Shown: positions 1-64,000 of the stretch, one piece after another
Numbering within the stretch: the first letter of the stretch is position 1
How the letters are laid out: every line of letters begins with the position of its first letter
Source of the DNA: Elusimicrobiota bacterium
GTDB lineage: Bacteria > Elusimicrobiota > Elusimicrobia > UBA1565 > UBA9628
DNA: 64,000 nt
NCBI GenBank assembly: GCA_033875325.1
Contig: JANRKA010000111.1
Coordinates: forward strand, 66,790 to 130,789
Direction of reading: 5' to 3'
Notes under the pieces: model-generated
Databases searched by the model: none
Told to the model about the DNA's origin: nothing
Seen by the model: the letters and a program-made list of their open reading frames with translations, nothing else
Made by a program: the position numbers and the translations under genes

Positions 1-930
1 GAAGAGCAGGCCATCGTCGAGGACGCGGTGAGCCGACAGAAGCTCCGGCACACCTCCATCCCGGTCAACCCCGACCGTTTCCTGCCGCGCCTGCGGGAAC
101 TCGTGCGTTATCACGATTCGCCGGTGTGCACCATCAACTACTACGCCCATTGGCTGCTCATGGAGGCGGTGTCCTCGCACGGCTACCGCATCTCGGTGAG
201 CGGCACTTCGGCCGACGAGCTGTTCAGCGGCTACTACGACCATCACCTGGCCTATCTCTACGAGGTGCGCAAGGAGCCCGCGCTGCACGCCGCCTCGCGC
301 GCCGCGTGGGAGAGCCACATCAAGCCCATCGTGCGCAACCCGTTCCTGCGCGACCCCGACGCCTTCGTGCGCGACCCGGAGTTCCGCGGCCACATCTTCA
401 TGAACGCCGCGGAGTTCGCGGCCTGCCTGCAGAAGCCGTGGTCCGAGCCTTTTTCGGAGGAGCGTTACACCGGGGACCTCCTGCGCAACCGCATGCTCAA
501 CGAGTTGTTCCACGAGGCGACGCCCGTGGTCCTCCACGAGGACGACCTCAACGCGATGTATTACTCCATCGAGAACCGCTCGCCCTTCCTCGACCGCGGC
601 CTTTTCGACTTCGCCAACTCCATCCCCACGCGCCACCTCGTGCGCGACGGCCGCGCCAAAGCCGTCCTGCGCGACGCGATGAAGGGCATCGTGCCGGACA
701 TGGTGCTCGAGAGCCGCCGCAAGGTGGGCTTCAACGCGCCCATCTTCTCCTTCCTCGACATGTCCGACCCGTCCGTCATGAAGGAGTTGTTCCGCGACAG
801 CCCCGTTTTCGACCTGCTGCGCCGGGACAAGATCAGGACCCTGCTCGAGAAGGAAGCCTTGCCCAACAGCGAGAGCAAGTTCCTGTTCTACTTCCTGACC
901 ACGAAGCTGTTCCTCGAGGAGTTCGCGTGA
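1..930 (+). CDS. Asparagine synthase (AsnB) family protein, C-terminal synthetase part; the 5' end lies outside the window
   Basis: Frame 1 is open from base 1 to TGA 928-930. The translation (YYAHWLLMEAVSSHGYRISVSGTSADELFSGYYDHH, SIENRSPFLDRGLFDF, KVGFNAPI) looks like the AsnB synthetase domain. Amino-acid composition is normal, unlike the overlapping Arg/Pro-rich frames. Confidence 0.85.
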   Translation, partial: EEQAIVEDAVSRQKLRHTSIPVNPDRFLPRLRELVRYHDSPVCTINYYAHWLLMEAVSSHGYRISVSGTSADELFSGYYDHHLAYLYEVRKEPALHAASRAAWESHIKPIVRNPFLRDPDAFVRDPEFRGHIFMNAAEFAACLQKPWSEPFSEERYTGDLLRNRMLNELFHEATPVVLHEDDLNAMYYSIENRSPFLDRGLFDFANSIPTRHLVRDGRAKAVLRDAMKGIVPDMVLESRRKVGFNAPIFSFLDMSDPSVMKELFRDSPVFDLLRRDKIRTLLEKEALPNSESKFLFYFLTTKLFLEEFA

Positions 931-2039
931 GGTATTGCGCGAAGTGCGTCCTGCCCGACACGCGCCCGAACCTGCGCCTGGGCGCCGACGGCGTCTGCGA
1001 GGCCTGTCGGACTCACGGCGCGCGCAAGAAGATCGACTGGAAGGCGCGCGCCCGTGATTTCAAGGAACTCGTCAGGCGCGTGAAGAGCCGATCGGGTTGG
1101 GACTGCCTCATCCCGGTCAGCGGCGGCAAGGACAGCACCTGGCAGGTCGTCACCTGCCTGAAGGCCGGCCTCAACCCGCTCGCCGTCACCTGGAAGACCC
1201 CCGGCCGCACCGAGCTGGGGCGGCGCAACCTGGAGAACCTGGTCCGGCTCGGCGTGGACCACGTGGACTGGCAGGTGAACCCGAAGGTGGAAGCGCGTTT
1301 CATGTGGAAGGCCTTCGAGCGTTACGGCTCCACCGCCATCCCCATGCACATGGCCCTGTTCAACATCCCGCTCACTCTCGCCGTGCGCTACAAGATCCCC
1401 CTCGTCGTCTGGGGGGAGAACTCGGCCGTCGAATACGGCGGGGAAACGGCCAAAAAAGGCCACGCCCTCGACGCGGACTGGCTCAAACGCTACGGCGTGA
1501 TGCACGGCACCACGGCGGCGGACTGGGTTTCCAAAGACCTGCCGGCCAAGGCGCTGACGCCTTATTTCGGCCCTTCGGCCGAGGACCTTTCGGCCGCGGG
1601 CGTGCGCGCCGTGTTCCTCGGCCATTACTTCCGCTGGGACCCGGAGAAAACGGCCCGCGTCGCGATGGCTCACGGCTTTCAGGCCCGCCCCGAGGGCGCG
1701 CGCACCGGGCTCTACGACTACGCCGACCTCGACGACGATTTCATCTCCATCCACCACTGGCTCAAGTGGCACAAATTCGGCTTCACGCGCACCTTCGACA
1801 ACCTCTCGCTGGAGATCCGCAACGGGCGCCTGACGCGCGCGCAGGCCGTGGCCTTCCTGCGCCGTCGCGGCGACGAGACGCCCTCCGGCGACATCGCCAA
1901 GTTCTGCGCCTTCGCGGGCAAGTCCGTGAAGCAGTTCCACGCCGTGGCCGAGCGCTTCCGCAACCGGAAGGTCTGGAAAAAAGTCGGCGGACGCTGGACC
2001 ATCCCGGGTTTCCTCGTCCCCGACCGGAGGTGGTCGTGA
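927..2039 (+). CDS. N-acetyl sugar amidotransferase (WbpG-like PP-loop ATP pyrophosphatase)
   Basis: GTG 927 overlaps the upstream TGA (GTGA). An N-terminal Cys pair motif (RYCAKCVLPDT...GVCEAC) is followed by the PP-loop SGGKDS (IPVSGGKDSTWQV). The 126-926 part of the tracked ORF is an Arg/Pro-rich wrong-frame extension. Confidence 0.85.
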   Translation: MRYCAKCVLPDTRPNLRLGADGVCEACRTHGARKKIDWKARARDFKELVRRVKSRSGWDCLIPVSGGKDSTWQVVTCLKAGLNPLAVTWKTPGRTELGRRNLENLVRLGVDHVDWQVNPKVEARFMWKAFERYGSTAIPMHMALFNIPLTLAVRYKIPLVVWGENSAVEYGGETAKKGHALDADWLKRYGVMHGTTAADWVSKDLPAKALTPYFGPSAEDLSAAGVRAVFLGHYFRWDPEKTARVAMAHGFQARPEGARTGLYDYADLDDDFISIHHWLKWHKFGFTRTFDNLSLEIRNGRLTRAQAVAFLRRRGDETPSGDIAKFCAFAGKSVKQFHAVAERFRNRKVWKKVGGRWTIPGFLVPDRRWS

Positions 2040-3175
2040 AGTTCGAGCGCCGCGACCCGCCCCGCGAGTTCACGCCCGGCATGGGCATCGTGCTCAAGGA
2101 CTGCGGCCGCGTGGAGCTCTCGCCCGACGAGCAGGTGACCTTCGCCGCCGCGGGCTCGGAGTACGATTTCTGCCGCAAGGCCTGGGGCTACTACGCCTCG
2201 CCCTCGCTCAACGCGCGCATGGGGCGGCTGGGTCTGCGCCCGGCCCTGGTGAAGAGCTCTCTCAACGGGACCTATTTCCTGATGGCCGTGCTCAAGGACC
2301 AGCAGAAGGCCTTCGAGGCCTACGTGAAGGAGACGGGACAGAGCGTGGTGGCGTGGCTCGACGAGGCCGAGGCGCTCGCGCGTTTCGACGACGGCGCGCG
2401 GGCCTGCCTTTGCGGCGCGCGCTCCTTCGAGAAGACCTTCCACTATGACGCGCCCCCGCCGGGCGAGGTGCGCTTCAAGTTCTCCGATGAAGGCTACTCC
2501 CGCGATATCCTGCGCTGCCGCGCCTGCGGTCACTATCTCTCGGTGCACGGCATGGACATGAGCGCTCTTTACACGGGCGCCTACGCCGACGCCACCTACG
2601 GCGACAAGCTCAAGGCCACCTTCGACAAGATCGTCGCCCTGCCGCCCGAGAAGTCCGACAACGCCGGGCGCGTGGCTTGGGTGACCGCGCACGCCAAGGG
2701 CCGCACGGTGCTCGACGTCGGCTCCGGGCTGTGCGTTTTCCTGCACCGCATGAAGGCCGCGGGCTGGAAGGGCACGGCGCTCGACCCCGACCCCCGCCAG
2801 GCCGCGCACGCGCGCGAGGTCGTGGGCGTGGACGCCGTCCAGGCCGATTTCATGAAGGCGAAGGACCTGGGCCGCTTCGACCTGGTCTCCTTCAACAAGG
2901 TGCTCGAACACGCCGAGGACCCCGTCGCCATGCTCGCCCGCGCCAAGGACTTCCTGGCGCCCGGCGGCTCCGTCTACGTCGAGCTCCCCGACGGCGAAGG
3001 CGCGGCCAAGGACGGCCCCGGCCGCGAGGAGTTCTTCATCGACCATCATCACGTCTTTTCCGCCGCCTCGTACTGCGTCCTGGCCTCCCGCGCGGGATAC
3101 CGCGTCGCCGTGCTGGAGAGCCTGCGCGAGCCGAGCGGTAAATACACGCTGCGAGGACTATTATGCCCACTGTGA
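2036..3175 (+). CDS. Class I SAM-dependent methyltransferase with an unassigned ~125-aa N-terminal domain and a Cys4 zinc-ribbon-like segment
   Basis: GTG 2036 overlaps the upstream TGA (alternative GTG 2030). Cysteine pairs CLCG...CRACGH are present. SAM motif I is VLDVGSGLC, and FNKVLEHAEDP and LAPGGSVYVELP follow. The tracked ORF 1097-2035 is a wrong-frame extension. Confidence 0.75.
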   Translation: MKFERRDPPREFTPGMGIVLKDCGRVELSPDEQVTFAAAGSEYDFCRKAWGYYASPSLNARMGRLGLRPALVKSSLNGTYFLMAVLKDQQKAFEAYVKETGQSVVAWLDEAEALARFDDGARACLCGARSFEKTFHYDAPPPGEVRFKFSDEGYSRDILRCRACGHYLSVHGMDMSALYTGAYADATYGDKLKATFDKIVALPPEKSDNAGRVAWVTAHAKGRTVLDVGSGLCVFLHRMKAAGWKGTALDPDPRQAAHAREVVGVDAVQADFMKAKDLGRFDLVSFNKVLEHAEDPVAMLARAKDFLAPGGSVYVELPDGEGAAKDGPGREEFFIDHHHVFSAASYCVLASRAGYRVAVLESLREPSGKYTLRGLLCPL

Positions 3176-3912
3176 CCGAACGCAAGATGAAGAAGACCTG
3201 GGACGACAGCTTCCGGGAGCAGATCCGCGCGTCGGCCTACAACACGGCCGCCGTCGAGGCCGTCATCCGCCACGTGTCCTACCATCTGCGCGGCCGCTCC
3301 CCGGCGGAGCTGAAGAAGCTCCATTTCCTCGAGATGGGCTGCGGCGCGGGACCCAACCTCGTCTGGCTCGCCCAGAAGGGCATGAAGGTCAGCGGCGTGG
3401 ACATCTCGCCGACCGCGCTGAAGCTGGCCAAGGCCAACATGAAGTCGCAGGGCCTCTCGGCGCGGGTGGGGAAACTCGTGGAGGCGTCGGTCACGGCGCT
3501 GCCGTTCCCCGACGAGAGTCTCGACGGCATCATCGAGTCCTGCGTGTTTCAGCACCTCAACCGCGAGGACCGCGAGAAGACCTTCGCCGAGATCCGCCGC
3601 TGCCTCAAACCCGGCGGCCTGTTCGTGGGCCACATGCTCGACCGCGGGCACACGGTTTTCCAGAAGCGCTCCAAGGAGCAGCTGCCCGAGGACCCCGGCA
3701 CCTTGATGCTCGAGGACGGCACCTCGAAGTTCCACCTGACCAACATCGGCCTGAGCCATTTCTTCTCGAAAGAGGAGTACCAGTCCTATTTCCGCGGCTT
3801 CACGGTCATCGACCCGTGCCTGTCCACCTACGAGATCCCGGCGGCCGAGGCCAAGAAACGCGGCTACGACCACTACAAGCAGAGCATGTGGATCGTCCAC
3901 GCGGTGAAGTGA
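3163..3912 (+). CDS. Class I SAM-dependent methyltransferase
   Basis: ATG 3163 overlaps the upstream gene by 13 nt. Motif I is FLEMGCGAGPNLVWLA. DGIIESCVFQHL and LKPGGLFVGHM are also present. Confidence 0.85.
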   Translation: MPTVTERKMKKTWDDSFREQIRASAYNTAAVEAVIRHVSYHLRGRSPAELKKLHFLEMGCGAGPNLVWLAQKGMKVSGVDISPTALKLAKANMKSQGLSARVGKLVEASVTALPFPDESLDGIIESCVFQHLNREDREKTFAEIRRCLKPGGLFVGHMLDRGHTVFQKRSKEQLPEDPGTLMLEDGTSKFHLTNIGLSHFFSKEEYQSYFRGFTVIDPCLSTYEIPAAEAKKRGYDHYKQSMWIVHAVK

Positions 3913-4301
3913 TGAAAAAAGCCATCAACGAGGTCAAAAACGGTCCCGCCGCCTCGGCGCAGTATTCGCTGGCCATCCTCGCCGAGGGCCGCTTCCTCTT
4001 CGTCACGGGCCAGGGGCCCTACAACCCCGCGACCGGCAAGAAGGACCGCGGCACCATCCAGCGCCAGACCGAGCTCACGCTCAACAACCTCAAGGCCGTC
4101 ATCGAGGCGGCGGGTGGGCGCATGGAGGACGTGGTGTCCTGCCGGATGTATCTCCAACCGCTCACGCACGAGACCTTCGCCGCCATGAACGAGGTGTACG
4201 GGAAGTTCTGGGGCCCGGTGCCGCCGACGCGCACCACCATCGGCTGCTCCCTGCTCGACATGGACGTCGAGGCCGACTGCGTCGTGAAGATGAATGCTTA
4301 G
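3912..4301 (+). CDS. ridA: RidA/YjgF/TdcF family reactive-intermediate deaminase
   Basis: ATG 3912 shares 1 nt with the upstream TGA (TGATG). The 129-aa product (GRFLFVTGQGPYNP...TTIGCSLLDMDVEADCV) has typical RidA length and ends. Confidence 0.85.
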   Translation: MKKAINEVKNGPAASAQYSLAILAEGRFLFVTGQGPYNPATGKKDRGTIQRQTELTLNNLKAVIEAAGGRMEDVVSCRMYLQPLTHETFAAMNEVYGKFWGPVPPTRTTIGCSLLDMDVEADCVVKMNA

Positions 4302-6150
4302 CCGAATCTGCGGCGCCGCGGGACGCGGCGCCGCGGCCGTCGTCGCTCCCATGCTTCCGCTCCTGCGCGCGGGGGCCGGAGACGCGTCGTCCTGGCGCGA
4401 GGGCGTGCTTGACGCGCTGGCCTGGACCGGCCGCGCCGAAGGCGCGGCGGCGCGCGACGCCCGTTGGTCGGTCGTGCTCGACGGCACCGTCTTCAACCGC
4501 CGGGAGCTCGGCGGCGGCGGAGACGACGCCGCCCTCGTCCTGGCGCTCGTCGCCAAACACGGCTTTCCCGCCGCGTTGGAGAAGCTCAACGGCGACTTCG
4601 CCGTCGCCGCCTGGGACGCCAAGGAGCAGACTCTTTGGCTCGCCCGCGACCGCTTCGGCGTGCGTCCGCTGTATTGGGCGATGGCGGGCGGGCTCGTCGC
4701 GTTCGCCTCGCGTCCGCGCGCGTTGTTCGCGCTCCCCGGCCTGGCGCCCGCGCCGCGCCGCGAGTACCTCGCCCTTTTCGCGGGCTCGCATTACCGCACC
4801 TTCGACACGAGCCCGAAACTCTCGCCCTACGACGGCATCTTCTCCGTCGAGGCCGGATCCTGGCTCAAAGTGGACGCCTCGGGCAAAACCAGCGAGGGCC
4901 GTTATTGGTCTTTGACCGACCAGAGCGACCTCGACGAGCCCGAGGAGAAACTCGCCGAGCGTTACCGCGCCCTCCTGCTCGACGCCACCGGGCTGCGGGT
5001 CAAGGCGGGAGGCGGACACGCCTTCACCCTCTCCGGCGGCATGGACTCCTCCTCGGTGCTCGCCTGCGCGGTGCGGGAGACGGGCCGCAAGCAGCGCGCC
5101 TTCTCCACCACCTACGAGGACGCGACCTACGACGAGACCGCCGAGATCCGCACCATGCTCGACTCCACGGTGGAGACCTGGACGCCGGTGCGCCTGGGCA
5201 CGCCCGACGTGCCCGCGCTCGTGCGCAAGATGGTCGAGGCCCATGACGAACCCGTGGCCACCGCGACCTGGCTGTCGCATTACACCTTGTGCGACGCGGT
5301 GAAGAAGGAAGGCTACTCGCGCCTGTTCGGCGGCCTGGGCGGCGACGAGCTCAACGCGGGCGAATACGAGTATTTCTTCTTCTTCTTCGCCGACCTGGCC
5401 GCCGCCGGCGACGAGGCCCTGCTGCTGCGCGAGACCGCGGCCTGGGTGGCGCACCACGACCACCCCATCTTCAAGAAGAACGAGGCCGTCATGCGCGACG
5501 GCCTGGCGCGCCTGGCCGACCTGAAGGTCCCCGGCAAGGTGAAGGCCGACCGCAAGCGCCTGGAGCGTTACGCCAAGGCTCTTTCACCCGCCTTCTACGA
5601 CCTGAAGTCCTTCACGCCCCCGCTCGACGCGCCGTTCGCGAGCTGGCTCAAGAACCGCACCTGGCACGACCTGTTCCTGGAGACCCTGCCCTGCTGCCTG
5701 CGCGCCCAGGACCGCCATGGCGCGGCCTTCGGCCTGGAGCACCTCCTCCCTTTCCTCGACCACCGGCTGGTCGAGTTGATGTTCCGCGTCCCCTCGCGAC
5801 TGAAGATCCGCGACGGCGTGACCAAACACCTCCTGCGCCTGGCCATGAAGGGCATCCTCCCCGAGGAGACGCGCACGCGCGTCAAGAAGACGGGCTGGAA
5901 CGCCCCGGCCCACGTCTGGTTCTCGGGCCAAGGCCGCGAGCTGGTGGGCGACCTCATCGGCTCGCGCGAGTTCAAGGAGCGCGGCATCTACGACGCCGCC
6001 GAGGTCCGCCGCCTGGCCGACGAACACGAGCGCATCGTCTCCAGCGGCGCCGCCGAGGACAACCACATGATGTTCTTCTGGCAGCTCGTGAACCTCGAGC
6101 TGTGGCTGCGCTCGCTTCAAGGCGCGACGACTGGCGCGCGCGGCGGATGA
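4294..6150 (+). CDS. Asparagine synthase (AsnB) family amidotransferase with a shortened glutaminase domain
   Basis: ATG 4294 overlaps ridA by 8 nt. The glutaminase core is NGDFAVAAWD...LARDRFGVRPLYW. The PP-loop is FTLSGGMDSSSV. The C-terminal part (FLDHRLVELMFRVPSRLKIRDG...KTGWNAP) is AsnB-like. Confidence 0.85.
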   Translation: MLSRICGAAGRGAAAVVAPMLPLLRAGAGDASSWREGVLDALAWTGRAEGAAARDARWSVVLDGTVFNRRELGGGGDDAALVLALVAKHGFPAALEKLNGDFAVAAWDAKEQTLWLARDRFGVRPLYWAMAGGLVAFASRPRALFALPGLAPAPRREYLALFAGSHYRTFDTSPKLSPYDGIFSVEAGSWLKVDASGKTSEGRYWSLTDQSDLDEPEEKLAERYRALLLDATGLRVKAGGGHAFTLSGGMDSSSVLACAVRETGRKQRAFSTTYEDATYDETAEIRTMLDSTVETWTPVRLGTPDVPALVRKMVEAHDEPVATATWLSHYTLCDAVKKEGYSRLFGGLGGDELNAGEYEYFFFFFADLAAAGDEALLLRETAAWVAHHDHPIFKKNEAVMRDGLARLADLKVPGKVKADRKRLERYAKALSPAFYDLKSFTPPLDAPFASWLKNRTWHDLFLETLPCCLRAQDRHGAAFGLEHLLPFLDHRLVELMFRVPSRLKIRDGVTKHLLRLAMKGILPEETRTRVKKTGWNAPAHVWFSGQGRELVGDLIGSREFKERGIYDAAEVRRLADEHERIVSSGAAEDNHMMFFWQLVNLELWLRSLQGATTGARGG

Positions 6151-6282
6151 AGACGAGCGAGGCGGTCCTCTCCAGCCTCGACCGCCGCGTCGCCTGCGCG
6201 ACCCTCGCGGCTGGGCAGACAAGCTGGCCGTGTACCGTTACCTGCCGCCGTATCGGTTGAGCCGCTTCGTTGCCGCGCTTCC

Positions 6283-6311
6283 TTGACCGGCGCGTGCGAG
6301 GGGAGTAGAAT
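6283..6311 (+). promoter_or_regulatory. Sigma70-type promoter: TTGACC, 17 nt, TAGAAT
   Basis: TTGACC at 6283-6288, an exact 17-nt spacer, and TAGAAT at 6306-6311. It lies in the only sizeable intergenic gap of this block, 36 nt upstream of ATG 6347. AAAGGA precedes the ATG as a Shine-Dalgarno sequence. Confidence 0.6.
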
Positions 6312-6327
6312 GTTCAATAATTGAACA
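6311..6327. promoter_or_regulatory. Perfect 17-bp palindrome TGTTCAAT-A-ATTGAACA, a putative operator
   Basis: Read directly from the sequence. It has 8+8 perfectly complementary arms, is AT-rich in a GC-rich genome, and starts at the last base of the -10 box, so it covers the expected transcription start. Confidence 0.55.
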
Positions 6328-6346
6328 CGCTGAAAGGAACTCCTCC

Positions 6347-7288
6347 ATGACCACCAAGCTCTCCGTCGAAGCACTCGAGAAGGCCGCCTCCTCCGTCACG
6401 CGCGCGCGTCCCGGACGCGCGGCGCTCGTGGAAGGGAAAAACGGCCCGGTCCTGCTCGTGGAGTTCGACGGCGTGCGCGTCGGCGACGCGGAGCAGCTCG
6501 CGCGCGAAGCGCAGGCCGCGGCCGGCGGGCACCCGGTCGAGGTCGTGCGCACCGACTGGCTTCCCTGGAGCAAGAAGGGCCCCCAGCGCGCCGCCTGCCA
6601 GACCAAGTACCGGCGCATGTTGGACCTGCGCGCCAAAACCGAGCGGGTGGACCTGCTCAACTTCAAGAACGACGTCACCGAGGCGCAGAAGGATTCCTTC
6701 GGCTACTTCGGCACGCAGTCGCGCATCATGGGCCCCTTCGAGCTCAACGCGCCCTCGCGCATCCATCTGGGCAACTGGGTCTCCTTCGGGCGCTACGGCC
6801 GCGTGCTCATGAACACCGACTTCACGAAGTTCAAAGAGCGCTGCCTCCAGCACTACCCGGAAGTCGCGCACGACTACAGCCCGAAAGTGTTCGGCCCGCG
6901 CGACCCGAAGCTCAAGATCGGCGACGGCACCACCATCGGCGACGGGGTGTTCATCAACTGCACCAACAACATCGAGATCGGCAAACATCTCATCATCTCG
7001 TCTCGGGTTTACATCGGCGACGCCGGGCACAACGTCATGAACCTGGACCTGCCCATCACGCTCTCGGCCAACACCGAGGGGCGGCCGGTCAAGATCGGCG
7101 ACCAGACCTGGATCGGCGTGGGCGCCGTCATCATGGAAGGCATCACCATCGGTAAACACGCCATCATCGGCTCCAACTCCGTGGTGACCAAGAGCGTGCC
7201 CGATTACGGCGTGGCCGCGGGCGTGCCCGCCAAGCTCATCAAGATGCTGGACGGCTCGCCGCTGCCGGTCCCGCCCGTGAAGGCTTAA
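6347..7288 (+). CDS. Hexapeptide-repeat (left-handed beta-helix) acyltransferase with an extra ~110-aa N-terminal domain
   Basis: Hexapeptide-like turns occur in the C-terminal half (IGDGTTIGDGVFI, IGKHLIISSRVYIGD, IGDQTWIGVGAVIMEGITIGKHAIIGSNSVV). It is preceded by its own promoter and Shine-Dalgarno sequence. Confidence 0.8.
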   Translation: MTTKLSVEALEKAASSVTRARPGRAALVEGKNGPVLLVEFDGVRVGDAEQLAREAQAAAGGHPVEVVRTDWLPWSKKGPQRAACQTKYRRMLDLRAKTERVDLLNFKNDVTEAQKDSFGYFGTQSRIMGPFELNAPSRIHLGNWVSFGRYGRVLMNTDFTKFKERCLQHYPEVAHDYSPKVFGPRDPKLKIGDGTTIGDGVFINCTNNIEIGKHLIISSRVYIGDAGHNVMNLDLPITLSANTEGRPVKIGDQTWIGVGAVIMEGITIGKHAIIGSNSVVTKSVPDYGVAAGVPAKLIKMLDGSPLPVPPVKA

Positions 7289-8226
7289 GCCGCGCCGTCG
7301 AGCACGGCTTTCCCGGCCCAGCCCAGCCCGCGCGCCAGCTCGCCGCCGTTCTGCTTGGGGGAGCCTTCGACGCGGCACTTGAGCACTTCGATGAGGCCGC
7401 CCTGGGCGGCGACCTTGAAGCTGCTCTCTCCGACCTCCACGACGTGGCCGACCTTCTGGACCAGGCCGGAGTAGCTCTTGAAAGAATGCTTGCGGCAGTC
7501 GAAGATGTGGATGCGGCGGCCCTGATAGGCGGTCCAGGCGCCGGGCGCGGGGTTGCAGCCGCGGATGAGGTCGTAGATGACATCCACGTGGTTGCCCCAG
7601 TGGATCATCGACTCGCGCTCCTTGAGCCAGCCCTCGTAGGTGGCGCCCTCGTCGCTCTGCGCAGTCTCCGTGTGCGTGCCGGCGAAGACGGCTTCGGCGG
7701 CCTCCAGCAGGGCTTCGATGCCCATGGGGAAGAGCTTGTTGAAGTACAGCTCGCCCAAGGTCTCGTCGGGGCCGATGTCGCAGGCCTTCTGGAGGATGAC
7801 GGGACCCTCGTCGAGCGCGTCCACGGGGCGGAAGATGGACAGGCCGGTGCGGCGCTCGCCGCGCACGATGGCCCAGTTGATGGAGGAGGGGCCGCGGTAT
7901 TTGGGGAGCAGGGACGGGTGGTACTGGATGGTGCCCAGGCGCGGCGTGCTCGTGAAGGTGGCGGGCGCGAACTGCGTGACGTAGGCCATCACGCCGAGGT
8001 CGGCCTTGAGGCTCGTCATCGCGGCGTGCGCCTCGGGGCTGCGCAGGCTGGCGAACTGGAACAGCTTCAGGCCGCGCTCGAGCGCGGCGGTCTTGAGCGG
8101 GTCGGGTTTGGCGCCGGGCGCGTCGGGCAGGCAGAACACGCCGGCGACCTCGTGGCCGCGGGCGAGGAACGCGTCGAGGGCGGCTTTTCCGAAAGCTTGC
8201 TGGCCGAGCAGGGCGATGCGCATCAC
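7285..8226 (-). CDS. Formyltransferase (Fmt/ArnA/FDH N-domain family), last gene of the long minus-strand array
   Basis: Motifs: IQYHPSLLPKYRGPSSINWAIV, DALDEGPVILQ, EGATYEGW, NPAPGAWT. The start overlaps the upstream stop by 4 nt. Confidence 0.85.
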   Translation of the reverse strand: MMRIALLGQQAFGKAALDAFLARGHEVAGVFCLPDAPGAKPDPLKTAALERGLKLFQFASLRSPEAHAAMTSLKADLGVMAYVTQFAPATFTSTPRLGTIQYHPSLLPKYRGPSSINWAIVRGERRTGLSIFRPVDALDEGPVILQKACDIGPDETLGELYFNKLFPMGIEALLEAAEAVFAGTHTETAQSDEGATYEGWLKERESMIHWGNHVDVIYDLIRGCNPAPGAWTAYQGRRIHIFDCRKHSFKSYSGLVQKVGHVVEVGESSFKVAAQGGLIEVLKCRVEGSPKQNGGELARGLGWAGKAVLDGAA

Positions 8227-10502
8227 GACCTCCGTCCGGGCGCGGGCGCCGGATCCGCTTCGAGCACGGCGCGGTTGACCGCGGGCTTGACCGAGGCGGT
8301 CATCACCTTGTCGAGGCCGCGCTGCATGGTGGCGAGCAGGCCCGAGGAGCCGGTGTACACCGCTTTGGCGGCGGTGAGCACATCGAAGCCCTGCCGGCGG
8401 GAGCGGTCGCGGTCCAAGTCGAGCTCGCCCGCGAGCAGGTCGCGGGTGGAGAGGTAGGCGCGCAGCTGGGCGGTCACCAGGCCGGCCGAAGGCTGGGCGC
8501 AGTTGTCGCCGGTCATGTAGAGGTTGACGACGGGCGAGAAGGCCTCGAAGGCGTCATCGTCGGGGGCGGTCCAGCGGTAGGCCAGGCGGCTGCGCGCGCG
8601 CTCGGCGCGGGCGGCCTCGCTGAGCTCGTCGACACCGCGGCCGAGCGCGTCGAGCACGCTGCGGGCGAGCGACTCCATGTATTCGCCTTCCTCGGAGGCT
8701 TCCTGGATGAAGCGGTTGCGGCTCTGCTCGTCGCGGCCGAAGTTCGCGAACTCGAGGAAACGCTCCTGGTCGAAGCCGGCCAGGCGCAGGGCGTAGGCGA
8801 TCTCGAGGTAGGTGAGCGTGCCCGCGTCCAGGCGGGTGAGCAGGTAGCCGGCCACGGCGGCCGCGCCCGCGGGCTCGGGCTTGACGGCGTGCCGGCGCAG
8901 GCGCGCGACTTTGTCCTCTTCGGAGAGGGCGTCGAAGCCCGGCGCCAGAGCGACGCGCGCGAAGTCCTCGGCGTAGACGAGGGCCTGCGCGATGGGGTTG
9001 AGCGTGTGCGTGGCCGGGTGCAGGCCGTCGCGGCCGCGGAAGGCGCCGTCGCCTTCCGCGCTGGCGCGCAGGACGTCGAAACACGAGTTGCCGTTGGCGT
9101 AGGAGCTCGAGCCCAGGCCCACGAAGGCGGTGCCGCGCCCGGAGAGGTGTTTGGTCACGACCACGCCGAAAAGCTGGGCCAAGGACTGCAGGTTGGCGAT
9201 GTCGAAAAGGCCGTGGATGCGCGTGGCGAAGTCCCGGCCGAGGCGCTTGCGGGCGAGGAAGGCGGCGAGCGTCGGGAAGGACTCGCCGATGTTTTTCCAG
9301 GCGGGCGAGGCCGACGGCCCCTCGCGCAGGGTCGCGTCGCACAACACGATGGCGGCCAGCGCCGCGCCGATGGAGGCCTGGTTCCAGGTCGAGGCGGCGG
9401 CCGCGTCGCCGCGGCGCAAGGTCTCCTCGAGCATGACGAGGTAAGGCACGGCCAGGCCCAGAAGGCCGCCGGTCACGCCGCCGCGCACGGCGACGCGGTC
9501 GTTGATGATGCGGGCGCCGAGGCTTTCCAGCGCGACCCGCACGTTGGGGTCGACCAGGAGTTCCTCGAAAGGGATGTTGCGCTCGCGGGCGATGTCGCCC
9601 AGCGAGATGCTCAGGAGGTTCTGCAGCTCCTCGCGCGACTGCGGGTTGGTGGGGAAGAAGTAGCCGCCGGCGTTGAGCGCGTCCTTCAAGGCGCCCGGGT
9701 CGCGTTGCTTGCGGTTGATGTAGGTGTGCAAGACGGTGAGGCGGGGCTTGTCGGCTTCGAGCTCGCGGAGTTTGGCCGTCTTCTCCGGGTTCATGAAGTC
9801 GGCCTGCTCGTCGGGCGCCCAGATGATGAGCTCGCCTTCGTCGGCGTTGAGGATGGTGTAGACGCGCTCTCCCAGGCGCACCTGGCGGCGCTGCATGTAG
9901 CGCAGGGCCTCGTGCAGGGAGATGCCCATGTTGGAGGAGGTCGAGCACACCACGGTGCGCCGCGCGTAGGCGCGCCACAACGCGACGTGCAGGAGCTCGA
10001 CGGAGCCCAGCTGCTCCGCGGTCAAGGTGGCCAGCGCGTCGGGAGTGAAGACCACGGCGCCGTCGCGGCGGCGCGAGGCGAGGAAGGCGAGCCGGGCCTT
10101 CTCGAGCTCCTTGGGCGACAGGGCCTCGAGCTTGCGCAGCTCCAGCTGGGCGTGTTCGGCCAGCAGGCCCAGCGCGTTGAAGCCCTTCACGCAGCTGCCG
10201 AACTGCTTCCAGCCGCGCAGCAGGCGGATGCGGCGGCCGCAGACCAGGCTGGTCAGCGGCGCGTCGAAGACGAGGTTGTCGGTCTCCTCGGCGTAGGGGA
10301 GCTGGTGCGGGTCGGGGTCGCCGGGAAGCTTGATGCCGAGCTCGACGGCCAGGCGCATGGTGAACAGCGCGTGGGTCAGGGGGTCCGGCAGGTTGGGCGT
10401 CGTGTCCGAGGAGAGGTAGACCTGGAAGTTCTCGTCCGGCGACGAGACGCCCGCCGGCCGAGCCAGATGCGTGTAGTGGACCTTCAGGACGCCGGATTCC
10501 AT
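8223..10502 (-). CDS. Hypothetical 759-aa soluble protein; no family assignable by eye
   Basis: Full-length ORF with balanced composition, unlike the Arg/Gly/Pro-rich overlapping frames. There is no TM segment or signal peptide. It is translationally coupled to the formyltransferase (4-nt overlap). Confidence 0.8.
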   Translation of the reverse strand: MESGVLKVHYTHLARPAGVSSPDENFQVYLSSDTTPNLPDPLTHALFTMRLAVELGIKLPGDPDPHQLPYAEETDNLVFDAPLTSLVCGRRIRLLRGWKQFGSCVKGFNALGLLAEHAQLELRKLEALSPKELEKARLAFLASRRRDGAVVFTPDALATLTAEQLGSVELLHVALWRAYARRTVVCSTSSNMGISLHEALRYMQRRQVRLGERVYTILNADEGELIIWAPDEQADFMNPEKTAKLRELEADKPRLTVLHTYINRKQRDPGALKDALNAGGYFFPTNPQSREELQNLLSISLGDIARERNIPFEELLVDPNVRVALESLGARIINDRVAVRGGVTGGLLGLAVPYLVMLEETLRRGDAAAASTWNQASIGAALAAIVLCDATLREGPSASPAWKNIGESFPTLAAFLARKRLGRDFATRIHGLFDIANLQSLAQLFGVVVTKHLSGRGTAFVGLGSSSYANGNSCFDVLRASAEGDGAFRGRDGLHPATHTLNPIAQALVYAEDFARVALAPGFDALSEEDKVARLRRHAVKPEPAGAAAVAGYLLTRLDAGTLTYLEIAYALRLAGFDQERFLEFANFGRDEQSRNRFIQEASEEGEYMESLARSVLDALGRGVDELSEAARAERARSRLAYRWTAPDDDAFEAFSPVVNLYMTGDNCAQPSAGLVTAQLRAYLSTRDLLAGELDLDRDRSRRQGFDVLTAAKAVYTGSSGLLATMQRGLDKVMTASVKPAVNRAVLEADPAPAPGRRS

Positions 10503-10521
10503 GGAGGGGCGGGTGAGACGG

Positions 10522-12342
10522 TCATTTTACCAAATTCCGAGGGGCCCGGCCCGGGGCGCTCTCGTCGGAGAAAGCGAGGTTTTCGAGCAATCCGCGCACC
10601 CGCGCGGCGGCCTTGCCGTCGCGCGGTCCGGCGAAGCGGTCGAGGATGCGGGGGTAGGGCGCGCGCAGCGCGGCGAGGCCGTTCGCGGGGTCGGCGAGCA
10701 GGGCCGCCAGGCGCTTCTTGAGCGCTTCGGGCGCGCGGACCGTCTCGACGCCCCAGGTCCCGTCGAAGGGCGGCTGGTAGAGGACGCGGTTGAACTGGGT
10801 GCAGAGCAGGGGCACGCCCGCCAGCATCGCGTCGATGAGCGCGGTCGAGTAGGAGGCGATGAGCAGGTCCGTCTTCGCCAGGCTGTCGGCGAAGGAGCCG
10901 CCGCGCTCGAGGGTCAGCCGCGAGGCGGGGCCGAGCAGGTCCCGGTAGTAGTCCAGGGACTCGGAAGGATGGATGCGCAGGGTCACCTCGAGCTGCGGGA
11001 AGGCGCCCACGACCTCGGCCAGGGCCAGGGCGTAGCGGTCCGGATCGAGGTGGGTGGCCAGCGCCACGCTCCAGCCGCTGGGCTGGCTCAAGGCCAGGAC
11101 GCGTTTGAGCTCGCGGCGCGGCGACGCCGCGCCGGGGACGCGTCGGTCGAAGGCGGGGTTGCCCAGCGCCTCGCCGCGCCGCGTCTTGAGCGCTCCGGCC
11201 TTGGCGTAGAGCTCCTTCTGCTCCGGCCCCCAGACGACGAGGGCGCTGGTGGCCGAATCGTAGAAGGGGAGCTGGTGATAGGCCTCGGGCAGGCCGTGCA
11301 GGACGGTGACCACGGGCGTGCCGCGCGTTTGGGCCAGGTCCATGAGCAGGTGCTGCAGCGGCGGCTCGTCGAAGGGCAGGAGCACGGCGGCGGGAGGGGT
11401 CGCGTCCCAGTACGCGTGATAACGCGCGCACACCCAGGCCAGCGACTCCAAGGTCGCGCCGAAAAAGGCGTCCAGGCTGGGCTCGAACGCGGGCCACAAC
11501 GAATCGCCTCCGGCCGTGACGAAGCGGGCCAGATAGGCGGGGTCCTTTTTCGCCCGCGACCAGTCCGCGCGGATGGCGGCGCAGGCCGCCGCGTGTTCGC
11601 CGTCGGCGGGGGGCGGGGTGCGCGTATCGGTGAGCAGCTCGCCGCCCGCGCGCAGGAAACGCGGCAGCAGGTCCTTGGTCGGCATGTCCGCGGCCGCGAC
11701 GCGGAAAGGCGAATCCGCGCGGCACAGCTGCTCGAGCACGGGGTCGAGCGCGCGGTAGTTCGAGAGGAGCAGGACCGGCTTGTCGCGCCCGCCGGAGAGT
11801 CGGCCCAGGGCGTTGAGCGCGGACGCGGCGAGACGCTTGGACGGCGTCAAGGCGAAGCGCGGGGGGCGCCAGACCTGGATCTCGGGGCCCGTGCGGCGGC
11901 CGGCGACGACGCGCAGCTCGAAGCCGCAGCGGGACTGGAGCGAGGCGAGCAGGGCGCGCTGCTCCGGGGACAACGAGTCGTCGCAATGCACGACGCGAGG
12001 GGCGTGGCGGCGGACGAGCTCCTGGACCGCGAGCAGGAACTTGTAGCCGGGGAGGACGACGGTGACCCAATGCAGCCAGCGGTAGGCCCGGCCCAACGAG
12101 ACGCCGCGCATCTCGGTGAAGTCGCGCTCGCCGAGGAACTGCCAGGCCGTGGCCAGGCGTTCGGTCTCCTTGACCGCGCCGGCGTTGGCTTCGAGGGGGA
12201 AATGGTCCTCCCAGGCCTCGGGCGCCGCGCCGCGCGCGGCGAGCGAGGCGTAGGCGGCCCAGTCCGAGCACAGGAAACGGACCGCCTTCTCGTCGACGCC
12301 GGCGGCCGGCGACCAGGGCCCGGCGGCGAAGTAGAGGTCCAT
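10522..12342 (-). CDS. Putative GT-B-fold glycosyl/phosphoglycosyl-transferase-like protein (capsule-synthesis-like), function uncertain
   Basis: The start is taken at internal Met48 of tracked ORF 10522-12483, where ATG 12342 shares 1 nt with the upstream TGA. The C-terminal half (VTVLHGLPEAYH...VVWGPEQKELY...GNPAFDR...DLLIASYSTALIDAMLAGVPLL) resembles the nucleotide-sugar-binding half of GT-B enzymes. Confidence 0.65.
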   Translation of the reverse strand: MDLYFAAGPWSPAAGVDEKAVRFLCSDWAAYASLAARGAAPEAWEDHFPLEANAGAVKETERLATAWQFLGERDFTEMRGVSLGRAYRWLHWVTVVLPGYKFLLAVQELVRRHAPRVVHCDDSLSPEQRALLASLQSRCGFELRVVAGRRTGPEIQVWRPPRFALTPSKRLAASALNALGRLSGGRDKPVLLLSNYRALDPVLEQLCRADSPFRVAAADMPTKDLLPRFLRAGGELLTDTRTPPPADGEHAAACAAIRADWSRAKKDPAYLARFVTAGGDSLWPAFEPSLDAFFGATLESLAWVCARYHAYWDATPPAAVLLPFDEPPLQHLLMDLAQTRGTPVVTVLHGLPEAYHQLPFYDSATSALVVWGPEQKELYAKAGALKTRRGEALGNPAFDRRVPGAASPRRELKRVLALSQPSGWSVALATHLDPDRYALALAEVVGAFPQLEVTLRIHPSESLDYYRDLLGPASRLTLERGGSFADSLAKTDLLIASYSTALIDAMLAGVPLLCTQFNRVLYQPPFDGTWGVETVRAPEALKKRLAALLADPANGLAALRAPYPRILDRFAGPRDGKAAARVRGLLENLAFSDESAPGRAPRNLVK

Positions 12343-13136
12343 CAGGCCTTTCCGGCCCGGGCTTCCTTGAAGGACAGGGTCAGGAAGCGCGGATGGACCT
12401 TGATCTCCTCGCGGATGAAGCGGTCCACGTCGCGCGCGCGCATCGCGAGGATGAAGCCGCGGCCGACGCGCACGCGCCGGCAAAGCCCGAGCGCCTCGAC
12501 GCGCTCCTCGAACCAGTCGGTGTCGGTGAGCGCCCCGGGCTCGTCCATCGGGCGGGAGAAGTAGACGGCGCGACGCGGGAGCTTCTCGCCGTTTTTGACG
12601 AGGTTCCCGGTGAACACGCGGTCCTGGCGGTACGGGACGTTCAGGGCGCGCTCGACGAAGTGGATCATCGTCGGGCCCATCAGGAAGCTCAGGTGGCAGA
12701 ACAGTCCGTCGGCTTTGAGGAAACGCTCCCAGAAGCTGTCCGGGCCGAAACAGGCCTCGGGCGCGTCGCGGGTGAATTCCTCGGCGCGCGGCCCCAGCGC
12801 GGCCACGGAGAAGATGGGGTCGTCGGAGCGCCGGGCGCCGGGCAATCGGCGCAGGTCCTCGGCGAACACCCCCATCTCGGACGGGCTGTTGGCCGGGTCA
12901 AAATCCTGCTTGCGGCAGAAGGAGTAGGTGAAGGTGGGCACGCACAAAGTGCCCTTGGGGCCCACCGCGTCTTGCAGCGCGCCCAATATCGTCGAAAAGA
13001 CGTTGGACCGGGTCATCCCGCCTTCGGGCACCCCGAAGTAGCCGACGTTGCTCAAAGTGAAGAGATTGTCGCCTTCGCGCACGCCGGCCGCGGTCAGCGC
13101 CGCGGCCAGGTCGCGGCGCGTGTAATCATGGCTCAT
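12342..13136 (-). CDS. AAC(3)-family (aminoglycoside N3-acetyltransferase-like) N-acyltransferase
   Basis: Internal ATG 13136 (MSHDYTRRDL) overlaps the upstream TGA (ATGA). The 264-aa product (GTLCVPTFTYSF, DPIFSVAALGPRAEEF, FCHLSFLMGPTMIHFVE) resembles the AAC(3)/Antibiotic_NAT fold family. The rest of tracked ORF 12342-14114 is wrong-frame. Confidence 0.8.
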   Translation of the reverse strand: MSHDYTRRDLAAALTAAGVREGDNLFTLSNVGYFGVPEGGMTRSNVFSTILGALQDAVGPKGTLCVPTFTYSFCRKQDFDPANSPSEMGVFAEDLRRLPGARRSDDPIFSVAALGPRAEEFTRDAPEACFGPDSFWERFLKADGLFCHLSFLMGPTMIHFVERALNVPYRQDRVFTGNLVKNGEKLPRRAVYFSRPMDEPGALTDTDWFEERVEALGLCRRVRVGRGFILAMRARDVDRFIREEIKVHPRFLTLSFKEARAGKA

Positions 13137-14311
13137 GACAGGGCGCGGAGTTCGAAGACCCACCAGACGGGGAACTCTTTGAGGAAAGCGTCCTCGGCGT
13201 CGCGCACCGGCCCTTCGTAACACGGCTCCCAGATGCCGGTCACGGCCAGGCCCGCGCCGCGCGCGGACTGCGCCAGCGGCTCGAGCGTGGAGGCGATGCC
13301 CCAGACGCGGCGCTTGTATTCGCCGAGCACGGCCAACGGCTGGGCGGGGTCGCCGTAGCGGCCGCACAACGAGAACGAGCCGTGCGGGTCCATGACCACG
13401 ATGCGCCCACCCGGCGCCAGCAGGCCTTTGAGCGCCGTGAGGAAGCCGACCGCGCCGGCCAGCTCCTCCGGTTTGTTCTTGTAGGACACGAAGTAGAACA
13501 AGAGCACGTCGGAGAGGTAGATGAGGTCGAAGCCCGCGCCTTTGTAGGCGGCCAGGCCCTCCGGCTTGCCGAAGTCGAAGGTCTCGAAGCGCAGGGCGGG
13601 CGCGGTGAAGGTCTTCTTGGCACGCGCGACGTAGTCGGCGTTGGGGTCCAGGCCCAGCACTTCGGCCGCGCCGCCCACGCGGCGGAAGAAATCGGCGAAG
13701 TAGCCCACGCCGCAGCCCGCGTCGAGCACGCGTTTGCCCTTGAGCCCCCAGCCCGGCACCTCGCGCTCCAGCCATTGGTGCTGCACCTTGCGGTAGGCCG
13801 TGTTCTTCACGCCGGAGAGGTCGTCCTCGAACTTCTGCGACACCCACCAGTCGTCGGGCTTCACGCGTTGGCGCAGGAGCAGCTCCAGGCCGATCTGCTG
13901 GTGGAAGTTGCCGAAGCGGTCGGGGTCCATCGGGCGGCGCTTGGGGCCGAAGCGCTCGCGGTAGGCGGCGAGGTCCTCGATGAGCACGAAACGCTCGCGA
14001 AGCAGCGCGACGGCCTCGGCGCCGCTCACGCGCCGGCCGGGCTCGGACGACAGCCCCGTGGCGTCGTCGAGGGCGCATTTGCGCGGGCCGAACACGGTGC
14101 GGTCCTCGGCCCACAGGCCGTCGAGCCCGGCGAGCGCCGCCGTCAGGTCGCCGGGCGCGCGAAGGCGGCGAAGCAGTTCGGCGGCGGAGGGCGACACCGC
14201 GAGATGGATGCGCGCCAGAGGATTGGAGGCGATCCAGTCGCCGCGGCCGTCCACGAGGAAAAGGACGTCCGGGCAGAGCGCGAGGCGGGCGGCGGCGGCC
14301 GGCGCGGTCAC
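13133..14311 (-). CDS. Class I SAM-dependent methyltransferase with a ~170-aa N-terminal extension
   Basis: Full tracked ORF. Motif I is VLDAGCGVGYFADFF. FDLIYLSDVL and LAPGGRIVVMDPHG are also present. Confidence 0.8.
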   Translation of the reverse strand: MTAPAAAARLALCPDVLFLVDGRGDWIASNPLARIHLAVSPSAAELLRRLRAPGDLTAALAGLDGLWAEDRTVFGPRKCALDDATGLSSEPGRRVSGAEAVALLRERFVLIEDLAAYRERFGPKRRPMDPDRFGNFHQQIGLELLLRQRVKPDDWWVSQKFEDDLSGVKNTAYRKVQHQWLEREVPGWGLKGKRVLDAGCGVGYFADFFRRVGGAAEVLGLDPNADYVARAKKTFTAPALRFETFDFGKPEGLAAYKGAGFDLIYLSDVLLFYFVSYKNKPEELAGAVGFLTALKGLLAPGGRIVVMDPHGSFSLCGRYGDPAQPLAVLGEYKRRVWGIASTLEPLAQSARGAGLAVTGIWEPCYEGPVRDAEDAFLKEFPVWWVFELRALS

Positions 14312-14577
14312 GGCGCGGGCGCCGTCTTGAGCTCGGCGACGATCTCGGCCAGGCCGCCGATGGTGGAGAAGCGGCGCTGCTGGAAGTGGCGGTCCTCGAA
14401 ACGCACGCCGTAGGTCTGCTCGAGGTGGGCGACGAGTTCGACGACGCCGAGGGAGTCGAGCAGGCCGGCGGCGAAGTAGTCCGTCGCCAGCTTCTCGGAG
14501 AGAGTGGCGCCGGGCACGGTCCCGCGCGCCTCGAACCAGGCGCAGACGGTCGCGGGGATGTCGTTGGTCATGGTCAT
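14308..14577 (-). CDS. Acyl/peptidyl carrier protein (phosphopantetheine attachment site)
   Basis: Internal ATG 14577 (MTMTNDI) overlaps the upstream TGA by 4 nt. The product is 89 aa with LLDSLGVVELVAHLE (the DSL serine motif). Confidence 0.85.
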   Translation of the reverse strand: MTMTNDIPATVCAWFEARGTVPGATLSEKLATDYFAAGLLDSLGVVELVAHLEQTYGVRFEDRHFQQRRFSTIGGLAEIVAELKTAPAP

Positions 14578-15236
14578 CTCTCGACGGCGAGCACGCGGGC
14601 GGGGGCGCCGTCGGCCCCGAGGATGTTGAGCGGCGCGACCGTGAGCTCGAAGGTGGTCTTGCGCAGCTTGTCGAGGTCGTTGAGGTACTCGATGAGGAAA
14701 AGTCCGCGTCCGAGCATCGCGCGGTGGTTGGGCGCGTCGTTGGCCGTGCGCCAGCCGTGGTCGTGGCAGTCCACCGAGGGCGTGTCGGTACCGAGCAACT
14801 TGACCCCGGAGGCGACGAGCCAGCGGCAGGCTTCGACCGACAGATACGGCGCCTCGGTGTAGTAGCGCATCGTGCCCCAATGTCTGGACCAGCGCCAGCG
14901 CAGCAGCAGGCGGCGGGCGGGCTTCTTGCCCTTGAGCGCGGCTTTGAGCGCGGGCAGGCCGACCTCTTCCTTGGGGCGAGAGGGCAGGTCCACGAGAGAG
15001 GCCGGGCCGGTCATGAGGTCGAGCGGGAGCTTGTCGATGGTCGTGCCGCCGCGCACGAAGTGGAGCGGGGCGTCCACGTGGGTGCCGGTGTGCGTGCCGA
15101 TGACGAGTTTGCGGCTCTCGCGGTCCTCGATGCCGTGGCGGCCGAGCTGGCTGACCTCGACGAGCGGGTGCCAATGGCTGGGGAAGGTGGTCATGCCTTC
15201 GTGGATGGGAAAGCTCAAGTCGATGATGCGGGGCAT
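14574..15236 (-). CDS. Putative cyclase / arylformamidase (kynurenine-formamidase-like) family protein
   Basis: HTGTHVDAPLHF (the HxGTHxDxPxH metal motif), 220 aa. It is preceded by TAGGAGAACC-ATG, a Shine-Dalgarno sequence in the 7-nt gap. Confidence 0.85.
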   Translation of the reverse strand: MPRIIDLSFPIHEGMTTFPSHWHPLVEVSQLGRHGIEDRESRKLVIGTHTGTHVDAPLHFVRGGTTIDKLPLDLMTGPASLVDLPSRPKEEVGLPALKAALKGKKPARRLLLRWRWSRHWGTMRYYTEAPYLSVEACRWLVASGVKLLGTDTPSVDCHDHGWRTANDAPNHRAMLGRGLFLIEYLNDLDKLRKTTFELTVAPLNILGADGAPARVLAVER

Positions 15237-15243
15237 GGTTCTC

Positions 15244-16749
15244 CTAGCGGGCGGCGGCCTGCGTCGCGGCCCAGTCGCGCAGCTCGCGCTTGAGGACCTT
15301 GCCGGTGGGGCCGACGGGCAGCTCCTCGCGGCACAACAGAACGGCGGGGCGCGAGGCGGCCGCTATTTCGGACTTGCAGAAGGCCTCGAGCGACGGGCGC
15401 TCGACGGCCCAGTCGCGGCCGGGCTTGAGCTTGACGACGGCGGCGACGTCCTCGCCCGTGACGGCGTTGGGCACGCCGATGACGGCGACCGCGGCCACGG
15501 CGTCGTGGCGCAGGAGGACGTCCTCCACGGCCATGGGGCTGATGTTGAGGCCGCCGCGGATGATGAGGTCCTTCTTGCGGCCGGTGATGCGCACCAGGCC
15601 GTCGGCGCCGACGGTGCCGGCGTCGCCGGTGGGGAACCACTCGCCCTCGGGCGGGACCACGCGGGAGCTCTCCTGGTCGAGATAACCTGCCATCAGGTGC
15701 GGCGTGCGCGCGAGCAGCTCGCCCTCGGCGTCGGTCTTGAGCTCGACGCCGGGCAGCACGCGCCCGACCGAGCCCTCGACGGATTTGCCGGGCGCGTTGG
15801 CCGCCAGCAGCAAGGTCTCGGAGAGGCCGAAGCTCTCCAGCACCTCGACCCCGTAGGCCTTCTCGAAATCGCGTTTGACCTGCAGGTGCAGCGGGCCCAT
15901 GCCCACGAACACCTTCTTGACGCTCTTGCGGCACCAGGCCTTTCCGGCCTCGTCGCGGTCCACTTTCAGCAGCGCGCTGAGGATGGCCGGCGTCAGCCAG
16001 AGCGCGTTGACCCCGTGCTCCATGGGCGCTTTCCAGAAATCGAGCGCGGTGCGCGGGCCGAAGCCGGGCGTCAGCACGACGGAGGCGCCGGCGGCGTAGG
16101 GGGCGATGAGCGCGTTGAAGAAGCCGCCGCTGTAGGACATGGGCAGCAGGTGCAGGAAACGGTCGGACGGGCCGATGCCCATCGCCGCGTTGAAGGCCGC
16201 GGCGTTGCCGAGCAGGCTGGTCGTGCGATGCGCCACGGCCTTGGGGAAGGCGGTGGTGCCGGAGGTGAAGACGATGGTGAGCAAGTCGGCGGGCGTCGCG
16301 CCGTCGAGCGGCTTCCAGGGGTGCGCGCTCCAGGCCACGCGGAACAGCGGCTCGTGCAGCTTGGGCATGAGCCAACGGCGGGTGGAGTCGGGCGGAGCCG
16401 AAGGGCCGAGCAGGAAGTGCTTGGTCTCTTCTCCATAAACGACCAATTTGGCGCCCGCGTGGCTCAAGACGAAGTGCACATCGCGCAGATGCAGGGAGGG
16501 GTTGGCGGTGACGACGGTGGCGCCCAGGTAGAGGCAGGCGAAATAGAGCACCGCGTATTCCGGGCAGTTCGTGAGCAGGGCCACCACGCGGTCGCCGCGG
16601 CGCACGCCTTCATCCTGGAGCCGGCAGGCCAGGCCCAAGGCCGCGTCGTGGAATTCGCCGAAGCTCAGCGTCTGCCGGCGGTCCGGGATGATGAGGAAGG
16701 GCCGGTCCTTGTTGTCGGCGGCGATGCGCAGGAAATCCTGGGGCGTCAT
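15244..16749 (-). CDS. AMP-forming adenylating enzyme (acyl-CoA/acyl-carrier-protein ligase family)
   Basis: Internal ATG 16749 (MTPQDFL) overlaps the upstream TGA by 4 nt. Core motifs: FTSGTTAFPKAV, WFPTGDAG, GRKKDLIIRGGLNISP, PVGPTGKVLKREL. Confidence 0.85.
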   Translation of the reverse strand: MTPQDFLRIAADNKDRPFLIIPDRRQTLSFGEFHDAALGLACRLQDEGVRRGDRVVALLTNCPEYAVLYFACLYLGATVVTANPSLHLRDVHFVLSHAGAKLVVYGEETKHFLLGPSAPPDSTRRWLMPKLHEPLFRVAWSAHPWKPLDGATPADLLTIVFTSGTTAFPKAVAHRTTSLLGNAAAFNAAMGIGPSDRFLHLLPMSYSGGFFNALIAPYAAGASVVLTPGFGPRTALDFWKAPMEHGVNALWLTPAILSALLKVDRDEAGKAWCRKSVKKVFVGMGPLHLQVKRDFEKAYGVEVLESFGLSETLLLAANAPGKSVEGSVGRVLPGVELKTDAEGELLARTPHLMAGYLDQESSRVVPPEGEWFPTGDAGTVGADGLVRITGRKKDLIIRGGLNISPMAVEDVLLRHDAVAAVAVIGVPNAVTGEDVAAVVKLKPGRDWAVERPSLEAFCKSEIAAASRPAVLLCREELPVGPTGKVLKRELRDWAATQAAAR

Positions 16750-18122
16750 GCGGCCTTCCGGACGCGGCGGCGCGCGGGTTTGGCGGGGGCGGGCGTCTCC
16801 TCGCCCCAGACGGCGTCCACGAGGCCGGCCTGGCGGAAGCGCTCGGCGTAATCCCAGACCTTCTCGAAGGGCAGCTCCAACTCGTCGGCGATGTCCTGGA
16901 TGGTCTTGTCGCCCTCGAAGGCGAGCATCACGCGCTCGATGGTGTCGTCGTTGTTCAAGTCCTCGTAGAGGCCGTAGCGGCTGAGGAAGAGGTTGCCCTT
17001 GTAGCGGCGCTTGGGGCGGTAGTCGCGCTCGAGGATCTGCAGGGCGTCCCAGACCGTATCGAAGGACTGCTTCTGGTAGCGCGGGCTGATGATGCGGATG
17101 TCGTCGTCGCTGGTGTGGTACTCGGGATAGGGCCAGCGCGACACGGACACCGTGGGGATGGAGATGCCGGGGCCGTCGAAGTTGATCTCGTCGTTGCAGA
17201 CGACCTTGCGGAAAGGTCCCACGCCGTAGGCGGGCAAGGCCCCCATCGCGCGCTCCATGGCGCGGTCGAGGGCGGTGTCGCCTTTCTTGGAGCGCTGGAG
17301 CTTGAGGTGGTTCTTGTTGCCCAGCATCTCGAGGAAAACGCCGTATTTGAAGGTGGGGATGAGCTCCTGGTTCTTGTGCAGGTAGCACAACGAGCCGATG
17401 TTCTCGGGGCAGACGACGAGCCGGTAGGTGTAGCGGCGGCTCTTGAGCGTCGCCAGGCGGCGCATGAGCGCGATGCCCGCGGCCACGCCGGAGAGGCCGT
17501 CGTTGCACTGCCCGGGGTGGCACAGGTGCGCGCAGAGGATGATGGAGTCCTCGCTTTCGCCCTTGAGCACGCTTTCACCCACGCGCACGAAGTCGTCGAC
17601 GAGCGCGGTGTCCACCTTGACCTCGTAGCGGCCGGGACCGAGTTTCTTGAAGCGGTCGTAGGGCAGGCTGAAGCCCCAACCGGCCCGGTAATACTTGTAG
17701 ACGTAGGGGATGGCCGCGGGCCGGTCGGAGTCGAAGTAGAGGTGCTCCTTGAGCTCGTCGAAGCTCAGCGTGCCTGAAAAGGGCACCGAGTAACTCACGA
17801 GGTGGAGGGGGTGGTCCTTGAAGTCCACGACGACCTTGCCGTCCTTTTTCACCCAGGCCTCGCGCACGACCCATTTCTTGGGCGCGGTCCAGGACCAGAC
17901 CTCGGAGTCGGAGGCGACCTTATGGATCTTTAGAGGAAGGAGGCGGCTGATGTAGTCGAGGGATTCCTCGTAGCCGTCGGAGATGAGGGAGCGGTTTTTG
18001 GGGCCGAGGTCGCGCAGCACCGTCATCATCAGCTCGGTGTAGGCGTCGGCGGGGGGCTCTCCGCCGGCGCCGGCGAGGTCGAAACTGGGGGTGAAATCGT
18101 AGCGTTTGGCGCTCTTGTTCAT
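16746..18122 (-). CDS. DUF4910 / aminopeptidase-like-domain protein (COG4310-type) with a C-terminal winged-helix-like tail
   Basis: Full tracked ORF. ILCAHLCHPGQCNDGLSGVAAG and RWPYPEYHTSDD match my memory of this polysaccharide-cluster family. It is preceded by its own promoter. Confidence 0.75.
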   Translation of the reverse strand: MNKSAKRYDFTPSFDLAGAGGEPPADAYTELMMTVLRDLGPKNRSLISDGYEESLDYISRLLPLKIHKVASDSEVWSWTAPKKWVVREAWVKKDGKVVVDFKDHPLHLVSYSVPFSGTLSFDELKEHLYFDSDRPAAIPYVYKYYRAGWGFSLPYDRFKKLGPGRYEVKVDTALVDDFVRVGESVLKGESEDSIILCAHLCHPGQCNDGLSGVAAGIALMRRLATLKSRRYTYRLVVCPENIGSLCYLHKNQELIPTFKYGVFLEMLGNKNHLKLQRSKKGDTALDRAMERAMGALPAYGVGPFRKVVCNDEINFDGPGISIPTVSVSRWPYPEYHTSDDDIRIISPRYQKQSFDTVWDALQILERDYRPKRRYKGNLFLSRYGLYEDLNNDDTIERVMLAFEGDKTIQDIADELELPFEKVWDYAERFRQAGLVDAVWGEETPAPAKPARRRVRKAA

Positions 18123-18131
18123 TCTTTGAAC

Positions 18132-18140
18132 ATTATACCA
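18132..18140 (-). promoter_or_regulatory. Extended -10 promoter TGGTATAAT, 9 nt upstream of ATG 18122
   Basis: The 26-nt gap reads on the minus strand GCCCATAG-TGG-TATAAT-GTTCAAAGA-ATG. There is no Shine-Dalgarno sequence. Confidence 0.6.
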
Positions 18141-18148
18141 CTATGGGC

Positions 18149-19234
18149 TCAGGATGCGTAGAGGCGGGAGAGGGCCGCCAACTGCCTCTCCCGGGAGAAC
18201 TCCCGCCGCACCCGCTCCCGCCCGGCCTCGCCCAGGCGGCGGCGCTCCTCGGGACGGTCGATGAGGCGCTGGCAGGCCTCGAGCAGCTCGACTTCGGTCT
18301 TGACCAGCACGCCCGCGTCGCCGACCGCGTCGCGGTTGCCCGGGATGTCGGAGGCGACCACGGCCGCGCCGGCGGCCATCGCCTCGAGCACGGCGTTGGG
18401 CAAGGCGTCCCACTTCGAGTAATGCACGAAGAGGTCCACGCCCGCCAGACGGCGGCGCGCCTCCTCGGCGGGCAGCCAGCCGGTGATGTCGGTCTTGGCG
18501 GTCAAGTTCATGTTCTCGAGGTTCACGCGCACGCGGGCCTCGTCCTCGCCGCCGCCGATCCAGGCCATGCGCAGGCCGTTGCGCGAGTCCGTCAGCCGTT
18601 GGGCCAGCAGCACCCAGGCGTCGGGGTCGCGCGCGGCCGTCAGGCGGCCGCAGGAACCCACGACCAGCCCGTCGTGCGGCAGACGCGCGGGGAAGTCGCC
18701 GAGGTAGGCGTCGTTGACGACGTGCACCGGACGGCGTCCGACGAGCTCGCGCGCGAGCGCGGCTTCGCCCTCGGACACGGCGACGGTCTCGCCGATGCGG
18801 CCCATGACGCGTTCGAGGGCCTTGTACAAAGCGCGTTTGGCGGCCGGGCGGTCGCGCATCAGGAAGCCGTAGCCGTGCGGGCTGTAGAAGATCTTCTTGA
18901 CGCCCGCGGACTTGGCCGCGGCGCGCGCCAATACGCCGGCCTTCGACGAGTGCGCGTGCACCGCGTCGGGCCTGTGTTCGGCGAAGAGGCGGCGCAGCTC
19001 GCGCAGCGCGGCGGCGTCTTGGACCGGCGAGATCTCGCGGGTCAGCTCCGGCACGAAGTAAGCCGCCTTCGCCCCGGCGCATTTCGCGCGGTAGGCTTGA
19101 GGGTCGGAGTCGCGGACGGCGTAGACCAGCGACACCTCGAAACGCGCGGGGTCGAGCCCGTTGCAGATGCCGGCGACCTGCTCGCCCGTGCCGCCGGGGC
19201 CGCCGCATTCGACGACCTGGAAGACCTTGATCAT
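18149..19234 (-). CDS. Glycosyltransferase family 4 (GT-B, retaining type)
   Basis: Internal ATG 19234 (MIKVFQVVECGGPGG) overlaps the upstream TGA by 4 nt. The C-terminal motif is DALPNAVLEAMAAGAAVVASDIPGNRDAV. Confidence 0.85.
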   Translation of the reverse strand: MIKVFQVVECGGPGGTGEQVAGICNGLDPARFEVSLVYAVRDSDPQAYRAKCAGAKAAYFVPELTREISPVQDAAALRELRRLFAEHRPDAVHAHSSKAGVLARAAAKSAGVKKIFYSPHGYGFLMRDRPAAKRALYKALERVMGRIGETVAVSEGEAALARELVGRRPVHVVNDAYLGDFPARLPHDGLVVGSCGRLTAARDPDAWVLLAQRLTDSRNGLRMAWIGGGEDEARVRVNLENMNLTAKTDITGWLPAEEARRRLAGVDLFVHYSKWDALPNAVLEAMAAGAAVVASDIPGNRDAVGDAGVLVKTEVELLEACQRLIDRPEERRRLGEAGRERVRREFSRERQLAALSRLYAS

Positions 19235-20478
19235 GCGCGCAGCCTCCGGAGGAGCTCCTCGGCCGCGAAGGGGAAGAGCATGGGAAGATAGAGCAGCTTG
19301 TGGCGCCCCGCGCTGCCGAGGTCGAACTCCATCAGCGCGGAGCCGGCGGTCATGAGCGCGAAGAAGACGAGCGGCACGACCGACGCGGGTTTCCAGTCCC
19401 GGCGGCGCGCGAGTCCGGCGGCGGCGGCGACGGCGAGCGCGAGCAGGAGGAGGTTCTCGCCCGACGCGAGCAGGCGGCCGAGCTTGCCATCGGACGGGTA
19501 GAGGCCCGGCAGCGGCTGGAACAGGACCGTGAACGCCGCGCTCGGGAGGAACGCGGCGACGTCGAACCAATCCTCGAACCGTGCGTCGGGCCGGATCTGC
19601 GTGCCGATGCGGCGGTTGTGGGAATAAAATGCGTATTCACGGTCGGACGCTTGCCGCTGAGCTCGTCGGTGGCTGAGGCCGCGCGGCGTCCAAGGGGGTG
19701 GGACGGGCCCTGAAACGGCGATGGGGGCCAGGGGCGGCAGGGTGGCCGGCACGCTCGGGGGCAGGGGTATGACCCGCTCGAAGAGGCCGGCGGACAACGC
19801 GTGGTACGCGGGGACGGCGGCCAACGCCGCGAGCAGGACCAAGGCGGCGGCCGGGCGCGCGCGCCGCGTCTTCAAGGCCCACGCCGCGCCCAGGGCGAAG
19901 GCCGCGCAGGACACCGCGAGCACGTAGGAGCGCAGGAAACCCGCGGCGACGAGCAGCAGCAAGGCCGCGGCGAGGCGCCTCGGCGAGGGCCGCTCGCCGT
20001 CGAGGACGGGAAGAAGCAGGGCCCACGCGCCGAACAGCAGCGCGAAGGTCGGCGCCTCCTTGAAGTTCTGCGAGGTGTAGAACGCGTGCGACGGCCACGC
20101 GGCGACGAGGGCCGCGGCGGCCAGCGCCGCGCGCTCGGATACGACGGCGCGAAACGCGAGCCCGAGCAGGACCACCGCCAGCGCCCCGAGCGCGGCGTTG
20201 ACGAGCTTCACCGGGTACGGCCGCGGCCCGACAAGGAGATAGGGCACCGCGATGAGCGCCGCGTGCGCGCGCTGCGAGGCGGAATACGGCAGAGGCTTCG
20301 CCCGGCCGGTTTTCCAGGTGTCGCTGAGGTCGCGCGCCAGGCTTTCCGCGAAACGGGCGTCCTGGTAATAGTAGGAGGGGAACAGGGGAGCGAATTCGGT
20401 CAGCGTCGCCGTGCCGGCCCGCAGGAGGAAGGCCGCCGCGCCCAGCAGCAGCCAGCGGCGCGCGTCAGTCGGCGACAC
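19231..20478 (-). CDS. Polytopic membrane protein, GT-C-like (PMT_2/ArnT-like) glycosyltransferase candidate
   Basis: GTG start at 20478. There are about 10 hydrophobic segments, and a first loop rich in aromatic and acidic residues (FPSYYYQDARFAESLARD). It lies directly downstream of a Dpm1-like GT2. Confidence 0.65.
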   Translation of the reverse strand: MSPTDARRWLLLGAAAFLLRAGTATLTEFAPLFPSYYYQDARFAESLARDLSDTWKTGRAKPLPYSASQRAHAALIAVPYLLVGPRPYPVKLVNAALGALAVVLLGLAFRAVVSERAALAAAALVAAWPSHAFYTSQNFKEAPTFALLFGAWALLLPVLDGERPSPRRLAAALLLLVAAGFLRSYVLAVSCAAFALGAAWALKTRRARPAAALVLLAALAAVPAYHALSAGLFERVIPLPPSVPATLPPLAPIAVSGPVPPPWTPRGLSHRRAQRQASDREYAFYSHNRRIGTQIRPDARFEDWFDVAAFLPSAAFTVLFQPLPGLYPSDGKLGRLLASGENLLLLALAVAAAAGLARRRDWKPASVVPLVFFALMTAGSALMEFDLGSAGRHKLLYLPMLFPFAAEELLRRLRA

Positions 20479-21157
20479 GGTAGCGCAGGAGGCACCACAG
20501 GTAGGAGAAGGCGTCCTTCCAGGTGATCTTCTTGCCCTCGGCGTAGGTGCGGCCGCTGTAGGAGATGGGCACCTCGTAGAGCCGCAGACGCCGCTTGCAG
20601 ACCTTGGCGGTGAGCTCGGCCTCGATGCCGAAGCGTTCGCTCTCCAGAGGGATGGCCTTCAGCAAGTCGGCGCGGAAGGCCTTGTAGCAGGTGCCCATGT
20701 CCGAAAGGTTGATGTCATAGAGCACGTTGGTCAGGAGGGTGAAGAACTTGTTGGCGGCGAAGTGCCAGAACAGCAGCACGCGGTGCGGCCCGCCCATGAA
20801 GCGGGAGCCGTAGACCGCGTCGGCGCGGCCGTCGAGCAGGGGCGCGAGCAGCCCGGGCCAATCGGCGGGGTCGTATTCGAGGTCCGCGTCCTGGATGACG
20901 ACGAAATCGCCGGTCGCGCGCTCCAGCGCGGTGCGCACGGCCGCGCCTTTGCCGCGATTGACCTCGTGGAAGACGACCTCGGCGCGCCCCGGCGCCAGGG
21001 CGCGCAGCAGCTCGCGCGTGCCGTCGGTGGACGCGTCGTCGACGAGCACGACCTGGCGGCCGACGGGCAGGGCGACGGCCTCGACTCGACGCAGGAGCTC
21101 GAGAACGGTGTCCTTCTCGTTGTAGACCGGGATGAGGACGCTGAGGGTCTTCGTCAC
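20465..21157 (-). CDS. Glycosyltransferase family 2, Dpm1/ArnC-like polyprenyl-phosphate glycosyltransferase
   Basis: GTG start at 21157. Motifs: LSVLIPVYNE, VLVDDASTDGT, VVIQDADLEYDP, 230 aa. Confidence 0.85.
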   Translation of the reverse strand: MTKTLSVLIPVYNEKDTVLELLRRVEAVALPVGRQVVLVDDASTDGTRELLRALAPGRAEVVFHEVNRGKGAAVRTALERATGDFVVIQDADLEYDPADWPGLLAPLLDGRADAVYGSRFMGGPHRVLLFWHFAANKFFTLLTNVLYDINLSDMGTCYKAFRADLLKAIPLESERFGIEAELTAKVCKRRLRLYEVPISYSGRTYAEGKKITWKDAFSYLWCLLRYRVAD

Positions 21158-21163
21158 GGGGAG

Positions 21164-21169
21164 ATTATA
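21164..21169 (-). promoter_or_regulatory. -10 box TATAAT, 6 nt upstream of GTG 21157
   Basis: The 16-nt gap reads on the minus strand TAA-CGCC-TATAAT-CTCCCC-GTG. Confidence 0.5.
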
Positions 21170-21173
21170 GGCG

Positions 21174-23144
21174 TTATTCGCCGGGCCGCGCGACGCGTCC
21201 GGTCACGATTCCGAGCCGTCTCGGGCGGGTGCCGGGCTCGAGCGCGTACACGGTCAGCTCGAGCCGGGCGACGGCGGCCGTCGGGGCCTTGCGCAGCGCG
21301 AAGCGTTGGCGCAGGACGGCGCCGGCGGCGGGCAGCCCGCGGTGGGCGGCGTCGTCCACGAGAGGCCACAGGACCGGGTAGCTGCCTTTGCCCGAGCGGC
21401 GCGGGAAGACCGGATCGAGCACGACGGAGTCCGCGGCGTCAAGGCCGCGCGCCACGATGGCCAAGACGGGCAGGGAGGACCCGGTCACGGACCATTCCAA
21501 AGCGATCTCCGTGGAGTCGCCGCGCGCGGCGAGCGTCGCCGCGCGCAGGGTCAGAGGCCCCGCGCGCGGGGCGGCCGCATCCGGCCGCGCGGGCCGCGCG
21601 AGGCTCGATTCGATGAGCGCCGCCTCGAGCCGCATCCGAGGGCGCGCCGCGCAGGGGCCGGGCCGCAGGTCGAGGCGGCGCTCGCCGCCGCCCGGCAGCT
21701 CGAGCTCCAGCGAGGCGGCGCAGGCGAAGCCGCGGGTCGCGCCGTCAAAGACGAGCACCGCGGCGCCCGACGCGGGCGTCCAGTTGAACGCGTCCGCGGG
21801 GAACACGGACAGGTCGTTGAAGTAGAGGATGCCGGCGCGCGTCGGAGTCGGGCCGTAGTCGCCGCGCTGCAGGTCGACGCCGAGGGCGCGCCCCGCCGCG
21901 AGCGACACGTCATGGTGGAGATTGAACGCGGGCGCTTTGCGCAGGCGGCGGGGGGCGTCGAGCGTGAAGACGGCCGTGGGCGCGGAGGGCAGGCGGCGCA
22001 GCTCCGACGCGAACGCCTCCTTGAGTCGCGCTGAGTCGGCCCACTGGGTGGCCTCATGAGCGTTCGCGACCACGGCCATGGCGAACGCGAGCGCGCCGGC
22101 GGCGGTCAGCGCGGGGCGCGCCGCGGGGCGTCGGCGCCAGAGCGCGCCGGCGACGGCGGCCATCGCCAAGGTCCAGCCGAAGGAGGGCAGAAGGTTGTGG
22201 CGAGGGCTGATGTACCAGAACAGGTTCGGCCCGTAGGCCGCCGCCGTCCAAGCCGCGCCGAACGCGGCGGGCAGGCGCCAGTCCCGGGCGACGGGGTCGC
22301 CGCGCTTCAACTCGCGGGCGAGCCACCATGCCGCGCCGAGCCCGGCGACGGAGGCCAGGACGGTCCAGGCCCAATGCGCGTGGGAGGTCGAGGGCCACGG
22401 CAGGAGACCGTGAGCCACCGCCTGAGCGGCGTCGTAGACGCGGCGGGCCGCGTCCGCCGTCCGGATGAGCGGCCTGCCGCCCGAGGCGTGCGGCGAGAGG
22501 TAGCGCAGCGCCGTGTGCGCCGCGTTGAGGGTCGCGAACCCGAGCGCCGCGAGGGCGTAAGGCTTCATCGTGCGGCGCTCTTCGTGGAGCCACGCGGCGG
22601 CGAGCAGCAGAGGCCATAAGAAGTAAACCTGGTCGTAGGTGAACAAGGCGACGGTGAACAGCGAGAACGCCGTGATCAGCCGGGGTCCGCGCGGCGAGGT
22701 CGCGCACAGGAAGGCGCCGAGGGTCAGCGCCATGGGGATCTGGCACTGCGGTATCAGCGTTATCCAGAAGTGCGTCTCGCCGTGGTTCGGGGCGACGGCG
22801 AACGCCGCGGCCGTCACCGTCGCCGTCGCGCGCGACCCGCTGAGGCGCGAGGCGAGGTGATAGGCCATGAAGACGAGGATGGCGTCGAATGCGGTCGAGA
22901 CCAGGTGCAGCGCGAGGTCCGACGCGCCGGTCAGTCTCAACAGCAGCGCGAAGAAAGGCACGTGGAGGTTCCGGCCGGGGACGTAGCGGATGAACTCGTG
23001 CCAGAGCCGCTCCGGCCCCGCTCCCTCGAGCGCGCGAAGGAACGAATAATCGTCGAGGTAGAAGCCGCAGACCGCCGCCGCCGGGGCGAACAGGGCCGCG
23101 GTGAAGAGCGCGAGCGCGAGCGGGACGCGTTGGGTCCCGCTCAC
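21174..23144 (-). CDS. Large polytopic membrane protein with a ~250-aa C-terminal extracytoplasmic domain; GT-C-like candidate
   Basis: The start is taken at GTG 23144, which overlaps the upstream TGA (GTGA). The upstream 40 codons of the tracked ORF are Arg-rich. After TM1 comes FYLDDYSF, an acidic first-loop motif typical of GT-C enzymes. Many TM segments follow, then a soluble tail. Confidence 0.65.
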   Translation of the reverse strand: MSGTQRVPLALALFTAALFAPAAAVCGFYLDDYSFLRALEGAGPERLWHEFIRYVPGRNLHVPFFALLLRLTGASDLALHLVSTAFDAILVFMAYHLASRLSGSRATATVTAAAFAVAPNHGETHFWITLIPQCQIPMALTLGAFLCATSPRGPRLITAFSLFTVALFTYDQVYFLWPLLLAAAWLHEERRTMKPYALAALGFATLNAAHTALRYLSPHASGGRPLIRTADAARRVYDAAQAVAHGLLPWPSTSHAHWAWTVLASVAGLGAAWWLARELKRGDPVARDWRLPAAFGAAWTAAAYGPNLFWYISPRHNLLPSFGWTLAMAAVAGALWRRRPAARPALTAAGALAFAMAVVANAHEATQWADSARLKEAFASELRRLPSAPTAVFTLDAPRRLRKAPAFNLHHDVSLAAGRALGVDLQRGDYGPTPTRAGILYFNDLSVFPADAFNWTPASGAAVLVFDGATRGFACAASLELELPGGGERRLDLRPGPCAARPRMRLEAALIESSLARPARPDAAAPRAGPLTLRAATLAARGDSTEIALEWSVTGSSLPVLAIVARGLDAADSVVLDPVFPRRSGKGSYPVLWPLVDDAAHRGLPAAGAVLRQRFALRKAPTAAVARLELTVYALEPGTRPRRLGIVTGRVARPGE

Positions 23145-24313
23145 GCCCGTGGTCCGGCGCCCCACAGCCAGCTGAGCAGGAAGAAGGTCGCGGCCTGTTC
23201 GGTCTGCCAGGCGGTTTCGGTGAGGTTCATGACGACGAAGGCGGCCGTCGCGGCCAGCGACCACAACGCGGCCGCGTCGCGGCGTTCCAGCCAGGCTCGC
23301 CGCGCGCCGGCGTAGAAGGCCCAGAACAGCGCCAACAGCAGGCCCAGGCCCGGAAACCCGCGCTCGGCGAGCTGATGGAGGAAAAGGTTGTGGGCCGAGC
23401 CCCAGACGCGCTCACCGTCGAGCGCGCCCTGCGCGCCGGTCTCCTCGAAGGCGCGGCGGAAGCTGCCGGGTCCCACGCCCGTCACCGGACGCTCGCGCGC
23501 CATGGCGAGCGCCGCGTCCCAGAGCACGAGACGGGCGCGGTGCGCCGAAGCTTCGGGGCTGTCCGAAAGCAAAGTCCGCAGGTTGCGTCCGCCGGTCGGC
23601 GCGAACTCCCAGGCGACGCCCAACGCGACGAGCGAGACGAGCGCGGCGAGCAGCCCGCGGCGCAGCCGCGGGACCTCGAGGGCGGCCGCGGTGGCGGCCG
23701 CGGCCGACGCGAGCAGCACGGCGCGCGTCTGATTCGCCGCGAGCGCGGCGAGCAGGAGCAGAGCGCCGGCCGCCGACGCCCGTCTCGCGCCGGGGGCCAG
23801 GGCCGCCAACCCCAGGCAGGCCGCCGCGCCGATGAGCCCGAGCCCGATCATCTCGCCGTAGACGACGGCGTGCACGAAGCCCCTCGCCCGCACGAAGCCG
23901 GCCTCGCCGCCGCTGAGAAACACGGTCTGCCCCAGGCCGACGAGCGCGGCCGCGACGAGGCCGGCGGCCAGGCCCGCGCGCGTTTTGGCGCGCGGCACGG
24001 AGCCCAGGGCGGCGCCCAGGGCGAGAAACGCCCACAAGCGGTGCAGCTCCTTGGGCCAGGCGCGCAGCCCGCGGGACGAGTCGAGACCGGCGGCGGCGCA
24101 GACCAACGCCCAGACCGCGCCCGCCGCGAGCAGCTTGAAGACGGGAGAACGCAGGGCGTCACGCAGCGCCGCGCGCAAGCCGGGGTCGGAGCTCCAGGAC
24201 GCGGCGAGCGAGACGGTGAGCACGCCGAGCGCGGCATTGACGCCGGCGATGGAGAGCGGCGCGGCGAACGCCGCGGCGGCGAGGGCCCACTGCGAGACGG
24301 CGCGCGGGTTCAT
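23141..24313 (-). CDS. O-antigen ligase / polymerase family (Wzy_C domain) membrane protein
   Basis: Full tracked ORF. It is polytopic, with a signature loop WGSAHNLFLHQLAERGFPG. Confidence 0.8.
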   Translation of the reverse strand: MNPRAVSQWALAAAAFAAPLSIAGVNAALGVLTVSLAASWSSDPGLRAALRDALRSPVFKLLAAGAVWALVCAAAGLDSSRGLRAWPKELHRLWAFLALGAALGSVPRAKTRAGLAAGLVAAALVGLGQTVFLSGGEAGFVRARGFVHAVVYGEMIGLGLIGAAACLGLAALAPGARRASAAGALLLLAALAANQTRAVLLASAAAATAAALEVPRLRRGLLAALVSLVALGVAWEFAPTGGRNLRTLLSDSPEASAHRARLVLWDAALAMARERPVTGVGPGSFRRAFEETGAQGALDGERVWGSAHNLFLHQLAERGFPGLGLLLALFWAFYAGARRAWLERRDAAALWSLAATAAFVVMNLTETAWQTEQAATFFLLSWLWGAGPRA

Positions 24314-24320
24314 CGGCGTC

Positions 24321-24326
24321 AGTCTA
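24321..24326 (-). promoter_or_regulatory. -10-like box TAGACT, 7 nt upstream of ATG 24313
   Basis: The 13-nt gap reads on the minus strand TAG-TAGACT-GACGCCG-ATG. Confidence 0.4.
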
Positions 24327-25829
24327 CTACATCGACGGCGCGAGCCTGTAGACCCGGGCCGTGACGCCGGGCGCGACGGGGACGCTGGCCGTCAGGCGCG
24401 CGGGCAGTCGTCCCGATTCGACCGCCGCGGCGACGCCGGCGTTGGCGCGGTTGAGGAAGCCGGGGGCCTGCGCGACCGGCTCGCCCTCCACCAGGACGAG
24501 GGCCGTCGCGCCGCGGTCCTTGAGGCGCAGCAGCGCGCCCTCGACGCTCGACTGCGCGTAGCCCAGGCTGATGCAGCGCAGCGCCAGCCCGCGGGCGGCG
24601 GACGCCGAAGCGAGGTTGTTCGCGTTGAGGCGGCGGTCCTCCAACGCGAGCGCGACGACGCCGTCCTCGCCCGCGGCGGCGGCGGCGGCGGTCACGAGCG
24701 CGTCGCGGTCCCAGGCGGCCTCGCGCGACGGAGCGCCGCTCCAGGGCATGCTCGTCCCGGCGGGGGCCAGGAAGGTCTCGCGGACGAACACCCCGCCGCC
24801 GGTCGCGAGCAGCAGAACGGCGGCGGCGACGCGCGGCGCCCGCCCTTCGAGCGACGAGGCGGCGCCAGCGGCAAGCAGCGCCAGGCCCGGCAACGCGGGT
24901 GCGACGAGCCGCGGCTCGGCGTTGACGCCGGCGGCGAAGAGGAGCAGGGGCGCGAGCCAGGCGAGGGCGAAACGCGTCCCCGCGTCGAAGAACACGCGGC
25001 CGCGCGCGGCCGCCGCGGCCGTGACCAGCGCGAGGGCCGCGGCGAAGGGCCAGGACAGGGCGCCGGCGCACAGCCGGAAGGGGAACGAGAGCGGCCCTCC
25101 GCCGGCGTAGTCGGCCGCGACGCGCCCGAACGCGGCGCTCCAGGCGAAGGCGAGGACGAAGGGCAGGTTGAAGGCGTACCAGGTCGCGGCGAGGACGGAC
25201 CCCAAGAACAGCGCCGCGCGCGCGTGCGGGGCCAGCGCGCCCCTCCTCAGCCAGACGAAGCCGGCGACGAACGCGGGGAAGGTCACCTTGGCGAGCAGGC
25301 CCAAGCCGAGGAGCAGGCCCAGGACGGAGGCTTCGCGCGCGTCCCGGCGGGCCGCGGCGACGCGCCAGGCCGCGGCCGCCGTCAGCGCCGTGAGCAGGCT
25401 CTCGACGAGGAAGACGCGCGAGAGCCCGTAGAGCAGCGGCGTCAGCGCGACGAGGCTGGCGGCCAGCGCGGCCGCGCGCTCGCGCCGCTCGTCGTCGCGC
25501 CACAGCTCCCGGGCCGTCGCGGCGGTGAACGCGCAGGTCGCTCCGTGCAGGACGAGGCCGGTGAGGGCCGCGGCCTTCTCCGAAGGGCCGACGAGCGCGT
25601 ACAGCGGCAGGGGCAGCAGGCTGACCAGGGGCGCTTTGGTCCGGAAGGCGCCCGCCCATTGCGCGGCGAAGTCGGCGAGTCCGCGGCCGAGGGCGTGGAA
25701 GAGGCGGAAGGAGACCTCGAGGTACCAGGCGTCGTCCCAAGCCGGCGCGGCGGTCTCGGCGGCGACGCGCCACGCTCCGGCCGCGAGGACGGCGCCCACG
25801 AGCAGCGCGGCCGCGCGGCGCGGGGTCAC
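24327..25829 (-). CDS. ArnT/PMT_2-type (GT39/GT83-like) GT-C membrane glycosyltransferase
   Basis: The start is taken at GTG 25829, which overlaps the upstream TGA (GTGA). The first loop is APAWDDAWYLEVSF. There are multiple TM segments and a ~130-aa C-terminal soluble domain. The remaining 891 codons of tracked ORF 24327-28502 are wrong-frame. Confidence 0.8.
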   Translation of the reverse strand: MTPRRAAALLVGAVLAAGAWRVAAETAAPAWDDAWYLEVSFRLFHALGRGLADFAAQWAGAFRTKAPLVSLLPLPLYALVGPSEKAAALTGLVLHGATCAFTAATARELWRDDERRERAAALAASLVALTPLLYGLSRVFLVESLLTALTAAAAWRVAAARRDAREASVLGLLLGLGLLAKVTFPAFVAGFVWLRRGALAPHARAALFLGSVLAATWYAFNLPFVLAFAWSAAFGRVAADYAGGGPLSFPFRLCAGALSWPFAAALALVTAAAAARGRVFFDAGTRFALAWLAPLLLFAAGVNAEPRLVAPALPGLALLAAGAASSLEGRAPRVAAAVLLLATGGGVFVRETFLAPAGTSMPWSGAPSREAAWDRDALVTAAAAAAGEDGVVALALEDRRLNANNLASASAARGLALRCISLGYAQSSVEGALLRLKDRGATALVLVEGEPVAQAPGFLNRANAGVAAAVESGRLPARLTASVPVAPGVTARVYRLAPSM

Positions 25830-28660
25830 TGGCGGGTCTCCCAGGCGCGGTAGGCGAGGAACCAGGCCGAGCCCAGCGCGAAGGCGGTCGCCAGGGCGGC
25901 CGCCGCGCCGGCCACGCCGTGGGAGGGCGCCAGGCGGACGACGAGCAGGACGTTGGCGGCGCCGGTGATGAGACCTCCGGTCACCGACACGCGCAGCCCG
26001 GAGAAGTCGCGCGCGGAGTAGAGGGCCGAGAGAACCCCATGGAGCAGAGCGAACGCCGCGGCGGCGGCGAACAGCGCGACCCACGACCAGTCCAGAGGGT
26101 AGCGGCGACCGAAGACGGCGAGCGCGGCGAGCAGCGCGGCGGCGAACGCGACCCAGGCGGCCAGCGCGGCGGGCAGGGCCCAGCGGCGCGCGAGCGCCCA
26201 GGCTTCGGCCTGGCCGCGCGGGTCGCTGGCCAACGGCACCACGACGGACTGCAGCATGTGGAGCAGCGCGAGAGCGACCTGGAGCGACGCGGTGAAATAC
26301 GCGCTGAAGAGGCCCACGGTCGCGGCTTCGCCGGAGGCGTGGAGCGCGAAGCGCGCCGGCGCGAGCACGCAGGCCACGGCCAGGAGGTTGAGGGTGGCCA
26401 CCGCGGCGTAGCGCCAGACCGCGGGCAGCACCTCCTTCTCCCAGGCCGGCGTCAGCCAGCGGCGCAGGCACCACAACGCGTACACGGTGCCCGTGGCCCA
26501 CGCGGCGCCCGTCGCGGCGAGCATGGCGCGGTGGTCGGCGCCCAGCAGGAACAACGCGGCCGCCAACGCCGGCGGCGCGGTGAAGCCGTACACCGCCTCG
26601 ACGAGCCCGCGGTGCGCGAAGCGCTTGAGGCCCAGCAGCGGGCTCGCGACCACGACGAAGAGGGCGTTGAGGGCGGACAGGCCCAACGACAGCGCGTACA
26701 GCGAGGGGGGCAGATCCAGCGCGCGCTCGAGGGAGCGGTGCACGACGCCGAGGAGGGGCATCACGAGCAGGGTCCAGGCGAGGAAGGAGGCCAGCGCCGT
26801 GGAGACGAAGCGCGCCCGTCGCGTCTCGTCCTCTTCCGCCGCCAGCAGCTTGCCGATGGCCGTCGGGAAACCCAGCATGGGCACGATCTGGAGATAGGCG
26901 ATGGCCGCCAGCACGAGATTGGCCCGTCCGAACTCCTCGGGACCGAGCAGGCGTCCGGCCGCGATCTGCGTCAACAGGGTCGAGACCTTGGCCAGGCCGA
27001 ACAGGGCGCCTATCCAGCCGAGCCCGCGCAGCAGCGAGGGCAGAGGCGACGGCGCGTCGTGGCCGCGGCCCTTGCGGGCGCGCGCGAGGATGGCGTCGGG
27101 CCCGGCGGGCTCCCCGTCCGCGGCGTCGGCGACGAGCGCGGGCTTGAGCTGAGCGAGCAGTTGCTCCGCGCCCGGGCAGGCGCCGAGTCGCACGGCGATG
27201 ACGGAGGGCCCGAGCCCGAGGTCGTGCAGCAGGTCGGCCAGCCGCGGGGCGAGCAAAGCGTGGTTGACTTCGCGGGCGAGCCGGCTGCGACCGTCGAGCA
27301 GCGGCGCGGCGAGGCGCGCGACGCCGGGAGGCAGGCCGCGGTCCCGGTCGAGCAAGCCGTCGAGCAGGGCCCGGACGAAGCCGCGGCTCAGCTCGACGAT
27401 GAAGACGCGCCGCCCGTCCGCTGCCCAGGCGGCGGCCTCCTCGCGCCGGCGCGCGTCCCAGTCTTCCCAGGCGTCCGCGCTGAGCAGGACGGCGTCGAGG
27501 CTCAGTCCTGCGGCGGCGCGGCGCTCGCGCGCCGCGTCCACCCGCGCCGCGAAACGCGCGAACTCGGCCTCGGTCGAGTGCTCGCGCGCGTGGGCGACGC
27601 GCGCCTCGCGGCGGGCCGCCGTCTCCGTGCGCGGCAGCTCCTTGGCGATGCGGACCCAGTCTTCGACGGTCTCGGCGACGTAGACGAAGTCCGACATGGC
27701 CTTCAGAGACGGCAGCGGCGCGGCGATGACGGGCCGCCCCGTCGCGAGGCACTCGTATATCTTCGCCGGGATGACGCCCATGAGGAACGGCGTGAGCCGG
27801 TAGGGCAGGAGGAAGACCTCGTGCTCCTCGAGGGACTTGGCCAACGCCCCGCGCTCGACGGGCGGGAAGCGCCGCACGGCCGGGGAGGTCGGGGGCGCGT
27901 TGCCCTTGGTGAAGCCGCGCACGGTCACGCTCAGGCCCGCGGCCGCGAGCGCGTCCGGCACCCGCTCGTCGAGGTCGCCGCTCCAGGTGCCGTAGTAGCA
28001 GGCGTCGTCCCAGGTCCCGCGCGGCGGCTTGAGGCCGAAGAAGTCGGCGGGCACGCCCTGGTGTATCTTCGTCACGCGCGGGTGCTCCGCTCGCTTCTGC
28101 TCGTGGAGGAAGTCCGAGTCGCAGACGACCTCGTCGGCCAACGCGAGGAGAGCCCGTTCCGTCTCGGCGAAATCGGCGGGCGCGTGCGCGTGGCCGCGGA
28201 AGTTGGAGGCGCAGTCGTAGAGCACGGCGGCCGGGCGCAGGCGCCGCGCCAGCTCCACGATGGTCGGCGTCGGCGCGTAGACGACGCAGTCCGCCCCGTC
28301 GCGCAGCCCGGCGCGGCGCAGCTGCTCGAGCAGCCGCGGGATGAACACGCGGGAGTTGAGCGCCCGGAAGAGCCGCCAGGTCGGCGGGAGCACGCGGGGG
28401 GAGAGCACGCGCACGCCGTCGGGGATGGAATTGGAGCCGCTGACCGCGGACGGGAAGGCCTGGTTGCGCAGACGGCGCCACACGCGGGGCAGGTCGCGCC
28501 ACGACGGGTTGCGGAAGCCCGTGTTCTCGACGAAGAACACCTCGTCGCCCCGCGCGGCGAAGGCCGCGGCGAATATCTGGTGGCGCTGCCAGGCCGTGTC
28601 CCAGTCGATGGTGCTCAGGACGACGACCTGACGACGGCCGGGCTTCAACGGCCTCTCCAC
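25826..28660 (-). CDS. Fusion protein: TuaH-like GT4 glycosyltransferase + duplicated half GT N-subdomain + Wzx/MOP-type flippase
   Basis: One uninterrupted frame. Start candidates are GTG 28660 or TTG 28648 (TTGA overlap with the upstream stop). The N-terminal part is VVLSTIDWDTAWQRHQIFAAAFAARGDEVFFVEN...LYDCASNF...IPAKIYECLATGRPVIA. The middle part is AVLLSADAWEDWDARRREEAAAWAADGRRVFIVE. The last ~400 aa are polytopic, with LGPEEFGRANLVLAAIAYLQI, which is typical of polysaccharide flippases. Confidence 0.7.
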   Translation of the reverse strand: MERPLKPGRRQVVVLSTIDWDTAWQRHQIFAAAFAARGDEVFFVENTGFRNPSWRDLPRVWRRLRNQAFPSAVSGSNSIPDGVRVLSPRVLPPTWRLFRALNSRVFIPRLLEQLRRAGLRDGADCVVYAPTPTIVELARRLRPAAVLYDCASNFRGHAHAPADFAETERALLALADEVVCDSDFLHEQKRAEHPRVTKIHQGVPADFFGLKPPRGTWDDACYYGTWSGDLDERVPDALAAAGLSVTVRGFTKGNAPPTSPAVRRFPPVERGALAKSLEEHEVFLLPYRLTPFLMGVIPAKIYECLATGRPVIAAPLPSLKAMSDFVYVAETVEDWVRIAKELPRTETAARREARVAHAREHSTEAEFARFAARVDAARERRAAAGLSLDAVLLSADAWEDWDARRREEAAAWAADGRRVFIVELSRGFVRALLDGLLDRDRGLPPGVARLAAPLLDGRSRLAREVNHALLAPRLADLLHDLGLGPSVIAVRLGACPGAEQLLAQLKPALVADAADGEPAGPDAILARARKGRGHDAPSPLPSLLRGLGWIGALFGLAKVSTLLTQIAAGRLLGPEEFGRANLVLAAIAYLQIVPMLGFPTAIGKLLAAEEDETRRARFVSTALASFLAWTLLVMPLLGVVHRSLERALDLPPSLYALSLGLSALNALFVVVASPLLGLKRFAHRGLVEAVYGFTAPPALAAALFLLGADHRAMLAATGAAWATGTVYALWCLRRWLTPAWEKEVLPAVWRYAAVATLNLLAVACVLAPARFALHASGEAATVGLFSAYFTASLQVALALLHMLQSVVVPLASDPRGQAEAWALARRWALPAALAAWVAFAAALLAALAVFGRRYPLDWSWVALFAAAAAFALLHGVLSALYSARDFSGLRVSVTGGLITGAANVLLVVRLAPSHGVAGAAAALATAFALGSAWFLAYRAWETRQ

Positions 28661-29520
28661 CAGTCCAAAGTGTCGGCGAGGCTGCGCGCGAGCGTGAAGC
28701 GCGGGCGCCAGCCCGTCTCGCGGCGCAGCTTGCGCGCGTCGGCCGCGAGGTCCTGCACCTCGGCCTTGCGCAGGCGCGCGGGGTCCACCCGCACGGCGAC
28801 GGCGGCGGTGGAGGCGGCGAGCAGGCCGTCGAGCACGGCGCGCATCGAGGTGGAGCGGCCCGCGCCCACGTTGTAGCACTCGCCGCCGCGGCCGCGCGCG
28901 CCGAGCGCGAGCAGGGCCTCGGCCGCGTCGCGCGCGTCGAGGTAGTCGCGCCGGGGCGACAGGTCTCCCACGAGCAGTTCCGGGGGTTGGCGTCCGGCCT
29001 CGATGGCCGCGACCTGGCGCGCGAACGCGCCCGGAGCGAGGTTGTCCGGCGTGCCCGGCCCCAGCACGTTGAAGAGGCGGGCGACCACGACGGAGACGGG
29101 GCCGCGGTTGTAGGAGAGGGCGGCCAGGGTCTGCGCGAGCTTGCTGGCGCCGTAGAGAGAAAGAGGCTCCAAGGGCGCGTCCTCGCGCACGACGCGCCGT
29201 CCGCCGGCCGCGCCGTATTCCGCGGCGGAGCCGACGAGCACGACCTTCACCGGGCGGCCCTCCGACGACAGCGCCTCCAGGAGGTTCACCGTGGCCGTCG
29301 CGTGAGACTTCCAGTAATCCTCCCAGGAGCCGGGCCGGGTGCGGCCGGCGAGGTGGAAGACGAGCGAGGGCCGGGCGTCGCGGACCAGGGCACGCGCCGA
29401 GGCGGCGTCGGACAGGTCGAGGTCCCGGTGCCGGGAGAGGAACGGGCGCCGTCCCCGGAGGCGCTGCGCGAGCGGTCCCGCGAGGAAGCCGCCGGCGCCG
29501 GTCAGCAGGACGCGGGCCAC
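28645..29520 (-). CDS. Extended-SDR NAD-dependent sugar epimerase/reductase
   Basis: The start is taken at GTG 29520 (VARVLLTGAGGFLAG). The YGASK catalytic motif is present. The upstream part of tracked ORF 28645-29712 is wrong-frame. Confidence 0.8.
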   Translation of the reverse strand: MARVLLTGAGGFLAGPLAQRLRGRRPFLSRHRDLDLSDAASARALVRDARPSLVFHLAGRTRPGSWEDYWKSHATATVNLLEALSSEGRPVKVVLVGSAAEYGAAGGRRVVREDAPLEPLSLYGASKLAQTLAALSYNRGPVSVVVARLFNVLGPGTPDNLAPGAFARQVAAIEAGRQPPELLVGDLSPRRDYLDARDAAEALLALGARGRGGECYNVGAGRSTSMRAVLDGLLAASTAAVAVRVDPARLRKAEVQDLAADARKLRRETGWRPRFTLARSLADTLDWWRGR

Positions 29521-29527
29521 GCGCGCC

Positions 29528-30520
29528 TCAGACGTTGTAGAGCCCGGCTTTGTAGTCGGCGAGGTGGGCGCGGACGTATTCGACCGTGCGCGCCAGGCCC
29601 TGCTCGAGCGGCACGCGCGGCCGCCAGCCCAGGAGCTTGCGCGCCTTGGCATTGCCGCAGATGAGGCGCATGACCTCGCTGCGCTCGGGGCGGACCCGGG
29701 CGCGCTCCTCACGCACCTCGGCCTTGCGGCCGGTGAGCTTCATGAGCAGGCGCGCGGTCTCGCCGATGGTGACGCCGCGTCCCGAGCCGACGTTGATGAC
29801 CTCTCCCACGGACTTGGGCGAGGCGGCCACCGCGAGGAAGCCGTCCACCGTGTCGGCGACGAAGTTGAAGTCGCGCACCGGGGACAGGGAGCCCAGGTTG
29901 AGCTTGGGCTCCGGCTGCAGGAGCTGGCAGATGATGGTGGGGATGACGGCGCGGGCGGATTGGCGCGGGCCGTAGGTGTTGAAGGGACGGCAGACGGCCA
30001 CCGGCAGGCCGAAGGACTTCTCGAAGCTCAGCGCGAGCTGGTCGGCGCCGATCTTGGTGGCGGCATACGGGGACTGGCCCTGGAGGGGGTGCTCCTCGTC
30101 GATGGGGACGTAGCGCGCGGTGCCGTAGGTCTCCGAGGTCGAGGTGTGGACCACCTTGCGGACCTTGGCGCGGCGGGCGGCCTCGAGCACGTTGAGGGTC
30201 CCCGACACGTTGGCCGCCACGTAGGACGCGGGCGCGGCGTAGGAGTAAGGGATGGCGATGAGGGCGGCGAGGTGGAAGACCACGTCGGAGCCCGCGACCA
30301 GGTCGTTGACGCAGCCCGGGTCGGTGACGTCGCCGGCGCGGATCTCGACGCGGCGTCCCAGCGCCGGGTCGAGCTCCTCGAGGAAGCCCCAGTGCCCGCG
30401 CGAGTTGTAGTGCACCATGGCGCGCACGCGCGCGCCGCGGCGGGCGAGCTCCTCGGTCAGGTGCGAGCCGATGAAGCCCCCGGCCCCGGTCACAGCCACT
30501 CGCGCGTTCTTCCAGTTCAT
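29528..30520 (-). CDS. Extended-SDR NAD-dependent sugar 4,6-dehydratase/decarboxylase/epimerase family protein
   Basis: Full tracked ORF. Motifs: VTGAGGFIGSHL, STSETYG, YAATK. It is preceded by its own promoter. Confidence 0.85.
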   Translation of the reverse strand: MNWKNARVAVTGAGGFIGSHLTEELARRGARVRAMVHYNSRGHWGFLEELDPALGRRVEIRAGDVTDPGCVNDLVAGSDVVFHLAALIAIPYSYAAPASYVAANVSGTLNVLEAARRAKVRKVVHTSTSETYGTARYVPIDEEHPLQGQSPYAATKIGADQLALSFEKSFGLPVAVCRPFNTYGPRQSARAVIPTIICQLLQPEPKLNLGSLSPVRDFNFVADTVDGFLAVAASPKSVGEVINVGSGRGVTIGETARLLMKLTGRKAEVREERARVRPERSEVMRLICGNAKARKLLGWRPRVPLEQGLARTVEYVRAHLADYKAGLYNV

Positions 30521-30527
30521 CGGTTGG

Positions 30528-30536
30528 ATTCTATCA
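30528..30536 (-). promoter_or_regulatory. Extended -10 promoter TGATAGAAT, 7 nt upstream of ATG 30520
   Basis: The minus strand reads TGA(stop)-TAGAAT-CCAACCG-ATG, so the stop codon of the upstream gene supplies the TGn element. Confidence 0.55.
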
Positions 30537-31445
30537 CTTGCCGGATAAGTCGGCGAGGAGGCATTGGACGAAGCGCCCGGCGTTCTTCAAGGAGAACGGC
30601 CAGGACGCGAGCATGCGGCGCGCGTAGGCGCGGCGCAAGGCCTTGTCCGCCCCCGGCTCCAGCAGGGCGGCGGTCGCGGAGCGGTAGACGAACGAGAGGC
30701 GGCGGCTCATGCGCAGGCGGGCGCAGACGCCCGGCTCGGGGCCGAGGCGCTCCCGGAAGTGCTCGCGCAGCAGCGCCTCCAGGTTGTCGTGGTGGTACTG
30801 CACGCGGCGGGACGCCGACCCGGGGACGACGGTGTAGGAGGAGAGGACGGCGTCCAGGAAGCGGAACTCGCCGCGCCGGGCGAGGCGCATCCAGAAGTCG
30901 TAGTCCTCGACCGTGTTGTAACGGTCGCCCTCGCGGAAGCCGCCGATGGCCAGCGCCGCGTCCTTGCGGAACACCGCGGCCGAAGGGGCCACGCAGTTCG
31001 CCTCGAAGAGCAGGCGGTCGTAGAGGTCCGTCCCGCCGGGGCCTTTGCGCTCCACGCGCAGGACCTTGCCGTCCTGCACCACGTCGGTGTGGTGGCCGAC
31101 GAGCACGCAGCCCGGGTGCGCGTCGAGCTCGGCCACGCAGCGGGCTAGCTTGTCCGGCGTCCAGAGGTCGTCGTGGTCGAGCAAGGCGACGAGCTCGCCT
31201 TTGGCCGCCTGGAGGCCGGTGTTGCGCGCGGCGGCGATGCGGCCGTTGGCCCGCCGCACGCAGGTCCCCGCCTTGCCCGTCCGGGCCAGCCACGCGTCGA
31301 CCACGGCCTTCGTGTCGTCCGTCGAGCCGTCGTCCACGACGACCAGCTCCCAGTCCGCGAAGGTCTGCGCCGCCACGCTGTCGAGCGTGGCCGTGATGAA
31401 CTTGGCGGCGTTGTAGGCGGGTATGACGACGGAGACGCGCGGCAT
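30534..31445 (-). CDS. Glycosyltransferase family 2
   Basis: Motifs: VSVVIPAYNAAKFI, LVVVDDGSTDDT, ALLDHDDLW. ATG 31445 shares 1 nt with the upstream TAA. Confidence 0.85.
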   Translation of the reverse strand: MPRVSVVIPAYNAAKFITATLDSVAAQTFADWELVVVDDGSTDDTKAVVDAWLARTGKAGTCVRRANGRIAAARNTGLQAAKGELVALLDHDDLWTPDKLARCVAELDAHPGCVLVGHHTDVVQDGKVLRVERKGPGGTDLYDRLLFEANCVAPSAAVFRKDAALAIGGFREGDRYNTVEDYDFWMRLARRGEFRFLDAVLSSYTVVPGSASRRVQYHHDNLEALLREHFRERLGPEPGVCARLRMSRRLSFVYRSATAALLEPGADKALRRAYARRMLASWPFSLKNAGRFVQCLLADLSGK

Positions 31446-32422
31446 TACAGCCCGAGCTTGCGCACGTCGTGTATCTGGACCAGGCCGACGGCCTTGCCGG
31501 ACTTGTCGACGACGGGCAGGACGCTGAAAGGACGCGGCCGGTCGGTCATGAGCTCGACGGCGTCCATGGCCAGGCGCTCCGGACGGATGGTGGTCGGGCG
31601 CGCGTTCATGACCGAGGCGGCGCGGCGCCCCTCCAACCCGCCCTTCTCCATGGCGTTGCGCAGGTCCGCGTCGGTGACGAGGCCCTTGAAGCGCCCTCGG
31701 CCGTCCACGACCACGGCGGCGCCCGCGTGTTTGGCCGTCATCACGGCGATGAGCGCGCGCAGCGTCGCGTCCTCGCGCGCGGCGGGCAGTTCCGCGCCGG
31801 AGCGCATCACGTCGCGCACGCGCAGGGTCAGGCGCTTGCCGAGCTGGCCGGCGGGATGCAGGAGGGCGAAACGCTCCTTCGTGAAGCCGCGGCGCTCCAT
31901 GAGGGCCACGGCCAGAGCGTCGCCCACGGCCATGGCCGCCGTCGTGCTCGCGGTCGGAGCCAGGTCGAGCGGGCAGGCCTCGCGGCCGACGGGCGTGTGC
32001 AGGACCACGGTCGCGGCCTTGCCGAGGCTGGAGTCGGCGACCGCGGTGATGGCGATGAGCTTCACGCCCAGGCGGCGCAGCACGGGCAACAGCGCGGTCA
32101 GCTCGGAGGACTCCCCGGACTTGCCGATGGCCAGCACGAGGTCGCGCTTTTCGACGAGCCCGATGTCGCCGTGAAGGGCCTCGGCCGGGTGGAGGTGGAG
32201 GGCCGGGGTGCCGGTCGAAGACAGGGTGGCGGCGATCTTGGCGGCGACGAGGCCGGACTTGCCCACGCCGGTGACCACGACCTTGCCGCGGCAGCGGGCC
32301 ATGAGGTCCACGGCCCTCGCGTAAGCCGGGCCGACGGCCGCGCGCGCGGCCTTGAGCGCCGCGGCCTCGAGGTCGAGGGTGCGGCGCACGGAGTCGAGTG
32401 CCGCCTTGTCCTTCGCGCTCAT
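31445..32422 (-). CDS. kdsD: KpsF/GutQ/KdsD-family arabinose-5-phosphate isomerase (SIS + tandem CBS)
   Basis: Internal ATG 32422 (MSAKDKAALD) overlaps the upstream TGA by 4 nt. The SIS motif is VVVTGVGKSGLVAAKIAATLSSTG. Two CBS-like repeats lie at the C-terminus. Confidence 0.9.
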   Translation of the reverse strand: MSAKDKAALDSVRRTLDLEAAALKAARAAVGPAYARAVDLMARCRGKVVVTGVGKSGLVAAKIAATLSSTGTPALHLHPAEALHGDIGLVEKRDLVLAIGKSGESSELTALLPVLRRLGVKLIAITAVADSSLGKAATVVLHTPVGREACPLDLAPTASTTAAMAVGDALAVALMERRGFTKERFALLHPAGQLGKRLTLRVRDVMRSGAELPAAREDATLRALIAVMTAKHAGAAVVVDGRGRFKGLVTDADLRNAMEKGGLEGRRAASVMNARPTTIRPERLAMDAVELMTDRPRPFSVLPVVDKSGKAVGLVQIHDVRKLGL

Positions 32423-33327
32423 GCCCCGCCCTCCATGTGTTCCCTCATGTCGGCCAGCCCGTCGGCGAGCGCCATCGCCTTGACGCCGAGTTCCTTCTCC
32501 ATGCGCTTGACGACGAAGGTGGTGTCCGGCGGGCGCCTGGCGATGGCGGGGAAACGCGCGCTCGTCACGCGTTTGACGAGCCCCGCGTCGAGGCCGAAGG
32601 CCTTCGCCACGGCCAGCCCGAACTCCCAGCGGTTGACCACGGTCTTTCCCGCGAGGTGGAAGACGCCCGAGGGGCGTTTCTTGAGGACGGCCCACAAAGC
32701 GCGGCCGCACTGCCGGTTGTAGAGCGGGTTCTCGCGCACGTCGTCCACGAGCTCGACGGCTTCCCCGCGCAGGAGCTTCTCATAGACCCAGGTCGCGGGG
32801 TTGGGGCGCGTGACCGTGCGGTTCCAGCCGTACATCAGGATGGGGCGCACGATGGTCCACTTCTCGAGGGTCTCCTGCACCAGACGCTCGCACTCGACCT
32901 TCAGGCGGCCGTATTTGTTGACGGGGTTGGTCGGGTCCTTCTCCGAATAGGGCGCGTCGGTCCCGTCGAAGACGGCGTTGGTCGAGACGTAGACCAGGTG
33001 GATGCCGCGCGTGCGGCAGGCCGCCGTCACGTTGAGCGTGGAGACGATGTTGGACTCGAGGCTCTCCGCGTATTTGGTCTCGACGTAGTCCACGCTGGCG
33101 ATGCCGGCGGCATGGATGACGGCGTCGAACTTGTGGCGGGTGAAGAGCCGTTCCACCGCGCGTTTATCGCGCAGGTCCACGGACAGGTGCCGGGCGCGTT
33201 TGGCCGGGACCTTGTAGTCGCGCAGGTGGACGGAGGTGATGGCGACCCCGGAAGGGGCCGTCTCTTCCAGGCCCTTCCCTAATAGGCCGGTCCCGCCGGT
33301 GACGAGGATGTGAGGCCGGGCGCTCAT
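32419..33327 (-). CDS. RmlD-like (dTDP-4-dehydrorhamnose reductase family) SDR sugar reductase
   Basis: Internal ATG 33327 (MSARPHILVTGGTGLLG). The YGRLK motif is present; the product is 302 aa. The remaining 366 codons of tracked ORF 32419-34425 are wrong-frame. Confidence 0.8.
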   Translation of the reverse strand: MSARPHILVTGGTGLLGKGLEETAPSGVAITSVHLRDYKVPAKRARHLSVDLRDKRAVERLFTRHKFDAVIHAAGIASVDYVETKYAESLESNIVSTLNVTAACRTRGIHLVYVSTNAVFDGTDAPYSEKDPTNPVNKYGRLKVECERLVQETLEKWTIVRPILMYGWNRTVTRPNPATWVYEKLLRGEAVELVDDVRENPLYNRQCGRALWAVLKKRPSGVFHLAGKTVVNRWEFGLAVAKAFGLDAGLVKRVTSARFPAIARRPPDTTFVVKRMEKELGVKAMALADGLADMREHMEGGA

Positions 33328-33334
33328 CGGGGGG

Positions 33335-33343
33335 ATTCTACCA
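33335..33343 (-). promoter_or_regulatory. Extended -10 promoter TGGTAGAAT, 7 nt upstream of ATG 33327
   Basis: The minus strand reads AAA-TGG-TAGAAT-CCCCCCG-ATG within the 33-bp divergent gap. Confidence 0.6.
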
Positions 33344-33348
33344 TTTCG

Positions 33349-33354
33349 TATGAT
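33349..33354 (+). promoter_or_regulatory. -10 box TATGAT, 6 nt upstream of ATG 33361
   Basis: The plus strand reads TATGAT-GGGGCC-ATG in the same 33-bp gap. Confidence 0.5.
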
Positions 33355-33360
33355 GGGGCC

Positions 33361-33969
33361 ATGAAACCACGGTTCTTGCCGTTGGTCGCCGTCCTCTCCG
33401 TCCTCGCCGGCTGCGCGGGAAGCGCGAAGGCGCCGTCCGCTTCCTCCCCGCAGGACGCCTTCATGGCCGAGCTGGCCTCTTTGTGCGGCAAGGCCTTCGA
33501 GGGACGCATCGCCGCGAAAGTCGGCGGGAGCGCGGGGCCCGACCCCTTCGAGGGCAAGACCCTGACCCTGCACGTGCGCGAGTGCGCGCCGGGCGTCGTG
33601 CGCGTGCCGTTCCACGTCGGCGACGACCGCTCCCGCACCTGGGTGTTCACTCGCACCGCGGCGGGTCTGCGCCTGAAGCATGACCACCGCCACCAGGACG
33701 GCACGCCCGATGCCATGAACCTCTACGGCGGCGACGCCGTCGACGCCGGGACCCGAGAGAGGCAGTCCTTCCCCGCCGACCAGGCGTCCAAAGACATGTT
33801 CGTCAAAGGCGGCATCCCGCAGTCGGCGGAGAACGTCTGGGTGGTCGGGTTGATCCCCGGTAGGTCGTTCAGCTACGCGCTGACGCGACCGGGGCGCGAG
33901 TTCCGCGTCGAGTTCGACCTGACGCGGCCGGTGTCGCCGCCGCCGGCGCCCTGGGGCTCGGAGCCTTAG
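33361..33969 (+). CDS. Lipoprotein of unknown function; the only plus-strand gene inside the glycan array
   Basis: Internal ATG 33361. The signal peptide has a lipobox: MKPRFLPLVAVLSVLAGC. The product is 202 aa. Its 3' end overlaps the convergent gene by 4 nt. Confidence 0.75.
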   Translation: MKPRFLPLVAVLSVLAGCAGSAKAPSASSPQDAFMAELASLCGKAFEGRIAAKVGGSAGPDPFEGKTLTLHVRECAPGVVRVPFHVGDDRSRTWVFTRTAAGLRLKHDHRHQDGTPDAMNLYGGDAVDAGTRERQSFPADQASKDMFVKGGIPQSAENVWVVGLIPGRSFSYALTRPGREFRVEFDLTRPVSPPPAPWGSEP

Positions 33970-34469
33970 AGGAGGCGGCCGAGCAGGGCCGCCTGGCCGA
34001 GCAGGACGAGGCCGCAGAGGATCGCCAGCATGCGGCGCTTGCGCACCGCCAGGCGGGCGTTGGCCCCAATCTCGGCGACCAGGTCTTCGTGGTACTGGGT
34101 GGCGGTGATGCCCCCGCCCAAGTAGCGGTCCATCTTGAGGATGAGCTCGCCGTGGGCGTATTTGGCCAGGTCCTCGGCGGTGATGAAGGAGTCGTCCACG
34201 CTCTGCCGGCCGCGCGCCGGGTCGAGCGCGGCGCCGTCGCCGGGAAGGCGCGGGCGCGCGATGAAGGCGCCGAGGCCGAACAACACGGCCAGGCCGAGCG
34301 TCGCGGCGACGAACGGCTCCCCGGGGCGCGCGGCCAGCAGCTCGAGCGCGGCGAACCCGGTGAGGGCGAGCAGCTGCCAGTCGGCTGCCGCGACGCCGGC
34401 GCGCAGGAAGTCGAGGATGGCCCACAGGCGCCGCTCCGGCTCGGGCGTCAGGTGCGAGGAGACGCTCAT
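33966..34469 (-). CDS. Small 3-TM membrane protein (two N-proximal TM helices, a ~75-aa soluble segment, a C-terminal TM helix)
   Basis: Internal ATG 34469 (MSVSSHLTPEPERRLW) shares 1 nt with the upstream TGA. Hydrophobic stretches: WQLLALTGFAALELLAA, FVAATLGLAVLFGLGAFIA, MLAILCGLVLLGQAALLG. Confidence 0.7.
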   Translation of the reverse strand: MSVSSHLTPEPERRLWAILDFLRAGVAAADWQLLALTGFAALELLAARPGEPFVAATLGLAVLFGLGAFIARPRLPGDGAALDPARGRQSVDDSFITAEDLAKYAHGELILKMDRYLGGGITATQYHEDLVAEIGANARLAVRKRRMLAILCGLVLLGQAALLGRLL

Positions 34470-35239
34470 CAGCGCAGGTCGGACTTGGGCGCGGGCTTGG
34501 GCGCGGCTTTGGGCTGCAGCTTGGGCTGCGGCGCCCATGAGGGCGCGGCGTCGGTGAGGCCCTGCTTCTTGAGCCAGTATTCCATCTTCGGCACCTGCCA
34601 GGCGTAGTCCACGGGGCCGCCGCCGCGCTGCTTGAGCGCCAAAACGCGTTTGCCGCAGAACGGGAACGGGTCGCAGGAGCCCGGGTGGTTCTCGAGCAGG
34701 GCCGGGCGCAGGACCATGCAGCCCCAGTCCGGGTACAGGGCCTCGCCCTCGGGCGGCGGCGTGGGGTCGAAGGGGGTCACGATGCCGCCTTCGCCCTCGC
34801 GCAGCGCGCGGCGCGGGTTCCAGCGGTCGTAGACGGAGACCGAGGCCGCGGAATCGAGCGTCGGGTCGTTGGCCAGCGCCTCGACGCCTTTGTCTATCAT
34901 CTCGGCGGTGACCGTGCCGGTGTGGGCGTGCAGGACGACCAGCAGCTCGCAGGCCGTCCCCTCGTGCGCGAGGTCCTCCTTGATGAACTTCCAGCTGTAG
35001 AGCAGGGCCTCGAGCTGGTCCTTGGGGCTCTCCAGCGGCGGCTCGACGAGCACGGCGTCGTACTGCATGGCCGTGCGGCGCACGACCATGGTCTGCGCGT
35101 GCACGTAGCGGCGGCCCACGTTGCGGGAGCGGCGCGCGGCGATGAGGGGGTAGGCGCTCAAGGGACGGCCCAGCACCTCGGCCTCGTTCTCGGGGAAGTC
35201 CGGGGAGTCGGCGGGGTCGAGCATCAGCGCGATGATCAT
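34469..35239 (-). CDS. Acylneuraminate-cytidylyltransferase-like (NeuA/CTP_transf_3-like) protein with a degenerate nucleotide-binding loop
   Basis: Full tracked ORF, preceded by TAAGGAGCGGAC-ATG (Shine-Dalgarno). The overall order IIAL...GRPLSAYPLIAA...LLVVLHAHTGTVT...VDYAWQVPKMEYWL parallels CMP-sugar synthetases, but the ARGGSKG-type loop reads LDPADSPDFPENE. Confidence 0.7.
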   Translation of the reverse strand: MIIALMLDPADSPDFPENEAEVLGRPLSAYPLIAARRSRNVGRRYVHAQTMVVRRTAMQYDAVLVEPPLESPKDQLEALLYSWKFIKEDLAHEGTACELLVVLHAHTGTVTAEMIDKGVEALANDPTLDSAASVSVYDRWNPRRALREGEGGIVTPFDPTPPPEGEALYPDWGCMVLRPALLENHPGSCDPFPFCGKRVLALKQRGGGPVDYAWQVPKMEYWLKKQGLTDAAPSWAPQPKLQPKAAPKPAPKSDLR

Positions 35240-35248
35240 GTCCGCTCC

Positions 35249-36268
35249 TTAGGCCTTGACCCCGAGCGCTTCCAGGGCGTCGAGCGCCGCGGCGGCGGTC
35301 GCGTCCCAGGAGTGGCGCTCGACGGTGCGCACGCCCTCGGCGATGAGCTTGAGCGAGAGGCCCGGCGTCGCCGCGAGGTTGAGCACCTGCTCGGCCAGCG
35401 CGGCGGCGTCCCCGGGCGGGAAGAGCAGGCCGTTGCTGAAGTGGGTGATGAGTTCCGGCACCGCGCCGGCGCTCACGCCGATGACCGGGCAGCCCTCGGA
35501 GAGCGCGTGCAGCGCCAGGGAGGGGAAGCCGAGGTGGCCGCCGAGCTCGACGTAGGCCTTGGCCGCGCGCAGGTACTCCATCTTCTTGGGGTGCGGCAGC
35601 TCGCCCGGGAAGGAGACCTTGTTGTCGCCGAGGAGCAGGGATTTGGCGCGCTCGCGCAGGGCGGGCAGCGCGGGCCCGTCTCCGATGATGGTCAGATGCC
35701 AGTCCAGGCGCAGGCGCGCGAGCGCCGAAAGCGCGGTCTCGAAGGCGGGACGCGTGAAGTCGTCGAGCGTGCCCGCGGCCACGATGCCGAAAGCCGCCGG
35801 GCGCGAGGCGCGCAGCGTCACCAAAGCGATCTGTTGGGCGAAGATCTGGTCGTAGGCGTAGGGGGCGATGCGCACGCGTTCCGGACCGATGTTCCAGCCC
35901 GCGACGACCCCCTGGAGGTGGCGGCTGGGGACCAGGAGCACGTCGGCGGAGCGCGCGAGTTCCTGGACCTCCTCGAGCGCCGCCTGCGAGGCGCCCGCGT
36001 ACGAATCGATGAGTCGCAGGGCCGCCGGCCGGCCGGCGGCGCGCGCCGCCCGCAGCGCGGCGGGCTGGAGGCTGTTGATGAAGACGGCGTCGTGGTCGGC
36101 GGCGAAGCGCTCGCGCGCGAGCAGCTCGGCCGTGGCGGCCGCGGGGCCGGGGGCCACGACGCGCACCGTCGCCGTGTGCCCGCGCGCCGGCGCGCGTTTG
36201 GCGACCTCCCGGCAGAAGGCGTCCTCGCCGTTGGGCGAGCTGGGGTCCGGGACGAGCAGGAGCCTCAC
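35249..36268 (-). CDS. Glycosyltransferase family 4/1 (GT-B)
   Basis: The start is taken at GTG 36268, which overlaps the upstream TGA (GTGA). The C-terminal motif is GFPSLALHALSEGCPVIGVSAGAVPELI. Confidence 0.8.
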   Translation of the reverse strand: MRLLLVPDPSSPNGEDAFCREVAKRAPARGHTATVRVVAPGPAAATAELLARERFAADHDAVFINSLQPAALRAARAAGRPAALRLIDSYAGASQAALEEVQELARSADVLLVPSRHLQGVVAGWNIGPERVRIAPYAYDQIFAQQIALVTLRASRPAAFGIVAAGTLDDFTRPAFETALSALARLRLDWHLTIIGDGPALPALRERAKSLLLGDNKVSFPGELPHPKKMEYLRAAKAYVELGGHLGFPSLALHALSEGCPVIGVSAGAVPELITHFSNGLLFPPGDAAALAEQVLNLAATPGLSLKLIAEGVRTVERHSWDATAAAALDALEALGVKA

Positions 36269-37752
36269 GCGGGGACCTTCTTGGTCGTCCGCAGGATGGT
36301 GGGGGGCAGCTGGCCCATGGAGTGCTCGAAGCGCTGGGCGGCGCGCGAGGCGTTGAACGGGATGTTCAGCGTCTTGCGGACCGTGCGTTCGACCTCGTCG
36401 CGCAGCGCCACGAGGCGTTCGGCCGAGAGGGCGTCGGTGTAGACGTAGGCCTTGTAGCCGCCGTCGGGGTCGCCTTTGTAGTAGTCGGCGGTGCGCGTGT
36501 AGTCCACCTCGTGGCTGTAGAGCCGGTCGCCGGTCTCGGCGTAGGTGTACACCCAGACGTCCTTCTCCGTCGGATGCGGCACGGCGCGGTCGTAATACGG
36601 CGTGCCCGGGTAGGTCGTGATGATGGTCACGTCGAAGTCGTCGGGCCTGGTCGCGAGCAGCCACTCCTTGGTCTCGCGCACCGTCTCCTCGCTCTCGCCG
36701 GGGTGGCCGAGCGACATCAGCGCCTTGACCTTCAGGCCGTGGCGCCGGGCGATCTCGACGCAGCGCGTGTTCTCCTCGCGCGTGGACCGCTTGTTGATGT
36801 TCTGCAGGATGCGCGGCGACCCGGATTCGAAGCCGGTGAGGATCCAGCGGAAACCCGCGCGCCGCATGGCCGCGGCCTGCGCGTCGGTGAACAGCTGCGC
36901 CTTGATGAAGCCGCGCAGGCGCCACTCGACGCCGAGGCGCTGCTGCTCCGCGGTGATGGCGTCCATGAGCTCGACCATCTTGGTGTTCACGTTGAGCTCG
37001 TCGTCGTAGAGCATGAAGCCGCGCGTGCCGTAGGTCTGGTGGAGGTGGCGCAGCTCCGCGACCACGCTCGCCGTCGAGCGGGTGCGCACGCGCCGCAGCA
37101 TCGGCGACTCGCGGCCGCCGCAGAAGCCGCAGGAGAAGGGGCAGCCCAGCTGCGCGATGAGGCTCGTCGCCGGGACGCCTTCGATGGAGTAGTGGTAGCT
37201 GTCCACGTCCACGAGGTGCCGCGCCGGCAGAGGCAGCTCGTCGAGACGCTGGCTCGTGAGGAAGAGGGGCGAGCGCGGGTCGTCGCCGTCCACGACCTTC
37301 GGCGCCTCCGGGCGGATGGCCGCGAACACGGCTTCCTCTCCGTCGCCGGGCACGAGGACGTCGAAGGCGGCCATCAGGGCGTCGAGGGCCTTGGTCGCCC
37401 GGCCCGGCGCCTTGCGCGAGAACTCTCCCTTGGCCGCCGCCGACACGAGCGTCACGTGCGGCCCGCCCAGGATGAGGCGCGCCGACGGCTTGCCCGCGCG
37501 CAGCGCCTGGGCGATCTTGTACGCCGCGGGCATCTGCGGCGTCGTCGCGGTCACGCCGAAGACCTCCGCCGAGCTGGCGCGGGCGTGCAGGCGCGTCACC
37601 TCCTCGTAGTTCTCGATGCCGGAGAGGTCGAGCATCTCGACCTCATGGCCGGCCTCCTCGAGCACGGCGGCCACGCGCAGGATGCCCAGCGTCATGAAGA
37701 CGCGCTCGTCGAGGAGGAAGATGGAGGGGGGCGTGATGAGGCCGATGCGCAT
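36265..37752 (-). CDS. B12-binding-domain radical SAM enzyme (class B type)
   Basis: Full tracked ORF. The N-terminal Rossmann-like B12 domain is MRIGLITPPS...EVEMLDL. The radical SAM cluster motif is GCPFSCGFCGG. It is the first gene of the array, behind a full promoter. Confidence 0.85.
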   Translation of the reverse strand: MRIGLITPPSIFLLDERVFMTLGILRVAAVLEEAGHEVEMLDLSGIENYEEVTRLHARASSAEVFGVTATTPQMPAAYKIAQALRAGKPSARLILGGPHVTLVSAAAKGEFSRKAPGRATKALDALMAAFDVLVPGDGEEAVFAAIRPEAPKVVDGDDPRSPLFLTSQRLDELPLPARHLVDVDSYHYSIEGVPATSLIAQLGCPFSCGFCGGRESPMLRRVRTRSTASVVAELRHLHQTYGTRGFMLYDDELNVNTKMVELMDAITAEQQRLGVEWRLRGFIKAQLFTDAQAAAMRRAGFRWILTGFESGSPRILQNINKRSTREENTRCVEIARRHGLKVKALMSLGHPGESEETVRETKEWLLATRPDDFDVTIITTYPGTPYYDRAVPHPTEKDVWVYTYAETGDRLYSHEVDYTRTADYYKGDPDGGYKAYVYTDALSAERLVALRDEVERTVRKTLNIPFNASRAAQRFEHSMGQLPPTILRTTKKVPA

Positions 37753-37760
37753 CCGGTCCC

Positions 37761-37789
37761 ATTGTAACAGGGGGGGTCAGGGCCGTCAA
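37761..37789 (-). promoter_or_regulatory. Promoter TTGACG, 17 nt, (TGT)TACAAT, 8 nt upstream of ATG 37752
   Basis: The minus strand reads TTGACG(37789-37784), a 17-nt spacer ending in TGT, TACAAT(37766-37761), GGGACCGG, ATG. Confidence 0.65.
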
Positions 37790-37813
37790 TGTCATCCCGG
37801 TCAACGCGGCCCT

Positions 37814-38359
37814 CTAGTCGGGGAAATGGCGCTTGGCGCAGTCCGGGCAGACCCCGTGCGAGAACTGCGCGGGCGTCTTGTCGGAGACGAAGTCCTCGAG
37901 GCTCTGGTAACCGCCCTTCTCGTCTCGGATGCGGCGGCAGTACGCGCACATGGGCAGGATGCCCTCCAGCGTGCGCACGCGCTCGGTCAGGCTGACGATG
38001 CGTTCGGCCACGCGCAGACGCATGCGCAGGGCCTCGACGTCCAGCGGCTTGACCAGGAAGTCGTCCACGCCCTCTTCCATGGCGCGCGCGTGGTGGCCGC
38101 CGCCGACCATCGTGCCGGTGAGCAGGATGAAGTAGACGTAGGGCGAGTCGACGCGGCCGCGCACGCGCCGGCACAACTCGAGCCCGTCGAGCTTCGGCAT
38201 CATCCAGTCGCTGACCACGACGCGCGGTCCCCGGGTCAGGAGCAGGTCCCAGGCTTCTTCGCCGTCGCGGGCCTCGATGACCTCGTGGCCCAGCTTGGCG
38301 AGCGACGCGCGCAGGAGGGTGCGGCTGGTGGCGTCGTCCTCGGCGACCAGGACCTTCAT
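37814..38359 (-). CDS. Response regulator: receiver domain + C-terminal Cys-rich (CxxC...CxxC) output segment
   Basis: REC motifs: MKVLVAEDD, VVVSDWMMPKLDG, DDFLVKP. The C-terminal part is GILPMCAYCRRIRDEKGGYQSLEDFVSDKTPAQFSHGVCPDCAKRHF. Confidence 0.85.
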   Translation of the reverse strand: MKVLVAEDDATSRTLLRASLAKLGHEVIEARDGEEAWDLLLTRGPRVVVSDWMMPKLDGLELCRRVRGRVDSPYVYFILLTGTMVGGGHHARAMEEGVDDFLVKPLDVEALRMRLRVAERIVSLTERVRTLEGILPMCAYCRRIRDEKGGYQSLEDFVSDKTPAQFSHGVCPDCAKRHFPD

Positions 38360-38366
38360 GCGTCCA

Positions 38367-39101
38367 TTATAGCGCGAGGCGCAGGAAGATCTCGACGTTG
38401 CCTTTGGGGCCGGGCGCGACGGAGACGCTTTCGCCCCGCGGTTCGAGCCCCAGCGACAGCGCCGCCTCGCGCACCTTGGCGACGGCCAGGGCGCGCGTCG
38501 CCGGGTCCTTGACCACGCCTTTGGGGGCCAGCTTGGGGCCGACCTCGAACTGCGGCTTGACCATCACGAGGAGCTCGGCGCCGGGAGCGAGGCAGGGCAG
38601 CACGAAGGGCAGGACCTGGGTCAGCGAGATGAACGAGACGTCGGCCACGCACAACGACGGCTTGGGGTCGAACCAGGCGGGGTCCAGGTCGCGGGCGTGG
38701 GTGTTCTCGCGGCTGACGACGCGCGGGTCCTTCCGGAGCTTGTCGGCGAGCTGGGCGGTGCCCACGTCCACGGCGTGCACGAGCGCCGCTCCGCGCTGGA
38801 GCAGGCAGTCGGTGAAGCCGCCGGTCGAGGCGCCGAGGTCGAGGCACACGCGGCCCTTCGGGTCCACGCCGAAGGCGTCGAGCGCGCCGGCGAGCTTGAG
38901 GCCGCCGCGCGAGACGAAGGGGCAGGGGTCGGACTTGAGGGAGAGCTCGGCGTCGGGCCCGACCGGGGCGCCGGCCTTCGGCGCCGGCTTGCCGTCCACC
39001 AGGACCAGGCCGGCCATGACCGCGGCCTGCGCCTTGGCGCGCGTCGGGAAGAAGCCGCGCTCGACGAGGGCCTGGTCCAGACGCGTGCGCGGGGCGCTCA
39101 C
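38367..39101 (-). CDS. tlyA: TlyA-family rRNA (cytidine-2'-O)-methyltransferase
   Basis: GTG start at 39101. The S4-like N-terminus is RLDQALVERGFFPTRAKAQAAVMAG. The FtsJ motif is LDLGASTGGFTDCLLQRGA. The tail is VKPQFE...KGNVEIF. Confidence 0.9.
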   Translation of the reverse strand: MSAPRTRLDQALVERGFFPTRAKAQAAVMAGLVLVDGKPAPKAGAPVGPDAELSLKSDPCPFVSRGGLKLAGALDAFGVDPKGRVCLDLGASTGGFTDCLLQRGAALVHAVDVGTAQLADKLRKDPRVVSRENTHARDLDPAWFDPKPSLCVADVSFISLTQVLPFVLPCLAPGAELLVMVKPQFEVGPKLAPKGVVKDPATRALAVAKVREAALSLGLEPRGESVSVAPGPKGNVEIFLRLAL

Positions 39102-39107
39102 GGGGCT

Positions 39108-39117
39108 ATGCTATCAT
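39108..39117. promoter_or_regulatory. Overlapping divergent extended -10 boxes inside the near-palindrome CTATGCTATCATAG
   Basis: Plus strand: TGCTATCAT (39109-39117), 10 nt before ATG 39128. Minus strand: TGATAGCAT (39116-39108), 6 nt before GTG 39101. Confidence 0.5.
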
Positions 39118-39127
39118 AGGCCCCCGC

Positions 39128-40012
39128 ATGAAAGCCCGGATCCTCGACTGCAAGGGCGCGGCGGCGCGCTACTTCGATTGGGCCGCGCGCGAGATCGCCG
39201 CCATGAAGCGCAAGCCGCGGCTGGCCACGGTCCTGTTCCGTCCCGAGCAGAACCCCGCTTCGCTGCGCTACCGCGACCTCATCGTGCGCGACGCCGAGCG
39301 CCTGGGCATCGTGGTCGAGCCGCACGAGGCCAAGGAGGAGGAGGAGCTCCTCGCGCTCGTGCGCCGCCTCAACGACGACAAGGCCGTGACGGGGGCCATG
39401 CTCTTCTACCCGCTGCGCGCCGCGGTCAAGGACGAGGACGTGATGGACCTGCTCTCCCCGCACAAGGACGTCGAGGGGCTGCACTCCCTCAACCTGGGCT
39501 ACCTCCTCAAGTACAAGCGTTTCCTCGACGAGGCGCGCGGCGTCAAATGCGTCGTGCCCGCCACGGCCAAGGCGGTCGTGAAGCTGCTCCAGTCGGAGCC
39601 CGAGCTGCGCCTGGAGGGCGCCTTCGCGTGCGTGGTCAACAACTCCATGCGGGTGGGCAAGCCGCTGGGGCTCATGCTCGAGAACCTCGGCGCGACCGTG
39701 GTGAAGTGTTACGACCGCACGCCCCGCGCCCTGCTCGAGGACTGCGTGCGCCGCGCGGACGTGGTCGTCACCGCCGTGCCCGACCCGGCTTTCCGCGTCC
39801 CGGCGGCGTGGGTCAAGCCGGGCGCGACCTTGGTGGACGTCTCCTTCGAGGGCAACTTCGACGCCAAGGAGCTCATGAGCGTCGCCGGCCGTCTGACGGT
39901 GCCCGAGAACCGCGTCGGCTCGATGACGCGGGCGATGACCTTCGTGAACCTGGTGTACTGCGCCAAGAACGCCCCGCTGCGCCGGGTCGCGCCGCGACGC
40001 CGGAAATCCTGA
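39128..40012 (+). CDS. FolD-like methylene-THF dehydrogenase/cyclohydrolase-fold protein, strongly divergent
   Basis: Length and order match FolD (N-terminal catalytic half, Rossmann half with VVNNSMRVGKPLGLML and VVTAVPDP). Several canonical FolD motifs are altered; see findings. Confidence 0.75.
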   Translation: MKARILDCKGAAARYFDWAAREIAAMKRKPRLATVLFRPEQNPASLRYRDLIVRDAERLGIVVEPHEAKEEEELLALVRRLNDDKAVTGAMLFYPLRAAVKDEDVMDLLSPHKDVEGLHSLNLGYLLKYKRFLDEARGVKCVVPATAKAVVKLLQSEPELRLEGAFACVVNNSMRVGKPLGLMLENLGATVVKCYDRTPRALLEDCVRRADVVVTAVPDPAFRVPAAWVKPGATLVDVSFEGNFDAKELMSVAGRLTVPENRVGSMTRAMTFVNLVYCAKNAPLRRVAPRRRKS

Positions 40013-40893
40013 TGCCCGCCTGGGTCGTGGACCTCGGGCTGGTCTACTGCGCCGGGGTGTGGGGCTCGACCTTCTTCATCGTCAAGGACGCCCTCGCGGG
40101 CGTGGACCCCGTGGCGATGGTCGCGCACCGCTTCCTGCTGGCCGCGGTCCTGCTCGCGCCGTGGGCGCTCTCGCGGCGCGCGGCGAGGCGGCATCTCAAG
40201 GAGAGTTTCCTGCTCGCGGCGCTGCTGTTCGCGCTGTACGCCACCCAGACCGTGGGCCTGGGGCACACCTCGGCCGCCAACTCCGGTTTCATCACCGGCT
40301 TGTTCGTCATCTTCGTGCCGCTGTTCCTGCTCGTCTTCCTGCGCCAGCCGCCGACGCGGGTGCAGTGGGGCTCCTCCGCGCTGGCGCTGGCCGGCCTGTG
40401 GCTGCTCACCGGCGGCGTGAAGGCGGTCAACTACGGCGACGCCATCACCTTGGTGTCGGCGGCGACCTACGCCGGGCACCTGCTCGCCACGGACCGTTTC
40501 GTGCGCGCCGACGCGGACGCGGTCGTGCTGGCGTTCCACCAGTTCTGGATGTGCGGGGCGATGGCCGTCCTCTGGTGCCTGGCCGCCGGCCGCCCGCTGG
40601 CCGTGGGCACCGAAGCCGCGGCGCGCACCATCATGTTCCTGGCCGTCGCGCCGACGCTGACCGCCTTCTTCATCCAGATGTACGCCCAGAAGACGGTCGC
40701 CCCGGTGAAGGTGAGCCTCATCTTCTCCCTGGAGCCGGTGTTCGCCGCCGTCTTCGCGTGGACGGTCGGCGGCGAACGCTTCGTCCCCGGCGCCGCCGCC
40801 GGCGGCCTCCTCATCGTCGCCGCCATGATGGCCGGCGAGCTGTCCAAGCTCGACCTCCTGAAAGCCCGCCGCAAAGAAGTCCTCCCGAGTTAA
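40012..40893 (+). CDS. DMT-superfamily (EamA-type) transporter
   Basis: Internal ATG 40012 shares 1 nt with the folD-like TGA. It has ten hydrophobic segments in two EamA-like halves. The upstream 538 codons of tracked ORF 38398-40893 are wrong-frame. Confidence 0.85.
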   Translation: MPAWVVDLGLVYCAGVWGSTFFIVKDALAGVDPVAMVAHRFLLAAVLLAPWALSRRAARRHLKESFLLAALLFALYATQTVGLGHTSAANSGFITGLFVIFVPLFLLVFLRQPPTRVQWGSSALALAGLWLLTGGVKAVNYGDAITLVSAATYAGHLLATDRFVRADADAVVLAFHQFWMCGAMAVLWCLAAGRPLAVGTEAAARTIMFLAVAPTLTAFFIQMYAQKTVAPVKVSLIFSLEPVFAAVFAWTVGGERFVPGAAAGGLLIVAAMMAGELSKLDLLKARRKEVLPS

Positions 40894-40918
40894 CGGAAGG
40901 GACAGGCACTTTCGTTAA
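40890..40918 (+). terminator. Imperfect palindromic element TTAACGGAAGGGACAGGCACTTTCGTTAA starting at the TAA stop; possible terminator or repeat copy B
   Basis: Read directly. The arms AACGGAAG and CTTTCGTT pair. It matches 24 of 29 positions of the element at 58442-58470. No T-tract follows. Confidence 0.4.
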
Positions 40919-40951
40919 TCGACAGTAGGGGCTGGTCTTCCCGGGGCGGAG

Positions 40952-41551
40952 TCAGAGGCCGAGGGCGGAGAGGCGGCGGCCGAGGTCCTGGGCGCCGCGG
41001 AAACGCAGGGCGAGCAAGCCGACCTTGGCGGCGGCGGCTACGTTCTCGGGGAGGTCGTCGATGAACACGGTCTCCTCGGGGCGGGTGCCCGACAGCTCCA
41101 ACGCGGCGCGGTAGATGGCCGGGTCGGGCTTGCGCAGGCCGACCTCGTGGGAGAGGATCATGCCGCGGACCTGCGAAGGGAAGGCGTAGCGCTCGCGGAT
41201 GTAGTCGAAGTGCAGCGCGTTCGTGTTCGACAGCAGGTAGGTGGGCACGGAGCGCCCGACGCGCTTGAGCAGGGCGTGGGAGCCGCGGTCCAGCGTGAAG
41301 TGGTCGCACCACAGCCGGCGGAAGCCGGCGTAGCTGCCGCGGTAGCCCAGCTCCTCGACGAACAGGCGGTGGATCTCCTCGCCGCCGACCGCGCCGGTCT
41401 CGATGCGCTCGATGACCTTCTCCTTCCACAGCAGGCGCGTGACCTTCACGGGGTGGCGGCCGACCGCCCAGGCGAACTTCCTCAATATGCGCCGGTGAGA
41501 GAAGCGCAGGAGGACGTTGCCGACGTCGAAGAAGGCGGCGCGCACGGTCAT
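40952..41551 (-). CDS. HAD-superfamily hydrolase (subfamily IA-like)
   Basis: Full tracked ORF. Motifs: AAFFDVGNVLL, LLSNTN, VFIDDLPENV. Confidence 0.85.
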   Translation of the reverse strand: MTVRAAFFDVGNVLLRFSHRRILRKFAWAVGRHPVKVTRLLWKEKVIERIETGAVGGEEIHRLFVEELGYRGSYAGFRRLWCDHFTLDRGSHALLKRVGRSVPTYLLSNTNALHFDYIRERYAFPSQVRGMILSHEVGLRKPDPAIYRAALELSGTRPEETVFIDDLPENVAAAAKVGLLALRFRGAQDLGRRLSALGL

Positions 41552-41557
41552 GGGGTC

Positions 41558-41563
41558 ATTATA
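41558..41563 (-). promoter_or_regulatory. -10 box TATAAT, 6 nt upstream of ATG 41551
   Basis: The minus strand reads GGGG-TATAAT-GACCCC-ATG. Confidence 0.55.
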
Positions 41564-41578
41564 CCCCTTCGCCCGCCG

Positions 41579-41607
41579 TTGACCCGCCGCCGGAGAGGGG
41601 CTACACT
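41579..41607 (+). promoter_or_regulatory. Promoter TTGACC, 17 nt, TACACT, 6 nt upstream of ATG 41614
   Basis: TTGACC at 41579-41584, a 17-nt spacer, TACACT at 41602-41607, then GGCGTC and ATG. Confidence 0.6.
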
Positions 41608-41613
41608 GGCGTC

Positions 41614-42969
41614 ATGAAGCTCCTGGCCGCGGTCGCGGTGTGCGCCTGCCTCGCCGCGCCCGTCCGGGCGGCGGACGCGGGCCCGCTCCAAGACGTGGTG
41701 GTGCGCCCCGGAGACACGCTTTGGTCCATCGCCAACCGCTACCTGGACGACCCGTCTCGTTGGGACGAGATCCTCGCGCATAACCGCCTCCCCAGCAAGG
41801 ACCCCACCATCGCCCTGCCGGGCATGACCTTGAGGGTGCCGACGCGTCTCATCAAGGCGGCCATGCGCGCGGCGCACCTGACCTACTTCGTCAACGAGGT
41901 CCGCTGGCGGCGCAGCGAGACCGCGGGTTGGAAGGGCGTCAGCGTGGGCATGGAGCTGCGCCGCGGCGACGGCCTGCGCACGCACGCCGATTCGCGGGCG
42001 CGCGTCATGCTGCTCGACAAGGAGCTGCTGAACCTGGAGGCCGACTCCATGGCCATCATCAAGCCCGACGAGGCTTCCGACCTCGTGCTGCGCCGCGGCG
42101 GCGTCTTCGCGGGCAAGGCCCGCATCGTCACGGCTTCGGCGCGCGTGACGCCCCGCTCGGGCGACACGCGCTACTTCGCCTCCGTCGAGCCGGACCTGAC
42201 CACCCGCGTGCAGGTCATGCGCGGCACGGCGACCGTGGACGCGCAGGGCGCCAGCGTGGAGGTCCCGGCGGGCATGGAGACGGCCGTGCCGCCCGGGATG
42301 AAGCCGGGCCCGCTGCGGCCGGTGCGCGACCTCCCGCTGCTGGAGGCGCGCGCGCAGGAGCACCTCTCGGCGCTCAAGGCCGGGGGCGGCATCGCCGCCG
42401 ACCCGCGCCCCGAGCCGCCGGCGCCGGAGCCCGAAGGCGACGTGGAGTCCGTGCGCGGCGACATCCAGGTGCTCAAGATCGGTCAGCCCATCAAGGCCTA
42501 CCACGTCCAGGCGTCGGCCACCGTGGACTTCCGCAAGCCGCTGTTTGACCGCTTCTACGACGAAGGCGAGCGTTTCGTCCCCTCCGACACCGGCCTGGCG
42601 CCCGGCAACTACTGGTGGCGCGTCGCGGCCGTCGACCTGCTCGGCGTCGAGGGGGCTTTCAAGCCCGCTCATTACTACAGCCTCGGCCTCAAGCAGGCGG
42701 ACCCCGACGAGGAGCGCATGGCCTCCGCGCTGAGCATCCTGACCCCGGAGAACAACGACCAGATCGGCGGCGAGGTCGCCCGGGCGTCGGGCATCCTGCG
42801 CGACCAACGACTGACTTTGCACATCAACGGCGTGCCGGTGAAGGTCAACGAGGACGGCACCTTCGCCATCACCGTGCGCGTGCGCTACGGCCGCACGGCC
42901 ATCGTCTTCAGCCTGACCGACCCGAAGGGCAACCAGGCCCACGTCTCGCGCTACGTCATGAAGCTGTAG
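41614..42969 (+). CDS. Secreted LysM-domain / FecR-domain protein
   Basis: The signal peptide is MKLLAAVAVCACLAAPVRA. LysM is VVRPGDTLWSIANRYLDDPSRWDEILAHNRL. The central FecR-like region is GDGLRTHADSRARVML. Confidence 0.8.
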   Translation: MKLLAAVAVCACLAAPVRAADAGPLQDVVVRPGDTLWSIANRYLDDPSRWDEILAHNRLPSKDPTIALPGMTLRVPTRLIKAAMRAAHLTYFVNEVRWRRSETAGWKGVSVGMELRRGDGLRTHADSRARVMLLDKELLNLEADSMAIIKPDEASDLVLRRGGVFAGKARIVTASARVTPRSGDTRYFASVEPDLTTRVQVMRGTATVDAQGASVEVPAGMETAVPPGMKPGPLRPVRDLPLLEARAQEHLSALKAGGGIAADPRPEPPAPEPEGDVESVRGDIQVLKIGQPIKAYHVQASATVDFRKPLFDRFYDEGERFVPSDTGLAPGNYWWRVAAVDLLGVEGAFKPAHYYSLGLKQADPDEERMASALSILTPENNDQIGGEVARASGILRDQRLTLHINGVPVKVNEDGTFAITVRVRYGRTAIVFSLTDPKGNQAHVSRYVMKL

Positions 42970-42990
42970 CGGGTCGTCGCGGCCGCCGCT

Positions 42991-43884
42991 TCAGGACGGG
43001 CGCGTGCCCGGCGGCCGTCCGAGGTGAGCGAACAGCGCCGCCGACGCGGCCTTGAGCTTGGTCTCGTCCACGCCGGTATCGGCGCCGGCGGCCTTGAACG
43101 CGGAGAGCAGGGACTCGGTGGACGCGTTGCCGGCCGCGCGCGGGGCCCACGGGCAGCCGCCCGCGCCGCCCGCGGAGGCCTCGAAGCGCGAGACGCCGAA
43201 GGTCTTCCAGGCGACGAGGGCGTTGGCCACCGCCCGGCCGAAGGTGTTGTGGAAGTGCAGCGACACCGACGCCGGCGCCACGGCCTTGAGCAGGACGCCG
43301 AGAAGGCGGCGCACCTCGTCCGGCGAGGCCTTGCCCAAGGTGTCGCCGATGGACCATTCGGTGGCGCCCAGGTCCTCGAGCCGGCGCGCGAGGTCGGCGA
43401 CCTTGGCGGGGGTGATGAGCCCCTCGTAGGGGCACCAGAAGGCGTAGGACACCACGGCGCGCGCGGGGAGGCGAGCGGCGCGCGCGCGCGCGAGCACGGG
43501 CTTGAGACGGGCGAGGGTCTCGGCCACGCTCGCCCGGCCGATCTTCTGCGCGTGCGTCTCCGACGCGTCCACCGCGACGAGGATCTTCGTCGCTTTGAGC
43601 GCCAGCGCCAGCTCGAGCCCGGGCTCCCCGGCCACCAGCGCCGCGTAGCTCACGCCGGGCTTGCGCGTGATGCGGGCGAACACTTGCTGCGAGTCCGCCA
43701 GCGCGGGGGAGGCCTTCGGGTCGAGGAACGCGGCGGCCTCGATGTCGGCGAGGCCCGCGTCCGACAGGGCATCGATGAACGCGACCTTGGCGTCGAGAGG
43801 GACGACGCGTTTCTCGTTGTGCAGCCCGTCGCGCGGCCCGACCTCGATGAGGCGTGGGCGCGGGCGGGGCGCGGGAGCGTTCAA
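42991..43884 (-). CDS. HMG-CoA-lyase-like (HMGL/DRE-TIM family) enzyme
   Basis: The start is taken at TTG 43884, which overlaps the upstream TGA (TTGA). No ATG or GTG is available before the conserved IEVGPRDGLHNE. The metal motif is SLHFHNTFG. Confidence 0.75.
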   Translation of the reverse strand: MNAPAPRPRPRLIEVGPRDGLHNEKRVVPLDAKVAFIDALSDAGLADIEAAAFLDPKASPALADSQQVFARITRKPGVSYAALVAGEPGLELALALKATKILVAVDASETHAQKIGRASVAETLARLKPVLARARAARLPARAVVSYAFWCPYEGLITPAKVADLARRLEDLGATEWSIGDTLGKASPDEVRRLLGVLLKAVAPASVSLHFHNTFGRAVANALVAWKTFGVSRFEASAGGAGGCPWAPRAAGNASTESLLSAFKAAGADTGVDETKLKAASAALFAHLGRPPGTRPS

Positions 43885-45209
43885 ACCGTCGCCTCCGGGA
43901 CCAATTCGATGCGGCGCCAGGCGCCGCTCCTGAAGCGCAGGTACAAGATGACGGCCAGCAGGCCGAGGTAGGCGAGCAGGAAGGCCATGGCGTGGCGCTC
44001 GTCGCCGCCCCAGCGCCGCACCGCCAGCCAGCTGCCCGGCAGGAAGAAACCCCAGGCGAGCGCGCAGCGCGTCCACATCGGGAAGGAAGTGTCGCCCGCG
44101 GCGCGCAGGCATTCGGTGAAGGTGATGCCGCCGGCGTCGAAGGCCTGCCACAGGGCCGACATCATCAGCATGGTCACGCCCACGCGCAGGAAGGTGCCGT
44201 CGCCGTCCGGGGAGGCGAAGGGCGCCAGCAGCAGGGCTGGGAAGGCGAGGTAGACCAGGCCGGCCAAGCACATCCAGCCCGCCGCCGTGAGGAAGGTCAG
44301 GCGGACCAAGGCGGGCACCTCGTCGCGGCGGCCCGCGCCGATGGCCTGCCCCACGAGGATCGAGCCCGCGTTGGCCAGCCCGAAGGCCGGCATGAACGCG
44401 ACCGAGTTGATCTGGATGACGGCCATCATCGCGCCGAGCGCGGCCGTGCCGAGGCTGGCCACGACCACGTTGACGAAGGCGATGAAGGCGTAGAACTCGA
44501 AGGACCAGTTCAGGCCCAGCGGGAACCCGAAACGCAGCATGCGGCGGAACTCGTCGAGACGCAGCGGAGTGGACGCCACGGTCCGGCCCTCGAGCAGGAA
44601 GGCCGCGAGCAGCACGAGGAAGGCGCCCAGCGAGGCGGCCACGCTGGCCAGCGCGGCGCCGCGCACGCCCAGGGCCGGGAAGCCCAGGTTGCCGTCGATG
44701 AGCAGCCAGTTGAACAGGACGTTGAGCCCCATGGCGGCGAGGTTGGCGCGCATGGCCATGCGGGTGTCGCCCAGGCCGCCGAAGTAGTTGCCCAAGGCCT
44801 CGATGCCCACCGCGAAGCCCGTCGAGAGGAGGCGCAGCGAGAGGTAGGCGGTCATCGCGGACTCGACGGCCGGCGCGTAGTGGAGCAAGCCGAGCGCGCG
44901 CGGCAGCAGCGGCAGGCCCGCGAGCATGACGGCCTGCGCGAGCGCGGCGACGCCCAGTCCGTACCAGCCGTAGCGCCGCGCGCCCGGGTGGTCGCCGCGC
45001 CCGTGCAGCTGGGAGCTGAAGCTCGAGACGATGAAGACCACGCCCATCGGCAGGATGAAGGCCGCCACCGCGTTGAGCGAGCCCGCGGTGGTCGCGGCCA
45101 TCGCGGCCTCGCCCAGATGGGCGACCATGAGCGCGTCGGCCAGGCCGACGACGACCTGGGTCGAGCGCGACACGATGACGGGCCAGGCCAGGGAGAGCAG
45201 CGCTTTCAT
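43881..45209 (-). CDS. MATE-family efflux transporter
   Basis: Full tracked ORF. The N-terminus LLSLAWPVIVSRSTQVVVGLADALMVAHLG is typical of MATE. It has 12 hydrophobic segments. Confidence 0.9.
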   Translation of the reverse strand: MKALLSLAWPVIVSRSTQVVVGLADALMVAHLGEAAMAATTAGSLNAVAAFILPMGVVFIVSSFSSQLHGRGDHPGARRYGWYGLGVAALAQAVMLAGLPLLPRALGLLHYAPAVESAMTAYLSLRLLSTGFAVGIEALGNYFGGLGDTRMAMRANLAAMGLNVLFNWLLIDGNLGFPALGVRGAALASVAASLGAFLVLLAAFLLEGRTVASTPLRLDEFRRMLRFGFPLGLNWSFEFYAFIAFVNVVVASLGTAALGAMMAVIQINSVAFMPAFGLANAGSILVGQAIGAGRRDEVPALVRLTFLTAAGWMCLAGLVYLAFPALLLAPFASPDGDGTFLRVGVTMLMMSALWQAFDAGGITFTECLRAAGDTSFPMWTRCALAWGFFLPGSWLAVRRWGGDERHAMAFLLAYLGLLAVILYLRFRSGAWRRIELVPEATV

Positions 45210-45218
45210 CGGGGGCGC

Positions 45219-46325
45219 TTAGTTGAACAGCCGCCCGAACAGCGGCATGACGATCTCGAAGGCGATGAGGATGACGACGATCCACTCGATGAACTCGAGG
45301 CGCGCGGTGGAGAGCACGTGCTCCATCTTCTCGTAGATGCTCTCCAGGGTGCGCAGCTTGCGCTGGATGCTCGCGTCCCAGGCGCCCAGGTGGTAGCGGC
45401 GCGCGGCCTGCTGGTAGAGGCGCGCCAGGTACTGGTCGCCCAGCAGCTTGATGGCGTTGTTGATGCCCTCGAAGAGCACGGCGCTCTCGACCTGCAGCTC
45501 GCCCAGCTCGCGCAGCTCCTGGTCGGCCTTGGTGAAGATGCTGAAGCGGCCGAGGTTGGAGAGCGAGTGGTAGTGGCGCTCGAGCGAGGCGTCGAGCTGG
45601 GCGTCGAGGTGGCGCAGCTCGAGCAGCTGCACCGTGGCGAACTCCAGAACGGCGCGGGTGTCGTCGGCGCTTTTGGCGAAGACGATGGCCGACACCCAGT
45701 CCACGAGGGTGAGGTCGTCGGCGCCGTAGGAGACCTGGCAGGACAACGCGTCCTGGACCTCCTGCTCCGAGCTCAGGTCCGCGTCGGCGCGCAGCACCTG
45801 GGCGAGCAGGGCGCCCTCCTCCGCGACGAGGCGCGAGCGCGCGCCCGGCTCGGAGAACTCCTTCACCTGGAAGATGACGTAGTCCTCGTAGGCGGCGGCG
45901 ATGGCGGGGCTCTTGACCGCGGGCGCGATGCCTTTGAGCAGCTCCTCGACCAAGCGGCGCGAGTCGGCGAGCAAGGTCTCGTTGTCGTAGAGCTGCTCGG
46001 AGAGGGGCGCGAGGGCCGAGAAAGGGCCCGCCAGCGGGATCTGATAGCAGACGGTCACGGCGCCGAAGTCGTAGACCACGAGCTCCACGTTGGGCGCGGT
46101 GCGCCAGCTCCCGATGGCCAGCGGCGCGGACGACTGGGTCACGCGCAGCGGGTAGGGCTGGAACTCGAAGTACTTCGGCGCGCGGCTCTGGTGGCGGATG
46201 GGCGCGCGTTCGGTCAGCGCGGTGAGGTGTTTTCCCGCGACGTCGAGGCCGATGGCCAGCCCCACGTCGTAGACGAGGTAGACGTGGGCGACGCCGTCCT
46301 TGATGACCGGGTCGAAGCGGCTCAT
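45219..46325 (-). CDS. Hypothetical protein with a C-terminal TM anchor (RMD1/DUF155-like by overall shape; uncertain)
   Basis: Internal ATG 46325 (MSRFDPVIKDG) overlaps the upstream TGA by 4 nt. Composition is normal. The terminal helix is EWIVVILIAFEIVMPLF. Confidence 0.7.
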   Translation of the reverse strand: MSRFDPVIKDGVAHVYLVYDVGLAIGLDVAGKHLTALTERAPIRHQSRAPKYFEFQPYPLRVTQSSAPLAIGSWRTAPNVELVVYDFGAVTVCYQIPLAGPFSALAPLSEQLYDNETLLADSRRLVEELLKGIAPAVKSPAIAAAYEDYVIFQVKEFSEPGARSRLVAEEGALLAQVLRADADLSSEQEVQDALSCQVSYGADDLTLVDWVSAIVFAKSADDTRAVLEFATVQLLELRHLDAQLDASLERHYHSLSNLGRFSIFTKADQELRELGELQVESAVLFEGINNAIKLLGDQYLARLYQQAARRYHLGAWDASIQRKLRTLESIYEKMEHVLSTARLEFIEWIVVILIAFEIVMPLFGRLFN

Positions 46326-47266
46326 GCCCGCTCCGGCCGCAACGGGAAGTCCACGGGCACCGGCGCCTCGAAACGCAGGGGGCGGCCGTCCTCGGGGTGC
46401 TGGAAAGAGAGGCGCCAGGCGTGCAGGAGCTGGCGCTCGGCGCCGAGCGCGGCCAGGTCGGCGGGCTCGAGGCGTTTGTCCACCGCCTTGAGATAGACCT
46501 CGCCGTTGCCGTGGTAGAGCTTGTCGCCCGCGATGGGGTGACCGATGGAGGCCAGGTGCGCGCGTATCTGGTGCAGGCGGCCCGTGCGCGGCTTGGCCGA
46601 GAGCAAGGTGAACCGCCCGTCGCCCGCCAAGCGCCGGAAATCGGTGACGGCGTCGTCTCCGCCCGCGACGCCGACGGCGCGGCGGACCTTGATGACGCCG
46701 CCCTCGTCGCCGATGGGCGCGTCCACGGTCTTCTCCGCCCAGTCCACGGCGCCGAGCACGACGGCGAGGTATTCCTTCTTCACGGCGTGCGCGAGGAACT
46801 GGCCGTGGATGTCGCGCGCGGCGGCGGCGTCGAGCGCGAGCAGGAGCACCCCGCTGGTCTCGCGGTCGAGGCGGTGGGCGAGATGGACGGGCCGCCCGAG
46901 CTGCCGGGAGAGCAGGTAGGTCACCGTGTTGTGGTGCACCTTGTCGGTGGGGTGGCTGAGCGTGCCGCCGGGCTTGTTGATGACCACGAGGCGCTCGTCC
47001 TGATACAGGATGGGCATGGTCTCGTGGGGGACCGGGGGCTCGACGGTCCGGGGGTAACGGATGAGGACGGTCTCGCCGTCGGCGACGCGCGCGGAGGGTT
47101 TGGCGGGGCGGCCGCGCAGGTACACGCGGCCCTCGCCGATGACGGCCTGGACCTGGGCGCGGGAGTACTTGTGCAGGCGCGCGGCGAGGAAGGCGTCCAG
47201 GCGCATGCCCGCCTGCTCCTTGAGGGGTTTGAACGGGACTTCGACCCAGGTCTGCGTCGTGCTCAC
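46322..47266 (-). CDS. RluA-family pseudouridine synthase (RluD-like, with S4 domain)
   Basis: Motifs: HRLDRETSGVLLLA, GRLHQIRAHL. The start is set at GTG 47266 because an extended -10 (TGGTATACT, 47281-47273) lies inside the longer tracked ORF, 6 nt upstream. The tracked start at 47299 remains possible. Confidence 0.85.
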   Translation of the reverse strand: MSTTQTWVEVPFKPLKEQAGMRLDAFLAARLHKYSRAQVQAVIGEGRVYLRGRPAKPSARVADGETVLIRYPRTVEPPVPHETMPILYQDERLVVINKPGGTLSHPTDKVHHNTVTYLLSRQLGRPVHLAHRLDRETSGVLLLALDAAAARDIHGQFLAHAVKKEYLAVVLGAVDWAEKTVDAPIGDEGGVIKVRRAVGVAGGDDAVTDFRRLAGDGRFTLLSAKPRTGRLHQIRAHLASIGHPIAGDKLYHGNGEVYLKAVDKRLEPADLAALGAERQLLHAWRLSFQHPEDGRPLRFEAPVPVDFPLRPERA

Positions 47267-47272
47267 CACCCC

Positions 47273-47281
47273 AGTATACCA
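47273..47281 (-). promoter_or_regulatory. Extended -10 promoter TGGTATACT, 6 nt upstream of GTG 47266
   Basis: The minus strand reads TGG-TATACT-GGGGTG-GTG. Confidence 0.5.
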
Positions 47282-47376
47282 GGGTCCCTCCCGAGCCACA
47301 AGCCGTTAAAAAATCATGCAAATTAAAAGATAATCCCATGGCTCGCATCGGAGGTCGTCCCGTCGAGGCCGGGGCG

Positions 47377-47385
47377 TGATATACT
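47377..47385 (+). promoter_or_regulatory. Extended -10 promoter TGATATACT for rimO
   Basis: The plus strand reads TGA-TATACT, then a 23-nt leader containing AAGGGAAG, before ATG 47409. Confidence 0.5.
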
Positions 47386-47408
47386 TAAGGGAAGCCGTTC
47401 CCGCCTCG

Positions 47409-48719
47409 ATGCGCACCAAAACCCTCAAGAAGAAGAAGGTCCACGTCGTGACCTTGGGCTGTTCCAAGAACCTCTACGATTCCGAGGTCCTCATGGGCCA
47501 GCTCAAGGCCAACGGCGTGGCCGTGGAGCACGACCAGGACGACAGCGACGCCGCGGTCGTGGTCATCAACACCTGCGGGTTCGTGGACAACGCCAAGCAG
47601 GAGTCCATCGACACCATCCTGCGCTACGCCGACGCCAAGAAGCAGGGGCTCGTCGAGAAGGTCCTCGTCACCGGCTGCCTGTCCGAGCGCTACAAGGACG
47701 ACCTCATCAAGGAGATCCCCGAGGCCGACGGCTATTTCGGCACGCGCGACCTGCCGCGCCTGCTCAAGGCGCTGGGCGCCGATTACAAACACGAGCTGGT
47801 GGGCGAGCGCCTCATCTCCACGCCGCGCCACTACGCCTACTTCAAGATCTCCGAAGGCTGCGACCGGCCGTGTTCGTTCTGCGCCATCCCGCTGATGCGC
47901 GGCAAACATATCTCCCGCCCCATCGAGGAGCTGGTGGCCGAGGCCAAACACCTCGCCGGCGCGGGCACGCGCGAGCTGCTGCTCATCGCGCAGGATTCCA
48001 CCTACTACGGCCTCGACCTCTACGGCAAGCGCCGGCTCGCCGACCTGCTCAAGGCCCTCTCCGACGTCGAGGGCATCGGCTGGATACGCCTCCATTACGC
48101 CTTCCCGACCGGTTTCCCGCTGGAAGTCCTCGACGTGATGGCCGAACGCCCGAACGTCGCCAAATACCTCGACATGCCCCTGCAGCACGTCAGCGATCGC
48201 ATGCTCGCCTCCATGCGTCGCGGCACGACCAAGGCCAAGACCGAGGAGCTCGTCGCGGCCATCCGCGAGAAGGTCCCCGGCATCGCGCTGCGCACCACCC
48301 TCATCGCGGGTTACCCCGGCGAGACCAAGAAAGACCACGAGGAGATGCTGGCGTGGGTCGAGAAGACCCGCTTCGACCGCCTCGGCGTCTTCCCGTATTC
48401 CCACGAGGAAGGCACCCACGCCTTTACTTTGAAAGACGATGTCTCCGCCAAAGAGAAGAAGCGCCGCGCGGAAGCCGTCATGGCCGTGCAGCAGCCCATC
48501 TCCTTGGCCATCAACAAGGCCAAGATCGGCAAGACCCTCAAAGTCCTCGTGGACTACAAGGAAGGCCCGACCTTCTTCGGCCGCACCGAGGCCGACAGCC
48601 CCGAGGTGGACAACGAGGTCCGCATCGATGCCCGCGAGCACTACCTGCGCATCGGCGACTTCGTCCAGACGAAGATCGTCGGCGCCGAGGAATATGACCT
48701 CGTCGGCGAGCCGGCTTAG
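47409..48719 (+). CDS. rimO: Ribosomal protein S12 methylthiotransferase RimO
   Basis: The start is taken at ATG 47409 (MRTKTLKKKKVHVVTLGCSKN), because tracked GTG 47376 lies upstream of the -10 box. The radical SAM motif is EGCDRPCSFCAIP. A C-terminal TRAM-like domain is present. Confidence 0.9.
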   Translation: MRTKTLKKKKVHVVTLGCSKNLYDSEVLMGQLKANGVAVEHDQDDSDAAVVVINTCGFVDNAKQESIDTILRYADAKKQGLVEKVLVTGCLSERYKDDLIKEIPEADGYFGTRDLPRLLKALGADYKHELVGERLISTPRHYAYFKISEGCDRPCSFCAIPLMRGKHISRPIEELVAEAKHLAGAGTRELLLIAQDSTYYGLDLYGKRRLADLLKALSDVEGIGWIRLHYAFPTGFPLEVLDVMAERPNVAKYLDMPLQHVSDRMLASMRRGTTKAKTEELVAAIREKVPGIALRTTLIAGYPGETKKDHEEMLAWVEKTRFDRLGVFPYSHEEGTHAFTLKDDVSAKEKKRRAEAVMAVQQPISLAINKAKIGKTLKVLVDYKEGPTFFGRTEADSPEVDNEVRIDAREHYLRIGDFVQTKIVGAEEYDLVGEPA

Positions 48720-49389
48720 CCTCCTCCTGTTGTGCGTCGCGGCGCCCGCCGCGGCCATGCGTACCCCGCCGTCATTCGACCTGCCCCGCCGCGACCTCGG
48801 CGAGCTGCTGCGCGAGCTGGGCGCCGAGCCGATGCCCGAGGTCGTGCCCATGCCCGTGGGCTTCGGCGAGACCGAACACGCCGCGTACCGCCTCATGGCC
48901 GAGGGCCTCGAGGCCTCGGGCATGGACTTCCCCGACGTCTTCCGCGCCGCCTGCGCGTTGGCCGTCAGGCGCGGCGGGAGCGCGCACGAGACCAAGGTGA
49001 TGCTCGCGGGCCTCGTGACCTGGCTCGGGGACCGCGACCGCCCCCGGAGCATCGGTCTTCAGGGCCGCGTGGACCTGGCCTTCCATTTCGTCTACGGCGC
49101 GTGGCTGGAGAGCATCGTCACGGGTTTCGGGGAACGCGCGGCGCTGGAGAAGGAGCGCCGCGACGCGTTTTCGCCGGGCAACGCCTACGACCTCGACGAC
49201 CTGGCCGCGACCATGGTCGGGGCGCGTTGGGCGGCGCGTGAGAGCGCGCGCCTGGACGAGTGGGGGGACGGCCGCAGGCGTTTGACCGCGCTGCCCGCGT
49301 TCGCCTTCGGCCGCCTCGCTCCCGGCGCGCTGCCCGATGAGCGCCGCCTCGACGCCGTGCGCGACTTCGCGAGGACGGCTTTGCCCTGA
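48694..49389 (+). CDS. Hypothetical secreted protein
   Basis: Internal ATG 48694 gives the signal-peptide-like MTSSASRLSLLLLCVAAPAAA. It overlaps the rimO end by 26 nt. No recognisable family. Confidence 0.55.
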   Translation: MTSSASRLSLLLLCVAAPAAAMRTPPSFDLPRRDLGELLRELGAEPMPEVVPMPVGFGETEHAAYRLMAEGLEASGMDFPDVFRAACALAVRRGGSAHETKVMLAGLVTWLGDRDRPRSIGLQGRVDLAFHFVYGAWLESIVTGFGERAALEKERRDAFSPGNAYDLDDLAATMVGARWAARESARLDEWGDGRRRLTALPAFAFGRLAPGALPDERRLDAVRDFARTALP

Positions 49390-49397
49390 AATGAGGC

Positions 49398-49426
49398 TTG
49401 ACAAGCGCGAGGGCGTCCGTTATAAT
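49398..49426 (+). promoter_or_regulatory. Consensus sigma70 promoter: TTGACA, 17 nt, TATAAT
   Basis: TTGACA at 49398-49403, a 17-nt spacer, and TATAAT at 49421-49426, upstream of the TetR gene. Confidence 0.7.
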
Positions 49427-49433
49427 ACCGTCA

Positions 49434-49446
49434 GTCACAATGTGAC
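49434..49446. promoter_or_regulatory. Perfect 13-bp palindrome GTCACA-A-TGTGAC, a putative TetR autoregulatory operator
   Basis: Read directly. It begins 8 nt after the -10 box and ends 8 nt before ATG 49455. Confidence 0.55.
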
Positions 49447-49454
49447 CAATAGTC

Positions 49455-50078
49455 ATGACGCCTGTCATCGATAGAAAAGAACGGGAGTTCGAGCGGCGCG
49501 AGGGGGAGATTCTCGCGGCCGCGCTTTCCTTGTTCAACCGGGACGATTGGCAGTCGGTGACCATCGACCAGATCGCCGCCAAGGCCGAGATCGGCAAAGG
49601 CACGGTCTACAAACACTTCGAGAGCAAGGACCAGATCTACGCGAAGCTCGTCCTGGAATTCCATCGCGGCATCATCACCGAGATCGCGAACATAGACCGG
49701 ACCCGTCCGCCTCTCGAGGTGTTGGGCGCCACCCTCGACGCGTTCTGGCGCGGCCACAACTCCAAGTCCGAGTACAAGCGCTTGGTGCGCTACTGCCGGC
49801 GCGAGGACTTCCACAGCATCATCGGCCCCGAATTGAGCAAGGAGCTCGAGCAGCTCGACGAGCAGATCATGGGGCTTCTGGTGCCCGTCTTCGAGCGCGG
49901 CATCCGGGAAGGCGTCATCCTCGACAAGCCGGTTCCCGCCCTCATCCTCGGGGTGCACGCCGCGATGGTCGGGCTCATGGAGATGGAAGGCGTCGAGTGC
50001 ATGGAGACGGGCATGACGCAAGAAGAGCAGTACCAAGAGGTCAAGGCGTTCGCGCTGCGGGGCATCTCGCGGGGTTAG
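49455..50078 (+). CDS. TetR/AcrR-family transcriptional regulator
   Basis: The N-terminal HTH is VTIDQIAAKAEIGKGTVYKHFESKDQIY. It is followed by efflux genes. Confidence 0.9.
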   Translation: MTPVIDRKEREFERREGEILAAALSLFNRDDWQSVTIDQIAAKAEIGKGTVYKHFESKDQIYAKLVLEFHRGIITEIANIDRTRPPLEVLGATLDAFWRGHNSKSEYKRLVRYCRREDFHSIIGPELSKELEQLDEQIMGLLVPVFERGIREGVILDKPVPALILGVHAAMVGLMEMEGVECMETGMTQEEQYQEVKAFALRGISRG

Positions 50079-50085
50079 GAGGAGT

Positions 50086-51516
50086 ATGATTTTTTTTGCC
50101 GAAAAAATGACTGATGGTCATAAAATGAACAGCGGTCGCATTATTGTAAGCCTGGCGTTTCTCGCGTTGCCGGCGGCCGCGCAGACCCTTCCTCTGGACG
50201 CCTTCCTTCGTCAGGTCGAGGAGAAACACGGCGGCGTGCGCGCCGCGGCCGAAGCCGAGACGGGTTCGCGCGCGCGCGCGGCCGAAGGCGAGCTGCCGCT
50301 GTCTCCGTTGATGTTCTTCGAGGGGGAGCGTTCGCTCGACGCCTCGCCCAAGAACTTCCCCGCGGCCGAAGGCGAACGCGTGGAGCGCAGCTCCGCGCGC
50401 GCGGGCATCAGCCGCAAGACCACGCTCGGCCTCAGCGCCAAGGTCTTCTACGCGTTCTCGCGCAACGACCTCAACGGCGCGGACCCGAACTTCGTGCGGC
50501 CGCCTTCCTATTATTTCGCCAGCCCGGGCGGCGAGTTGAGCCTGGACCTGTGGCGCAACCTGTTCGGCCGCGAGACGCGGGCGCGCGTGGACGCGACGCG
50601 CCAGCGCGCGCTGGGCCGTTCGCGCCAGTCGCGCTTGGAGCGTCGCCGCTTGCTGGCCGAGGCCGAGGCCGCGTATTGGACGCTGTCCGCCGCGCGCCGC
50701 AAGGAGGGCATCGCGGCGGAAAGCCTCGAACGCGCCGAGACCCTGCGCGACTGGGTCGCCGACCGCGTGAACCGCCGGCTCGCGGACCGTTCCGAGGGCT
50801 TGGAGGCCGAAGCCGTGGTCCGCCTGCGCGCGCTCGAGCTCCGGGCCGCGGCCGATGAGCGCCGGACCGCGGAGCGCGCCTTCGCCGCCCAGCTCGGCGG
50901 CGGCGACGCCGCCGGCGAACTCGCCGCGCTCGACGATGACGGCTCGGTCCCGCGCCGCGCCGCCGTGCCCGACGACGTCGCGACCGCCGGCCACGACGAG
51001 GCCGCTTCCGCCGCGGAAGCGCGACTCGGCGTGGAAGGCACCCGCCCCGCCGTCGAGCTCTACGCCGCCGGCTCGCTCAACGGCCGGCGCGGCGCGTCCT
51101 CGCAGGCCGTCAACGACTCCTTCAGCCCCGACGGGCCGCGTTACGCCGTGGGTTTGAGGGCGACTTATTCGCTGGACCCCGCTCTGGTGCGCGGCGTGCG
51201 CGACGGCTACCGCCAGGAGGCGAAATCCGCGGCCTCCCGTCGCGGCCGCGCCGAGCTCGACGCCGCGGAGCGTTGGAAGGACCTCGAAGCCGGGCTGGGC
51301 GACGCTCGCGAGCGCGTGAAGCTGGCGCGCGCCATCGAGGAGACCCAGAAGGAGCGCGCGGAGGCCGAACGCCGCCGCCGCGAGGAAGGGCGCACCACGA
51401 CCTTCTTCGTGCTGCAGGCCGAGCAGGACTGGGCGTCGGCGCGCCGCGCGCGCGTCGAGGCCGAGTTGGGCGTGAGACTGACTTTGGCGCGCATGAAGCC
51501 GTTCACCGAGGAATAA
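50086..51516 (+). CDS. TolC/OEP-family outer-membrane efflux protein
   Basis: ATG 50086 is preceded by TAGGAGGAGT, a Shine-Dalgarno sequence overlapping the TetR stop (alternative ATG 50125). The signal peptide ends in ALPAAAQT. Two OEP-like repeats are rich in coiled segments. Confidence 0.8.
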   Translation: MIFFAEKMTDGHKMNSGRIIVSLAFLALPAAAQTLPLDAFLRQVEEKHGGVRAAAEAETGSRARAAEGELPLSPLMFFEGERSLDASPKNFPAAEGERVERSSARAGISRKTTLGLSAKVFYAFSRNDLNGADPNFVRPPSYYFASPGGELSLDLWRNLFGRETRARVDATRQRALGRSRQSRLERRRLLAEAEAAYWTLSAARRKEGIAAESLERAETLRDWVADRVNRRLADRSEGLEAEAVVRLRALELRAAADERRTAERAFAAQLGGGDAAGELAALDDDGSVPRRAAVPDDVATAGHDEAASAAEARLGVEGTRPAVELYAAGSLNGRRGASSQAVNDSFSPDGPRYAVGLRATYSLDPALVRGVRDGYRQEAKSAASRRGRAELDAAERWKDLEAGLGDARERVKLARAIEETQKERAEAERRRREEGRTTTFFVLQAEQDWASARRARVEAELGVRLTLARMKPFTEE

Positions 51517-51519
51517 ACC

Positions 51520-54500
51520 ATGGATCTTCCCGAACTGTCGGTCAAACGCCCCGTCTTCGTCACCAGCGTCGTCGTGCTCATGCTGGCGGCCGGCGGTTTG
51601 ATGATGACGCGCCTGGGCGTGGACCTGTTCCCCGACGTCACCTTCCCGGTCGTCAACGCCACCGTGGAATACCCCGGCGCCGGCCCCGACGAGATCGAGA
51701 CCCAGGTGCTCAAGCCCCTGGAGGACGAGATCTCCACCATCGCGGGCTTGAAGAAGCTGCGCGGCGTGGCCAAAGAAGGCGTCGGCGTCGTCATCGCCGA
51801 GTTCACGCTCGAGACCGACTCCAAATACGCCGAGCAGCAGGTGCGTGACCGCGTGGCCCTGGCCAAACGCAAGCTGCCCGAGGACGCCAAGGAACCCGTC
51901 ATCCGCCGCTTCGACCCGGGCGACATGCCGCAGCTGGCCATCGCGGTCTCCGCCGACCTGCCGCCGGGCGAGCTCTACGACCTGGCCGACGACGTCGTGC
52001 GCCCCGCGCTCCAACAGGTGGACCAGGTGGGCTTGGTCGAGGTCATCGGCGGCCGCAAACGCGAGATCCGCGCCGAGCTCGACCGCGCCCAGCTGGCGCG
52101 GCGCGAGGTCTCGGCCGCGCAGGTGTCCGACGCTTTGCGCGCCGCGGGAAAGAACACGCCCGCCGGGCGCGTCACGCGCGGCGGCGGCGACCGTTTGTTC
52201 CGCACGCTCGGCGACTTCACCGACCCGGCCGAGGTGGGCTCGGTCGTCGTGGCCTTCCGCGGCAACGAGGTGCCCATCCGCGTGCGCGACCTGGGGACCG
52301 TCGTGGACGGCCTGCAGGACGAACGCACCCGCGCCTTCTGGAACGGCAAACCCGCGCTCTACGTCCAAGTCTACCGCCAGTCCGGCTCGAACACCTTGGC
52401 CGTCGTGGCCGCGGTGAAGGCCCGCCTGGCCAAGCTCCAGGAGGAGCTGGCCTCGCGCCCCGGCGCCCCGAAGCTCACCGTGGTCATGGACCGCTCCAAG
52501 GCCATCGACGACAACATCTGGGACGTGCAGGAGACCATCCTCGTGGGCATCGTGCTCACCTTCGTGGTCGTGTTCTTTTTCCTCGGCAGCGCCCGCTCCA
52601 CCCTCATCACGGGCCTCGCCATCCCGAACTCTTTGCTCGGCGCCTTCGTCCTCATGTATTTCGCGGGCTTCACCATCAACATGATGACCTTGCTCGCCAT
52701 GAGCCTGGCCGTCGGCCTGCTCATCGACGACGCCATCGTGGTGCGCGAGAACATCTTCAAGCGCCAGGAGGCCGGCGAGCCCGCGCTCTCTGCGGCCGTG
52801 GACGGCGCGCGCGAGGTGTCCTTGGCCGTCGTGGCGACGACGGCGGCGGTGGCCGCCGTTTTCCTGCCCATCGCCTTCCTCAACGGCGTGGTCGGCCAGT
52901 TCTTTAAAGAGTTCGGCCTCACGGTCGTCTTCGCGATGGCCATCAGCCTTTTCGACGCGCTCACCATCGCGCCCATGCTCTCCGCGTATTTCGCGGGCGG
53001 CGGGGCGCACGCGCCCAAGGGCACGGGCCCGGTCGCGCGCGCGGTCGCGGCCGTGGACCGCTGGCAGACGCGCCTGGAGGATTCCTACGCCGCCGCCCTG
53101 CGCGGCTGGGGCCGCCGGCCCGGCCCGGTGCTCGGCGGCGCGCTCGCCGTCTTCGCGCTGAGCCTGGTGGCGGCCGGGTTCGTGCCCAAGACCTTCCTGC
53201 CCCCGCAGGACATCGGCTTGTTCTCCGTCACGCTGGAGCTGGAGCCCGGCGCGAGCCTGGAGGCCACGGCCGCCGCCGCCGCGAAGGTGGACGCGGTGCT
53301 GCGCGCCCGCCCGGAGGTCAAGACCACCAAGCTCACGGTGGGCACGCTCGACAACGAGTCGCACAAAGCGGACTTCTTCGTGGAGCTCGTGCCGCGCAAA
53401 GCCCGCTCCATGAACACCACGCGTTTCAAAGAGCTCATGCGCGAGGAGCTCAAGCCGCTGGCGGCCTACAAGCCGGCGGTGAAGGACTACGACGACTTCG
53501 GCGCGGGCGAGCGGCCGTTCAACCTCGTATTCCTCGGACAGGACGCGAAGGTCCTGCGCGAGTTCGCCGACAAGGCCTACGCGCGCCTCAAGGACCACCC
53601 CGGCCTGCTCGAGCCCGACCTCAGCGAGAAACCGGGCAAACCCGAGGTGCGCGCGGTGGTGGACGACGCCGCGGCCAAACGCCTCGGCCTGTCCACGGCT
53701 CTCGTCGGCCGCGAGCTGCGCGCCCAGATCGAAGGCGAGCTGCCCGCGGTGTTCCGCAAGGACGGGCGCGAATACGACGTCCGCGTGCGACTCAAGGAAG
53801 ACCAGCGCGACCTGGAATCCTCCTTCGCCTCCGCGGCCGTGCCCAACCTCAACGGCCGCCTCGTGCGGCTCAACGACGCGGTGCGCCTGGTGTCCGGGCG
53901 CTCGCCGTCCACGGTCAACCGCTCCGCGCGCGCGCGCTCCGTGCGCCTGGAGGCCGACGTGGCTCCCGACGGCCCGGGCTTGGGCGGGGTCATGTCCGAC
54001 TTCCGGGCCTTGCTCGACGGAGAGCTCAAGCCGCCGCAGGGCGTGACCTACCGCTTCGAGGGCCAGGCCGAGAACTTCGAGGAGCTGGTCATGAACATGG
54101 CCATCGCGGCCTTGCTCGGCACCTTCTTCATCTACCTGGTGCTCGCCAGCCTCTACGAGTCCTTCGTCACGCCCTTCACCATCATGCTCGTGCTGCCGTT
54201 GGCGGCCAGCGGCGGCTTCTTCGCTTTGCTCGTCACGGGCAAGTCGCTCGACGTCTATTCGATGATCGGCATGATCCTGCTGCTGGGCATCGCGACGAAG
54301 AACTCCATCCTGCTGGTGGACCGCACCAAGCAGCTCACCGACGGGGGCATGGAGGAAAGCGAGGCGGTGGTCCAGGCGGGCCGCGACCGCCTGCGCCCCA
54401 TCCTCATGACCTCCTTCGCGCTGGTGGCGGGCATGATCCCCGTCGCCGTGGGTCTCAACGAGGCGTCGGCCCAGCGCACGAGCATGGGCGTGACCGCGGT

Positions 54501-54678
54501 GGGCGGCATCATCAGCTCGACCTTGCTGACTTTGTTCGTCGTGCCCGCGGCCTACGCGCTTCTGGAGCGTTTCCGCCGCTGGTCGTTGGGCCTGGCCCGC
54601 CGCGCCGGCGGGCTGGACAAGACCCCGCGACAGGCCGAGCCGCGCTCCGCGCCCGTCGCGGAGACCGCCGCCGTTTAG
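51520..54678 (+). CDS. RND-family (AcrB/HAE1-type) efflux permease
   Basis: 1052 aa. Typical features: N-terminus RPVFVTSVVVLMLAAG, 12 TM segments and two large loops, and GLLIDDAIVVRENI. Confidence 0.9.
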   Translation: MDLPELSVKRPVFVTSVVVLMLAAGGLMMTRLGVDLFPDVTFPVVNATVEYPGAGPDEIETQVLKPLEDEISTIAGLKKLRGVAKEGVGVVIAEFTLETDSKYAEQQVRDRVALAKRKLPEDAKEPVIRRFDPGDMPQLAIAVSADLPPGELYDLADDVVRPALQQVDQVGLVEVIGGRKREIRAELDRAQLARREVSAAQVSDALRAAGKNTPAGRVTRGGGDRLFRTLGDFTDPAEVGSVVVAFRGNEVPIRVRDLGTVVDGLQDERTRAFWNGKPALYVQVYRQSGSNTLAVVAAVKARLAKLQEELASRPGAPKLTVVMDRSKAIDDNIWDVQETILVGIVLTFVVVFFFLGSARSTLITGLAIPNSLLGAFVLMYFAGFTINMMTLLAMSLAVGLLIDDAIVVRENIFKRQEAGEPALSAAVDGAREVSLAVVATTAAVAAVFLPIAFLNGVVGQFFKEFGLTVVFAMAISLFDALTIAPMLSAYFAGGGAHAPKGTGPVARAVAAVDRWQTRLEDSYAAALRGWGRRPGPVLGGALAVFALSLVAAGFVPKTFLPPQDIGLFSVTLELEPGASLEATAAAAAKVDAVLRARPEVKTTKLTVGTLDNESHKADFFVELVPRKARSMNTTRFKELMREELKPLAAYKPAVKDYDDFGAGERPFNLVFLGQDAKVLREFADKAYARLKDHPGLLEPDLSEKPGKPEVRAVVDDAAAKRLGLSTALVGRELRAQIEGELPAVFRKDGREYDVRVRLKEDQRDLESSFASAAVPNLNGRLVRLNDAVRLVSGRSPSTVNRSARARSVRLEADVAPDGPGLGGVMSDFRALLDGELKPPQGVTYRFEGQAENFEELVMNMAIAALLGTFFIYLVLASLYESFVTPFTIMLVLPLAASGGFFALLVTGKSLDVYSMIGMILLLGIATKNSILLVDRTKQLTDGGMEESEAVVQAGRDRLRPILMTSFALVAGMIPVAVGLNEASAQRTSMGVTAVGGIISSTLLTLFVVPAAYALLERFRRWSLGLARRAGGLDKTPRQAEPRSAPVAETAAV

Positions 54679-54817
54679 GAGGACACATGGACGAACGCGA
54701 TGACGAGGACCGGGACTGCCGCCCCGTCTACCGTTGGACCGCGGATTCACGACTGCTGAAGACGACGCGCTGCGGCGCGGCGGACGCGACGCGCGACGAA
54801 AAAGGAGAACTCAGACC

Positions 54818-55585
54818 ATGAAACTCGACGGCCGCACCATCCTCATCACCGGAGGCTCCGCCGGCATCGGCCTCGCCTTCGCGCTCAAGTTCGTCGAGCT
54901 CGGCAACGAGGTCATCGTGACCGGCCGGCGCCGCGCGGTCCTCGACGAGCTGAAGTCGAAGCACCCGAAGCTGCACGTGATGCAAAGCGACGCCGCCGAT
55001 CCCGCCCAGATCGCGGCGCTCGCGGCGCGGGTCAAGAGGGAATTCCCCAAGCTCGACGTCTTGATGAACAACGCGGGCATCCTGCTGTACAAGGACCTGA
55101 AGGCTCCGGCTTCGGACCTCGCCGGGCTGACGGCGGAGATGGAGATCAACGTGGGCGGCGTCGTCCGGACGACCTCCGCGTTCATCGACTTGTTGAGGGC
55201 CAACAAGGGCACGGTCATCAACGTCTCCTCGGGCCTGGCCTTCGTGCCGCTGCCGGCCGCTCCGATCTACAGCGCCACCAAGGCCGCGATCCACTCCTAC
55301 ACGCAATCGCTGCGGTTCCAGTTGGAGGAGACCGGCGTGGAGGTCGTCGAGATCATGCCTCCGGCCGTGAAGACCGACATGACGGCGGCTTTCTCCGAGG
55401 GTGAAGGCGTGCCCCTGATGACCACAGATGAATTGGTGAGCCTCTCCGTCGCTTCCCTCGAAGCGGGTAAGCTCGAGATCCGGCCGGGGCAGGCCAATCA
55501 GCTCGCGTTCATGAGCCGGCTCGCGCCCGGCTTCATCAACGGGCAGCTGTGGAAGGCCTCCAAGCGTCTGGTGCCCTCCGCATGA
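54818..55585 (+). CDS. Classical SDR-family oxidoreductase
   Basis: Internal ATG 54818 is preceded by AAGGAG. Motifs: ILITGGSAGIGLA, NNAG, YSATKAAIHSY. Confidence 0.85.
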   Translation: MKLDGRTILITGGSAGIGLAFALKFVELGNEVIVTGRRRAVLDELKSKHPKLHVMQSDAADPAQIAALAARVKREFPKLDVLMNNAGILLYKDLKAPASDLAGLTAEMEINVGGVVRTTSAFIDLLRANKGTVINVSSGLAFVPLPAAPIYSATKAAIHSYTQSLRFQLEETGVEVVEIMPPAVKTDMTAAFSEGEGVPLMTTDELVSLSVASLEAGKLEIRPGQANQLAFMSRLAPGFINGQLWKASKRLVPSA

Positions 55586-56676
55586 AGCGCTACGCCGCCT
55601 TCTTGGGGACGCTCGCCGCGCTCGGCGGTTACGCGTCCTTGAAGGCGGCCGCGGCGTTCCCGGCCTGCGCGCTCCCGGCGGCGGCCGCGGGTCTGGTCCC
55701 GCCGGCCCTCGCCGTCTGGTGGCAGGTCTCGTATCGCAACGGGACGCTGGATGAGGACTCGTTGGGGGCCCGAGCGCTGGCGTGGGTCGCCGCCGCGGGT
55801 TTGGGCGTGTGGGCGACCTTCCTGTTGTTGTCGGCCGCGGGCGACGCCGTGTCCTTGCTGCCGCGCGTGGAGCTGCCGGGCGCGGCGGTCGCCGCGGCGG
55901 CGGGGCTCATCGCGACGGCCGGGCTCGCGCAGGCGTTGGCGGGTCCGCGCGCGCGCGAGCTGGAGGTCCCCATCGAAGGGTTGCCGGCGGGGCTCGACGG
56001 GCTGCGTATCGTCCACCTCAGCGACCTGCACATCGGTCCGACCATCCGCCGCAAGGAGGTGGCCGCCGTGGTCGAACGCGCGCTGGCGCTCAAGCCCGAC
56101 CTCATCGCCGTCACCGGCGACCTCGTGGACGGCGCCCCGGCGCGGCTGGCCCGCCAGGTCGCGCCGTTGGCGGCCCTGCGGGCGCCCTTGGGCGTCTACT
56201 TCGTCACCGGCAACCACGAGTACTACTGGGACGCGCCCGCGTGGCTGGCGCAGGTGCGCGAGTTGGGGCTGACGCCGCTCGTCAACGAAGGCGTCGTGCT
56301 CTCGCGCGAGGGCGACCGGTTCCTGGTGGCCGGCGTGCCCGACGAATCCGGCGGTCACTTCGTCGAGGGGCACTTCCCGCATCATCGCGCCGCGGCCATC
56401 GGCCCGGCCGACTTCAAGATACTGCTCGCCCACCGCCCCGACGGCGTGCCCGCGGCCGAACGCGCGGGTTTCCGGCTGCAGCTCTCGGGGCACACGCACG
56501 GCGGCCAGTTCTTCCCGGCCAGCCTGTTCATCGGGTTGTTCCACCGCTTCACGCGCGGCCTGGCGCGTCACGGGCGCATGTGGGTGCACGTCAGTCCCGG
56601 CACCGGCTACTGGGGCCCGCCGCACCGTTTCGGCGTCCCCGCCGAGATCACCGCGCTGACGCTGCGGCGGGGCTAG
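55582..56676 (+). CDS. Membrane-anchored metallophosphoesterase (calcineurin-like)
   Basis: Internal ATG 55582 overlaps the SDR TGA (ATGA). N-terminal TM segments are present. Motifs: HLSDLHIG, TGDLVDG, TGNHEYY, SGHTHGGQ. Confidence 0.85.
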   Translation: MKRYAAFLGTLAALGGYASLKAAAAFPACALPAAAAGLVPPALAVWWQVSYRNGTLDEDSLGARALAWVAAAGLGVWATFLLLSAAGDAVSLLPRVELPGAAVAAAAGLIATAGLAQALAGPRARELEVPIEGLPAGLDGLRIVHLSDLHIGPTIRRKEVAAVVERALALKPDLIAVTGDLVDGAPARLARQVAPLAALRAPLGVYFVTGNHEYYWDAPAWLAQVRELGLTPLVNEGVVLSREGDRFLVAGVPDESGGHFVEGHFPHHRAAAIGPADFKILLAHRPDGVPAAERAGFRLQLSGHTHGGQFFPASLFIGLFHRFTRGLARHGRMWVHVSPGTGYWGPPHRFGVPAEITALTLRRG

Positions 56677-56918
56677 TCGTCCTCTCGTTCGAAGGGCTTC
56701 TTGACGAGTTTGCCGCCTTCCTTCGAGAGGGCTTCGACTTTCGTCTTGGCTTCCTCCAGGCGGGCGGTCAATTCCTTGGCGAGCACGACGCCTTTCTCGT
56801 AGAGGGCGAGGGATTCTTCCAGTCCCTTGTCGCCGCCTTCGAGCTCGCGCACGAGGGCTTCGAGTTCCTCCAGGGACTTCTCGAAGGGCACGGCCTTGTC
56901 GGTCTTGGTCTTGCTCAT
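56673..56918 (-). CDS. xseB: Exodeoxyribonuclease VII small subunit
   Basis: Internal ATG 56918 overlaps the xseA stop by 4 nt. The 81-aa product contains FEKSLEELEALVRELEGGDKGLEESLALYEKG. Confidence 0.9.
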   Translation of the reverse strand: MSKTKTDKAVPFEKSLEELEALVRELEGGDKGLEESLALYEKGVVLAKELTARLEEAKTKVEALSKEGGKLVKKPFEREDD

Positions 56919-58108
56919 GATGTCACCTCGCAGGAAAGCTCTCCGTCGGACAGGCGCACGCGCACGGGGTCGCCTTTTTTCACTTGGGACGCCTTGGTCA
57001 GCACCTTGCCGCGGCTCTCGGCGATGGCGTAGCCGCGCGCCAACACCTTGAGCGGACTGATGGCGTCCAGGCGTCCGGCCGTCGCGGCCAGGCGCAGGCC
57101 AGCGCGTTCGACGAGCCGCGCCAACGCCTCGGGCAGTCGGGCGGCCAGCTCGTCCACGCGTTGAGCGTCGCGCTCCCACAGGCGGCGCGGGTCGCCCAGC
57201 AACGGGTGCGACGCCGCGCGCGCCAGGCGCTGTTCCAAGGCTTCGAGCAGGCCGGCCAGCTCCGCGCCCATGGCCTCGGCAAGGTCGCCCACGCGCTCCC
57301 GCAGCGCGGCTTTCTCGGGCACGGCGAGTTCGGCCGCGGCGGACGGCGTGGGCGCGCGCAGGTCGGCGACGAGGTCGGCGACGGTCCAATCCGTCTCGTG
57401 GCCCACGCAGGAGATGACGGGGATGGCCGACGCGGCGATGGCGCGGGCCACGGGCTCCTCGTTGAAGGCCCACAGGTCCTCGATGGAGCCGCCGCCTCGG
57501 CCCACCAGCAGGACCTCGGTGTCGGGGGCGAGCGTGTTGAAGCCCGCGATGGCCTCCGAAATCTCGGCCGCGGCGCCGGGGCCCTGCACCTTCACGGGCC
57601 AGACGCGGATGACCAGGCCGGGCCAGCGGCGCGACAAGACGGTGATGATGTCGCGCACGGCCGCCCCCGAACCGGAGGTCACCACGCCGACGACGGAGGG
57701 GGAGGGCGGCAGCGGCTTCTTGCGGTCGTCGTCGAAGAGGCCTTCCGCCTGAAGTTTGGCCTTGAGCTGCTCCAGCGCGAGCTGGAGCGCGCCTTTTTCG
57801 CGCGGCTCGACCGCCGAGAGGATGAGCTGCAGCTCGCCGCGGGGCTCGTAGGAGGTGACGCGGCAGCGGGCCAACACCTTGAGCCCGTCCACGAGCTTGA
57901 ACTTCACGCCGAAGGCCGCGCCTTTGAACAACACGGCGCGCACCTGCGCCTTCTCGTCCTTGAGGGTCAGGTAGGTGTGCCCGGACGGGTAGGTCTTGCA
58001 GTTGGAGACCTCGCCCTCGACCCACAACTCCGAGAAGGACGCCTCCAGCAGCTCGTGGACCTGCGCGTTGAGCTCGGAGACCGTCACCGTCCGGCGCGTC
58101 GTCTCCAC
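56915..58108 (-). CDS. xseA: Exodeoxyribonuclease VII large subunit
   Basis: The start is taken at GTG 58108, 2 nt after the upstream TAG. Motifs: VSELNAQVHELLE...WVEGEVSN and VGRGGGSIEDLWAFNEE. Confidence 0.9.
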   Translation of the reverse strand: METTRRTVTVSELNAQVHELLEASFSELWVEGEVSNCKTYPSGHTYLTLKDEKAQVRAVLFKGAAFGVKFKLVDGLKVLARCRVTSYEPRGELQLILSAVEPREKGALQLALEQLKAKLQAEGLFDDDRKKPLPPSPSVVGVVTSGSGAAVRDIITVLSRRWPGLVIRVWPVKVQGPGAAAEISEAIAGFNTLAPDTEVLLVGRGGGSIEDLWAFNEEPVARAIAASAIPVISCVGHETDWTVADLVADLRAPTPSAAAELAVPEKAALRERVGDLAEAMGAELAGLLEALEQRLARAASHPLLGDPRRLWERDAQRVDELAARLPEALARLVERAGLRLAATAGRLDAISPLKVLARGYAIAESRGKVLTKASQVKKGDPVRVRLSDGELSCEVTS

Positions 58109-58110
58109 GC

Positions 58111-58425
58111 CTACTCCGCGCGCGGGCGCGTCAGCCAGGCCAACGCGGCACCCGCGAAGGACCAGGCGACGAGCGCTTCGAGCAGCGCGCCGCCCGTCAT
58201 GTCCCACGGCGCGCGCCCGGCCCAGGCCAGCGTCCCCGCGGTCAGCAGGAAAAGGACCTTCTCGACGAGCGACCGCGGCCCGAGCTGCTCGAGGAGCAAG
58301 GTCGCGAGGAATCCGGCGAGCAGGCAGCCGAACAGGCTCGGCCCGACCGGCGAAGCCCACGGCGCCATGGCGCAGGCGGCGAGCACGAGCCCCCCGACGA
58401 AGGTCCCCGCGAGCAGCCTCTTCAT
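58111..58425 (-). CDS. Small (104-aa) membrane protein of unknown function
   Basis: Internal ATG 58425 lies 6 nt downstream of a TATAAT box. It has three hydrophobic segments. The rest of tracked ORF 58111-59022 is wrong-frame, antisense to the reading frame of rarA. Confidence 0.6.
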   Translation of the reverse strand: MKRLLAGTFVGGLVLAACAMAPWASPVGPSLFGCLLAGFLATLLLEQLGPRSLVEKVLFLLTAGTLAWAGRAPWDMTGGALLEALVAWSFAGAALAWLTRPRAE

Positions 58426-58431
58426 GCCGTG

Positions 58432-58437
58432 ATTATA
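58432..58437 (-). promoter_or_regulatory. -10 box TATAAT, 6 nt upstream of ATG 58425
   Basis: The minus strand reads hairpin-TTTC-TATAAT-CACGGC-ATG. Confidence 0.55.
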
Positions 58438-58441
58438 GAAA

Positions 58442-58470
58442 GTAACGAAAGGGACAGTCCCTTTCGTTAC
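58442..58470 (-). terminator. Perfect 29-bp palindrome GTAACGAAAGGGAC-A-GTCCCTTTCGTTAC overlapping the rarA TAA stop; likely intrinsic terminator, repeat copy A
   Basis: Read directly. It has 14+14 complementary arms. On the minus strand it is followed by TTTCTATAAT. Confidence 0.55.
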
Positions 58471-59774
58471 GCTTTGCGGCCGCGCAGCGCGTCCAACCGC
58501 TCTTTGAGGCGCTTCTCGTCGCCGAGTTCGGTGGGCTCGTAGAAACGCATGGGCGAGGGCATGTAGGCCTGCTCGACCCAGTGGCCGGGGAAGTCGTGGG
58601 GGTATTTGTAGCCCTGGCCGTGGCCGCGCTCTTTGGCGTCCATGTTCGGGTCGCGCAGGGGCAGCGGGACCTCGCGGGCGGGGCCGGAACGGACTTCGTC
58701 CTGGGCCTTGTTGACGGCGTTGTAGGCGGCGTTGGACTTGGGCGCGCAGGCGATGAAGGTCACGGCCTGGGCGAGCGTGATGCGGGCCTCGGGCATGCCC
58801 AACACCTCGACGGCGCGGAAGGCGGCCTCGGCCACGAGAAGAGCGCGGAAGTCGGCGTTGCCCACGTCCTCGGAGGCGGCGATGATCACACGCCGTGCGA
58901 TGAACCGCGGGTCCTCGCCTGCCTCCAGCATCTTGGCCATCCAGTAGAGCGCCGCGTCCGGGTCCGACCCGCGCATGGACTTGATGAAGGCCGAAATATG
59001 GTCGTAGTGGTCGTCGGAGCATTTGTCGTAGCGGATCTGCCGCTTCTGGATGGACTCTTCCGCCACCGACAAAGTGACGCGCCGCTCGCCCGACGCGTCG
59101 GGCGCGGTGGTCAGCGCGGCGATCTCCAAAGCGTTCAAGAGGCGACGCGCGTCGCCCCCGGACTGACGCACGAGGTGGGACTTGGCCTCCGGCGTCAACA
59201 CGAGCTTCATCTTGGCCAGGCCGCGTTCCTCGTCGGAGACGGCGCGTTCGACGATCTTGACGAGCTCTTCTTCCGGCACCGGAAGGAACTCGAAGGCCGT
59301 CACGCGAGAACGCAGGGCCGCGTTGACGTAGAAGCCGGGGTTCTCGGTGGTCATGCCGATGAGCAGGACCTCGCCGCGCTCCACCGACGGCAGGAGGGCG
59401 TCCTGCTGCGTCTTGTTGAAGTGATGTATCTCGTCGACCAACAACAGCGTCTTGCGCCCCAGGTTGGTCGACGAGAACTTGGCCTGCTCCACCGCCTTGC
59501 GGATGTCGGCCACGCCCGCCGTCACGGCGTTGAGCTCGACGACCTCGGCCCCGGCCCGTGAGGCGACGAAGCGGGCCAGCGCGGTTTTGCCGCAGCCGGG
59601 CGGGCCGTGGAAGATGGCGGAGGCGAACTTGCCGCTCTCGACGAGGCGGCGCAGGAGTTTGCCCGGGCCGAGCAAGGCCGCTTGGCCGGCGAACTCGTCG
59701 AGCGAACGCGGCGCCATGCGGGCGGCCAGGGGAAGGGCCTGCGCGCCGGCGGCGAACAGCTCGGACATCGTCAC
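58467..59774 (-). CDS. rarA: Replication-associated recombination protein A (RarA/MgsA AAA+ ATPase)
   Basis: Motifs: Walker A FHGPPGCGKTALA, LLVDEIHHFNK, and the C-terminal MgsA part YDHISAFIKSMRGSDPDAALYW. Confidence 0.9.
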   Translation of the reverse strand: MTMSELFAAGAQALPLAARMAPRSLDEFAGQAALLGPGKLLRRLVESGKFASAIFHGPPGCGKTALARFVASRAGAEVVELNAVTAGVADIRKAVEQAKFSSTNLGRKTLLLVDEIHHFNKTQQDALLPSVERGEVLLIGMTTENPGFYVNAALRSRVTAFEFLPVPEEELVKIVERAVSDEERGLAKMKLVLTPEAKSHLVRQSGGDARRLLNALEIAALTTAPDASGERRVTLSVAEESIQKRQIRYDKCSDDHYDHISAFIKSMRGSDPDAALYWMAKMLEAGEDPRFIARRVIIAASEDVGNADFRALLVAEAAFRAVEVLGMPEARITLAQAVTFIACAPKSNAAYNAVNKAQDEVRSGPAREVPLPLRDPNMDAKERGHGQGYKYPHDFPGHWVEQAYMPSPMRFYEPTELGDEKRLKERLDALRGRKA

Positions 59775-60079
59775 TCCGCCGGCGGGGCGCCGGCCTCGAG
59801 GGACTCGCGCAGGGCCCGCGAGAGGTTCTCGGCCTTGTTCTCGAGCATGTTCTGCGTCATGCGGTGCGCGGCCTTCTCCTTCTCGAGCTCGGCGGCGAAG
59901 GTCAGCGCGACGAGCAGCGCCAGCTTGGAGCTGTCGGCCACGCCTTTGTTCGTGCCCTGGACCTCGCGCAGGCGCTCGCCCACCTTGTCGGCCAAACCGT
60001 TGATCTCGAGCGGGGTGAGCCCCTCCATCTCCACGGTGAGGCGGCGCGGGCCGATCTGGACCTCGACCTTCTCGTTCAT
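59771..60079 (-). CDS. zapA: Cell division protein ZapA
   Basis: The 102-aa product contains VEVQIGPRRLTVEMEGLTPLEINGLADKVGERL and LALLVALTFAAEL. Confidence 0.85.
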   Translation of the reverse strand: MNEKVEVQIGPRRLTVEMEGLTPLEINGLADKVGERLREVQGTNKGVADSSKLALLVALTFAAELEKEKAAHRMTQNMLENKAENLSRALRESLEAGAPPAE

Positions 60080-60316
60080 CTAGGAGATCCTCTCCAGGCG
60101 CTCGGACAGGCGCGCCAGGCGCGTGCGCAGGCGCTCGTGGCGGGCCAAGGTCATGTTCGCGGCCTTGAGCTCCTCGCGCAGGCGTTTGCCCTCCACCTCG
60201 GCGCGGTGCAGCCTGGCGCGCAGGTCGCGGTTCTCGGTGCTGGCCTTGTGCAGGGCCTCGGTGACCTGCTTGACGAGCCCTTCGAGCTGCTTGAGGCTGT
60301 TGAGGGAGCCGATCAT
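60080..60316 (-). CDS. 78-aa coiled-coil protein, ZapB-like by position and composition
   Basis: Internal ATG 60316 shares 1 nt with the pheT TGA. It is heptad-rich (LKQLEGLVKQVTEALHKASTENRDLRARL). Only the last 78 codons of tracked ORF 60080-62497 look genuine. Confidence 0.55.
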   Translation of the reverse strand: MIGSLNSLKQLEGLVKQVTEALHKASTENRDLRARLHRAEVEGKRLREELKAANMTLARHERLRTRLARLSERLERIS

Positions 60317-62715
60317 CAGGACCTCAGCACGGCGCCGAGGTCCTTGCCGAGGGCGGCGACGACGGACTCCACGGACGCGGAGACCTCGGCGTCGGTGAGC
60401 GTGCGGTCCAGGCGGCCGAAGGTGAGGCGGATGGCGAGGCTGCGTTTGCCCTCGGGCACGCCTTTGCCCTCGTAGACGTCGAAGAGCAGGACGTCCTGGA
60501 GGTCGGCGAGCTTGAGGCCGGCGATGACGGCCTCCACGCGGCCGTAGGGCGTCGCGCGGTCGAGGACGAGGGCCAGGTCGCGGCGCGAGGTCGGGTAGGG
60601 CGAGATGGGCGCGAACTTCGTGCGGCCGGCCTCCTTGCCCGCCAGGAGCTCGAGGTCGGCGTCGAAGACGACCGGCGCCTCGCGCTCGAGGTCGAAGGCG
60701 CGGGCCGCGCGGGGGTGCAGCCAGCCCACGGTCGCGGCCGGCACGCCGCCGACGAGCGCGCGCGCGGCGTTGACGGGATGGAACAGCGGGTCGGAGGCCG
60801 TGACGCCGGCGGCCGCGTCGCCGAGCTTGGCCCAGGTCACGACGCCGGCGCGCGACAGGAGCTCCTCGACGCAGGCCTTGGCGTCCGGGTAGCCGGCGCG
60901 CGGCGCGCGGGCGCCCTGCCAACGCGCGTCGAGCACGGGCCCCAGCATCAGGCCGGCGACGCGCCAGCGTTCCTGCGGCTCCGCGCCTTTGAGGCCGTAG
61001 GTCTTGCCGACCTCGAACAGGCGCACGGCGTCGGCGCCGCGGTTGAGGTTGTAGGCGGCGCTTCTGAGCAGCCCGGGCAGGAGCGAGGGGCGCAGCACCG
61101 CCCAGTCCTCGGAGAGCGGGTTGGCCACGCGCGGCAGGTCGCGGCTGTCGAGGCGGCAGGCCGCCAGCGTCTTCTCGGAGAGCAGGTCGTAGTGGTAGGC
61201 CTCGGAGAGCCCGAGCGCGGCCAACGCGGCGCGCGCGCGGCGCGACTCGGCCTCGACGGGGGTGACGCGCGCGGCGCGCGCGGCGGCGGGCGCCATGCGG
61301 TAGGGCACGCCGTCGTAGCCGAGGAAGCGGCCCACTTCCTCGGCGAGGTCGTTGGGGCCGGCGAGGTCGTGGCGCCAGGAGGGGGCGGTGAAGACGAACG
61401 CGCCGCCCTCGTCTTTGAGGTCGGCGGCGATGGAGGACAGGACCCCGCGCACCGCGGTCGCGTCGAAATCGGAGCCGAGCACCTTGTTGAGCCGCTCGAC
61501 CGTGGCGCGGATGGGAGGGCGCGCGGGCTGCCGCGACTCGACGAACACGACCTTGCCGGGCTTGCCGCCGGCCAGCTCCGCGATGAGCGCCGTGGCGCGC
61601 TCGCCGGCGGCCGCCGTCGCGCCGGCGTCGGCGCCGCGCTCGAAGCGGTAGGAGGAGTCCGAGCGCAGCCGCGTGGCCTGAGAGGAGCGGCGCGCCTCGG
61701 CGGGGGCGAAATACGCGGACTCGAGGATGACGCGATGGGTCTTCTCGGTGACCGCGCTCTCTTCGCCGCCCATGACGCCGGCCAAGGCGACGGGTTTCTC
61801 GGCGTCGGCGATGACGAGAAGCCCGGCGGGCAGGGCGTAGGATTTGTGGTCGAGGGCCAACAAGGTCTCGCCGGCTTTGGACCGACGAACGACCAGCTTT
61901 CCGCCGGCGAGACGATCGGCGTCGAAAGCATGCAGCGGCTGGCCGCAGTCGTGCAGGATGAAGTTGGTGGCGTCCACGACGTTGTTGACCGGTCGCAGGC
62001 CGATGGACTCGAGGCGGCGCTTGAGCCAGTCCGGGGACGGGCCGACTTTGACGCCGTCGATGACGCGGGCGCCGTAGAGCGGGCAGGCGGCGGGGTCTTC
62101 TACCGTGACGGACGCGGTCACGGAGTGGAGCTCCTTGACGGCGGACGCGAGCGGCTTGAGCGGGCGCTTGAAGTAGGCCGCGAGCTCGCGGGCCAGGCCG
62201 CGGTGGGACAGGCAGTCCGGGCGGTTGGAGGTGACCTCGACCTCGAGCACGTCGTCGGCGGGGCCGAGCAGCGCGCCGACGTCGGAGCCGAGCGCGGGGC
62301 CTTCGCCGAGCACCCAGATGCCGTCGTTGTCCTTGGGCAGGCCCAGCTCCGCGCGCGAGCAGATCATGCCCTGGCTCTCCACGCCGCGCAGCTTGCGCCC
62401 CTCGATCTTGAAGTCGCCCGGCAGCACGGCGCCGATGCGCGCGAACGCGATGGTCTGCCCCGCGTCCACGTTGGGCGCGCCGCACACCACGCTCCACTTC
62501 TTCGCGCCGTCGTCCACGACGCAGACGGCGAGTTTGTCGGCGTTGGGGTGTTTGTCCTTGGACAGCACCTTGCCCACGACCACGCCGGAGAACGCGGCGC
62601 CGAGGCGCTCGATCCCCGCGACCTCGAAGCCCAGGCTCAGGAGGTGGTCCGCCAGGTCCTTGGCGGAGAGCTCCAGGTCGATGTGCGTCTTGAGCCAGTT
62701 ATACGAGATCTTCAT
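60316..62715 (-). CDS. pheT: Phenylalanine--tRNA ligase beta subunit
   Basis: MKISYNWLKTHIDLEL with a tRNA-binding domain, followed by B3/4, B5 and FDX-ACB regions. 799 aa. Confidence 0.95.
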   Translation of the reverse strand: MKISYNWLKTHIDLELSAKDLADHLLSLGFEVAGIERLGAAFSGVVVGKVLSKDKHPNADKLAVCVVDDGAKKWSVVCGAPNVDAGQTIAFARIGAVLPGDFKIEGRKLRGVESQGMICSRAELGLPKDNDGIWVLGEGPALGSDVGALLGPADDVLEVEVTSNRPDCLSHRGLARELAAYFKRPLKPLASAVKELHSVTASVTVEDPAACPLYGARVIDGVKVGPSPDWLKRRLESIGLRPVNNVVDATNFILHDCGQPLHAFDADRLAGGKLVVRRSKAGETLLALDHKSYALPAGLLVIADAEKPVALAGVMGGEESAVTEKTHRVILESAYFAPAEARRSSQATRLRSDSSYRFERGADAGATAAAGERATALIAELAGGKPGKVVFVESRQPARPPIRATVERLNKVLGSDFDATAVRGVLSSIAADLKDEGGAFVFTAPSWRHDLAGPNDLAEEVGRFLGYDGVPYRMAPAAARAARVTPVEAESRRARAALAALGLSEAYHYDLLSEKTLAACRLDSRDLPRVANPLSEDWAVLRPSLLPGLLRSAAYNLNRGADAVRLFEVGKTYGLKGAEPQERWRVAGLMLGPVLDARWQGARAPRAGYPDAKACVEELLSRAGVVTWAKLGDAAAGVTASDPLFHPVNAARALVGGVPAATVGWLHPRAARAFDLEREAPVVFDADLELLAGKEAGRTKFAPISPYPTSRRDLALVLDRATPYGRVEAVIAGLKLADLQDVLLFDVYEGKGVPEGKRSLAIRLTFGRLDRTLTDAEVSASVESVVAALGKDLGAVLRS

Positions 62716-63751
62716 CGAATTGCCGGAGGAAGCGGAGGTCGTTGGAGTAGAAGTCGCGCAGGTCGCGCACCCCGTGCAGGAGCATGGCCACGCGCTCCAC
62801 GCCGATGCCGAAAGCGAAGCCGGACCACTTCTCGGGGTCGTAGCCCACGGACGCGAACACCGCCGGGTGCACCACGCCGGCGCCGAGGATCTCGATCCAG
62901 CCGGTGTGTTTGCAGGAGGGGCAGCCCGTGCCCGGGCAGAAGAAACACTTCACGTCCACCTCGGTGGACGGCTCGGTGAAGGGGAAGAAGGAGGGGCGGA
63001 AACGCGTCTTGGTCGCCGAGCCCAGCAGTTTCTGCAGGAACAGCTGCAGGTGGCCCTTGAGGTCGGCGAACCCGATGTCATCGTCGACGACCAGCCCCTC
63101 GACCTGGTGGAAGACGGCCGAGTGCGTGGCGTCGAGCTGCTCGTGGCGGAAGACCCGGCCCGGGCAGACCACGCGCAGGGGCGGGCGCGTCGCCTCCATC
63201 GTGCGGATCTGCACGGTGGAGGTGTGGGTGCGCAGCAGCCAGGGCAGGCCCGCGAGGTAGAAGGTGTCGTGGGAGTCGCGCGCGGGGTGGTCGTCGGAGA
63301 TGTTCAGCGCGGAGAAGTTGTGCTTGTCGTCCTCGATGAACGGCCCCTCGGCCCACGAGTAGCCCAGCAGGGAGAAGATCTTCGCCATCTCGTGCAGCGT
63401 GGTCGTCAGCGGGTGCAGGCGTCCCTTGGGCGGGCGCAGCGACGGCAAAGACAGGTCGATGGCGTCTTTCTGCAGCGCGGCCGCGTCGCCCGCGTCCTCG
63501 AGCGCCGCGCGCCGCGCGCTCACCGCCGCGTCGAAGCTCTCGCGCAGCGCGTTGCCCTTGGGGCCGAGCGCCTTCTTGTCGTCGAGCGGGAGGTCCTTGA
63601 GCGCCTTGAGCAGCTCGGTGAGCTCGCCTTTGCGCCCCAGGAAACGGACGCGGACCTCCTCGAGCGTCGGGAGGTCCGCGGCGTTTTCGGCCGCCCCCTG
63701 GAGGGCGGCTTCGACCCGCGCGTAGGATTTCTCCCAGTCGGCGCGGGTCAT
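62699..63751 (-). CDS. pheS: Phenylalanine--tRNA ligase alpha subunit
   Basis: Class II motifs: LLRTHTSTVQIRTM, VVCPGRVFRHE, GFAFGIGVERVAMLL. Confidence 0.95.
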   Translation of the reverse strand: MTRADWEKSYARVEAALQGAAENAADLPTLEEVRVRFLGRKGELTELLKALKDLPLDDKKALGPKGNALRESFDAAVSARRAALEDAGDAAALQKDAIDLSLPSLRPPKGRLHPLTTTLHEMAKIFSLLGYSWAEGPFIEDDKHNFSALNISDDHPARDSHDTFYLAGLPWLLRTHTSTVQIRTMEATRPPLRVVCPGRVFRHEQLDATHSAVFHQVEGLVVDDDIGFADLKGHLQLFLQKLLGSATKTRFRPSFFPFTEPSTEVDVKCFFCPGTGCPSCKHTGWIEILGAGVVHPAVFASVGYDPEKWSGFAFGIGVERVAMLLHGVRDLRDFYSNDLRFLRQFDEDLV

Positions 63752-63761
63752 GGAGCCGTCT

Positions 63762-64000
63762 TTAGGCGCCCTGGGCGATGGAGACGAGCTTCTTGAAGGA
63801 CGCGCCGTCGCGGGCGGCCATCTCGGAGAGCATCTTGCGGTTGAGCGTGACGCCGGCCTTCTTCAGGCCGTTGATGAAGCGGCCGTAGGTCGTGTCGTTC
63901 TGTCGGCACGCGGCGTTGATGCGCTCGATCCACAGGGTGCGGAAATCGCCTTTTTTGTCCTTGCGCCCCATGTAGGAGCGGTTCAGGGACTGCTCGACCT
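63762..64000 (-). CDS. rplT: 50S ribosomal protein L20, 5' end outside the window
   Basis: KKGDFRTLWIERINAACRQ...GVTLNRKMLSEMA is L20-like. The frame stays open to the window edge, upstream of the tracked Met. Confidence 0.9.
   Translation of the reverse strand, partial: VEQSLNRSYMGRKDKKGDFRTLWIERINAACRQNDTTYGRFINGLKKAGVTLNRKMLSEMAARDGASFKKLVSIAQGA

Follow-up and report, generated by a model that had tools for sequence, protein, structure and literature searches.

The 64,000-nucleotide stretch analysed here (the window) raises the question of what role is played by X, a large protein encoded within a glycan cluster next to a formyltransferase and labelled by NCBI as a "hypothetical protein" of an Elusimicrobiota MAG. 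The reading frame is a real gene, as the original prediction held: its codon-position GC of 0.70/0.47/0.95 resembles that of the other genes in this ~70% GC window, and homologues occur across phyla. X also has no transmembrane segment (the 19-residue Kyte-Doolittle mean nowhere exceeds 1.38, and no hydrophobic segment was found), and both of its Gly-rich spots are present and conserved (G346, G349 and G462-S467 are invariant). The label "orphan" is wrong, since 204 homologues were found at E<=1e-3 in at least 10 phyla; they are 45-57% identical to X and all are unannotated. Mean column identity in the family alignment is 50% across phyla, the conservation is enzyme-like, and the motif residues discussed below are still present in homologues of just 20-25% identity. 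X is a real, widely conserved, enzyme-like protein that is annotated in no database.

Table. Coordinates of X, its predicted motifs and the genes of its operon in the window
Feature	Positions	Strand	Residues of X	Remarks
X	8223..10502	(-)		759 aa, ATG start; ORF and translation; exact NCBI match MDX6769806.1, SF051_09760
Predicted Schiff-base lysine motif GWKQFGSCVKGFNALGL	10164..10214	(-)	97-113	K106 invariant
Predicted Asn (carboxylate-binding) loop VVCSTSSNMGISLH	9912..9953	(-)	184-197	hhalign to TdcB VVACSAGNHAQGVS
Family-specific signature RDPGALKDALNAGGYFFPTNPQS	9636..9704	(-)	267-289	most conserved block; columns 267-288 invariant
Alternative phosphate-loop candidate RGGVTGGLLGLAV	9447..9485	(-)	340-352	first Gly-rich spot; inside inserted subdomain
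Best PLP phosphate-loop candidate TWNQASIGAALAA	9351..9389	(-)	372-384	broader profile aligns TdcB VIVPIGGGGLIAGIAV
Putative equivalent of substrate-side motif A(D/E)G.xV / GIG, VGLGSSSYANGN	9087..9122	(-)	461-472	second Gly-rich spot; aligns TdcB LADGCDVSRPGN
Putative equivalent of E(P/G)(S/A)GA motif, under PLP ring, KPEPAGAAAVAGY	8844..8882	(-)	541-553	aligns TdcB TEGAGALACAA
TGDN, after last core strand	8502..8513	(-)	664-667	strand 658-662 before motif
FDH-N-type formyltransferase	7285..8223	(-)		last operon gene; 312-aa ATG form is the NCBI call (P0216); GTG at 8226 possible
U653, GT-B-fold protein, SF051_09765	10522..12345	(-)		directly upstream of X; lineage-restricted, only 5 homologues; AF2 pLDDT 67; Foldseek matches WecB, CalG3, TagF, BshA
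AAC(3)-like N-acyltransferase (Antibiotic_NAT)	12342..13136	(-)		Pfam 9e-33; NCBIfam AAC_3 below cut-off; ATGA-junction start
SAM-dependent methyltransferase	13133..14311	(-)		Pfam Methyltransf_23/31/25; GC3 frame
Acyl carrier protein (PP-binding), 87 aa	14308..14571	(-)		Pfam PP-binding 7.8e-07
PF04199 'cyclase' / arylformamidase-like metal hydrolase	14574..15236	(-)		Pfam 4.5e-32; NCBIfam arylformamidase 92 bits, below cut-off
Acyl-AMP (CoA/ACP) ligase	15244..16749	(-)		Pfam AMP-binding 1.8e-64
DUF4910/DUF2172 M28-like protein (Cj1295 / CA_C2195 family)	16746..18122	(-)		Pfam 9e-67; PMC4000134, PMC3068675, PMC6321876

Profile searches with X found nothing: Pfam returned no domain (its PALP model included), NCBIfam no match, and a sequence search of the PDB no match. 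To this extent the original statement that X cannot be placed in any family stands, but predicted structure and profile alignment do place it. Foldseek analysis of the confident AF2 model (pLDDT 88.5, pTM 0.89) returned fold-type II PLP enzymes as all of the top 50 PDB matches, led by threonine deaminase with E 4e-4 and a TM on target of 0.62-0.65; this enzyme, DAP (diaminopropionate) ammonia-lyase and D-serine dehydratase all received probability 1.00. OASS, CBS and TrpB are also in the list, and serine racemases occupy ranks 20-28. The model and the profiles thus assign the predicted core of X to the fold-type II (tryptophan-synthase-beta-like) PLP superfamily. This match to a superfamily covers about half of the chain and is not a full-length match to a characterised family; the remaining half is modelled as additional helices, 90 residues of which form an arm at the C-terminus. 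X is best read as the first member of a family of unannotated proteins of ~750 aa, rich in insertions, among the fold-type II PLP-dependent enzymes, and as an oversized, highly divergent relative of the PLP (vitamin B6) dependent serine/threonine deaminases.

Candidate active-site motifs were located by hhalign comparison of the X family profile with six E. coli PALP enzymes. The alignment of X 93-590 with TdcB 5-314 (E 0.0049) superimposes the Asn loop and the NQASIG, GLG and EPAGA motifs; the one-to-one E-values are 0.005-0.03, yet the probabilities are low (2-7%). The predicted Asn loop has invariant C186, T188, S189, N191, G193 and H197. K106 occurs in each of 40 sequences and is at least 90% conserved once distant homologues (with 'AIKG') are included; because a 58-residue insertion follows it, its assignment as the Schiff-base lysine depends on an alternative hhalign alignment, in which it falls on K58 of TdcB ('GSFKIRGAFN'). 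According to these weak profile-profile alignments, K106 and the Asn loop would map to the PLP- and substrate-carboxylate-binding positions of threonine deaminase. The PLP phosphate-binding loop is ambiguous between residues 341-349 and 372-384: the first hhalign run paired the former region, with G346 and G349, with 'PIGGGGLIAG' of TdcB, and better-scoring runs put the latter in its place. At the latter candidate the AF2 model has a strand (369-376) leading to the N-terminus of a helix (379-394), and S377, I378 and A380 are invariant, while G379 is at least 90% conserved in alignment A1 and invariant in the broader A3. Further towards the C-terminus V461-Y468 are invariant, as are K541, E543, G546 and A547 in KPEPAGAAAVAGY, a segment comparable with 'AEPSGALALAG' of IlvA. 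TGDN, with T664, G665 and D666 invariant, is likely the counterpart of 'SGGN' in Ser/Thr dehydratases (TdcB 'IISGGN'), as judged by inspection and not from an alignment score. The family-specific signature, from which the search pattern GGYFFPTN was taken, persists in distant homologues as 'TNPKS'.

Could X be a catalytically dead PLP-fold scaffold, or a regulatory subunit of a ligase or acyl-transfer complex? The bulk of extra helical material with its C-terminal arm and the failure of the Pfam PALP model would agree with such a role, but K106, the Asn loop and over 100 further positions are invariant across phyla, and the same motifs are retained in distant homologues, precisely the residues that pseudoenzymes usually lose. 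We regard this explanation as extremely improbable.

The original prediction saw in X a wholly new family, a stoichiometric partner of the adjacent formyltransferase that would take part in handing a formyl group to a carrier protein. The downstream gene does encode a formyltransferase (Pfam Formyl_trans_N 1e-27, Formyl_trans_C 1e-14), which scores under the NCBIfam cut-offs for both Fmt and ArnA. Its proposed kinship to ArnA and FDH rather than to Fmt is half right: among PDB entries the 10-formyl-THF dehydrogenase N-domain scores best (196 bits, 1.2e-56), but ArnA (98 bits) ranks behind Fmt (130 bits). A carrier protein is indeed encoded about 4 kb upstream of X, at a distance of 3.8 kb. The closest relatives of the formyltransferase, homologues that are 65-69% identical, adjoin frc (formyl-CoA transferase) and oxc (oxalyl-CoA decarboxylase) in oxalyl-CoA/formyl-CoA operons, and LctF and HypX make formyl-CoA from 10-formyl-THF (PMC11730586, PMC6802093). 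By analogy, this lends indirect support to an FDH-type formyltransferase that may act on phosphopantetheine thiols, a point that concerns the formyltransferase and not X. The 4-nt overlap of the two genes is most likely one of 1 nt (TGATG, with the ATG at 8223 and GGAGG 5 nt upstream); the junction in a 90%-identical locus, L005, reads cCTGATG and contains no GTG. Stop and start codons overlap at five of the eight junctions of this operon, so the overlap is uninformative about the pairing of X with the formyltransferase, and the fixed stoichiometry deduced from it falls away. Of the window and 41 non-redundant related loci, just two, L005 and the window itself, have a formyltransferase of the window type next to X. 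L027 carries a distant formyltransferase (23% identity) at 4.5 kb from X, and in eight verrucomicrobial loci an unrelated 1zgh-type formyltransferase lies ~4 kb from X among pse genes. Dedicated partnership is thus largely contradicted by synteny, and also by the recognisable PLP fold of X and by its conserved and fused partner, an AMP ligase; we consider it very improbable. The adjacency is a local, lineage-specific accident without conserved partnership.

The conserved neighbours are of another kind. Within 10 kb on either side of X, in the same 41 loci and the window (each of the duplicate pairs L001/L036, L003/L028 and L004/L013 taken as one locus, and the fragment loci L045 and L046, with no X scored, left out), an AMP ligase is found in 24 loci and an ATP-grasp enzyme in 14, never both. 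The first type of cassette combines the acyl-AMP ligase with a carrier protein, which is conserved in 21 loci and syntenic with X in ~60% of the related loci, so that of the two proposed neighbours the carrier protein holds and the formyltransferase does not. In other organisms X and the AMP ligase form a single protein, with the ligase at the C-terminal end of X (at least 17 fusions among the best 120 matches, e.g. P0026, P0027, P0033 and P0036). The second type contains an L-amino-acid-ligase-like ATP-grasp enzyme, sometimes with RidA (in five loci only, between ATP-grasp and X or beside both) and an Asp-type aminotransferase; this aminotransferase or a GDH-like gene adjoins X in related loci. 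The cassettes are flanked by pseB/C/G/H/I/F, PIG-L deacetylase, NeuB and CMP-transferase genes and are frequent inside pseudaminic/legionaminic-acid clusters. The conserved partner of X is a carboxylate-activating enzyme, in some cases fused to it, within surface-glycan clusters.

Beta-replacement, racemisation and elimination share one PLP scaffold, and the fold of X alone is compatible with each. Nonulosonic acids with D-aminoacyl substituents are known, and a serine-racemase-like racemase or epimerase would fit the coupling of X to L-amino-acid-ligase-like enzymes, providing a D-amino acid (e.g. D-Ala, D-Ser, D-Asp or D-Glu) for ligation to the glycan. The racemases in the Foldseek list are, however, weaker matches than the deaminases, the AMP ligase belongs to the fatty-acyl/dicarboxylate type and not to the amino-acid-adenylating one, and RidA, the aminotransferase, the GDH-like neighbours and the glutamate-synthase fusion (see below) would be left unexplained, which makes racemisation improbable in our view.

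All GDH-like proteins that a motif scan found adjacent to X (20 loci) have Ala, Gly or Asn in place of the catalytic Lys of GGGKGG. They retain the NAD site and the binders of the glutamate side chain and gamma-carboxylate, K92 and S380. Such a site would leave room for an N-substituent, and X could be a beta-replacement synthase (SbnA/CysK/TrpB type) that makes a non-proteinogenic amino acid, later activated and attached to the sugar. As one possibility, X would condense activated serine with glutamate, and the lysine-less protein, presumably in the role of SbnB beside an SbnA-like X, would oxidise the N-substituted glutamate to 2-oxoglutarate and, for example, diaminopropionate. Fold and motifs are identical to those expected of a deaminase relative, OASS, CBS and TrpB are among the structural matches, and in the distant homologue P0165 an X-like domain takes the place that the ammonia-producing amidotransferase domain has in glutamate synthase, which suggests glutamate/2-oxoglutarate. 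Against this, the top structural matches are deaminases and RidA suits released enamines better; moreover, an obligatory SbnB-like partner is not general, because the GDH-like gene is absent from the window, the other Elusimicrobia loci and almost all ATP-grasp-type loci. A synthase is therefore unlikely, though it deserves to be kept in mind.

We rather favour, by a modest degree of confidence, a new PLP family whose product is the acid that later N-acylates an amino sugar, coupled to carboxylate activation. The chemistry is probably beta-elimination, as inferred from RidA, the aminotransferase and GDH-like neighbours and the P0165 fusion. X would bind a beta-substituted amino acid as an external aldimine and remove the substituent in the manner of a dehydratase or ammonia-lyase, releasing an enamine/imine. 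Hydrolysis of the imine, through RidA in the loci that encode it, would be followed by re-amination through the Asp-type aminotransferase; alternatively, the lysine-less GDH-like neighbour would handle it. The partners weakly point to a C4/C5 dicarboxylic amino acid as substrate: the GDH-like protein has gamma-carboxylate binders, and the AMP ligase has FadD13 and oxalate-, malonate- and OSB-CoA ligases as nearest PDB relatives, although a ligase of this fatty-acyl type does not on its own specify the loaded acid.

The glycan cluster noted originally around X is confirmed by Wzy_C, a flippase, GT2/GT4/GT-C enzymes and a LegB-like dehydratase; NeuB and a recognised sugar aminotransferase were not found in the window. 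The acyl-AMP ligase, whether a neighbour of X or fused to it, would adenylate the acid and load it onto the carrier protein; in the other cassette the ATP-grasp enzyme would ligate it directly. The methyltransferase and the PF04199 hydrolase may tailor it, and the AAC(3)-like acyltransferase/DUF4910 module would put it on the sugar amino group. The DUF2172 protein Cj1295 is needed for di-O-methylglyceroyl-pseudaminic acid (PMC3068675), and a neighbourhood study of CA_C2195 agrees with a role in glycan N-acylation (PMC4000134). The formyltransferase of the window would be a lineage-specific add-on, probably one that provides formyl, perhaps in the form of a thioester, for a second N-substituent. 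The role of X itself is most likely to provide an unusual acid with which cell-surface sugars are decorated.

Searches of Pfam, NCBIfam and the PDB sequences with X (MDX6769806.1, the 759-aa protein encoded next to the formyltransferase) found no family, either with the single sequence or with a profile of 40 sequences; apparent matches to PksG (E 1.2) and to a c-di-GMP receptor (E 0.67) were discarded as noise. By contrast, the AlphaFold2 model of X, built from the 40-sequence alignment (pLDDT 88.5, pTM 0.89), gave a consistent picture in the FoldSeek search of the PDB, where the best 50 matches are all PLP enzymes of fold-type II (probability 0.75-1.00, at least 0.94 in 49 of the 50). The top match is threonine deaminase (8zkv, E 4e-4, TM on the target 0.62-0.65), and 2,3-diaminopropionate ammonia-lyase (4d9g), D-serine dehydratase (3ss7) and threonine synthase are among the other leading ones. 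The model contains two alpha/beta domains with the fold-type II (Trp-synthase-beta-like) topology, while about half of the chain is additional, namely the N-terminal 77 residues, helical insertions at about 113-180, about 290-368 and 560-655, and a C-terminal helical arm of 90 residues. Because the fold search, the collinear motifs and the residue invariance discussed below converge, we predict, with high confidence as far as the fold is concerned, that X belongs to the fold-type II PLP superfamily as a very divergent member of twice the usual size. Since it matches no Pfam family at E<=0.01, PF00291 (PALP) included, X would be related to these enzymes at the superfamily level without belonging to the curated PALP family; ten distant homologs scanned with Pfam provided no bridge to PALP. 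The original prediction of a new enzyme family thus stands in the sense that the family is unannotated, but not in the sense of a new fold.

For the comparison of profiles we used a reference alignment of TdcB, IlvA, CysK, CysM, DsdA and YgeX from E. coli. Global hhalign alignment of X with the PALP enzymes fails due to the large insertions of X, and only the local mode is informative: with a profile that includes homologs of 20-25% identity, the best local alignment matches X 93-590 to TdcB 5-314 with E 0.0049, the hhalign probabilities against PALP enzymes being low (2-7%). This alignment superimposes the Asn loop of X (VVCSTSSNMGISLH) on that of TdcB (VVACSAGNHAQGVS), a putative phosphate loop (TWNQASIGAALAA) on VIVPIGGGGLIAGIAV, VGLGSSS on LADGCDVS, and PEPAGAAAVAG on TEGAGALACAA, while a second, alternative alignment places GSCVKGFNALG on GSFKIRGAFN and thereby K106 on the Schiff-base lysine K58 of TdcB. 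K106, which starts helix 106-126 of the model, is the predicted Schiff-base lysine of X in an S-x-K motif, and the carboxylate-binding Asn loop (S/T-x-G/S-N-x-G) is recognizable as STSSNMG, aligned with CSAGNHA, with an invariant G193. Other invariant positions in the 40-sequence alignment comprise K106, S189, N191, E543, G546 and the TGDN sequence that follows the last core strand; G379 is conserved in at least 90% of these sequences and is invariant in a broader alignment. A distant subfamily keeps the motifs as AIKG, PTSGSFG, NQPxIGA, YPEPAGAA and TGxNG. Two glycine-rich candidates exist for the phosphate loop, residues 341-349, indicated by the first hhalign run, and 372-384, indicated by the better-scoring runs and in better agreement with the strand-helix pattern of the model. 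GLGSSS was dropped from consideration as a phosphate loop, as the alignments map it to the substrate-side "DG.xV/GIG" motif. Both glycine-rich spots that had been pointed out in X can therefore be recognized from the alignments: one is the counterpart of the substrate-side GxG motif, whereas the other belongs to an inserted subdomain and makes a weaker candidate for the phosphate loop.

The best structural matches of X belong to the Thr/Ser deaminases and ammonia-lyases (IlvA/TdcB, DsdA and YgeX), with which it appears to share, in collinear order, the S-x-K lysine, the S-x-x-N loop, the substrate-side GxG, the E-P-x-G-A motif and the final (S/T)G(G/D)N. DsdA and YgeX, like X, have an insertion after the lysine helix, and X is associated with RidA, which quenches the enamines that such enzymes release. 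X differs from them in its sequence (about 10% identity and no Pfam, NCBIfam or PDB sequence match), in its size (twice as large, with at least five insertions and the long C-terminal helical arm), in signature blocks of its own (RDPGAL..GGYFFPTNPQS and GLGSSSYANGN) and in its context, which is that of glycan clusters and fusions to acyl-AMP ligases rather than amino-acid catabolism or biosynthesis.

The X gene is real, as had been concluded from its composition: in a window of about 70% G+C, the ORF starts with ATG and its G+C content at the three codon positions (0.70/0.47/0.95) follows the pattern of the other genes. It corresponds exactly to the NCBI entry "hypothetical protein SF051_09760" from an Elusimicrobiota MAG, and the absence of a transmembrane segment was confirmed, with a highest Kyte-Doolittle mean over 19 residues of 1.38 and no hydrophobic segment. 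X is not an orphan, as a search of 5.8 billion proteins yielded 204 homologs at E<=1e-3. The best 120 of these 204 show 43-91% identity over 74-100% of the query and are named only "hypothetical protein", except for fusions, which are named after their ligase half; the homologs listed come from Verrucomicrobia, Bacteroidetes, Elusimicrobia, Melainabacteria, Acidobacteria, Alphaproteobacteria and others. In the alignment of 40 homologs, mean column identity is 50% and more than 100 positions are invariant. The family is nonetheless rare, with 42 loci among 185,579 species genomes and 103 of 1.84 billion 50%-identity representatives; one of the 42 loci is clearly from a cultured strain, Brevifollis gellanilyticus NBRC 108608, and the rest are labelled as metagenome-assembled genomes.

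X is the eighth of nine genes in an operon on the minus strand, whose order we derived from GC3 frame analysis together with Pfam and NCBIfam searches (see table).

Features of the X operon and of its surroundings in the window
Feature	Position	Strand	Remark
DUF4910/DUF2172	18122-16746	-	first gene of operon
Acyl-AMP ligase	16749-15244	-	second gene
PF04199 "cyclase"/arylformamidase-like	15236-14574	-	third gene
ACP	14571-14308	-	fourth gene
Methyltransferase	14311-13133	-	fifth gene
AAC(3)-like N-acyltransferase	about 13136-12342	-	sixth gene
U653 (SF051_09765)	12345-10522	-	seventh gene, directly upstream of X
X	10502-8223	-	eighth gene
Formyltransferase	8223-7285	-	last gene; both Pfam domains
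Hexapeptide acyltransferase	6347-7288	+	convergent with formyltransferase
AsnB-family amidotransferase	28-930	+	
AsnB-family amidotransferase	4294-6150	+	
PMT_2 - GT2 - PMT_2 group	19231-23411	-	GT2 at 20465-21202
LegB-like NAD-dependent 4,6-dehydratase	29528-30520	-	
KpsF/GutQ-like SIS+CBS isomerase	31445-32710	-	

The stop codon of X had been reported to overlap the formyltransferase start by 4 nt, implying fixed stoichiometry. The junction reads GGAGGtcGTGATG; because the NCBI start of the formyltransferase (312 aa) is ATG, and the corresponding cCTGATG of L005, a 90%-identical relative of the window locus, permits only this start, the overlap is most likely 1 nt (TGATG). Such overlaps occur at five of the operon's eight junctions (ATGA, GTGA, ATGA, TGATG and TGATG), and therefore this one carries no special message about the two genes. 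At its other end the formyltransferase gene meets the hexapeptide acyltransferase gene in a tail-to-tail overlap of 4 nt (7285-7288).

The surroundings confirm a glycan cluster: GT4, Wzy_C, a flippase, the LegB-like dehydratase, the KpsF-like isomerase, two AsnB-like amidotransferases and the hexapeptide acyltransferase are encoded around the operon. The LegB-like protein scores 455 bits against TIGR04180 (cut-off 475), and tblastn detected no NeuB or DegT homolog in the whole 64-kb window. The two amidotransferase genes, on the strand opposite to the operon, are accompanied by two further methyltransferase genes, and together they could possibly serve the amidation or methylation of the same glycan. 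Beside the operon, a short GT2 resembling AglJ, dolichyl-phosphate-hexose or ArnC-type polyprenyl-phosphate-sugar synthases lies between two large PMT_2 (GT-C) membrane proteins, a layout reminiscent of the Arn-like scheme in which a lipid-linked sugar is made and then transferred in the periplasm. U653, the gene product preceding X, has five homologs among the 5.8 billion proteins and a weak one in locus L006; its model is of modest quality (pLDDT 67) and matches GT-B folds such as WecB (UDP-GlcNAc 2-epimerase), CalG3, TagF and BshA. U653 is thus a true orphan and, judging from the model, probably a lineage-specific glycosyltransferase. We considered it as a functional stand-in for the GDH-like gene found near X in related loci and rejected this idea in view of its GT-B-fold, glycosyltransferase-like character.

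To identify the constant partners of X, we used tblastn to look for 20 reference proteins up to 10 kb on either side of X in 41 non-redundant related loci and the window (the pairs L001/L036, L003/L028 and L004/L013 counted once, and the fragments L045 and L046, in which no X passed the filter, left out), and clustered the ORFs of the X loci all against all in an additional unbiased analysis. Two cassettes emerged. Type A (24 loci, including the window) has the order (GDH-like) - X - acyl-AMP ligase - (VOC/glyoxalase-like) - (hexapeptide transferase) - PF04199 hydrolase - ACP - methyltransferase - AAC(3)-like acyltransferase - DUF4910, so that the proposed synteny of X with a carrier protein does recur; in Verrucomicrobia it adjoins pseB, pseC, a pseG/pseH fusion, a PIG-L deacetylase, NeuB and a CMP-transferase. 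Type B (14 loci) has the order 262-aa protein - GH130-like - methyltransferase - ATP-grasp (L-amino-acid-ligase-like) - (RidA) - X - Amidohydro_2, and genes for an Asp-type aminotransferase, DegT aminotransferases and an ArnC/PgfS-like GT2 are found close to it; in L001, a locus from Bacteroidetes, this cassette stands beside NeuB, a CMP-transferase and HisH/HisF-like genes. The GH130-like protein of 313 aa and the 262-aa protein, which has no family match, are kept in about ten loci (e.g. L026:12173-13111 and L025:14716-15501 on the minus strand). No locus among the 41 and the window combines the AMP ligase with the ATP-grasp enzyme, and at least 17 of the best 120 matches are natural fusions (1,197-1,308 aa) of an N-terminal X to a C-terminal AMP ligase. 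Because each cassette carries one type of ligase or the other, and because of these fusions, the invariant partner of X is a carboxylate-activating enzyme. We found no account in the literature of a nonulosonic-acid cassette with ATP-grasp and RidA, nor of legionaminic acid with an N-methyl-glutamyl group.

The proposed partnership of X with the formyltransferase does not hold across the family, since a homologous gene adjoins X only in the window and L005 among the 41 loci and the window; in L027 a formyltransferase of 23% identity is encoded 4.5 kb from X. A formyltransferase-like gene of the unrelated 1zgh type is interspersed with the pse genes in eight verrucomicrobial loci. Formylation is a recurrent companion decoration and not the partner function of X. 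The 1zgh-type gene (L007-L010, L014-L016, L023, L042 and similar, e.g. L009:5299-6225; PDB 1zgh 4e-58) encodes a PF21553 C-terminal domain and is accompanied by a PIG-L deacetylase, which suggests de-N-acetylation followed by re-acylation or formylation of pseudaminic acid in these clusters.

As to the formyltransferase itself, the expected ArnA/FDH-type affinity is borne out for FDH and not for ArnA. The protein scores best against the N-domain of 10-formyl-THF dehydrogenase (1s3i, 1.2e-56, 196 bits, versus 130 bits for Fmt), contains HPSLLPKYRG, which agrees with the HPS(L/I)LP..RG motif of the FDH (ALDH1L1) N-domain, as well as the VDALDEGPV segment for the catalytic Asp, and remains below the equivalog cut-off of Fmt (TIGR00460, 158.8 versus 201.5 bits), so its public annotation as Fmt is probably wrong. 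Against ArnA (NF005998) it reaches 107.8 bits, the cut-off being 777, and it lacks a second enzyme domain; scores against ArnA and sugar N-formyltransferases are well below that of the FDH N-domain. Its closest relatives outside Elusimicrobia are betaproteobacterial proteins (65-69% identity, 310 aa, annotated as Fmt), which in all three contexts examined (L054, L055 and L056; 8001-8933) directly follow formyl-CoA transferase (frc, 577 bits), with oxalyl-CoA decarboxylase (oxc, 1000 bits) beside it or one gene away and a TctCBA transporter upstream; both enzymes score above cut-off. This context suggests an uncharacterized family of formyl-CoA/10-formyl-THF formyltransferases and an unrecognized link between formyl-CoA and the folate C1 pool. 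LctF and HypX transfer formyl groups from 10-formyl-THF to CoA (PMC11730586, PMC6802093), and by analogy it is plausible, as had been suggested, that the formyltransferase of the window handles pantetheine thiols. Unlike its betaproteobacterial relatives, it belongs to a glycan operon that contains neither oxc nor frc. Here it might supply one of the acyltransferases with a formyl thioester, but an ordinary N-formyltransferase acting on sugars or aminoacyl groups is equally possible. We did not adopt the idea that it forms an Arn-like formylate/deformylate pair with the PF04199 protein, since the gene of the latter is kept with ACP in loci that have no formyltransferase.

The GDH-like genes lie directly upstream of X in L002, L004, L007-L010, L012, L014-L018, L023, L031, L035, L037, L042, L044 and L045 (e.g. 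L004:338-1579) and are absent from the window. In all X-adjacent copies that a motif scan found (20 loci), A, G or N takes the place of the catalytic lysine of the GG(G/A)KGG motif (K128 in E. coli), the sequences being PHGGAAGG, GGAGGG or GGANGG; a non-adjacent paralog in L011 retains the lysine. Eight of these proteins, aligned with E. coli GdhA, keep K92, K116, D168, S380 and the dinucleotide fold. According to the established GDH mechanism, the catalytic lysine activates water for the hydrolysis or formation of the imine. That it is systematically lost suggests that these proteins are not normal GDHs but work at the level of the imine or on an N-substituted glutamate, and the X loci thus expose a set of GDH homologs without the catalytic lysine.

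We propose that X would make an acid that is activated by the adjacent enzyme and finally becomes the N-acyl substituent of an amino sugar. Among the possible reactions we favor beta-elimination (dehydratase or ammonia-lyase chemistry), because the best structural matches are deaminases and because the neighbors of X handle imino or 2-oxo acids: RidA, an enamine/imine deaminase, is encoded between ATP-grasp and X or beside them in five loci, and in many loci an amino-acid aminotransferase or the GDH-like gene adjoins X. The same reading is favored by P0165 (1,640 aa, L052:10001-14923), in which an X-like domain with all motifs replaces the ammonia-generating amidotransferase domain of the glutamate synthase large subunit and precedes the central, FMN and GXGXG domains. 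The neighborhoods of the distant subfamily (P0165 and P0160) are uninformative, that of P0165 not being a glycan cluster.

The lower-ranked FoldSeek matches of X comprise O-phosphoserine/O-acetylserine sulfhydrylases, serine racemase, TrpB and CBS, and both a racemase and an SbnA-like beta-replacement enzyme are live alternatives to the deaminase-like reading. When SbnA and SbnB make L-2,3-diaminopropionate for staphyloferrin B, a PLP enzyme of fold-type II cooperates with an NAD-dependent enzyme acting at the C-alpha-N bond of glutamate. X may be analogous in its link to glutamate or 2-oxoglutarate, through the GDH-like neighbor and the GltS fusion, but its partner belongs to the ELFV/GDH family without the catalytic lysine, and not to the ornithine-cyclodeaminase family of SbnB, and is absent from many loci, including the window. 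A dicarboxylic substrate is hinted at by the gamma-carboxylate ligands retained in the GDH-like partner, by the presence of the Asp-type aminotransferase, and by the AMP ligase, whose nearest solved relatives are FadD13 and then oxalate-, malonate- and o-succinylbenzoate-CoA ligases.

A module of DUF2172/DUF4910, AAC(3)-like protein, ACP and methyltransferase has been linked to modified surface carbohydrates by gene neighborhood (PMC4000134), and its Campylobacter member Cj1295 is needed for di-O-methylglyceroyl-pseudaminic acid (PMC3068675, PMC6321876). The X loci resemble the Cj1295/CA_C2195 module in that an adenylating enzyme is combined with DUF4910, an AAC(3)-like N-acyltransferase, ACP and a SAM methyltransferase in the vicinity of NeuB/pse genes (PMC4000134), although the window lacks NeuB; no X-type protein is described for these modules in the cited neighborhood tables and papers. 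Whether or not the GDH-like gene accompanies it, X seems to add a further branch that supplies another acid. We describe it best, with moderate confidence for the role and low confidence for the exact reaction, as a predicted fold-type II PLP variant dedicated to the supply of acyl units for glycan N-acylation. The original prediction was thus largely correct in what it observed, and partly right and partly wrong in how it interpreted it.

A bolder scheme, which we consider rather unlikely, is a new pathway in which X and the lysine-less GDH homolog (or RidA and an aminotransferase) cooperate: the giant PLP enzyme would pass a dicarboxylic amino acid, in imino or N-substituted form, straight to a reductase or oxidase working at the level of the imine, and the product would become a new N-acyl decoration of pseudaminic- or legionaminic-type sugars. 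If true, the PLP enzyme family, this use of the GDH fold and the glycan substituent would all be new. The fold-type II superfamily appears in any case to hold a double-sized branch unseen by current profile libraries, and the culturable host B. gellanilyticus makes the family testable. The many exotic N-acyl groups that nonulosonic acids and other amino sugars carry on bacterial surfaces influence both recognition by the immune system and sensitivity to phages; the X family, unannotated, about 50% identical across phyla and coupled, in some cases even fused, to an acid-activating step, offers a concrete entry point to one such decoration pathway.

Follow-up and report, generated by a model that had tools for sequence, protein, structure and literature searches.

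About half of the operon-first genes in the genome of an uncultured Elusimicrobiota bacterium, a metagenome-assembled genome (MAG) of 3.63 Mb with 70.6% GC, carry a −10 box 6–9 bases 5′ of the start codon, and the mRNAs of the genes with this signature should begin at the start codon, without a ribosome-binding leader. The layout would be used by about 670 genes (approximately 22% of all genes) and by approximately 40–55% of transcription units, whereas the signature is missing from approximately 45% of first genes. The mechanism itself is not new: this is the ‘group C’ leaderless architecture, already described elsewhere, in a phylum for which we found no report of it; leaderless expression is familiar from Actinobacteria and Deinococcus and is apparently unreported for Elusimicrobiota. 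The main text of the GeneMarkS-2 paper (PMC6028130), as distinct from its supplementary lists, does not mention Elusimicrobia.

An earlier note on a 64000 nt stretch of this genome (the window) had listed 13 genes with such a box and no Shine–Dalgarno (SD) sequence behind it. All 13 −10/start pairs are indeed present, with coordinates, strands and spacings as given below, and no GGAG, GAGG or AGGA lies between hexamer and start codon at any of the 13 sites. A gene-level scan run blind to that list recovered all of them, together with a fourteenth at 38359 on the minus strand. The sites, and three contrasting genes with an SD sequence, are as follows (window positions).

41549..41563, minus strand: HAD hydrolase; TATAAT (41558-41563), 6 nt, ATG 41551; first start after an in-frame stop; Pfam Hydrolase domain from residue 3
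41579..41616, plus strand: LysM protein; TTGACC (41579-41584), 17 bp, TACACT (41602-41607), 6 nt, ATG 41614; also picked by a promoter scan
39099..39116, minus strand: tlyA-like (S4 + FtsJ methyltransferase); TGATAGCAT, 6 nt, GTG 39101
39109..39130, plus strand: folD; TGCTATCAT, 10 nt, ATG 39128
37750..37789, minus strand: B12-binding radical SAM protein; TTGACG, 17 bp, TGTTACAAT, 8 nt, ATG 37752
38357..38371, minus strand: response regulator, outside the earlier list; TATAAT (38366-38371), 6 nt, ATG 38359
33325..33343, minus strand: RmlD-type reductase; TGGTAGAAT, 7 nt, ATG 33327; RmlD domain from residue 6
33349..33363, plus strand: putative lipoprotein; TATGAT, 6 nt, ATG 33361
30518..30536, minus strand: NDP-sugar dehydratase/epimerase (SDR); TGATAGAAT, 7 nt, ATG 30520; the TGA within TGATAGAAT is the upstream gene's stop
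24311..24326, minus strand: O-antigen-ligase family (Wzy_C); TAGACT, 7 nt, ATG 24313; TAGACT abuts the TAG stop of the upstream gene
21155..21169, minus strand: GT2 glycosyltransferase; TATAAT, 6 nt, GTG 21157
18120..18140, minus strand: DUF4910/M28-like; TGGTATAAT (18132-18140), 9 nt, ATG 18122
58423..58437, minus strand: 104-aa membrane protein; TATAAT, 6 nt, ATG 58425
47264..47281, minus strand: RluA-type pseudouridine synthase; TGGTATACT, 6 nt, GTG 47266
15234..15246, minus strand: SD contrast, internal operon gene; TAGGAGAACC-ATG, ATG 15236
35237..35251, minus strand: SD contrast, internal operon gene; TAAGGAGCGGAC-ATG, ATG 35239
50077..50088, plus strand: SD contrast, TolC-like outer membrane efflux protein; AGGAGG, 3 nt, ATG 50086

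At 10 of the 13 sites the claimed start is the first ATG, GTG or TTG after an upstream in-frame stop, and at 12 of them the in-frame extension upstream of the start scores as non-coding, the exception being GT2 21157, where it is weakly positive (LLR +4.1). Six of the products (HAD, TlyA, FolD, RmlD, GDP-mannose dehydratase type and GT2) have Pfam domains that begin at residues 3–10, and their starts therefore cannot lie much further 3′. The spacers of 8–10 nt at folD, DUF4910 and radical SAM would imply leaders of 2–4 nt, so that these genes are not strictly leaderless; for folD, a near-leaderless mRNA with a leader of approximately 3–4 nt is expected. Four SD counter-examples had also been proposed, all of which are present in the sequence, although the one at 54677-54682 stands before only a 44-aa ORF (54687-54821) that overlaps the ATG of the next gene by ATGA. 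A 29-bp palindrome (58442-58470) adjoins the promoter of the 104-aa membrane protein gene.

The same spacing recurs throughout the genome. In an annotation-free count of the whole sequence, TANNNT was followed by ATG at spacers of 6, 7, 8 and 9 nt in 392, 216, 136 and 149 cases respectively, where the background is 77 ± 14 (z = 22, 9.9, 4.2 and 5.1), and the positional enrichment of −10-like hexamers near starts for which the earlier note had suggested looking is present. GTG likewise peaks at spacer 6, and genome-wide no spacing peak was found for TTG, or for ATG and GTG out of frame; the peak is limited to ATG and GTG in frame with coding regions, at their onset, with in-frame ATG counts of 29, 284, 141, 66, 87 and 46 at spacers 5–10 and a background of approximately 18. 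An independent pattern count gave 84 occurrences of TGNTANNNT-N6-ATG and two of the reversed pattern. Among all copies of the hexamers in the genome, 55% of TAGAAT and 50% of TATAAT lie 5–10 nt 5′ of a start codon, and the start codons bearing the signature are 605 ATG, 178 GTG and no TTG. Gene starts in the present study were called by our own simple codon-based procedure, not a benchmarked program, and the gene-level scan may choose among several candidate starts, with a false-positive rate of approximately 10% at control spacings, which is what could be said for chance co-occurrence or for an artefact of choosing starts after A/T-rich hexamers. Yet z = 22 comes from a test free of annotation, the reversed pattern reaches 2 against 84, out-of-frame codons have no peak and there is no alternative upstream start at 10 of the 13 window sites; the spacing, reversed-pattern and frame controls refute this reading, to which we give a negligible probability.

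The signature is concentrated at first genes. Taking divergently oriented genes as certainly operon-first, we found a hexamer at 5–10 nt in 399 of 676 (59%), compared with 63 and 71 of the same genes (approximately 10%) at two control spacings. Among tightly packed genes, i.e. those no more than 20 nt from a co-directional neighbour, it was present in 119 of 1508 (8%), which is five-fold above the 22–24 (approximately 1.5%) seen at control spacings. The motif is thus seven-fold rarer at internal genes, where SD serves instead: profiles of SD 4-mers across the genome have no peak in signature genes, whereas non-signature genes of every context peak at 4–9 nt. SD depletion at first genes that bear the hexamer, which had been put forward as the companion check, is thereby borne out. 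The 16S rRNA gene is absent from this MAG and the anti-SD was read from relatives instead; in one genome of the same genus and two other relatives the 16S rRNA ends in GGAUCACCUCCUUUC, so that all three keep the canonical CCUCC anti-SD.

The hexamer is accompanied by further promoter modules. A TGn extension occurs at 34% of sites and 6% of control hexamers; for a −35 TTG at 16–18 bp, the values are 20% and 6% respectively. The base at −1, immediately 5′ of the start purine, is C at 61% of sites, and 67% of sites have G at −14. The −35 TTG compensates for weaker hexamers, its frequency being 8–9% for TAGAAT and TATAAT and 42–44% for TATCCT, TATACT and TACACT. The idea that TATCCT forms a motif class or repeat of its own was rejected, as the 60 TATCCT sites share only the commoner −35 TTG. 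TGn and the compensation between modules are the hallmarks of a σ70 extended −10 promoter, and because TGn, −35 TTG and C at −1 accompany the hexamer, the element appears to act as a promoter and not as a ribosome-binding site. In the opposite reading, the mRNAs have leaders and the A/T-rich hexamer is a translation signal of non-SD type in the style of the ‘group B’ of Bacteroidota, and the hexamer does fill the −12 to −7 interval of an SD and replace the SD there. Group B motifs, however, are found before first and internal genes without distinction (PMC6028130), whereas here 59% of first genes have the motif and 8% of internal ones do. The motif also comes with TGn and a −35 TTG at 17 bp as compensating modules, and it peaks at 6 nt, the standard distance from a −10 hexamer to the transcription start. 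The canonical anti-SD, moreover, is kept in relatives and used by other genes. With a motif that first and internal genes do not share equally and an anti-SD that is not idle, we rejected the ribosome-binding reading, which we consider very improbable.

Six of the 14 window sites (30520, 24313, 21157, 18122, 58425 and 38359) lie 7–26 nt 3′ of a co-directional gene, within long strings of glycan-biosynthesis genes; that of GT2 21157, 16 nt 3′ of the upstream stop, is an internal promoter. These short-gap sites might be secondary internal promoters, with most of the mRNA coming from upstream operon promoters and translation proceeding by re-initiation or coupling and not from a 5′-terminal AUG. 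No terminators were found between the six genes and their neighbours, the signature is present in 119 of 1508 tightly packed genes genome-wide, and the short-gap genes may also ride on read-through transcripts, where the leaderless mechanism cannot apply. On the other hand, those 119 compare with 22–24 at control spacings, none of the six genes has an SD to serve read-through transcripts, and this explanation does not bear on the divergent pairs, from which most of the signal across the genome comes. We regard it as unlikely, although less so than the two readings above.

From the architecture, statistics, first-gene restriction, promoter-like modularity and conservation in relatives, all of which are observed, we infer both the positions of transcription start and the mode of translation. 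It is very probable that the elements are housekeeping σ70-type promoters set directly against the coding sequence. RNA polymerase would recognize the extended −10 element (consensus T-G-n-T-A-n-A-A-T), assisted by a −35 TTG at 17 bp where the hexamer is weaker, and would initiate at a purine 6–7 nt 3′ of the hexamer, namely the first base (A or G) of the start codon. The transcript would then have AUG or GUG at its 5′ end, or a leader of at most approximately 4 nt, with no SD sequence, and ribosomes carrying initiator tRNA would bind the 5′-terminal start codon and begin translation. Downstream genes of the operon would rely either on ordinary SD pairing, as the canonical anti-SD kept by relatives suggests, or on short overlaps, for example ATGA.

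Judged by its features, the genome appears to match group C as defined for GeneMarkS-2 (Lomsadze et al. 2018, PMC6028130), in which a Pribnow box lies approximately 6–8 nt from first-gene starts and SD is used elsewhere. TANNNT at 6–8 nt, restriction to first genes, SD at internal genes and high GC are common to both, and here the motif is localized, confined to first genes, joined by SD at the remaining genes and followed by AUG or GUG, not UUG. The predicted share of leaderless operons, approximately 40–55%, lies in or just above the published group C range of 25–50%. Most of group C consists of Actinobacteria (773 genomes) and Deinococcus-Thermus (37), and since the latter and 104 Proteobacteria are already members (PMC6028130), the earlier emphasis on a diderm envelope adds little, although TolC-like, AcrB and O-antigen-ligase genes are indeed present in the window. 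In Deinococcus deserti (de Groot et al. 2014, PMC4007540), approximately 60% of start sites are leaderless, and dRNA-seq found 0-nt leaders at 740 ATG, 176 GTG and no TTG, with no conserved −35. That value was measured, as were start sites and N-terminal peptides, whereas our corresponding 59% of divergent first genes with the signature, and the starts themselves, are read from DNA alone. Both organisms use AUG and GUG at approximately 4:1, leave UUG unused and have a weak or absent −35, but the TGn extension is prominent only here. Mycobacterium tuberculosis and M. smegmatis have leaderless genes whose promoters follow TANNNT (Cortes 2013 and Shell 2015, as cited in PMC6028130); going by that account, in the mycobacteria as here a −10-only or extended −10 element abuts ATG or GTG and the affected share of genes or operons lies between a quarter and 40%, but the mycobacteria belong to another phylum with another cell envelope, and theirs is the experimental support.

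The signature is carried by both genes in 133 divergent pairs, and in 23 of these the start codons are 20–28 nt apart, with −10 boxes that lie face-to-face and partly overlap. The tlyA/folD pair is one example, with a divergent spacer of 26 bp containing two overlapping −10 boxes; this palindromic double −10 is kept at the majority of the 29 related Elusimicrobiota loci that were displayed. Bidirectional promoters whose −10 elements overlap have been described by Warman et al. (bioRxiv 10.1101/2020.01.31.928960), who found an offset of 18 bp to be commonest in E. coli and actinobacteria, with 23 and 29 bp also preferred. Measured between start codons, the commonest distances in our close pairs are 22–23 nt (tlyA/folD, 26 nt), and a single pair, at 17 nt, is as close as the commonest offset there. 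Unlike those promoters, both transcripts here would be leaderless and the intergenic region would be wholly promoter.

Relatives retain the arrangement. The complete genome CP096137.1 has the same spacing peak (29 compared with approximately 5), 13 of its 30 TGn hexamers are at spacer 6, and 15 of 22 orthologues keep a hexamer at 5–10 nt despite differing bases between; at the radical SAM orthologue, TTGACG-17-TGTTACACT-7-ATG is kept. Across a survey of 301 genomes, the signature was strongest in the genus and family of the organism itself; it was weaker in sister families, and the phylum's other classes did not have it. A further genome of the same order (70 kb of short contigs) was too little for a profile. 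A moderate signature was seen in some sister families, among them small-genome ones at approximately 48–52% GC, and at least one family at 57% GC had none; high GC would not by itself account for this distribution. The two controls in this survey are to be read as brackets in AT-rich genomes, where the N17 control is inflated by codon periodicity (the profile of one genome at 34% GC has a maximum at each third offset), so that N6/N17 ratios understate enrichment, and the reversed-pattern control underestimates background. A ‘fixed 17-nt spacing’ in one family was rejected as a promoter feature, being an artefact of codon periodicity. Whether the genus, family and order of this high-GC lineage of groundwater and soil form a previously unrecognized clade in which leaderless expression is the main mode at first genes, with an origin independent of Actinobacteria and Deinococcus-Thermus, we judge to be evenly balanced. 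As the trait is graded within one class, the phylum would form a natural series in which to study the replacement of SD at first genes.

For genomes of this kind, tools that expect an SD will mis-call gene starts in metagenome assemblies, and transcription from the start codon at approximately 40–55% of units would fix the N-termini of the proteins concerned. The signature would also show where promoters and the limits of operons lie, with the promoters inside the glycan clusters of the window among them, and the compact consensus TGnTAnAAT-6-ATG may be usable in expression work. More broadly, a Gram-negative-type phylum would be added to those outside the classic leaderless groups, and its patchiness within one class would be useful for asking what drives the gain and loss of leaderless initiation.

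The earlier note, made from the sequence alone, had listed 13 genes of the window with a -10 box close to the start codon, and on re-reading the sequence all 13 were found to have the hexamer, spacer (nucleotides between hexamer and start codon) and start codon as described. No Shine-Dalgarno (SD) sequence lies in between, as GGAG, GAGG and AGGA are absent from all 13 spacers, and the SD counter-examples cited from elsewhere in the window are also present. For ten genes no possible start codon lies between the upstream in-frame stop and the claimed start, and in-frame extension upstream gave a negative coding score in 12, the GT2 gene at 21157 being weakly positive (LLR +4.1). Pfam domains begin at residues 3-10 in the HAD, TlyA, FolD, RmlD, GDP-mannose-dehydratase-type SDR and GT2 proteins, and these six starts are therefore fixed independently of the promoter motif. 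A blind gene-level scan of the genome recovered all 13 sites, plus 38359 on the reverse strand (TATAAT-6-ATG).

The genome (3.63 Mb in 204 contigs, 70.6% GC; window at C111:66790-130789) contains 6384 TANNNT hexamers, and we counted the start codons at each spacer after them without recourse to annotation. The positional enrichment anticipated by the earlier note was evident, with ATG occurring 392, 216, 136 and 149 times at spacers 6, 7, 8 and 9 against a background of 77 +/- 14 (z = 22, 9.9, 4.2 and 5.1). GTG peaked at spacer 6 (187 vs ~70), TTG had no spacer peak in the genome-wide count, and TGNTANNNT-N6-ATG occurred 84 times against 2 for the reversed pattern. Using 3107 genes called by a codon-usage model (92% of the genome), the peak was confined to in-frame ATG/GTG near the coding onset (284, 141, 66 and 87 at spacers 6-9 vs ~18), and out-of-frame codons in this gene-level test were flat.

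In an alignment of 783 sites, position -15 was T in 49% and position -14 was G in 67%, TA-n-A-A-T followed, a weak -35 TTG lay at 17 bp, and spacers were chiefly of 6 nt (398), 7 (161), 9 (79) and 8 (70). In 61% of sites the base just before the start purine is C, in keeping with the pyrimidine(-1)/purine(+1) rule usual for transcription starts. TGn was found at 34% of sites vs 6% of control hexamers, and TTG at 16-18 bp at 20% vs 6%; the latter is rare (8-9%) with the strong hexamers TAGAAT and TATAAT and frequent (42-44%) with TATCCT, TATACT and TACACT. This compensation between modules is what sigma-70 promoters typically show, and it speaks against the hexamer being a translational signal. 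Half of the genome's TATAAT and 55% of its TAGAAT hexamers are followed by a start codon at 5-10 nt.

This signature (TANNNT at 5-10 nt) is carried by 399 of the 676 genes with a divergent upstream neighbour (59%; control spacings 63 and 71) and by only 119 of 1508 (8%) whose co-directional neighbour is no more than 20 nt away. Corrected for the control rate, it marks 22% of all genes (~670) and ~40-55% of transcription units. The SD depletion foreseen in the earlier note was also borne out genome-wide, signature genes having no SD peak and the remaining genes having one at 4-9 nt in every context. This genome contains no 16S gene, and the anti-SD was therefore read in relatives, where the 16S rRNA 3' end is GGAUCACCUCCUUUC (one same-genus genome and two others). 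One strong SD of the window, AGGAGG at 54677-54682, overlaps the AcrB stop codon ahead of an acidic, high-GC3 44-aa ORF (54687-54821), which shares an ATGA stop/start overlap with the following SDR gene (ATG at 54818); this ORF is possibly a small, coupled upstream gene.

Both genes carry the signature in 133 divergent pairs. Just 20-28 nt separate the two start codons in 23 of these, where the -10 boxes face each other and partly overlap, so that the whole intergenic region consists of two overlapping -10 boxes; the tlyA/folD pair of the window (26 nt) is one of them. Of the 29 related loci displayed, most keep a related palindromic double -10, TATGATAGTATA, for which the window and the two relatives closest to it have CTATGCTATCATAG. 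Co-directional neighbours peak at a 13-nt gap between stop and start, at which either the TGn (TGA-TAGAAT) or the hexamer's TA comes from the upstream stop codon; the peak is therefore due to stop codons reused in the next gene's promoter. The stop directly abuts the hexamer in 13 cases, several as TGA giving the TGn extension, and TAA or TAG forms its first bases in 15.

Compact arrangements in the window
39102-39127, intergenic region of a double-signature divergent pair
33328-33360, intergenic region of a double-signature divergent pair
41552-41613, intergenic region of a double-signature divergent pair
30534-30536, reused stop codon (TGA)
24327-24329, reused stop codon (TAG)

Two other elements were seen. 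A palindrome of 29 bp, perfect or nearly so, (G/T)TAACGAAAGGGAC(A/T)GTCCCTTTCGTTA(C/A), has at least 14 genome copies, sometimes in tandem (window 58442-58470; at least 13 more on contigs C8, C56, C82 (three), C87 (two), C136, C139, C140, C144, C150 and C166). The copies, which have no T-tract, often separate a stop codon from a start-adjacent promoter and resemble a REP-like family of intergenic hairpins. The interval 49398-49457 contains a promoter that matches the consensus perfectly (TTGACA-17-TATAAT), 28 nt ahead of the start codon (ATG at 49455) of a TetR gene, the first of a TetR/TolC-like/AcrB efflux unit; its leader of ~21 nt has no SD and contains the palindrome GTCACA-A-TGTGAC, likely a TetR operator.

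FolD relatives in public genomes (best identities 94% and 88%) all came from uncultured Elusimicrobia/Elusimicrobiota MAGs of groundwater, soil and similar sources (32/32 loci). In a 200-kb sample of the complete genome CP096137.1 (69.6% GC) the same peak was present (29 vs ~5), and spacer 6 accounted for 13 of 30 TGn hexamers. Among 22 orthologues of signature genes in this genome, 15 keep a hexamer at 5-10 nt, with differing intervening bases. We then surveyed 301 genomes of the phylum for TGNTANNNT-N6-ATG against two controls; codon periodicity pushes the N17 control up in AT-rich genomes, where the reversed control is too low, and the two therefore bracket the truth.

Ratio of TGNTANNNT-N6-ATG to the reversed pattern; to N17 spacing
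Own genus: 10.9; 6.8
Other genera of own family: 8.8; 3.0
Same order: 4.3-5.8; 1.9-3.7
Families f6 and f11: 2.0 and 6.6; 2.5 and 2.2
Small-genome family f4: 3.3; 1.5
Families f7, f10, f12: 1.0-1.2; 0.7-1.1
Other classes: 0.6-2.5 (mostly 1.0-1.7); 0.5-1.0

One f4 genome (47.6% GC) displayed a clear spacer-6 peak (22 vs ~4), and the one f7 genome profiled (57% GC) had none. In G287, a 34% GC genome of the same class (loci L091-L110), TGNTANNNT-to-ATG spacing was strictly 3-nt periodic. Such periodicity in AT-rich relatives is a codon-phase effect inside genes, and in pattern counts it can be mistaken for a constant distance between promoter and start.

A full-text literature search found no report of leaderless initiation in Elusimicrobia/Elusimicrobiota; one paper lists SD usage of 46% and 43% for the two classes and nothing further on them, and none of the 49 bacteria whose mapped start sites were surveyed in 2025 belongs to the phylum (PMC12641261). 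The TolC-like, AcrB and O-antigen-ligase genes of the window fit a diderm envelope. The same architecture as in this genome defines group C, the GeneMarkS-2 class of leaderless-rich genomes, with a Pribnow box ~6-8 nt from first-gene starts, SD elsewhere and mostly high GC; it comprises 1028 of 4769 bacteria, most of them from Actinobacteria and Deinococcus-Thermus (PMC6028130; bioRxiv 10.1101/2022.07.25.500264). The predicted leaderless share, start-codon usage and weak -35 also match the measured transcriptome of D. deserti (PMC4007540). The start-adjacent -10 boxes of the earlier note are thus confirmed, at all 13 sites and by the genome-wide spacing peak. In silico, these data support with high confidence the reading that the signature genes would be expressed from leaderless mRNAs, and the leaderless architecture predicted for this Elusimicrobiota genome is of an already known kind.

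Follow-up and report, generated by a model that had tools for sequence, protein, structure and literature searches.

In the stretch of DNA analysed here (hereafter the window; 64,000 nucleotides of an Elusimicrobiota contig), a single open reading frame joins three modules into one polypeptide: a complete GT-B glycosyltransferase (GT) domain, a vestigial half of a second GT, and a 12-helix flippase domain of the MOP/Wzx type (Table 1). The interpretation that we hold with rather more confidence than doubt is that the product is a bifunctional inner-membrane GT–Wzx protein of a surface-glycan locus, that it works on a 'finish-then-flip' principle, and that the middle segment, which we call MID, is the leftover of an A-type GT that has been swapped for another.

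Table 1. Coordinates of the fusion gene, its modules and selected neighbours in the window
Feature	Position	Strand	Details
Whole fusion ORF	25826..28660	(-)	GTG 28660, TGA stop 25828-25826; GT-B + vestigial half-GT + Wzx flippase
Probable true start	28646..28658	(-)	TTG 28648-28646; Shine-Dalgarno-like GGAGAGG 28658-28652
Complete cytoplasmic GT-B glycosyltransferase domain, 'B-type' clade	27521..28660	(-)	aa 1-380; assigned from Foldseek and tree
MID, degenerate remnant of the N-terminal (Rossmann) half of an A-type GT-B, without C-terminal partner	27041..27520	(-)	aa 381-540; 160 aa
12-TM MOP/Wzx-type flippase domain	25829..27040	(-)	aa 541-944; preceded by basic cytoplasmic linker
GT-C (PMT_2/ArnT-like) membrane glycosyltransferase, downstream	24327..25829	(-)	Co-inherited with flippase
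Wzy_C-family protein (O-antigen ligase/polymerase-like), next operon gene	23141..24313	(-)	Pfam Wzy_C, E 1.2e-19
Small Dpm1/ArnC-like GT2	20465-21157		Best models: AglJ, dolichyl-phosphate hexose transferase, ArnC, PpgS
Neighbouring GT2	30534-31445		Best model TuaG, 109 bits vs equivalog cut-off 400

The frame is free of stops over its whole length, as the first-pass annotation of this DNA had stated, and translation from the GTG yields 944 residues; an identical protein is on record (P0002), together with ~95 homologues. Both of the peptides quoted in that annotation are found in the translation, and its proposal of a single polypeptide that combines an intact GT-B transferase, half of a GT and a flippase of the Wzx type is upheld. 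The longest ORF in this frame reaches 28879, overlapping the upstream epimerase gene; homologues, on the other hand, start four to seven residues ahead of a conserved RRQVVVLS motif, and a 940-residue protein initiated at the TTG is likely to be the actual product, rather than the 944-residue version. The epimerase gene ends in a TGA (28647-28645) that shares nucleotides with this TTG, an arrangement that suggests translational coupling between the two genes.

The C-terminal module is the most readily assigned. Pfam Polysacc_synt (PF01943) matches residues 543–812 with 38.7 bits against a cut-off of 28.2, and the same match is seen in 16 of 17 homologues. The N-terminus of Wzx proteins is cytoplasmic; the topology prediction that the first-pass annotation had proposed, done here as a hydropathy scan, gives 12 transmembrane helices following a basic linker, which fits this orientation and agrees with the MOP fold of two six-helix bundles. 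Foldseek retrieves WzxE (9g9n; E 6.5e-10, TMt 0.75), MurJ and MATE proteins. The best structural match is thus Escherichia coli WzxE (structures 9g9n, 9g9m and 9g95), with which the domain shares the 12-helix MOP fold, albeit at a sequence identity of only 16–18%. Moreover, characterized Wzx proteins stand alone and have ~400–500 residues, whereas the fusion carries 540 additional cytoplasmic residues at its N-terminus, that is, one full GT and one half GT. The likeness to Wzx-type loci extends to the gene's setting, since cytoplasmic GTs and a Wzy_C protein are encoded in the same glycan locus, and the substrate of the flippase is probably an undecaprenyl-diphosphate (Und-PP)-linked oligosaccharide.

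The N-terminal GT is complete, but diverged. In the AlphaFold2 (AF2) model of the whole chain (pLDDT 91.5, pTM 0.79), it consists of two facing Rossmann-like domains, and Foldseek confirms the GT-B fold through matches to MshA (3c4q; E 1.2e-10, TMt 0.69), BshA, PglA and GumK. The two-Rossmann architecture is shared with the retaining GT4 enzymes among these (MshA, BshA and PglA): the nucleotide-sugar-binding region of MshA aligns to the C-terminal half of the fused GT, including the second glutamate of the EX7E motif (Glu303), and the IHQGV motif resembles the 'NGVD' turn of GT4 enzymes. The resemblance is nevertheless remote. A profile search of PDB sequences returns MshA alone, with an E-value of 0.03 and covering the C-terminal half, and, although the second glutamate of EX7E is nearly invariant, the first is replaced by Thr or Pro in the long class (A-type enzymes of the short class do have it), and five extra residues, inserted before the second glutamate, lengthen the motif. 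Weak Glyco_trans_1_4 and TuaH matches are confined to residues 266–364 and fall below the curated cut-offs (PF13692, 14.6 versus 27; TuaH NF047676, which is the only NCBIfam match, 39.9 versus 550); the cut-off of Glycos_transf_1 (PF00534) is also not reached. Given these scores and a first glutamate that is not conserved, the earlier label 'TuaH-like GT4' denotes no more than a distant likeness. The PF13692 cut-off is, however, attained by three relatives that stand alone (P0130, P0113 and P0158; 27.8–32.3 versus 27), so that the wider GT family belongs to that Pfam clan. Across the GT alignment, Lys252, Glu303, Asp149, Cys150 and the IHQGV motif are conserved, and the domain is presumably active as a glycosyltransferase.

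MID, judged on sequence and profile comparisons, is a true homologue of the N-terminal half of a GT-B enzyme, and is closest to that of the paralogous A-type GTs. The first-pass annotation had interpreted it as an internal duplication, and the repeat is indeed statistically real: BLASTP aligns MID to the N-terminal half of its own protein with 28% identity over 136 residues (E 5e-8, 36.6 bits). It is not, however, a copy of that subdomain, the N-terminal half of A-type GTs being closer (60 bits, E 3e-15), as compared with an E-value of 1e-4 for the B-type. The hhalign scores follow the same order (A-type 179, B-type 124, own N-terminal half 116; probability 99.8%), the A-type gives the best score for nine of nine middle segments, and the motif ALLAPRLADLLHD-GL is common to MID and the A-type N-terminal halves. 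These pairwise scores, profile scores and the shared motif are the basis for an A-type origin; in an AU test on a 178-column alignment of N-terminal halves, grouping MID with its own N-terminal halves is not rejected (p 0.215; other value 0.393). The homology to A-type GTs bears out the annotation's further suggestion that a second transferase left this segment behind. Modelled on its own by AF2, MID gives a pLDDT of 83 and five β–α units in the same order as those of residues 11–150, whereas Foldseek, run on MID alone, finds weak, generic Rossmann/GT-B similarity (E 0.01–0.07), with many GT-B proteins among the 50 matches listed. All five of the invariant residues of the N-terminal half (Pro93, Tyr128, Asp149, Cys150 and Phe154) are replaced, ~14 residues after β2 are deleted, and no C-terminal half follows. 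MID therefore retains the homology of a GT-B N-terminal subdomain, but neither its invariant residues nor a partner domain, and looks like a catalytically dead leftover that has been kept, under relaxed purifying selection, as a folded spacer between the two domains.

The family to which the protein belongs offers a likely explanation for this composition. The statement that transferase and flippase are normally separate proteins holds for characterized systems, but not for this flippase clade, in which fusion to a GT is the common arrangement, some related flippases standing alone. Four types of elongating GT are found fused to it, namely, A-type GT-B, B-type GT-B, canonical GT4 (P0118) and TuaG/HpsE-like GT2 (P0094 and L016); a Dpm1/ArnC-like polyprenyl-phosphate sugar synthase is never among them. 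In the GT tree, the long forms group with the B-type (support 100/100) and placing them with the A-type is rejected (p-AU 2e-6), whereas in the flippase tree they are sister to the A-type flippases (99/97); forcing the long-form flippase to join the B-type is only marginally worse (p 0.08). With the GT in the B-type clade, and both the flippase and MID near the A-type, the long form looks like a module replacement caught midway. An ancestral A-type GT–flippase fusion would have acquired a B-type GT at its N-terminus, and the old A-type GT would have lost its C-terminal half, leaving its N-terminal half as MID; in a sister lineage, represented by L010/P0030, which sits within the long clade and yet has no MID, the remnant would have been lost completely. 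Additionally, stand-alone orthologues of the GT occupy the same position in the locus in 13 genomes that do not have this flippase family. The GT can thus do without it, and the two genes may have become joined simply because they were neighbours, a point against the interpretation favoured here.

The surroundings of the gene are those of a surface-glycan locus, which recurs, with gene order largely preserved, in the Elusimicrobia MAGs from which loci were fetched. It encodes enzymes of nucleotide-sugar metabolism and several cytoplasmic GTs, along with a Wzy_C protein, the gene for the latter being syntenic in most related loci. No initiating phosphoglycosyl transferase was found among the neighbouring genes scanned (18141–32419), which counts against the favoured interpretation. 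The Bacillus subtilis teichuronic acid operon encodes TuaH (a GT), TuaB (Wzx-like), TuaG (a GT2) and TuaE (Wzy_C-like). The present locus resembles it in that TuaH matches the fused GT, TuaG matches the neighbouring GT2, and a Wzy_C protein follows; the Tua proteins, however, are all separate polypeptides, and scores far below the equivalog cut-offs indicate a family resemblance rather than orthology.

A finish-then-flip Wzx step is, in our assessment, the most likely function of the fusion in this setting. On the cytoplasmic face of the membrane, the GT-B domain would probably add a late, possibly the final, sugar to an Und-PP-linked oligosaccharide; the attached 12-helix Wzx/MOP domain would then flip the finished unit, still on its lipid carrier, to the periplasmic side, where the co-encoded Wzy_C-family and GT-C enzymes may use or decorate it. 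The tether would impose a 1:1 stoichiometry, hold the transferase at the entrance to the flippase and favour the flipping of completed units. The fused GT may act last in the assembly, and its product may pass directly to the flippase. Such coupling would matter because Wzx proteins prefer cognate complete units and dead-end undecaprenyl-phosphate (Und-P) intermediates are harmful (PMC6436433, PMC11759038, PMC11784914). The idea, put forward in the first-pass annotation, that export is coupled to the addition of the last sugar is thus plausible, although the co-inheritance of the flippase with a periplasmic GT-C enzyme, described below, allows another reading.

Any such function presupposes that the fusion is genuine and that its GT is an enzyme, and both points can be disputed. 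The single ORF could owe its length to a stop codon masked by faulty sequencing or assembly, or an internal start might generate a separate flippase as the only product. A G+C content of 75% certainly lets long open frames arise by chance, as witnessed by a 985-residue ORF on the opposite strand, and frameshift artefacts do exist among the relatives: the ORF of P0004/L001 runs on into the GT-C gene, that of L008 changes frame within the GT domain, and P0097 is garbled. P0004 (1437 residues; GT, flippase and GT-C) was considered as a true triple fusion and rejected, since out-of-frame sequence stands where its last transmembrane helix should be, which points to a frameshift. The database search and the inspection of orthologous loci for separating stops or frameshifts, both of which the annotation had proposed, nonetheless tell against an artefact in the present gene: GT and flippase share one stop-free frame in ~35 related Elusimicrobia MAG loci from independent assemblies, which come from different studies and are 40–85% identical. 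Moreover, GC3 remains at 0.90–0.97 in every 40-codon window spanning both junctions, such that the periodicity is continuous across them, and the dN/dS ratios point to purifying selection on all three parts (GT, 0.15–0.24; MID, 0.26–0.51; flippase, 0.08–0.19), MID also having conserved motifs. There is no in-frame ATG, GTG or TTG at residues 491–552 and no Shine-Dalgarno motif at any candidate internal start in the ORF, and the confidence of the AF2 model extends over the entire chain. An error of this kind is hence barely credible and, at the level of sequence, conservation across loci confirms the fusion as a real gene and no assembly artefact. It is somewhat less far-fetched, but still very improbable, that the full GT-B domain is also inactive and, together with the half-domain, merely docks partners to the flippase or regulates it from the cytoplasm, in the manner of the pseudokinase domain fused to mycobacterial MviN/MurJ. 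Its sub-threshold Pfam and NCBIfam scores and the missing first EX7E glutamate of the long class would be in keeping with such a pseudoenzyme scaffold, as would the fact that the protein already tolerates one dead GT fragment. Against this, the GT is under tighter constraint than MID, as judged by its lower dN/dS, and, unlike MID, it keeps all of the invariant residues of its family; invariant polar residues (Lys252, Glu303, Asp149, His200 and Gly202) lie at positions typical of a GT-B active site, and stand-alone orthologues of ~375 residues are widespread, some of them at the Glyco_trans_1_4 cut-off.

If the fusion is real and its GT active, the question becomes which lipid-linked substrate is flipped. 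We consider it rather unlikely, but worth weighing in some detail, that the MOP domain belongs to a three-component periplasmic glycosylation system and, like GacK, flips a sugar carried on undecaprenyl monophosphate: this donor would be made by the small Dpm1/ArnC-like GT2 and used by the adjacent GT-C enzymes, and the fused GT-B would be an attached neighbour, or a modifier of the lipid-linked donor, rather than the finisher of an Und-PP-oligosaccharide. There is precedent in the GacI/J/K/L system of Streptococcus pyogenes, in which a Wzx-family flippase acts on Und-P-GlcNAc with a GT-C partner, and the models that best match the small GT2 (Table 1) are in line with this. The presence in one locus of a Dpm1-like GT2, a flippase and a GT-C enzyme is likewise reminiscent of GacI/GacJ–GacK–GacL, ArnC–ArnE/F–ArnT and GtrB–GtrA–GtrX, as are the adjacency and co-inheritance of GT-C and flippase. 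Specifically, in 25 of 38 loci the gene immediately after the flippase encodes a GT-C enzyme; in the present case, its GTG start (25829-25827) overlaps the TGA stop of the fusion gene (GTGA). Furthermore, in a sample of 17 genomes, the flippase family is found in none of the 13 with a stand-alone GT, 12 of which also have no GT-C homologue, as compared with four of four (flippase) and three of four (GT-C) in the positive controls; the flippase-less loci were checked for other Wzx genes by a genome search with PF01943. The distribution of the flippase thus follows that of the GT-C genes and not that of Wzy_C, a pattern that is also compatible with a GacK-like role. In the known three-component systems, however, the cytoplasmic partner of the flippase is an unfused polyprenyl-phosphate sugar synthase of the GT-A type, whereas here it is a fused, elongating GT-B, and the GTs joined to this flippase clade are all of elongating types, never Dpm1-like. 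Nor is the Dpm1-like GT2 tied to the other two components, as it persists in loci that have neither the flippase nor the GT-C gene. Additionally, the cytoplasmic GTs and the Wzy_C protein would still require a flippase for an Und-PP-glycan, and no second MOP flippase was found in the window. Returning to finish-then-flip, a stricter version can be envisaged, in which the tethered GT delivers its product straight into the Wzx cavity, as an obligate gate that lets none but completed units be exported, and MID, instead of being a leftover, is an adaptor co-opted for positioning the new GT or for binding the lipid-linked acceptor. This would explain why MID persists, folded and under purifying selection; we nevertheless regard it as a long shot, on a par with the GacK-like alternative.

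The field is still asking how cytoplasmic GTs hand lipid-linked units to Wzx and how Wzx comes to prefer complete ones (PMC6436433, PMC11759038), and a natural covalent GT–Wzx chain provides evidence of the 'Rosetta-stone' kind for physical contact between the two steps. A literature search on GT–Wzx fusions returned nothing relevant. Since the parts of the fusion are all from well-known families, and similar fusions have been annotated automatically in databases, the finding is useful rather than startling. Conserved in the sampled Elusimicrobia MAGs and confidently predicted, the fusion lends itself, as one polypeptide chain, to cryo-EM and biochemical work; should the obligate gate prove correct, such a natural single-chain GT–Wzx complex could reveal in structural terms how Wzx recognizes its substrate. 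The long form, moreover, appears to be caught partway through the replacement of a module, with the new GT in place and half of the old one deleted; the sister lineage shows the remnant-free end state, and together they illustrate how modular glycan machinery can be rewired.

Large cytoplasmic additions to MOP flippases are not without parallel: mycobacterial MviN (MurJ) is fused to a cytoplasmic pseudokinase domain, and the likeness to the present protein lies in a large, partly non-catalytic cytoplasmic extension. The extension of MviN, however, is C-terminal, kinase-like and regulatory, whereas that of the fusion is N-terminal and composed of glycosyltransferase modules. As a separate observation, a 1077-residue open frame at another Wzx gene of the same genome (L063) was also considered, and was set aside as GC-rich read-through upstream of a stand-alone flippase.

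The first-pass annotation held that no stop codon separates the glycosyltransferase (GT), the middle segment (MID, aa 381–540) and the flippase, and this is borne out: the frame is uninterrupted and third-position G+C lies between 0.90 and 0.97 in each 40-codon window spanning both domain junctions. With a genomic G+C content of ~75%, long ORFs commonly arise by chance (the opposite strand also carries one, of 985 aa), and openness alone is, therefore, no proof of coding. That the fusion frame codes over its whole length is evidenced by its third-position G+C, by the dN/dS among relatives (0.15–0.24 for aa 10–375, 0.26–0.51 for aa 385–535 and 0.08–0.19 for aa 545–940), and by the protein collection, which contains one identical 944-aa protein and ~95 homologues. 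The longest ORF in this frame extends to 28879, overlapping the upstream gene; the TTG codon (see table) is likely to be a better start than the GTG at 28660, because it is preceded by GGAGAGG, overlaps the epimerase stop, and corresponds to where the homologues start. The overlaps with both neighbouring genes suggest that the fusion gene is translationally coupled at its two ends, inside a long minus-strand glycan operon. For the alternative raised earlier, of a separate flippase produced from an internal start, a scan for start codons and Shine–Dalgarno motifs gave no evidence: the stretch from aa 491 to aa 552 has no in-frame ATG, GTG or TTG codon, and the candidates that precede it all lack a Shine–Dalgarno motif.

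Features of the fusion gene, its protein, its neighbours and related loci (window positions unless marked otherwise)
Feature	Position	Strand	Remarks
Fusion ORF	25826..28660	minus	Uninterrupted frame; 944 aa from GTG 28660
Likely start, TTG	28648-28646	minus	Preceded by GGAGAGG at 28658-28652; overlaps epimerase TGA stop
Fusion-gene stop, TGA	25828-25826	minus	Overlaps GTG start of next gene
TM helices 1-6	~aa 546-568, 580-598, 616-640, 654-676, 686-707, 711-731		Hydropathy scan
TM helices 7-12	~aa 745-766, 782-810, 826-850, 858-880, 890-910, 915-938		Hydropathy scan
PMT_2-like GT-C, 656 aa	21174-23144	minus	Large C-terminal extension; between Wzy_C and small GT2
Small GT2, 230 aa	20465-21157	minus	Most conserved protein of the set, 63-89% identity across related loci
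Stand-alone GT followed by stop	Loci L011, L015, L024, L028, L040-L046, L048-L051, L054, L059		
Stand-alone flippase	Locus L038, 8087-9370; locus L032		

The Pfam Polysacc_synt family matches aa 543–812, exceeding its cut-off, and the N-terminal part gives weak matches to Glyco_trans_1_4 (Pfam) and TuaH (NCBIfam). An AlphaFold2 model of the whole protein, built from 60 homologues, has a mean pLDDT of 91.5 and a pTM of 0.79. Foldseek searches of the PDB retrieved one set of GT-B enzymes, headed by MshA (3c4q; E 1.2e-10) and followed by BshA, PglA and GumK, and one of MOP proteins, in which WzxE (9g9n; E 6.5e-10, TMt 0.75), the lipid III flippase of Escherichia coli, ranked ahead of MurJ and MATE proteins. 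A hydropathy scan gave a predicted topology of twelve transmembrane helices after a basic linker. Wzx proteins have a cytoplasmic N-terminus, and, because the predicted helices match this topology, the first 540 residues are predicted to be cytoplasmic.

The strand–helix order of MID is that of aa 11–150, both in the full model and in a model of MID alone (pLDDT 83). The internal repeat noted at first pass is real, as MID aligns with the N-half of its own protein at an E-value of 5e-8 (28% identity over 136 residues). Its reading as the remnant of a second transferase also stands, but not that as a copy of the protein's own N-half, since the N-half of the A-type fusions, one of two short classes that lack MID, scores higher. 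Indeed, this N-half (e.g. that of protein P0041) is the closest to MID of everything compared: BLASTP gave 60 bits (E 3e-15, 37% identity), versus 36.6 bits for the own N-half and an E-value of 1e-4 for that of the other short class, the B-type; the respective profile–profile scores are 179, 116 and 124, and the A-type is the best-scoring match for all nine MID sequences. Moreover, the MID motif N-x-ALLAPRLADLLHD-GL nearly matches the A-type NAALLAPRLADILHDRGL; the own N-half has NSRVFIPRLLEQLRRAGL. MID has lost each of the five invariant residues of functional N-halves (P93, Y128, D149, C150 and F154), along with ~14 residues after strand 2; the fold-defining hydrophobic and glycine positions are kept. 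Lacking a C-half to pair with, MID cannot, judged by its sequence, be a transferase. It has a dN/dS two- to threefold that of the flanking parts, yet well under 1, and is, therefore, a constrained, probably folded spacer rather than neutral sequence.

The relatives fall into two size groups, a long one with MID (915–966 aa) and a short one (~790 aa) with nothing between the GT and the flippase; the insertion point of MID is the exact GT–flippase junction. In the GT tree, the intact long-class GT is nested in the B-type clade (support 100/100), and forcing it with the A-type is rejected (p-AU 2e-6), whereas in the flippase tree, the long-class domain is sister to the A-type flippases (support 99/97), although a tree constrained to join it to the B-type fares just slightly worse (p 0.08). 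The AU test on the short N-half alignment does not reject a grouping of MID with the own N-halves (p 0.215). We propose that a B-type GT was added to the N-terminus of an A-type fusion, and that the C-terminal half of the old A-type GT would then have been lost, leaving MID. The protein P0030 of locus L010 (795 aa), which both trees nest within the long clade although it lacks MID, appears to be the end state of this GT replacement.

Scanning a single genome for each species yielded 60 related loci, of which almost all are titled Elusimicrobia or Elusimicrobiota (four only 'bacterium'), and the same architecture, GT and flippase in one stop-free frame, recurs in ~35 of them, from many independent studies. 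Fusions of the same flippase clade with a TuaG/HpsE-like GT2 (locus L016 and proteins P0094–P0096) and with a canonical GT4 (P0118) also occur. In a set of 1.84 billion cluster representatives, GT–flippase fusions of this family form only about a dozen 50%-identity clusters, and the long form a single one; the GT relatives found there are mostly stand-alone proteins of ~375 aa, some of which attain the Glyco_trans_1_4 cut-off. In locus L038 (5998–10641), the parts are unfused: an A-type stand-alone GT comes first, then an opposite-strand methyltransferase-like gene (7157–7927), a stand-alone flippase belonging to the long-form clade and lastly a GT-C, representing either fission or a pre-fusion state.

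Some frames call for caution. The closest relative (L001, 10001–14314, equal to L002; GCA_965283875.1, CBDIQC010000001.1; 83% identity) has an annotated 1437-aa GT–flippase–GT-C protein; we reject this triple fusion, as unrelated sequence (…GVAGAAQRLVQRIRVGRG…) stands in place of the final transmembrane helix ahead of the GT-C part, and the protein looks like the result of a frameshift, which is either an assembly error or a pseudogene. In L008 (6001–7106; CP096137.1, a 'complete genome' MAG), the long-form GT domain lies in two frames, split near residue 190, a probable frameshift error or pseudogene. The source genome (3.63 Mb, 204 contigs, ~92% complete) carries the fusion in single copy and three further Polysacc_synt genes elsewhere. 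Its best Pfam match to this family (139 bits) is another flippase (L063; contig C84, 32490–33284), which is stand-alone (~480 aa); it was rejected as a second fusion, as the upstream part of its 1077-aa frame is Arg-rich read-through of an other-frame neighbour.

Synteny was compared over window positions 18000–33000 and loci L002–L061, and most related loci share the order SIS/CBS isomerase, GT2, two epimerase/dehydratases, GT(–flippase), GT-C, Wzy_C, small GT2 and GT-C. The small GT2 best matches polyprenyl-phosphate hexosyltransferase models (AglJ, Dol-P-hexose transferase, ArnC and PpgS); since it is retained even in loci without the flippase and without any GT-C gene, something else must use its predicted lipid-sugar product in those loci. 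The 656-aa GT-C that lies between Wzy_C and the small GT2 is missing at that position in L001/L002, and its homologues (32–35% identity) come after the flippase in L018, L023, L036 and L037. A GT-C gene directly follows the flippase in 25 of 38 loci. Moreover, none of 13 whole genomes with a stand-alone GT contained the flippase family in a search that gave matches in all four positive-control genomes, and no GT-C homologue was found in 12 of these 13; they do hold other Polysacc_synt genes, none near the GT locus. Given this joint presence and absence, the flippase and GT-C enzymes behave as one accessory module inserted beside a core set made up of the GT, Wzy_C and the small GT2.

The co-inheritance of flippase and GT-C would suit a GacK-like flippase that flips Und-P-sugar for the GT-C enzymes; we regard this main rival as rather unlikely. 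A classical Wzx step seems to us reasonably probable: the cytoplasmic GT-B domain would extend an Und-PP-linked oligosaccharide, the tethered flippase would export the product, and the periplasmic Wzy_C and GT-C enzymes would ligate, polymerise or decorate the exported unit. The strongest argument for the Wzx step is that each of the four GT kinds found joined to flippases of this clade is an elongating enzyme, and none a Dpm1-like synthase. We infer that the fused GT acts last in the pathway. Complete cognate units are the preferred substrates of Wzx proteins, and Und-P intermediates that reach a dead end carry a cost (PMC6436433, PMC11759038, PMC11784914); for these reasons, covalent attachment of a late-acting GT to the flippase is plausibly advantageous.

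Taken singly, the parts are ordinary, namely, a Wzx/MOP flippase and a GT-B enzyme of the Glyco_trans_1_4 clan. A literature search found no paper describing their combination, and databases name the family 'oligosaccharide flippase family protein' or give both COG functions. Three traits are specific to this fusion family: the GT lies at the N-terminus, different GT types have been exchanged on a single flippase clade, and a half-enzyme relic records such a swap. Additionally, the MAG LC012 (JAKFCD01) carries two paralogous clusters, one with a long-form fusion (L005) and one with an A-type short fusion (L030), each accompanied by a separate GT-C, Wzy_C and small GT2, an arrangement that suggests two glycans made in parallel.
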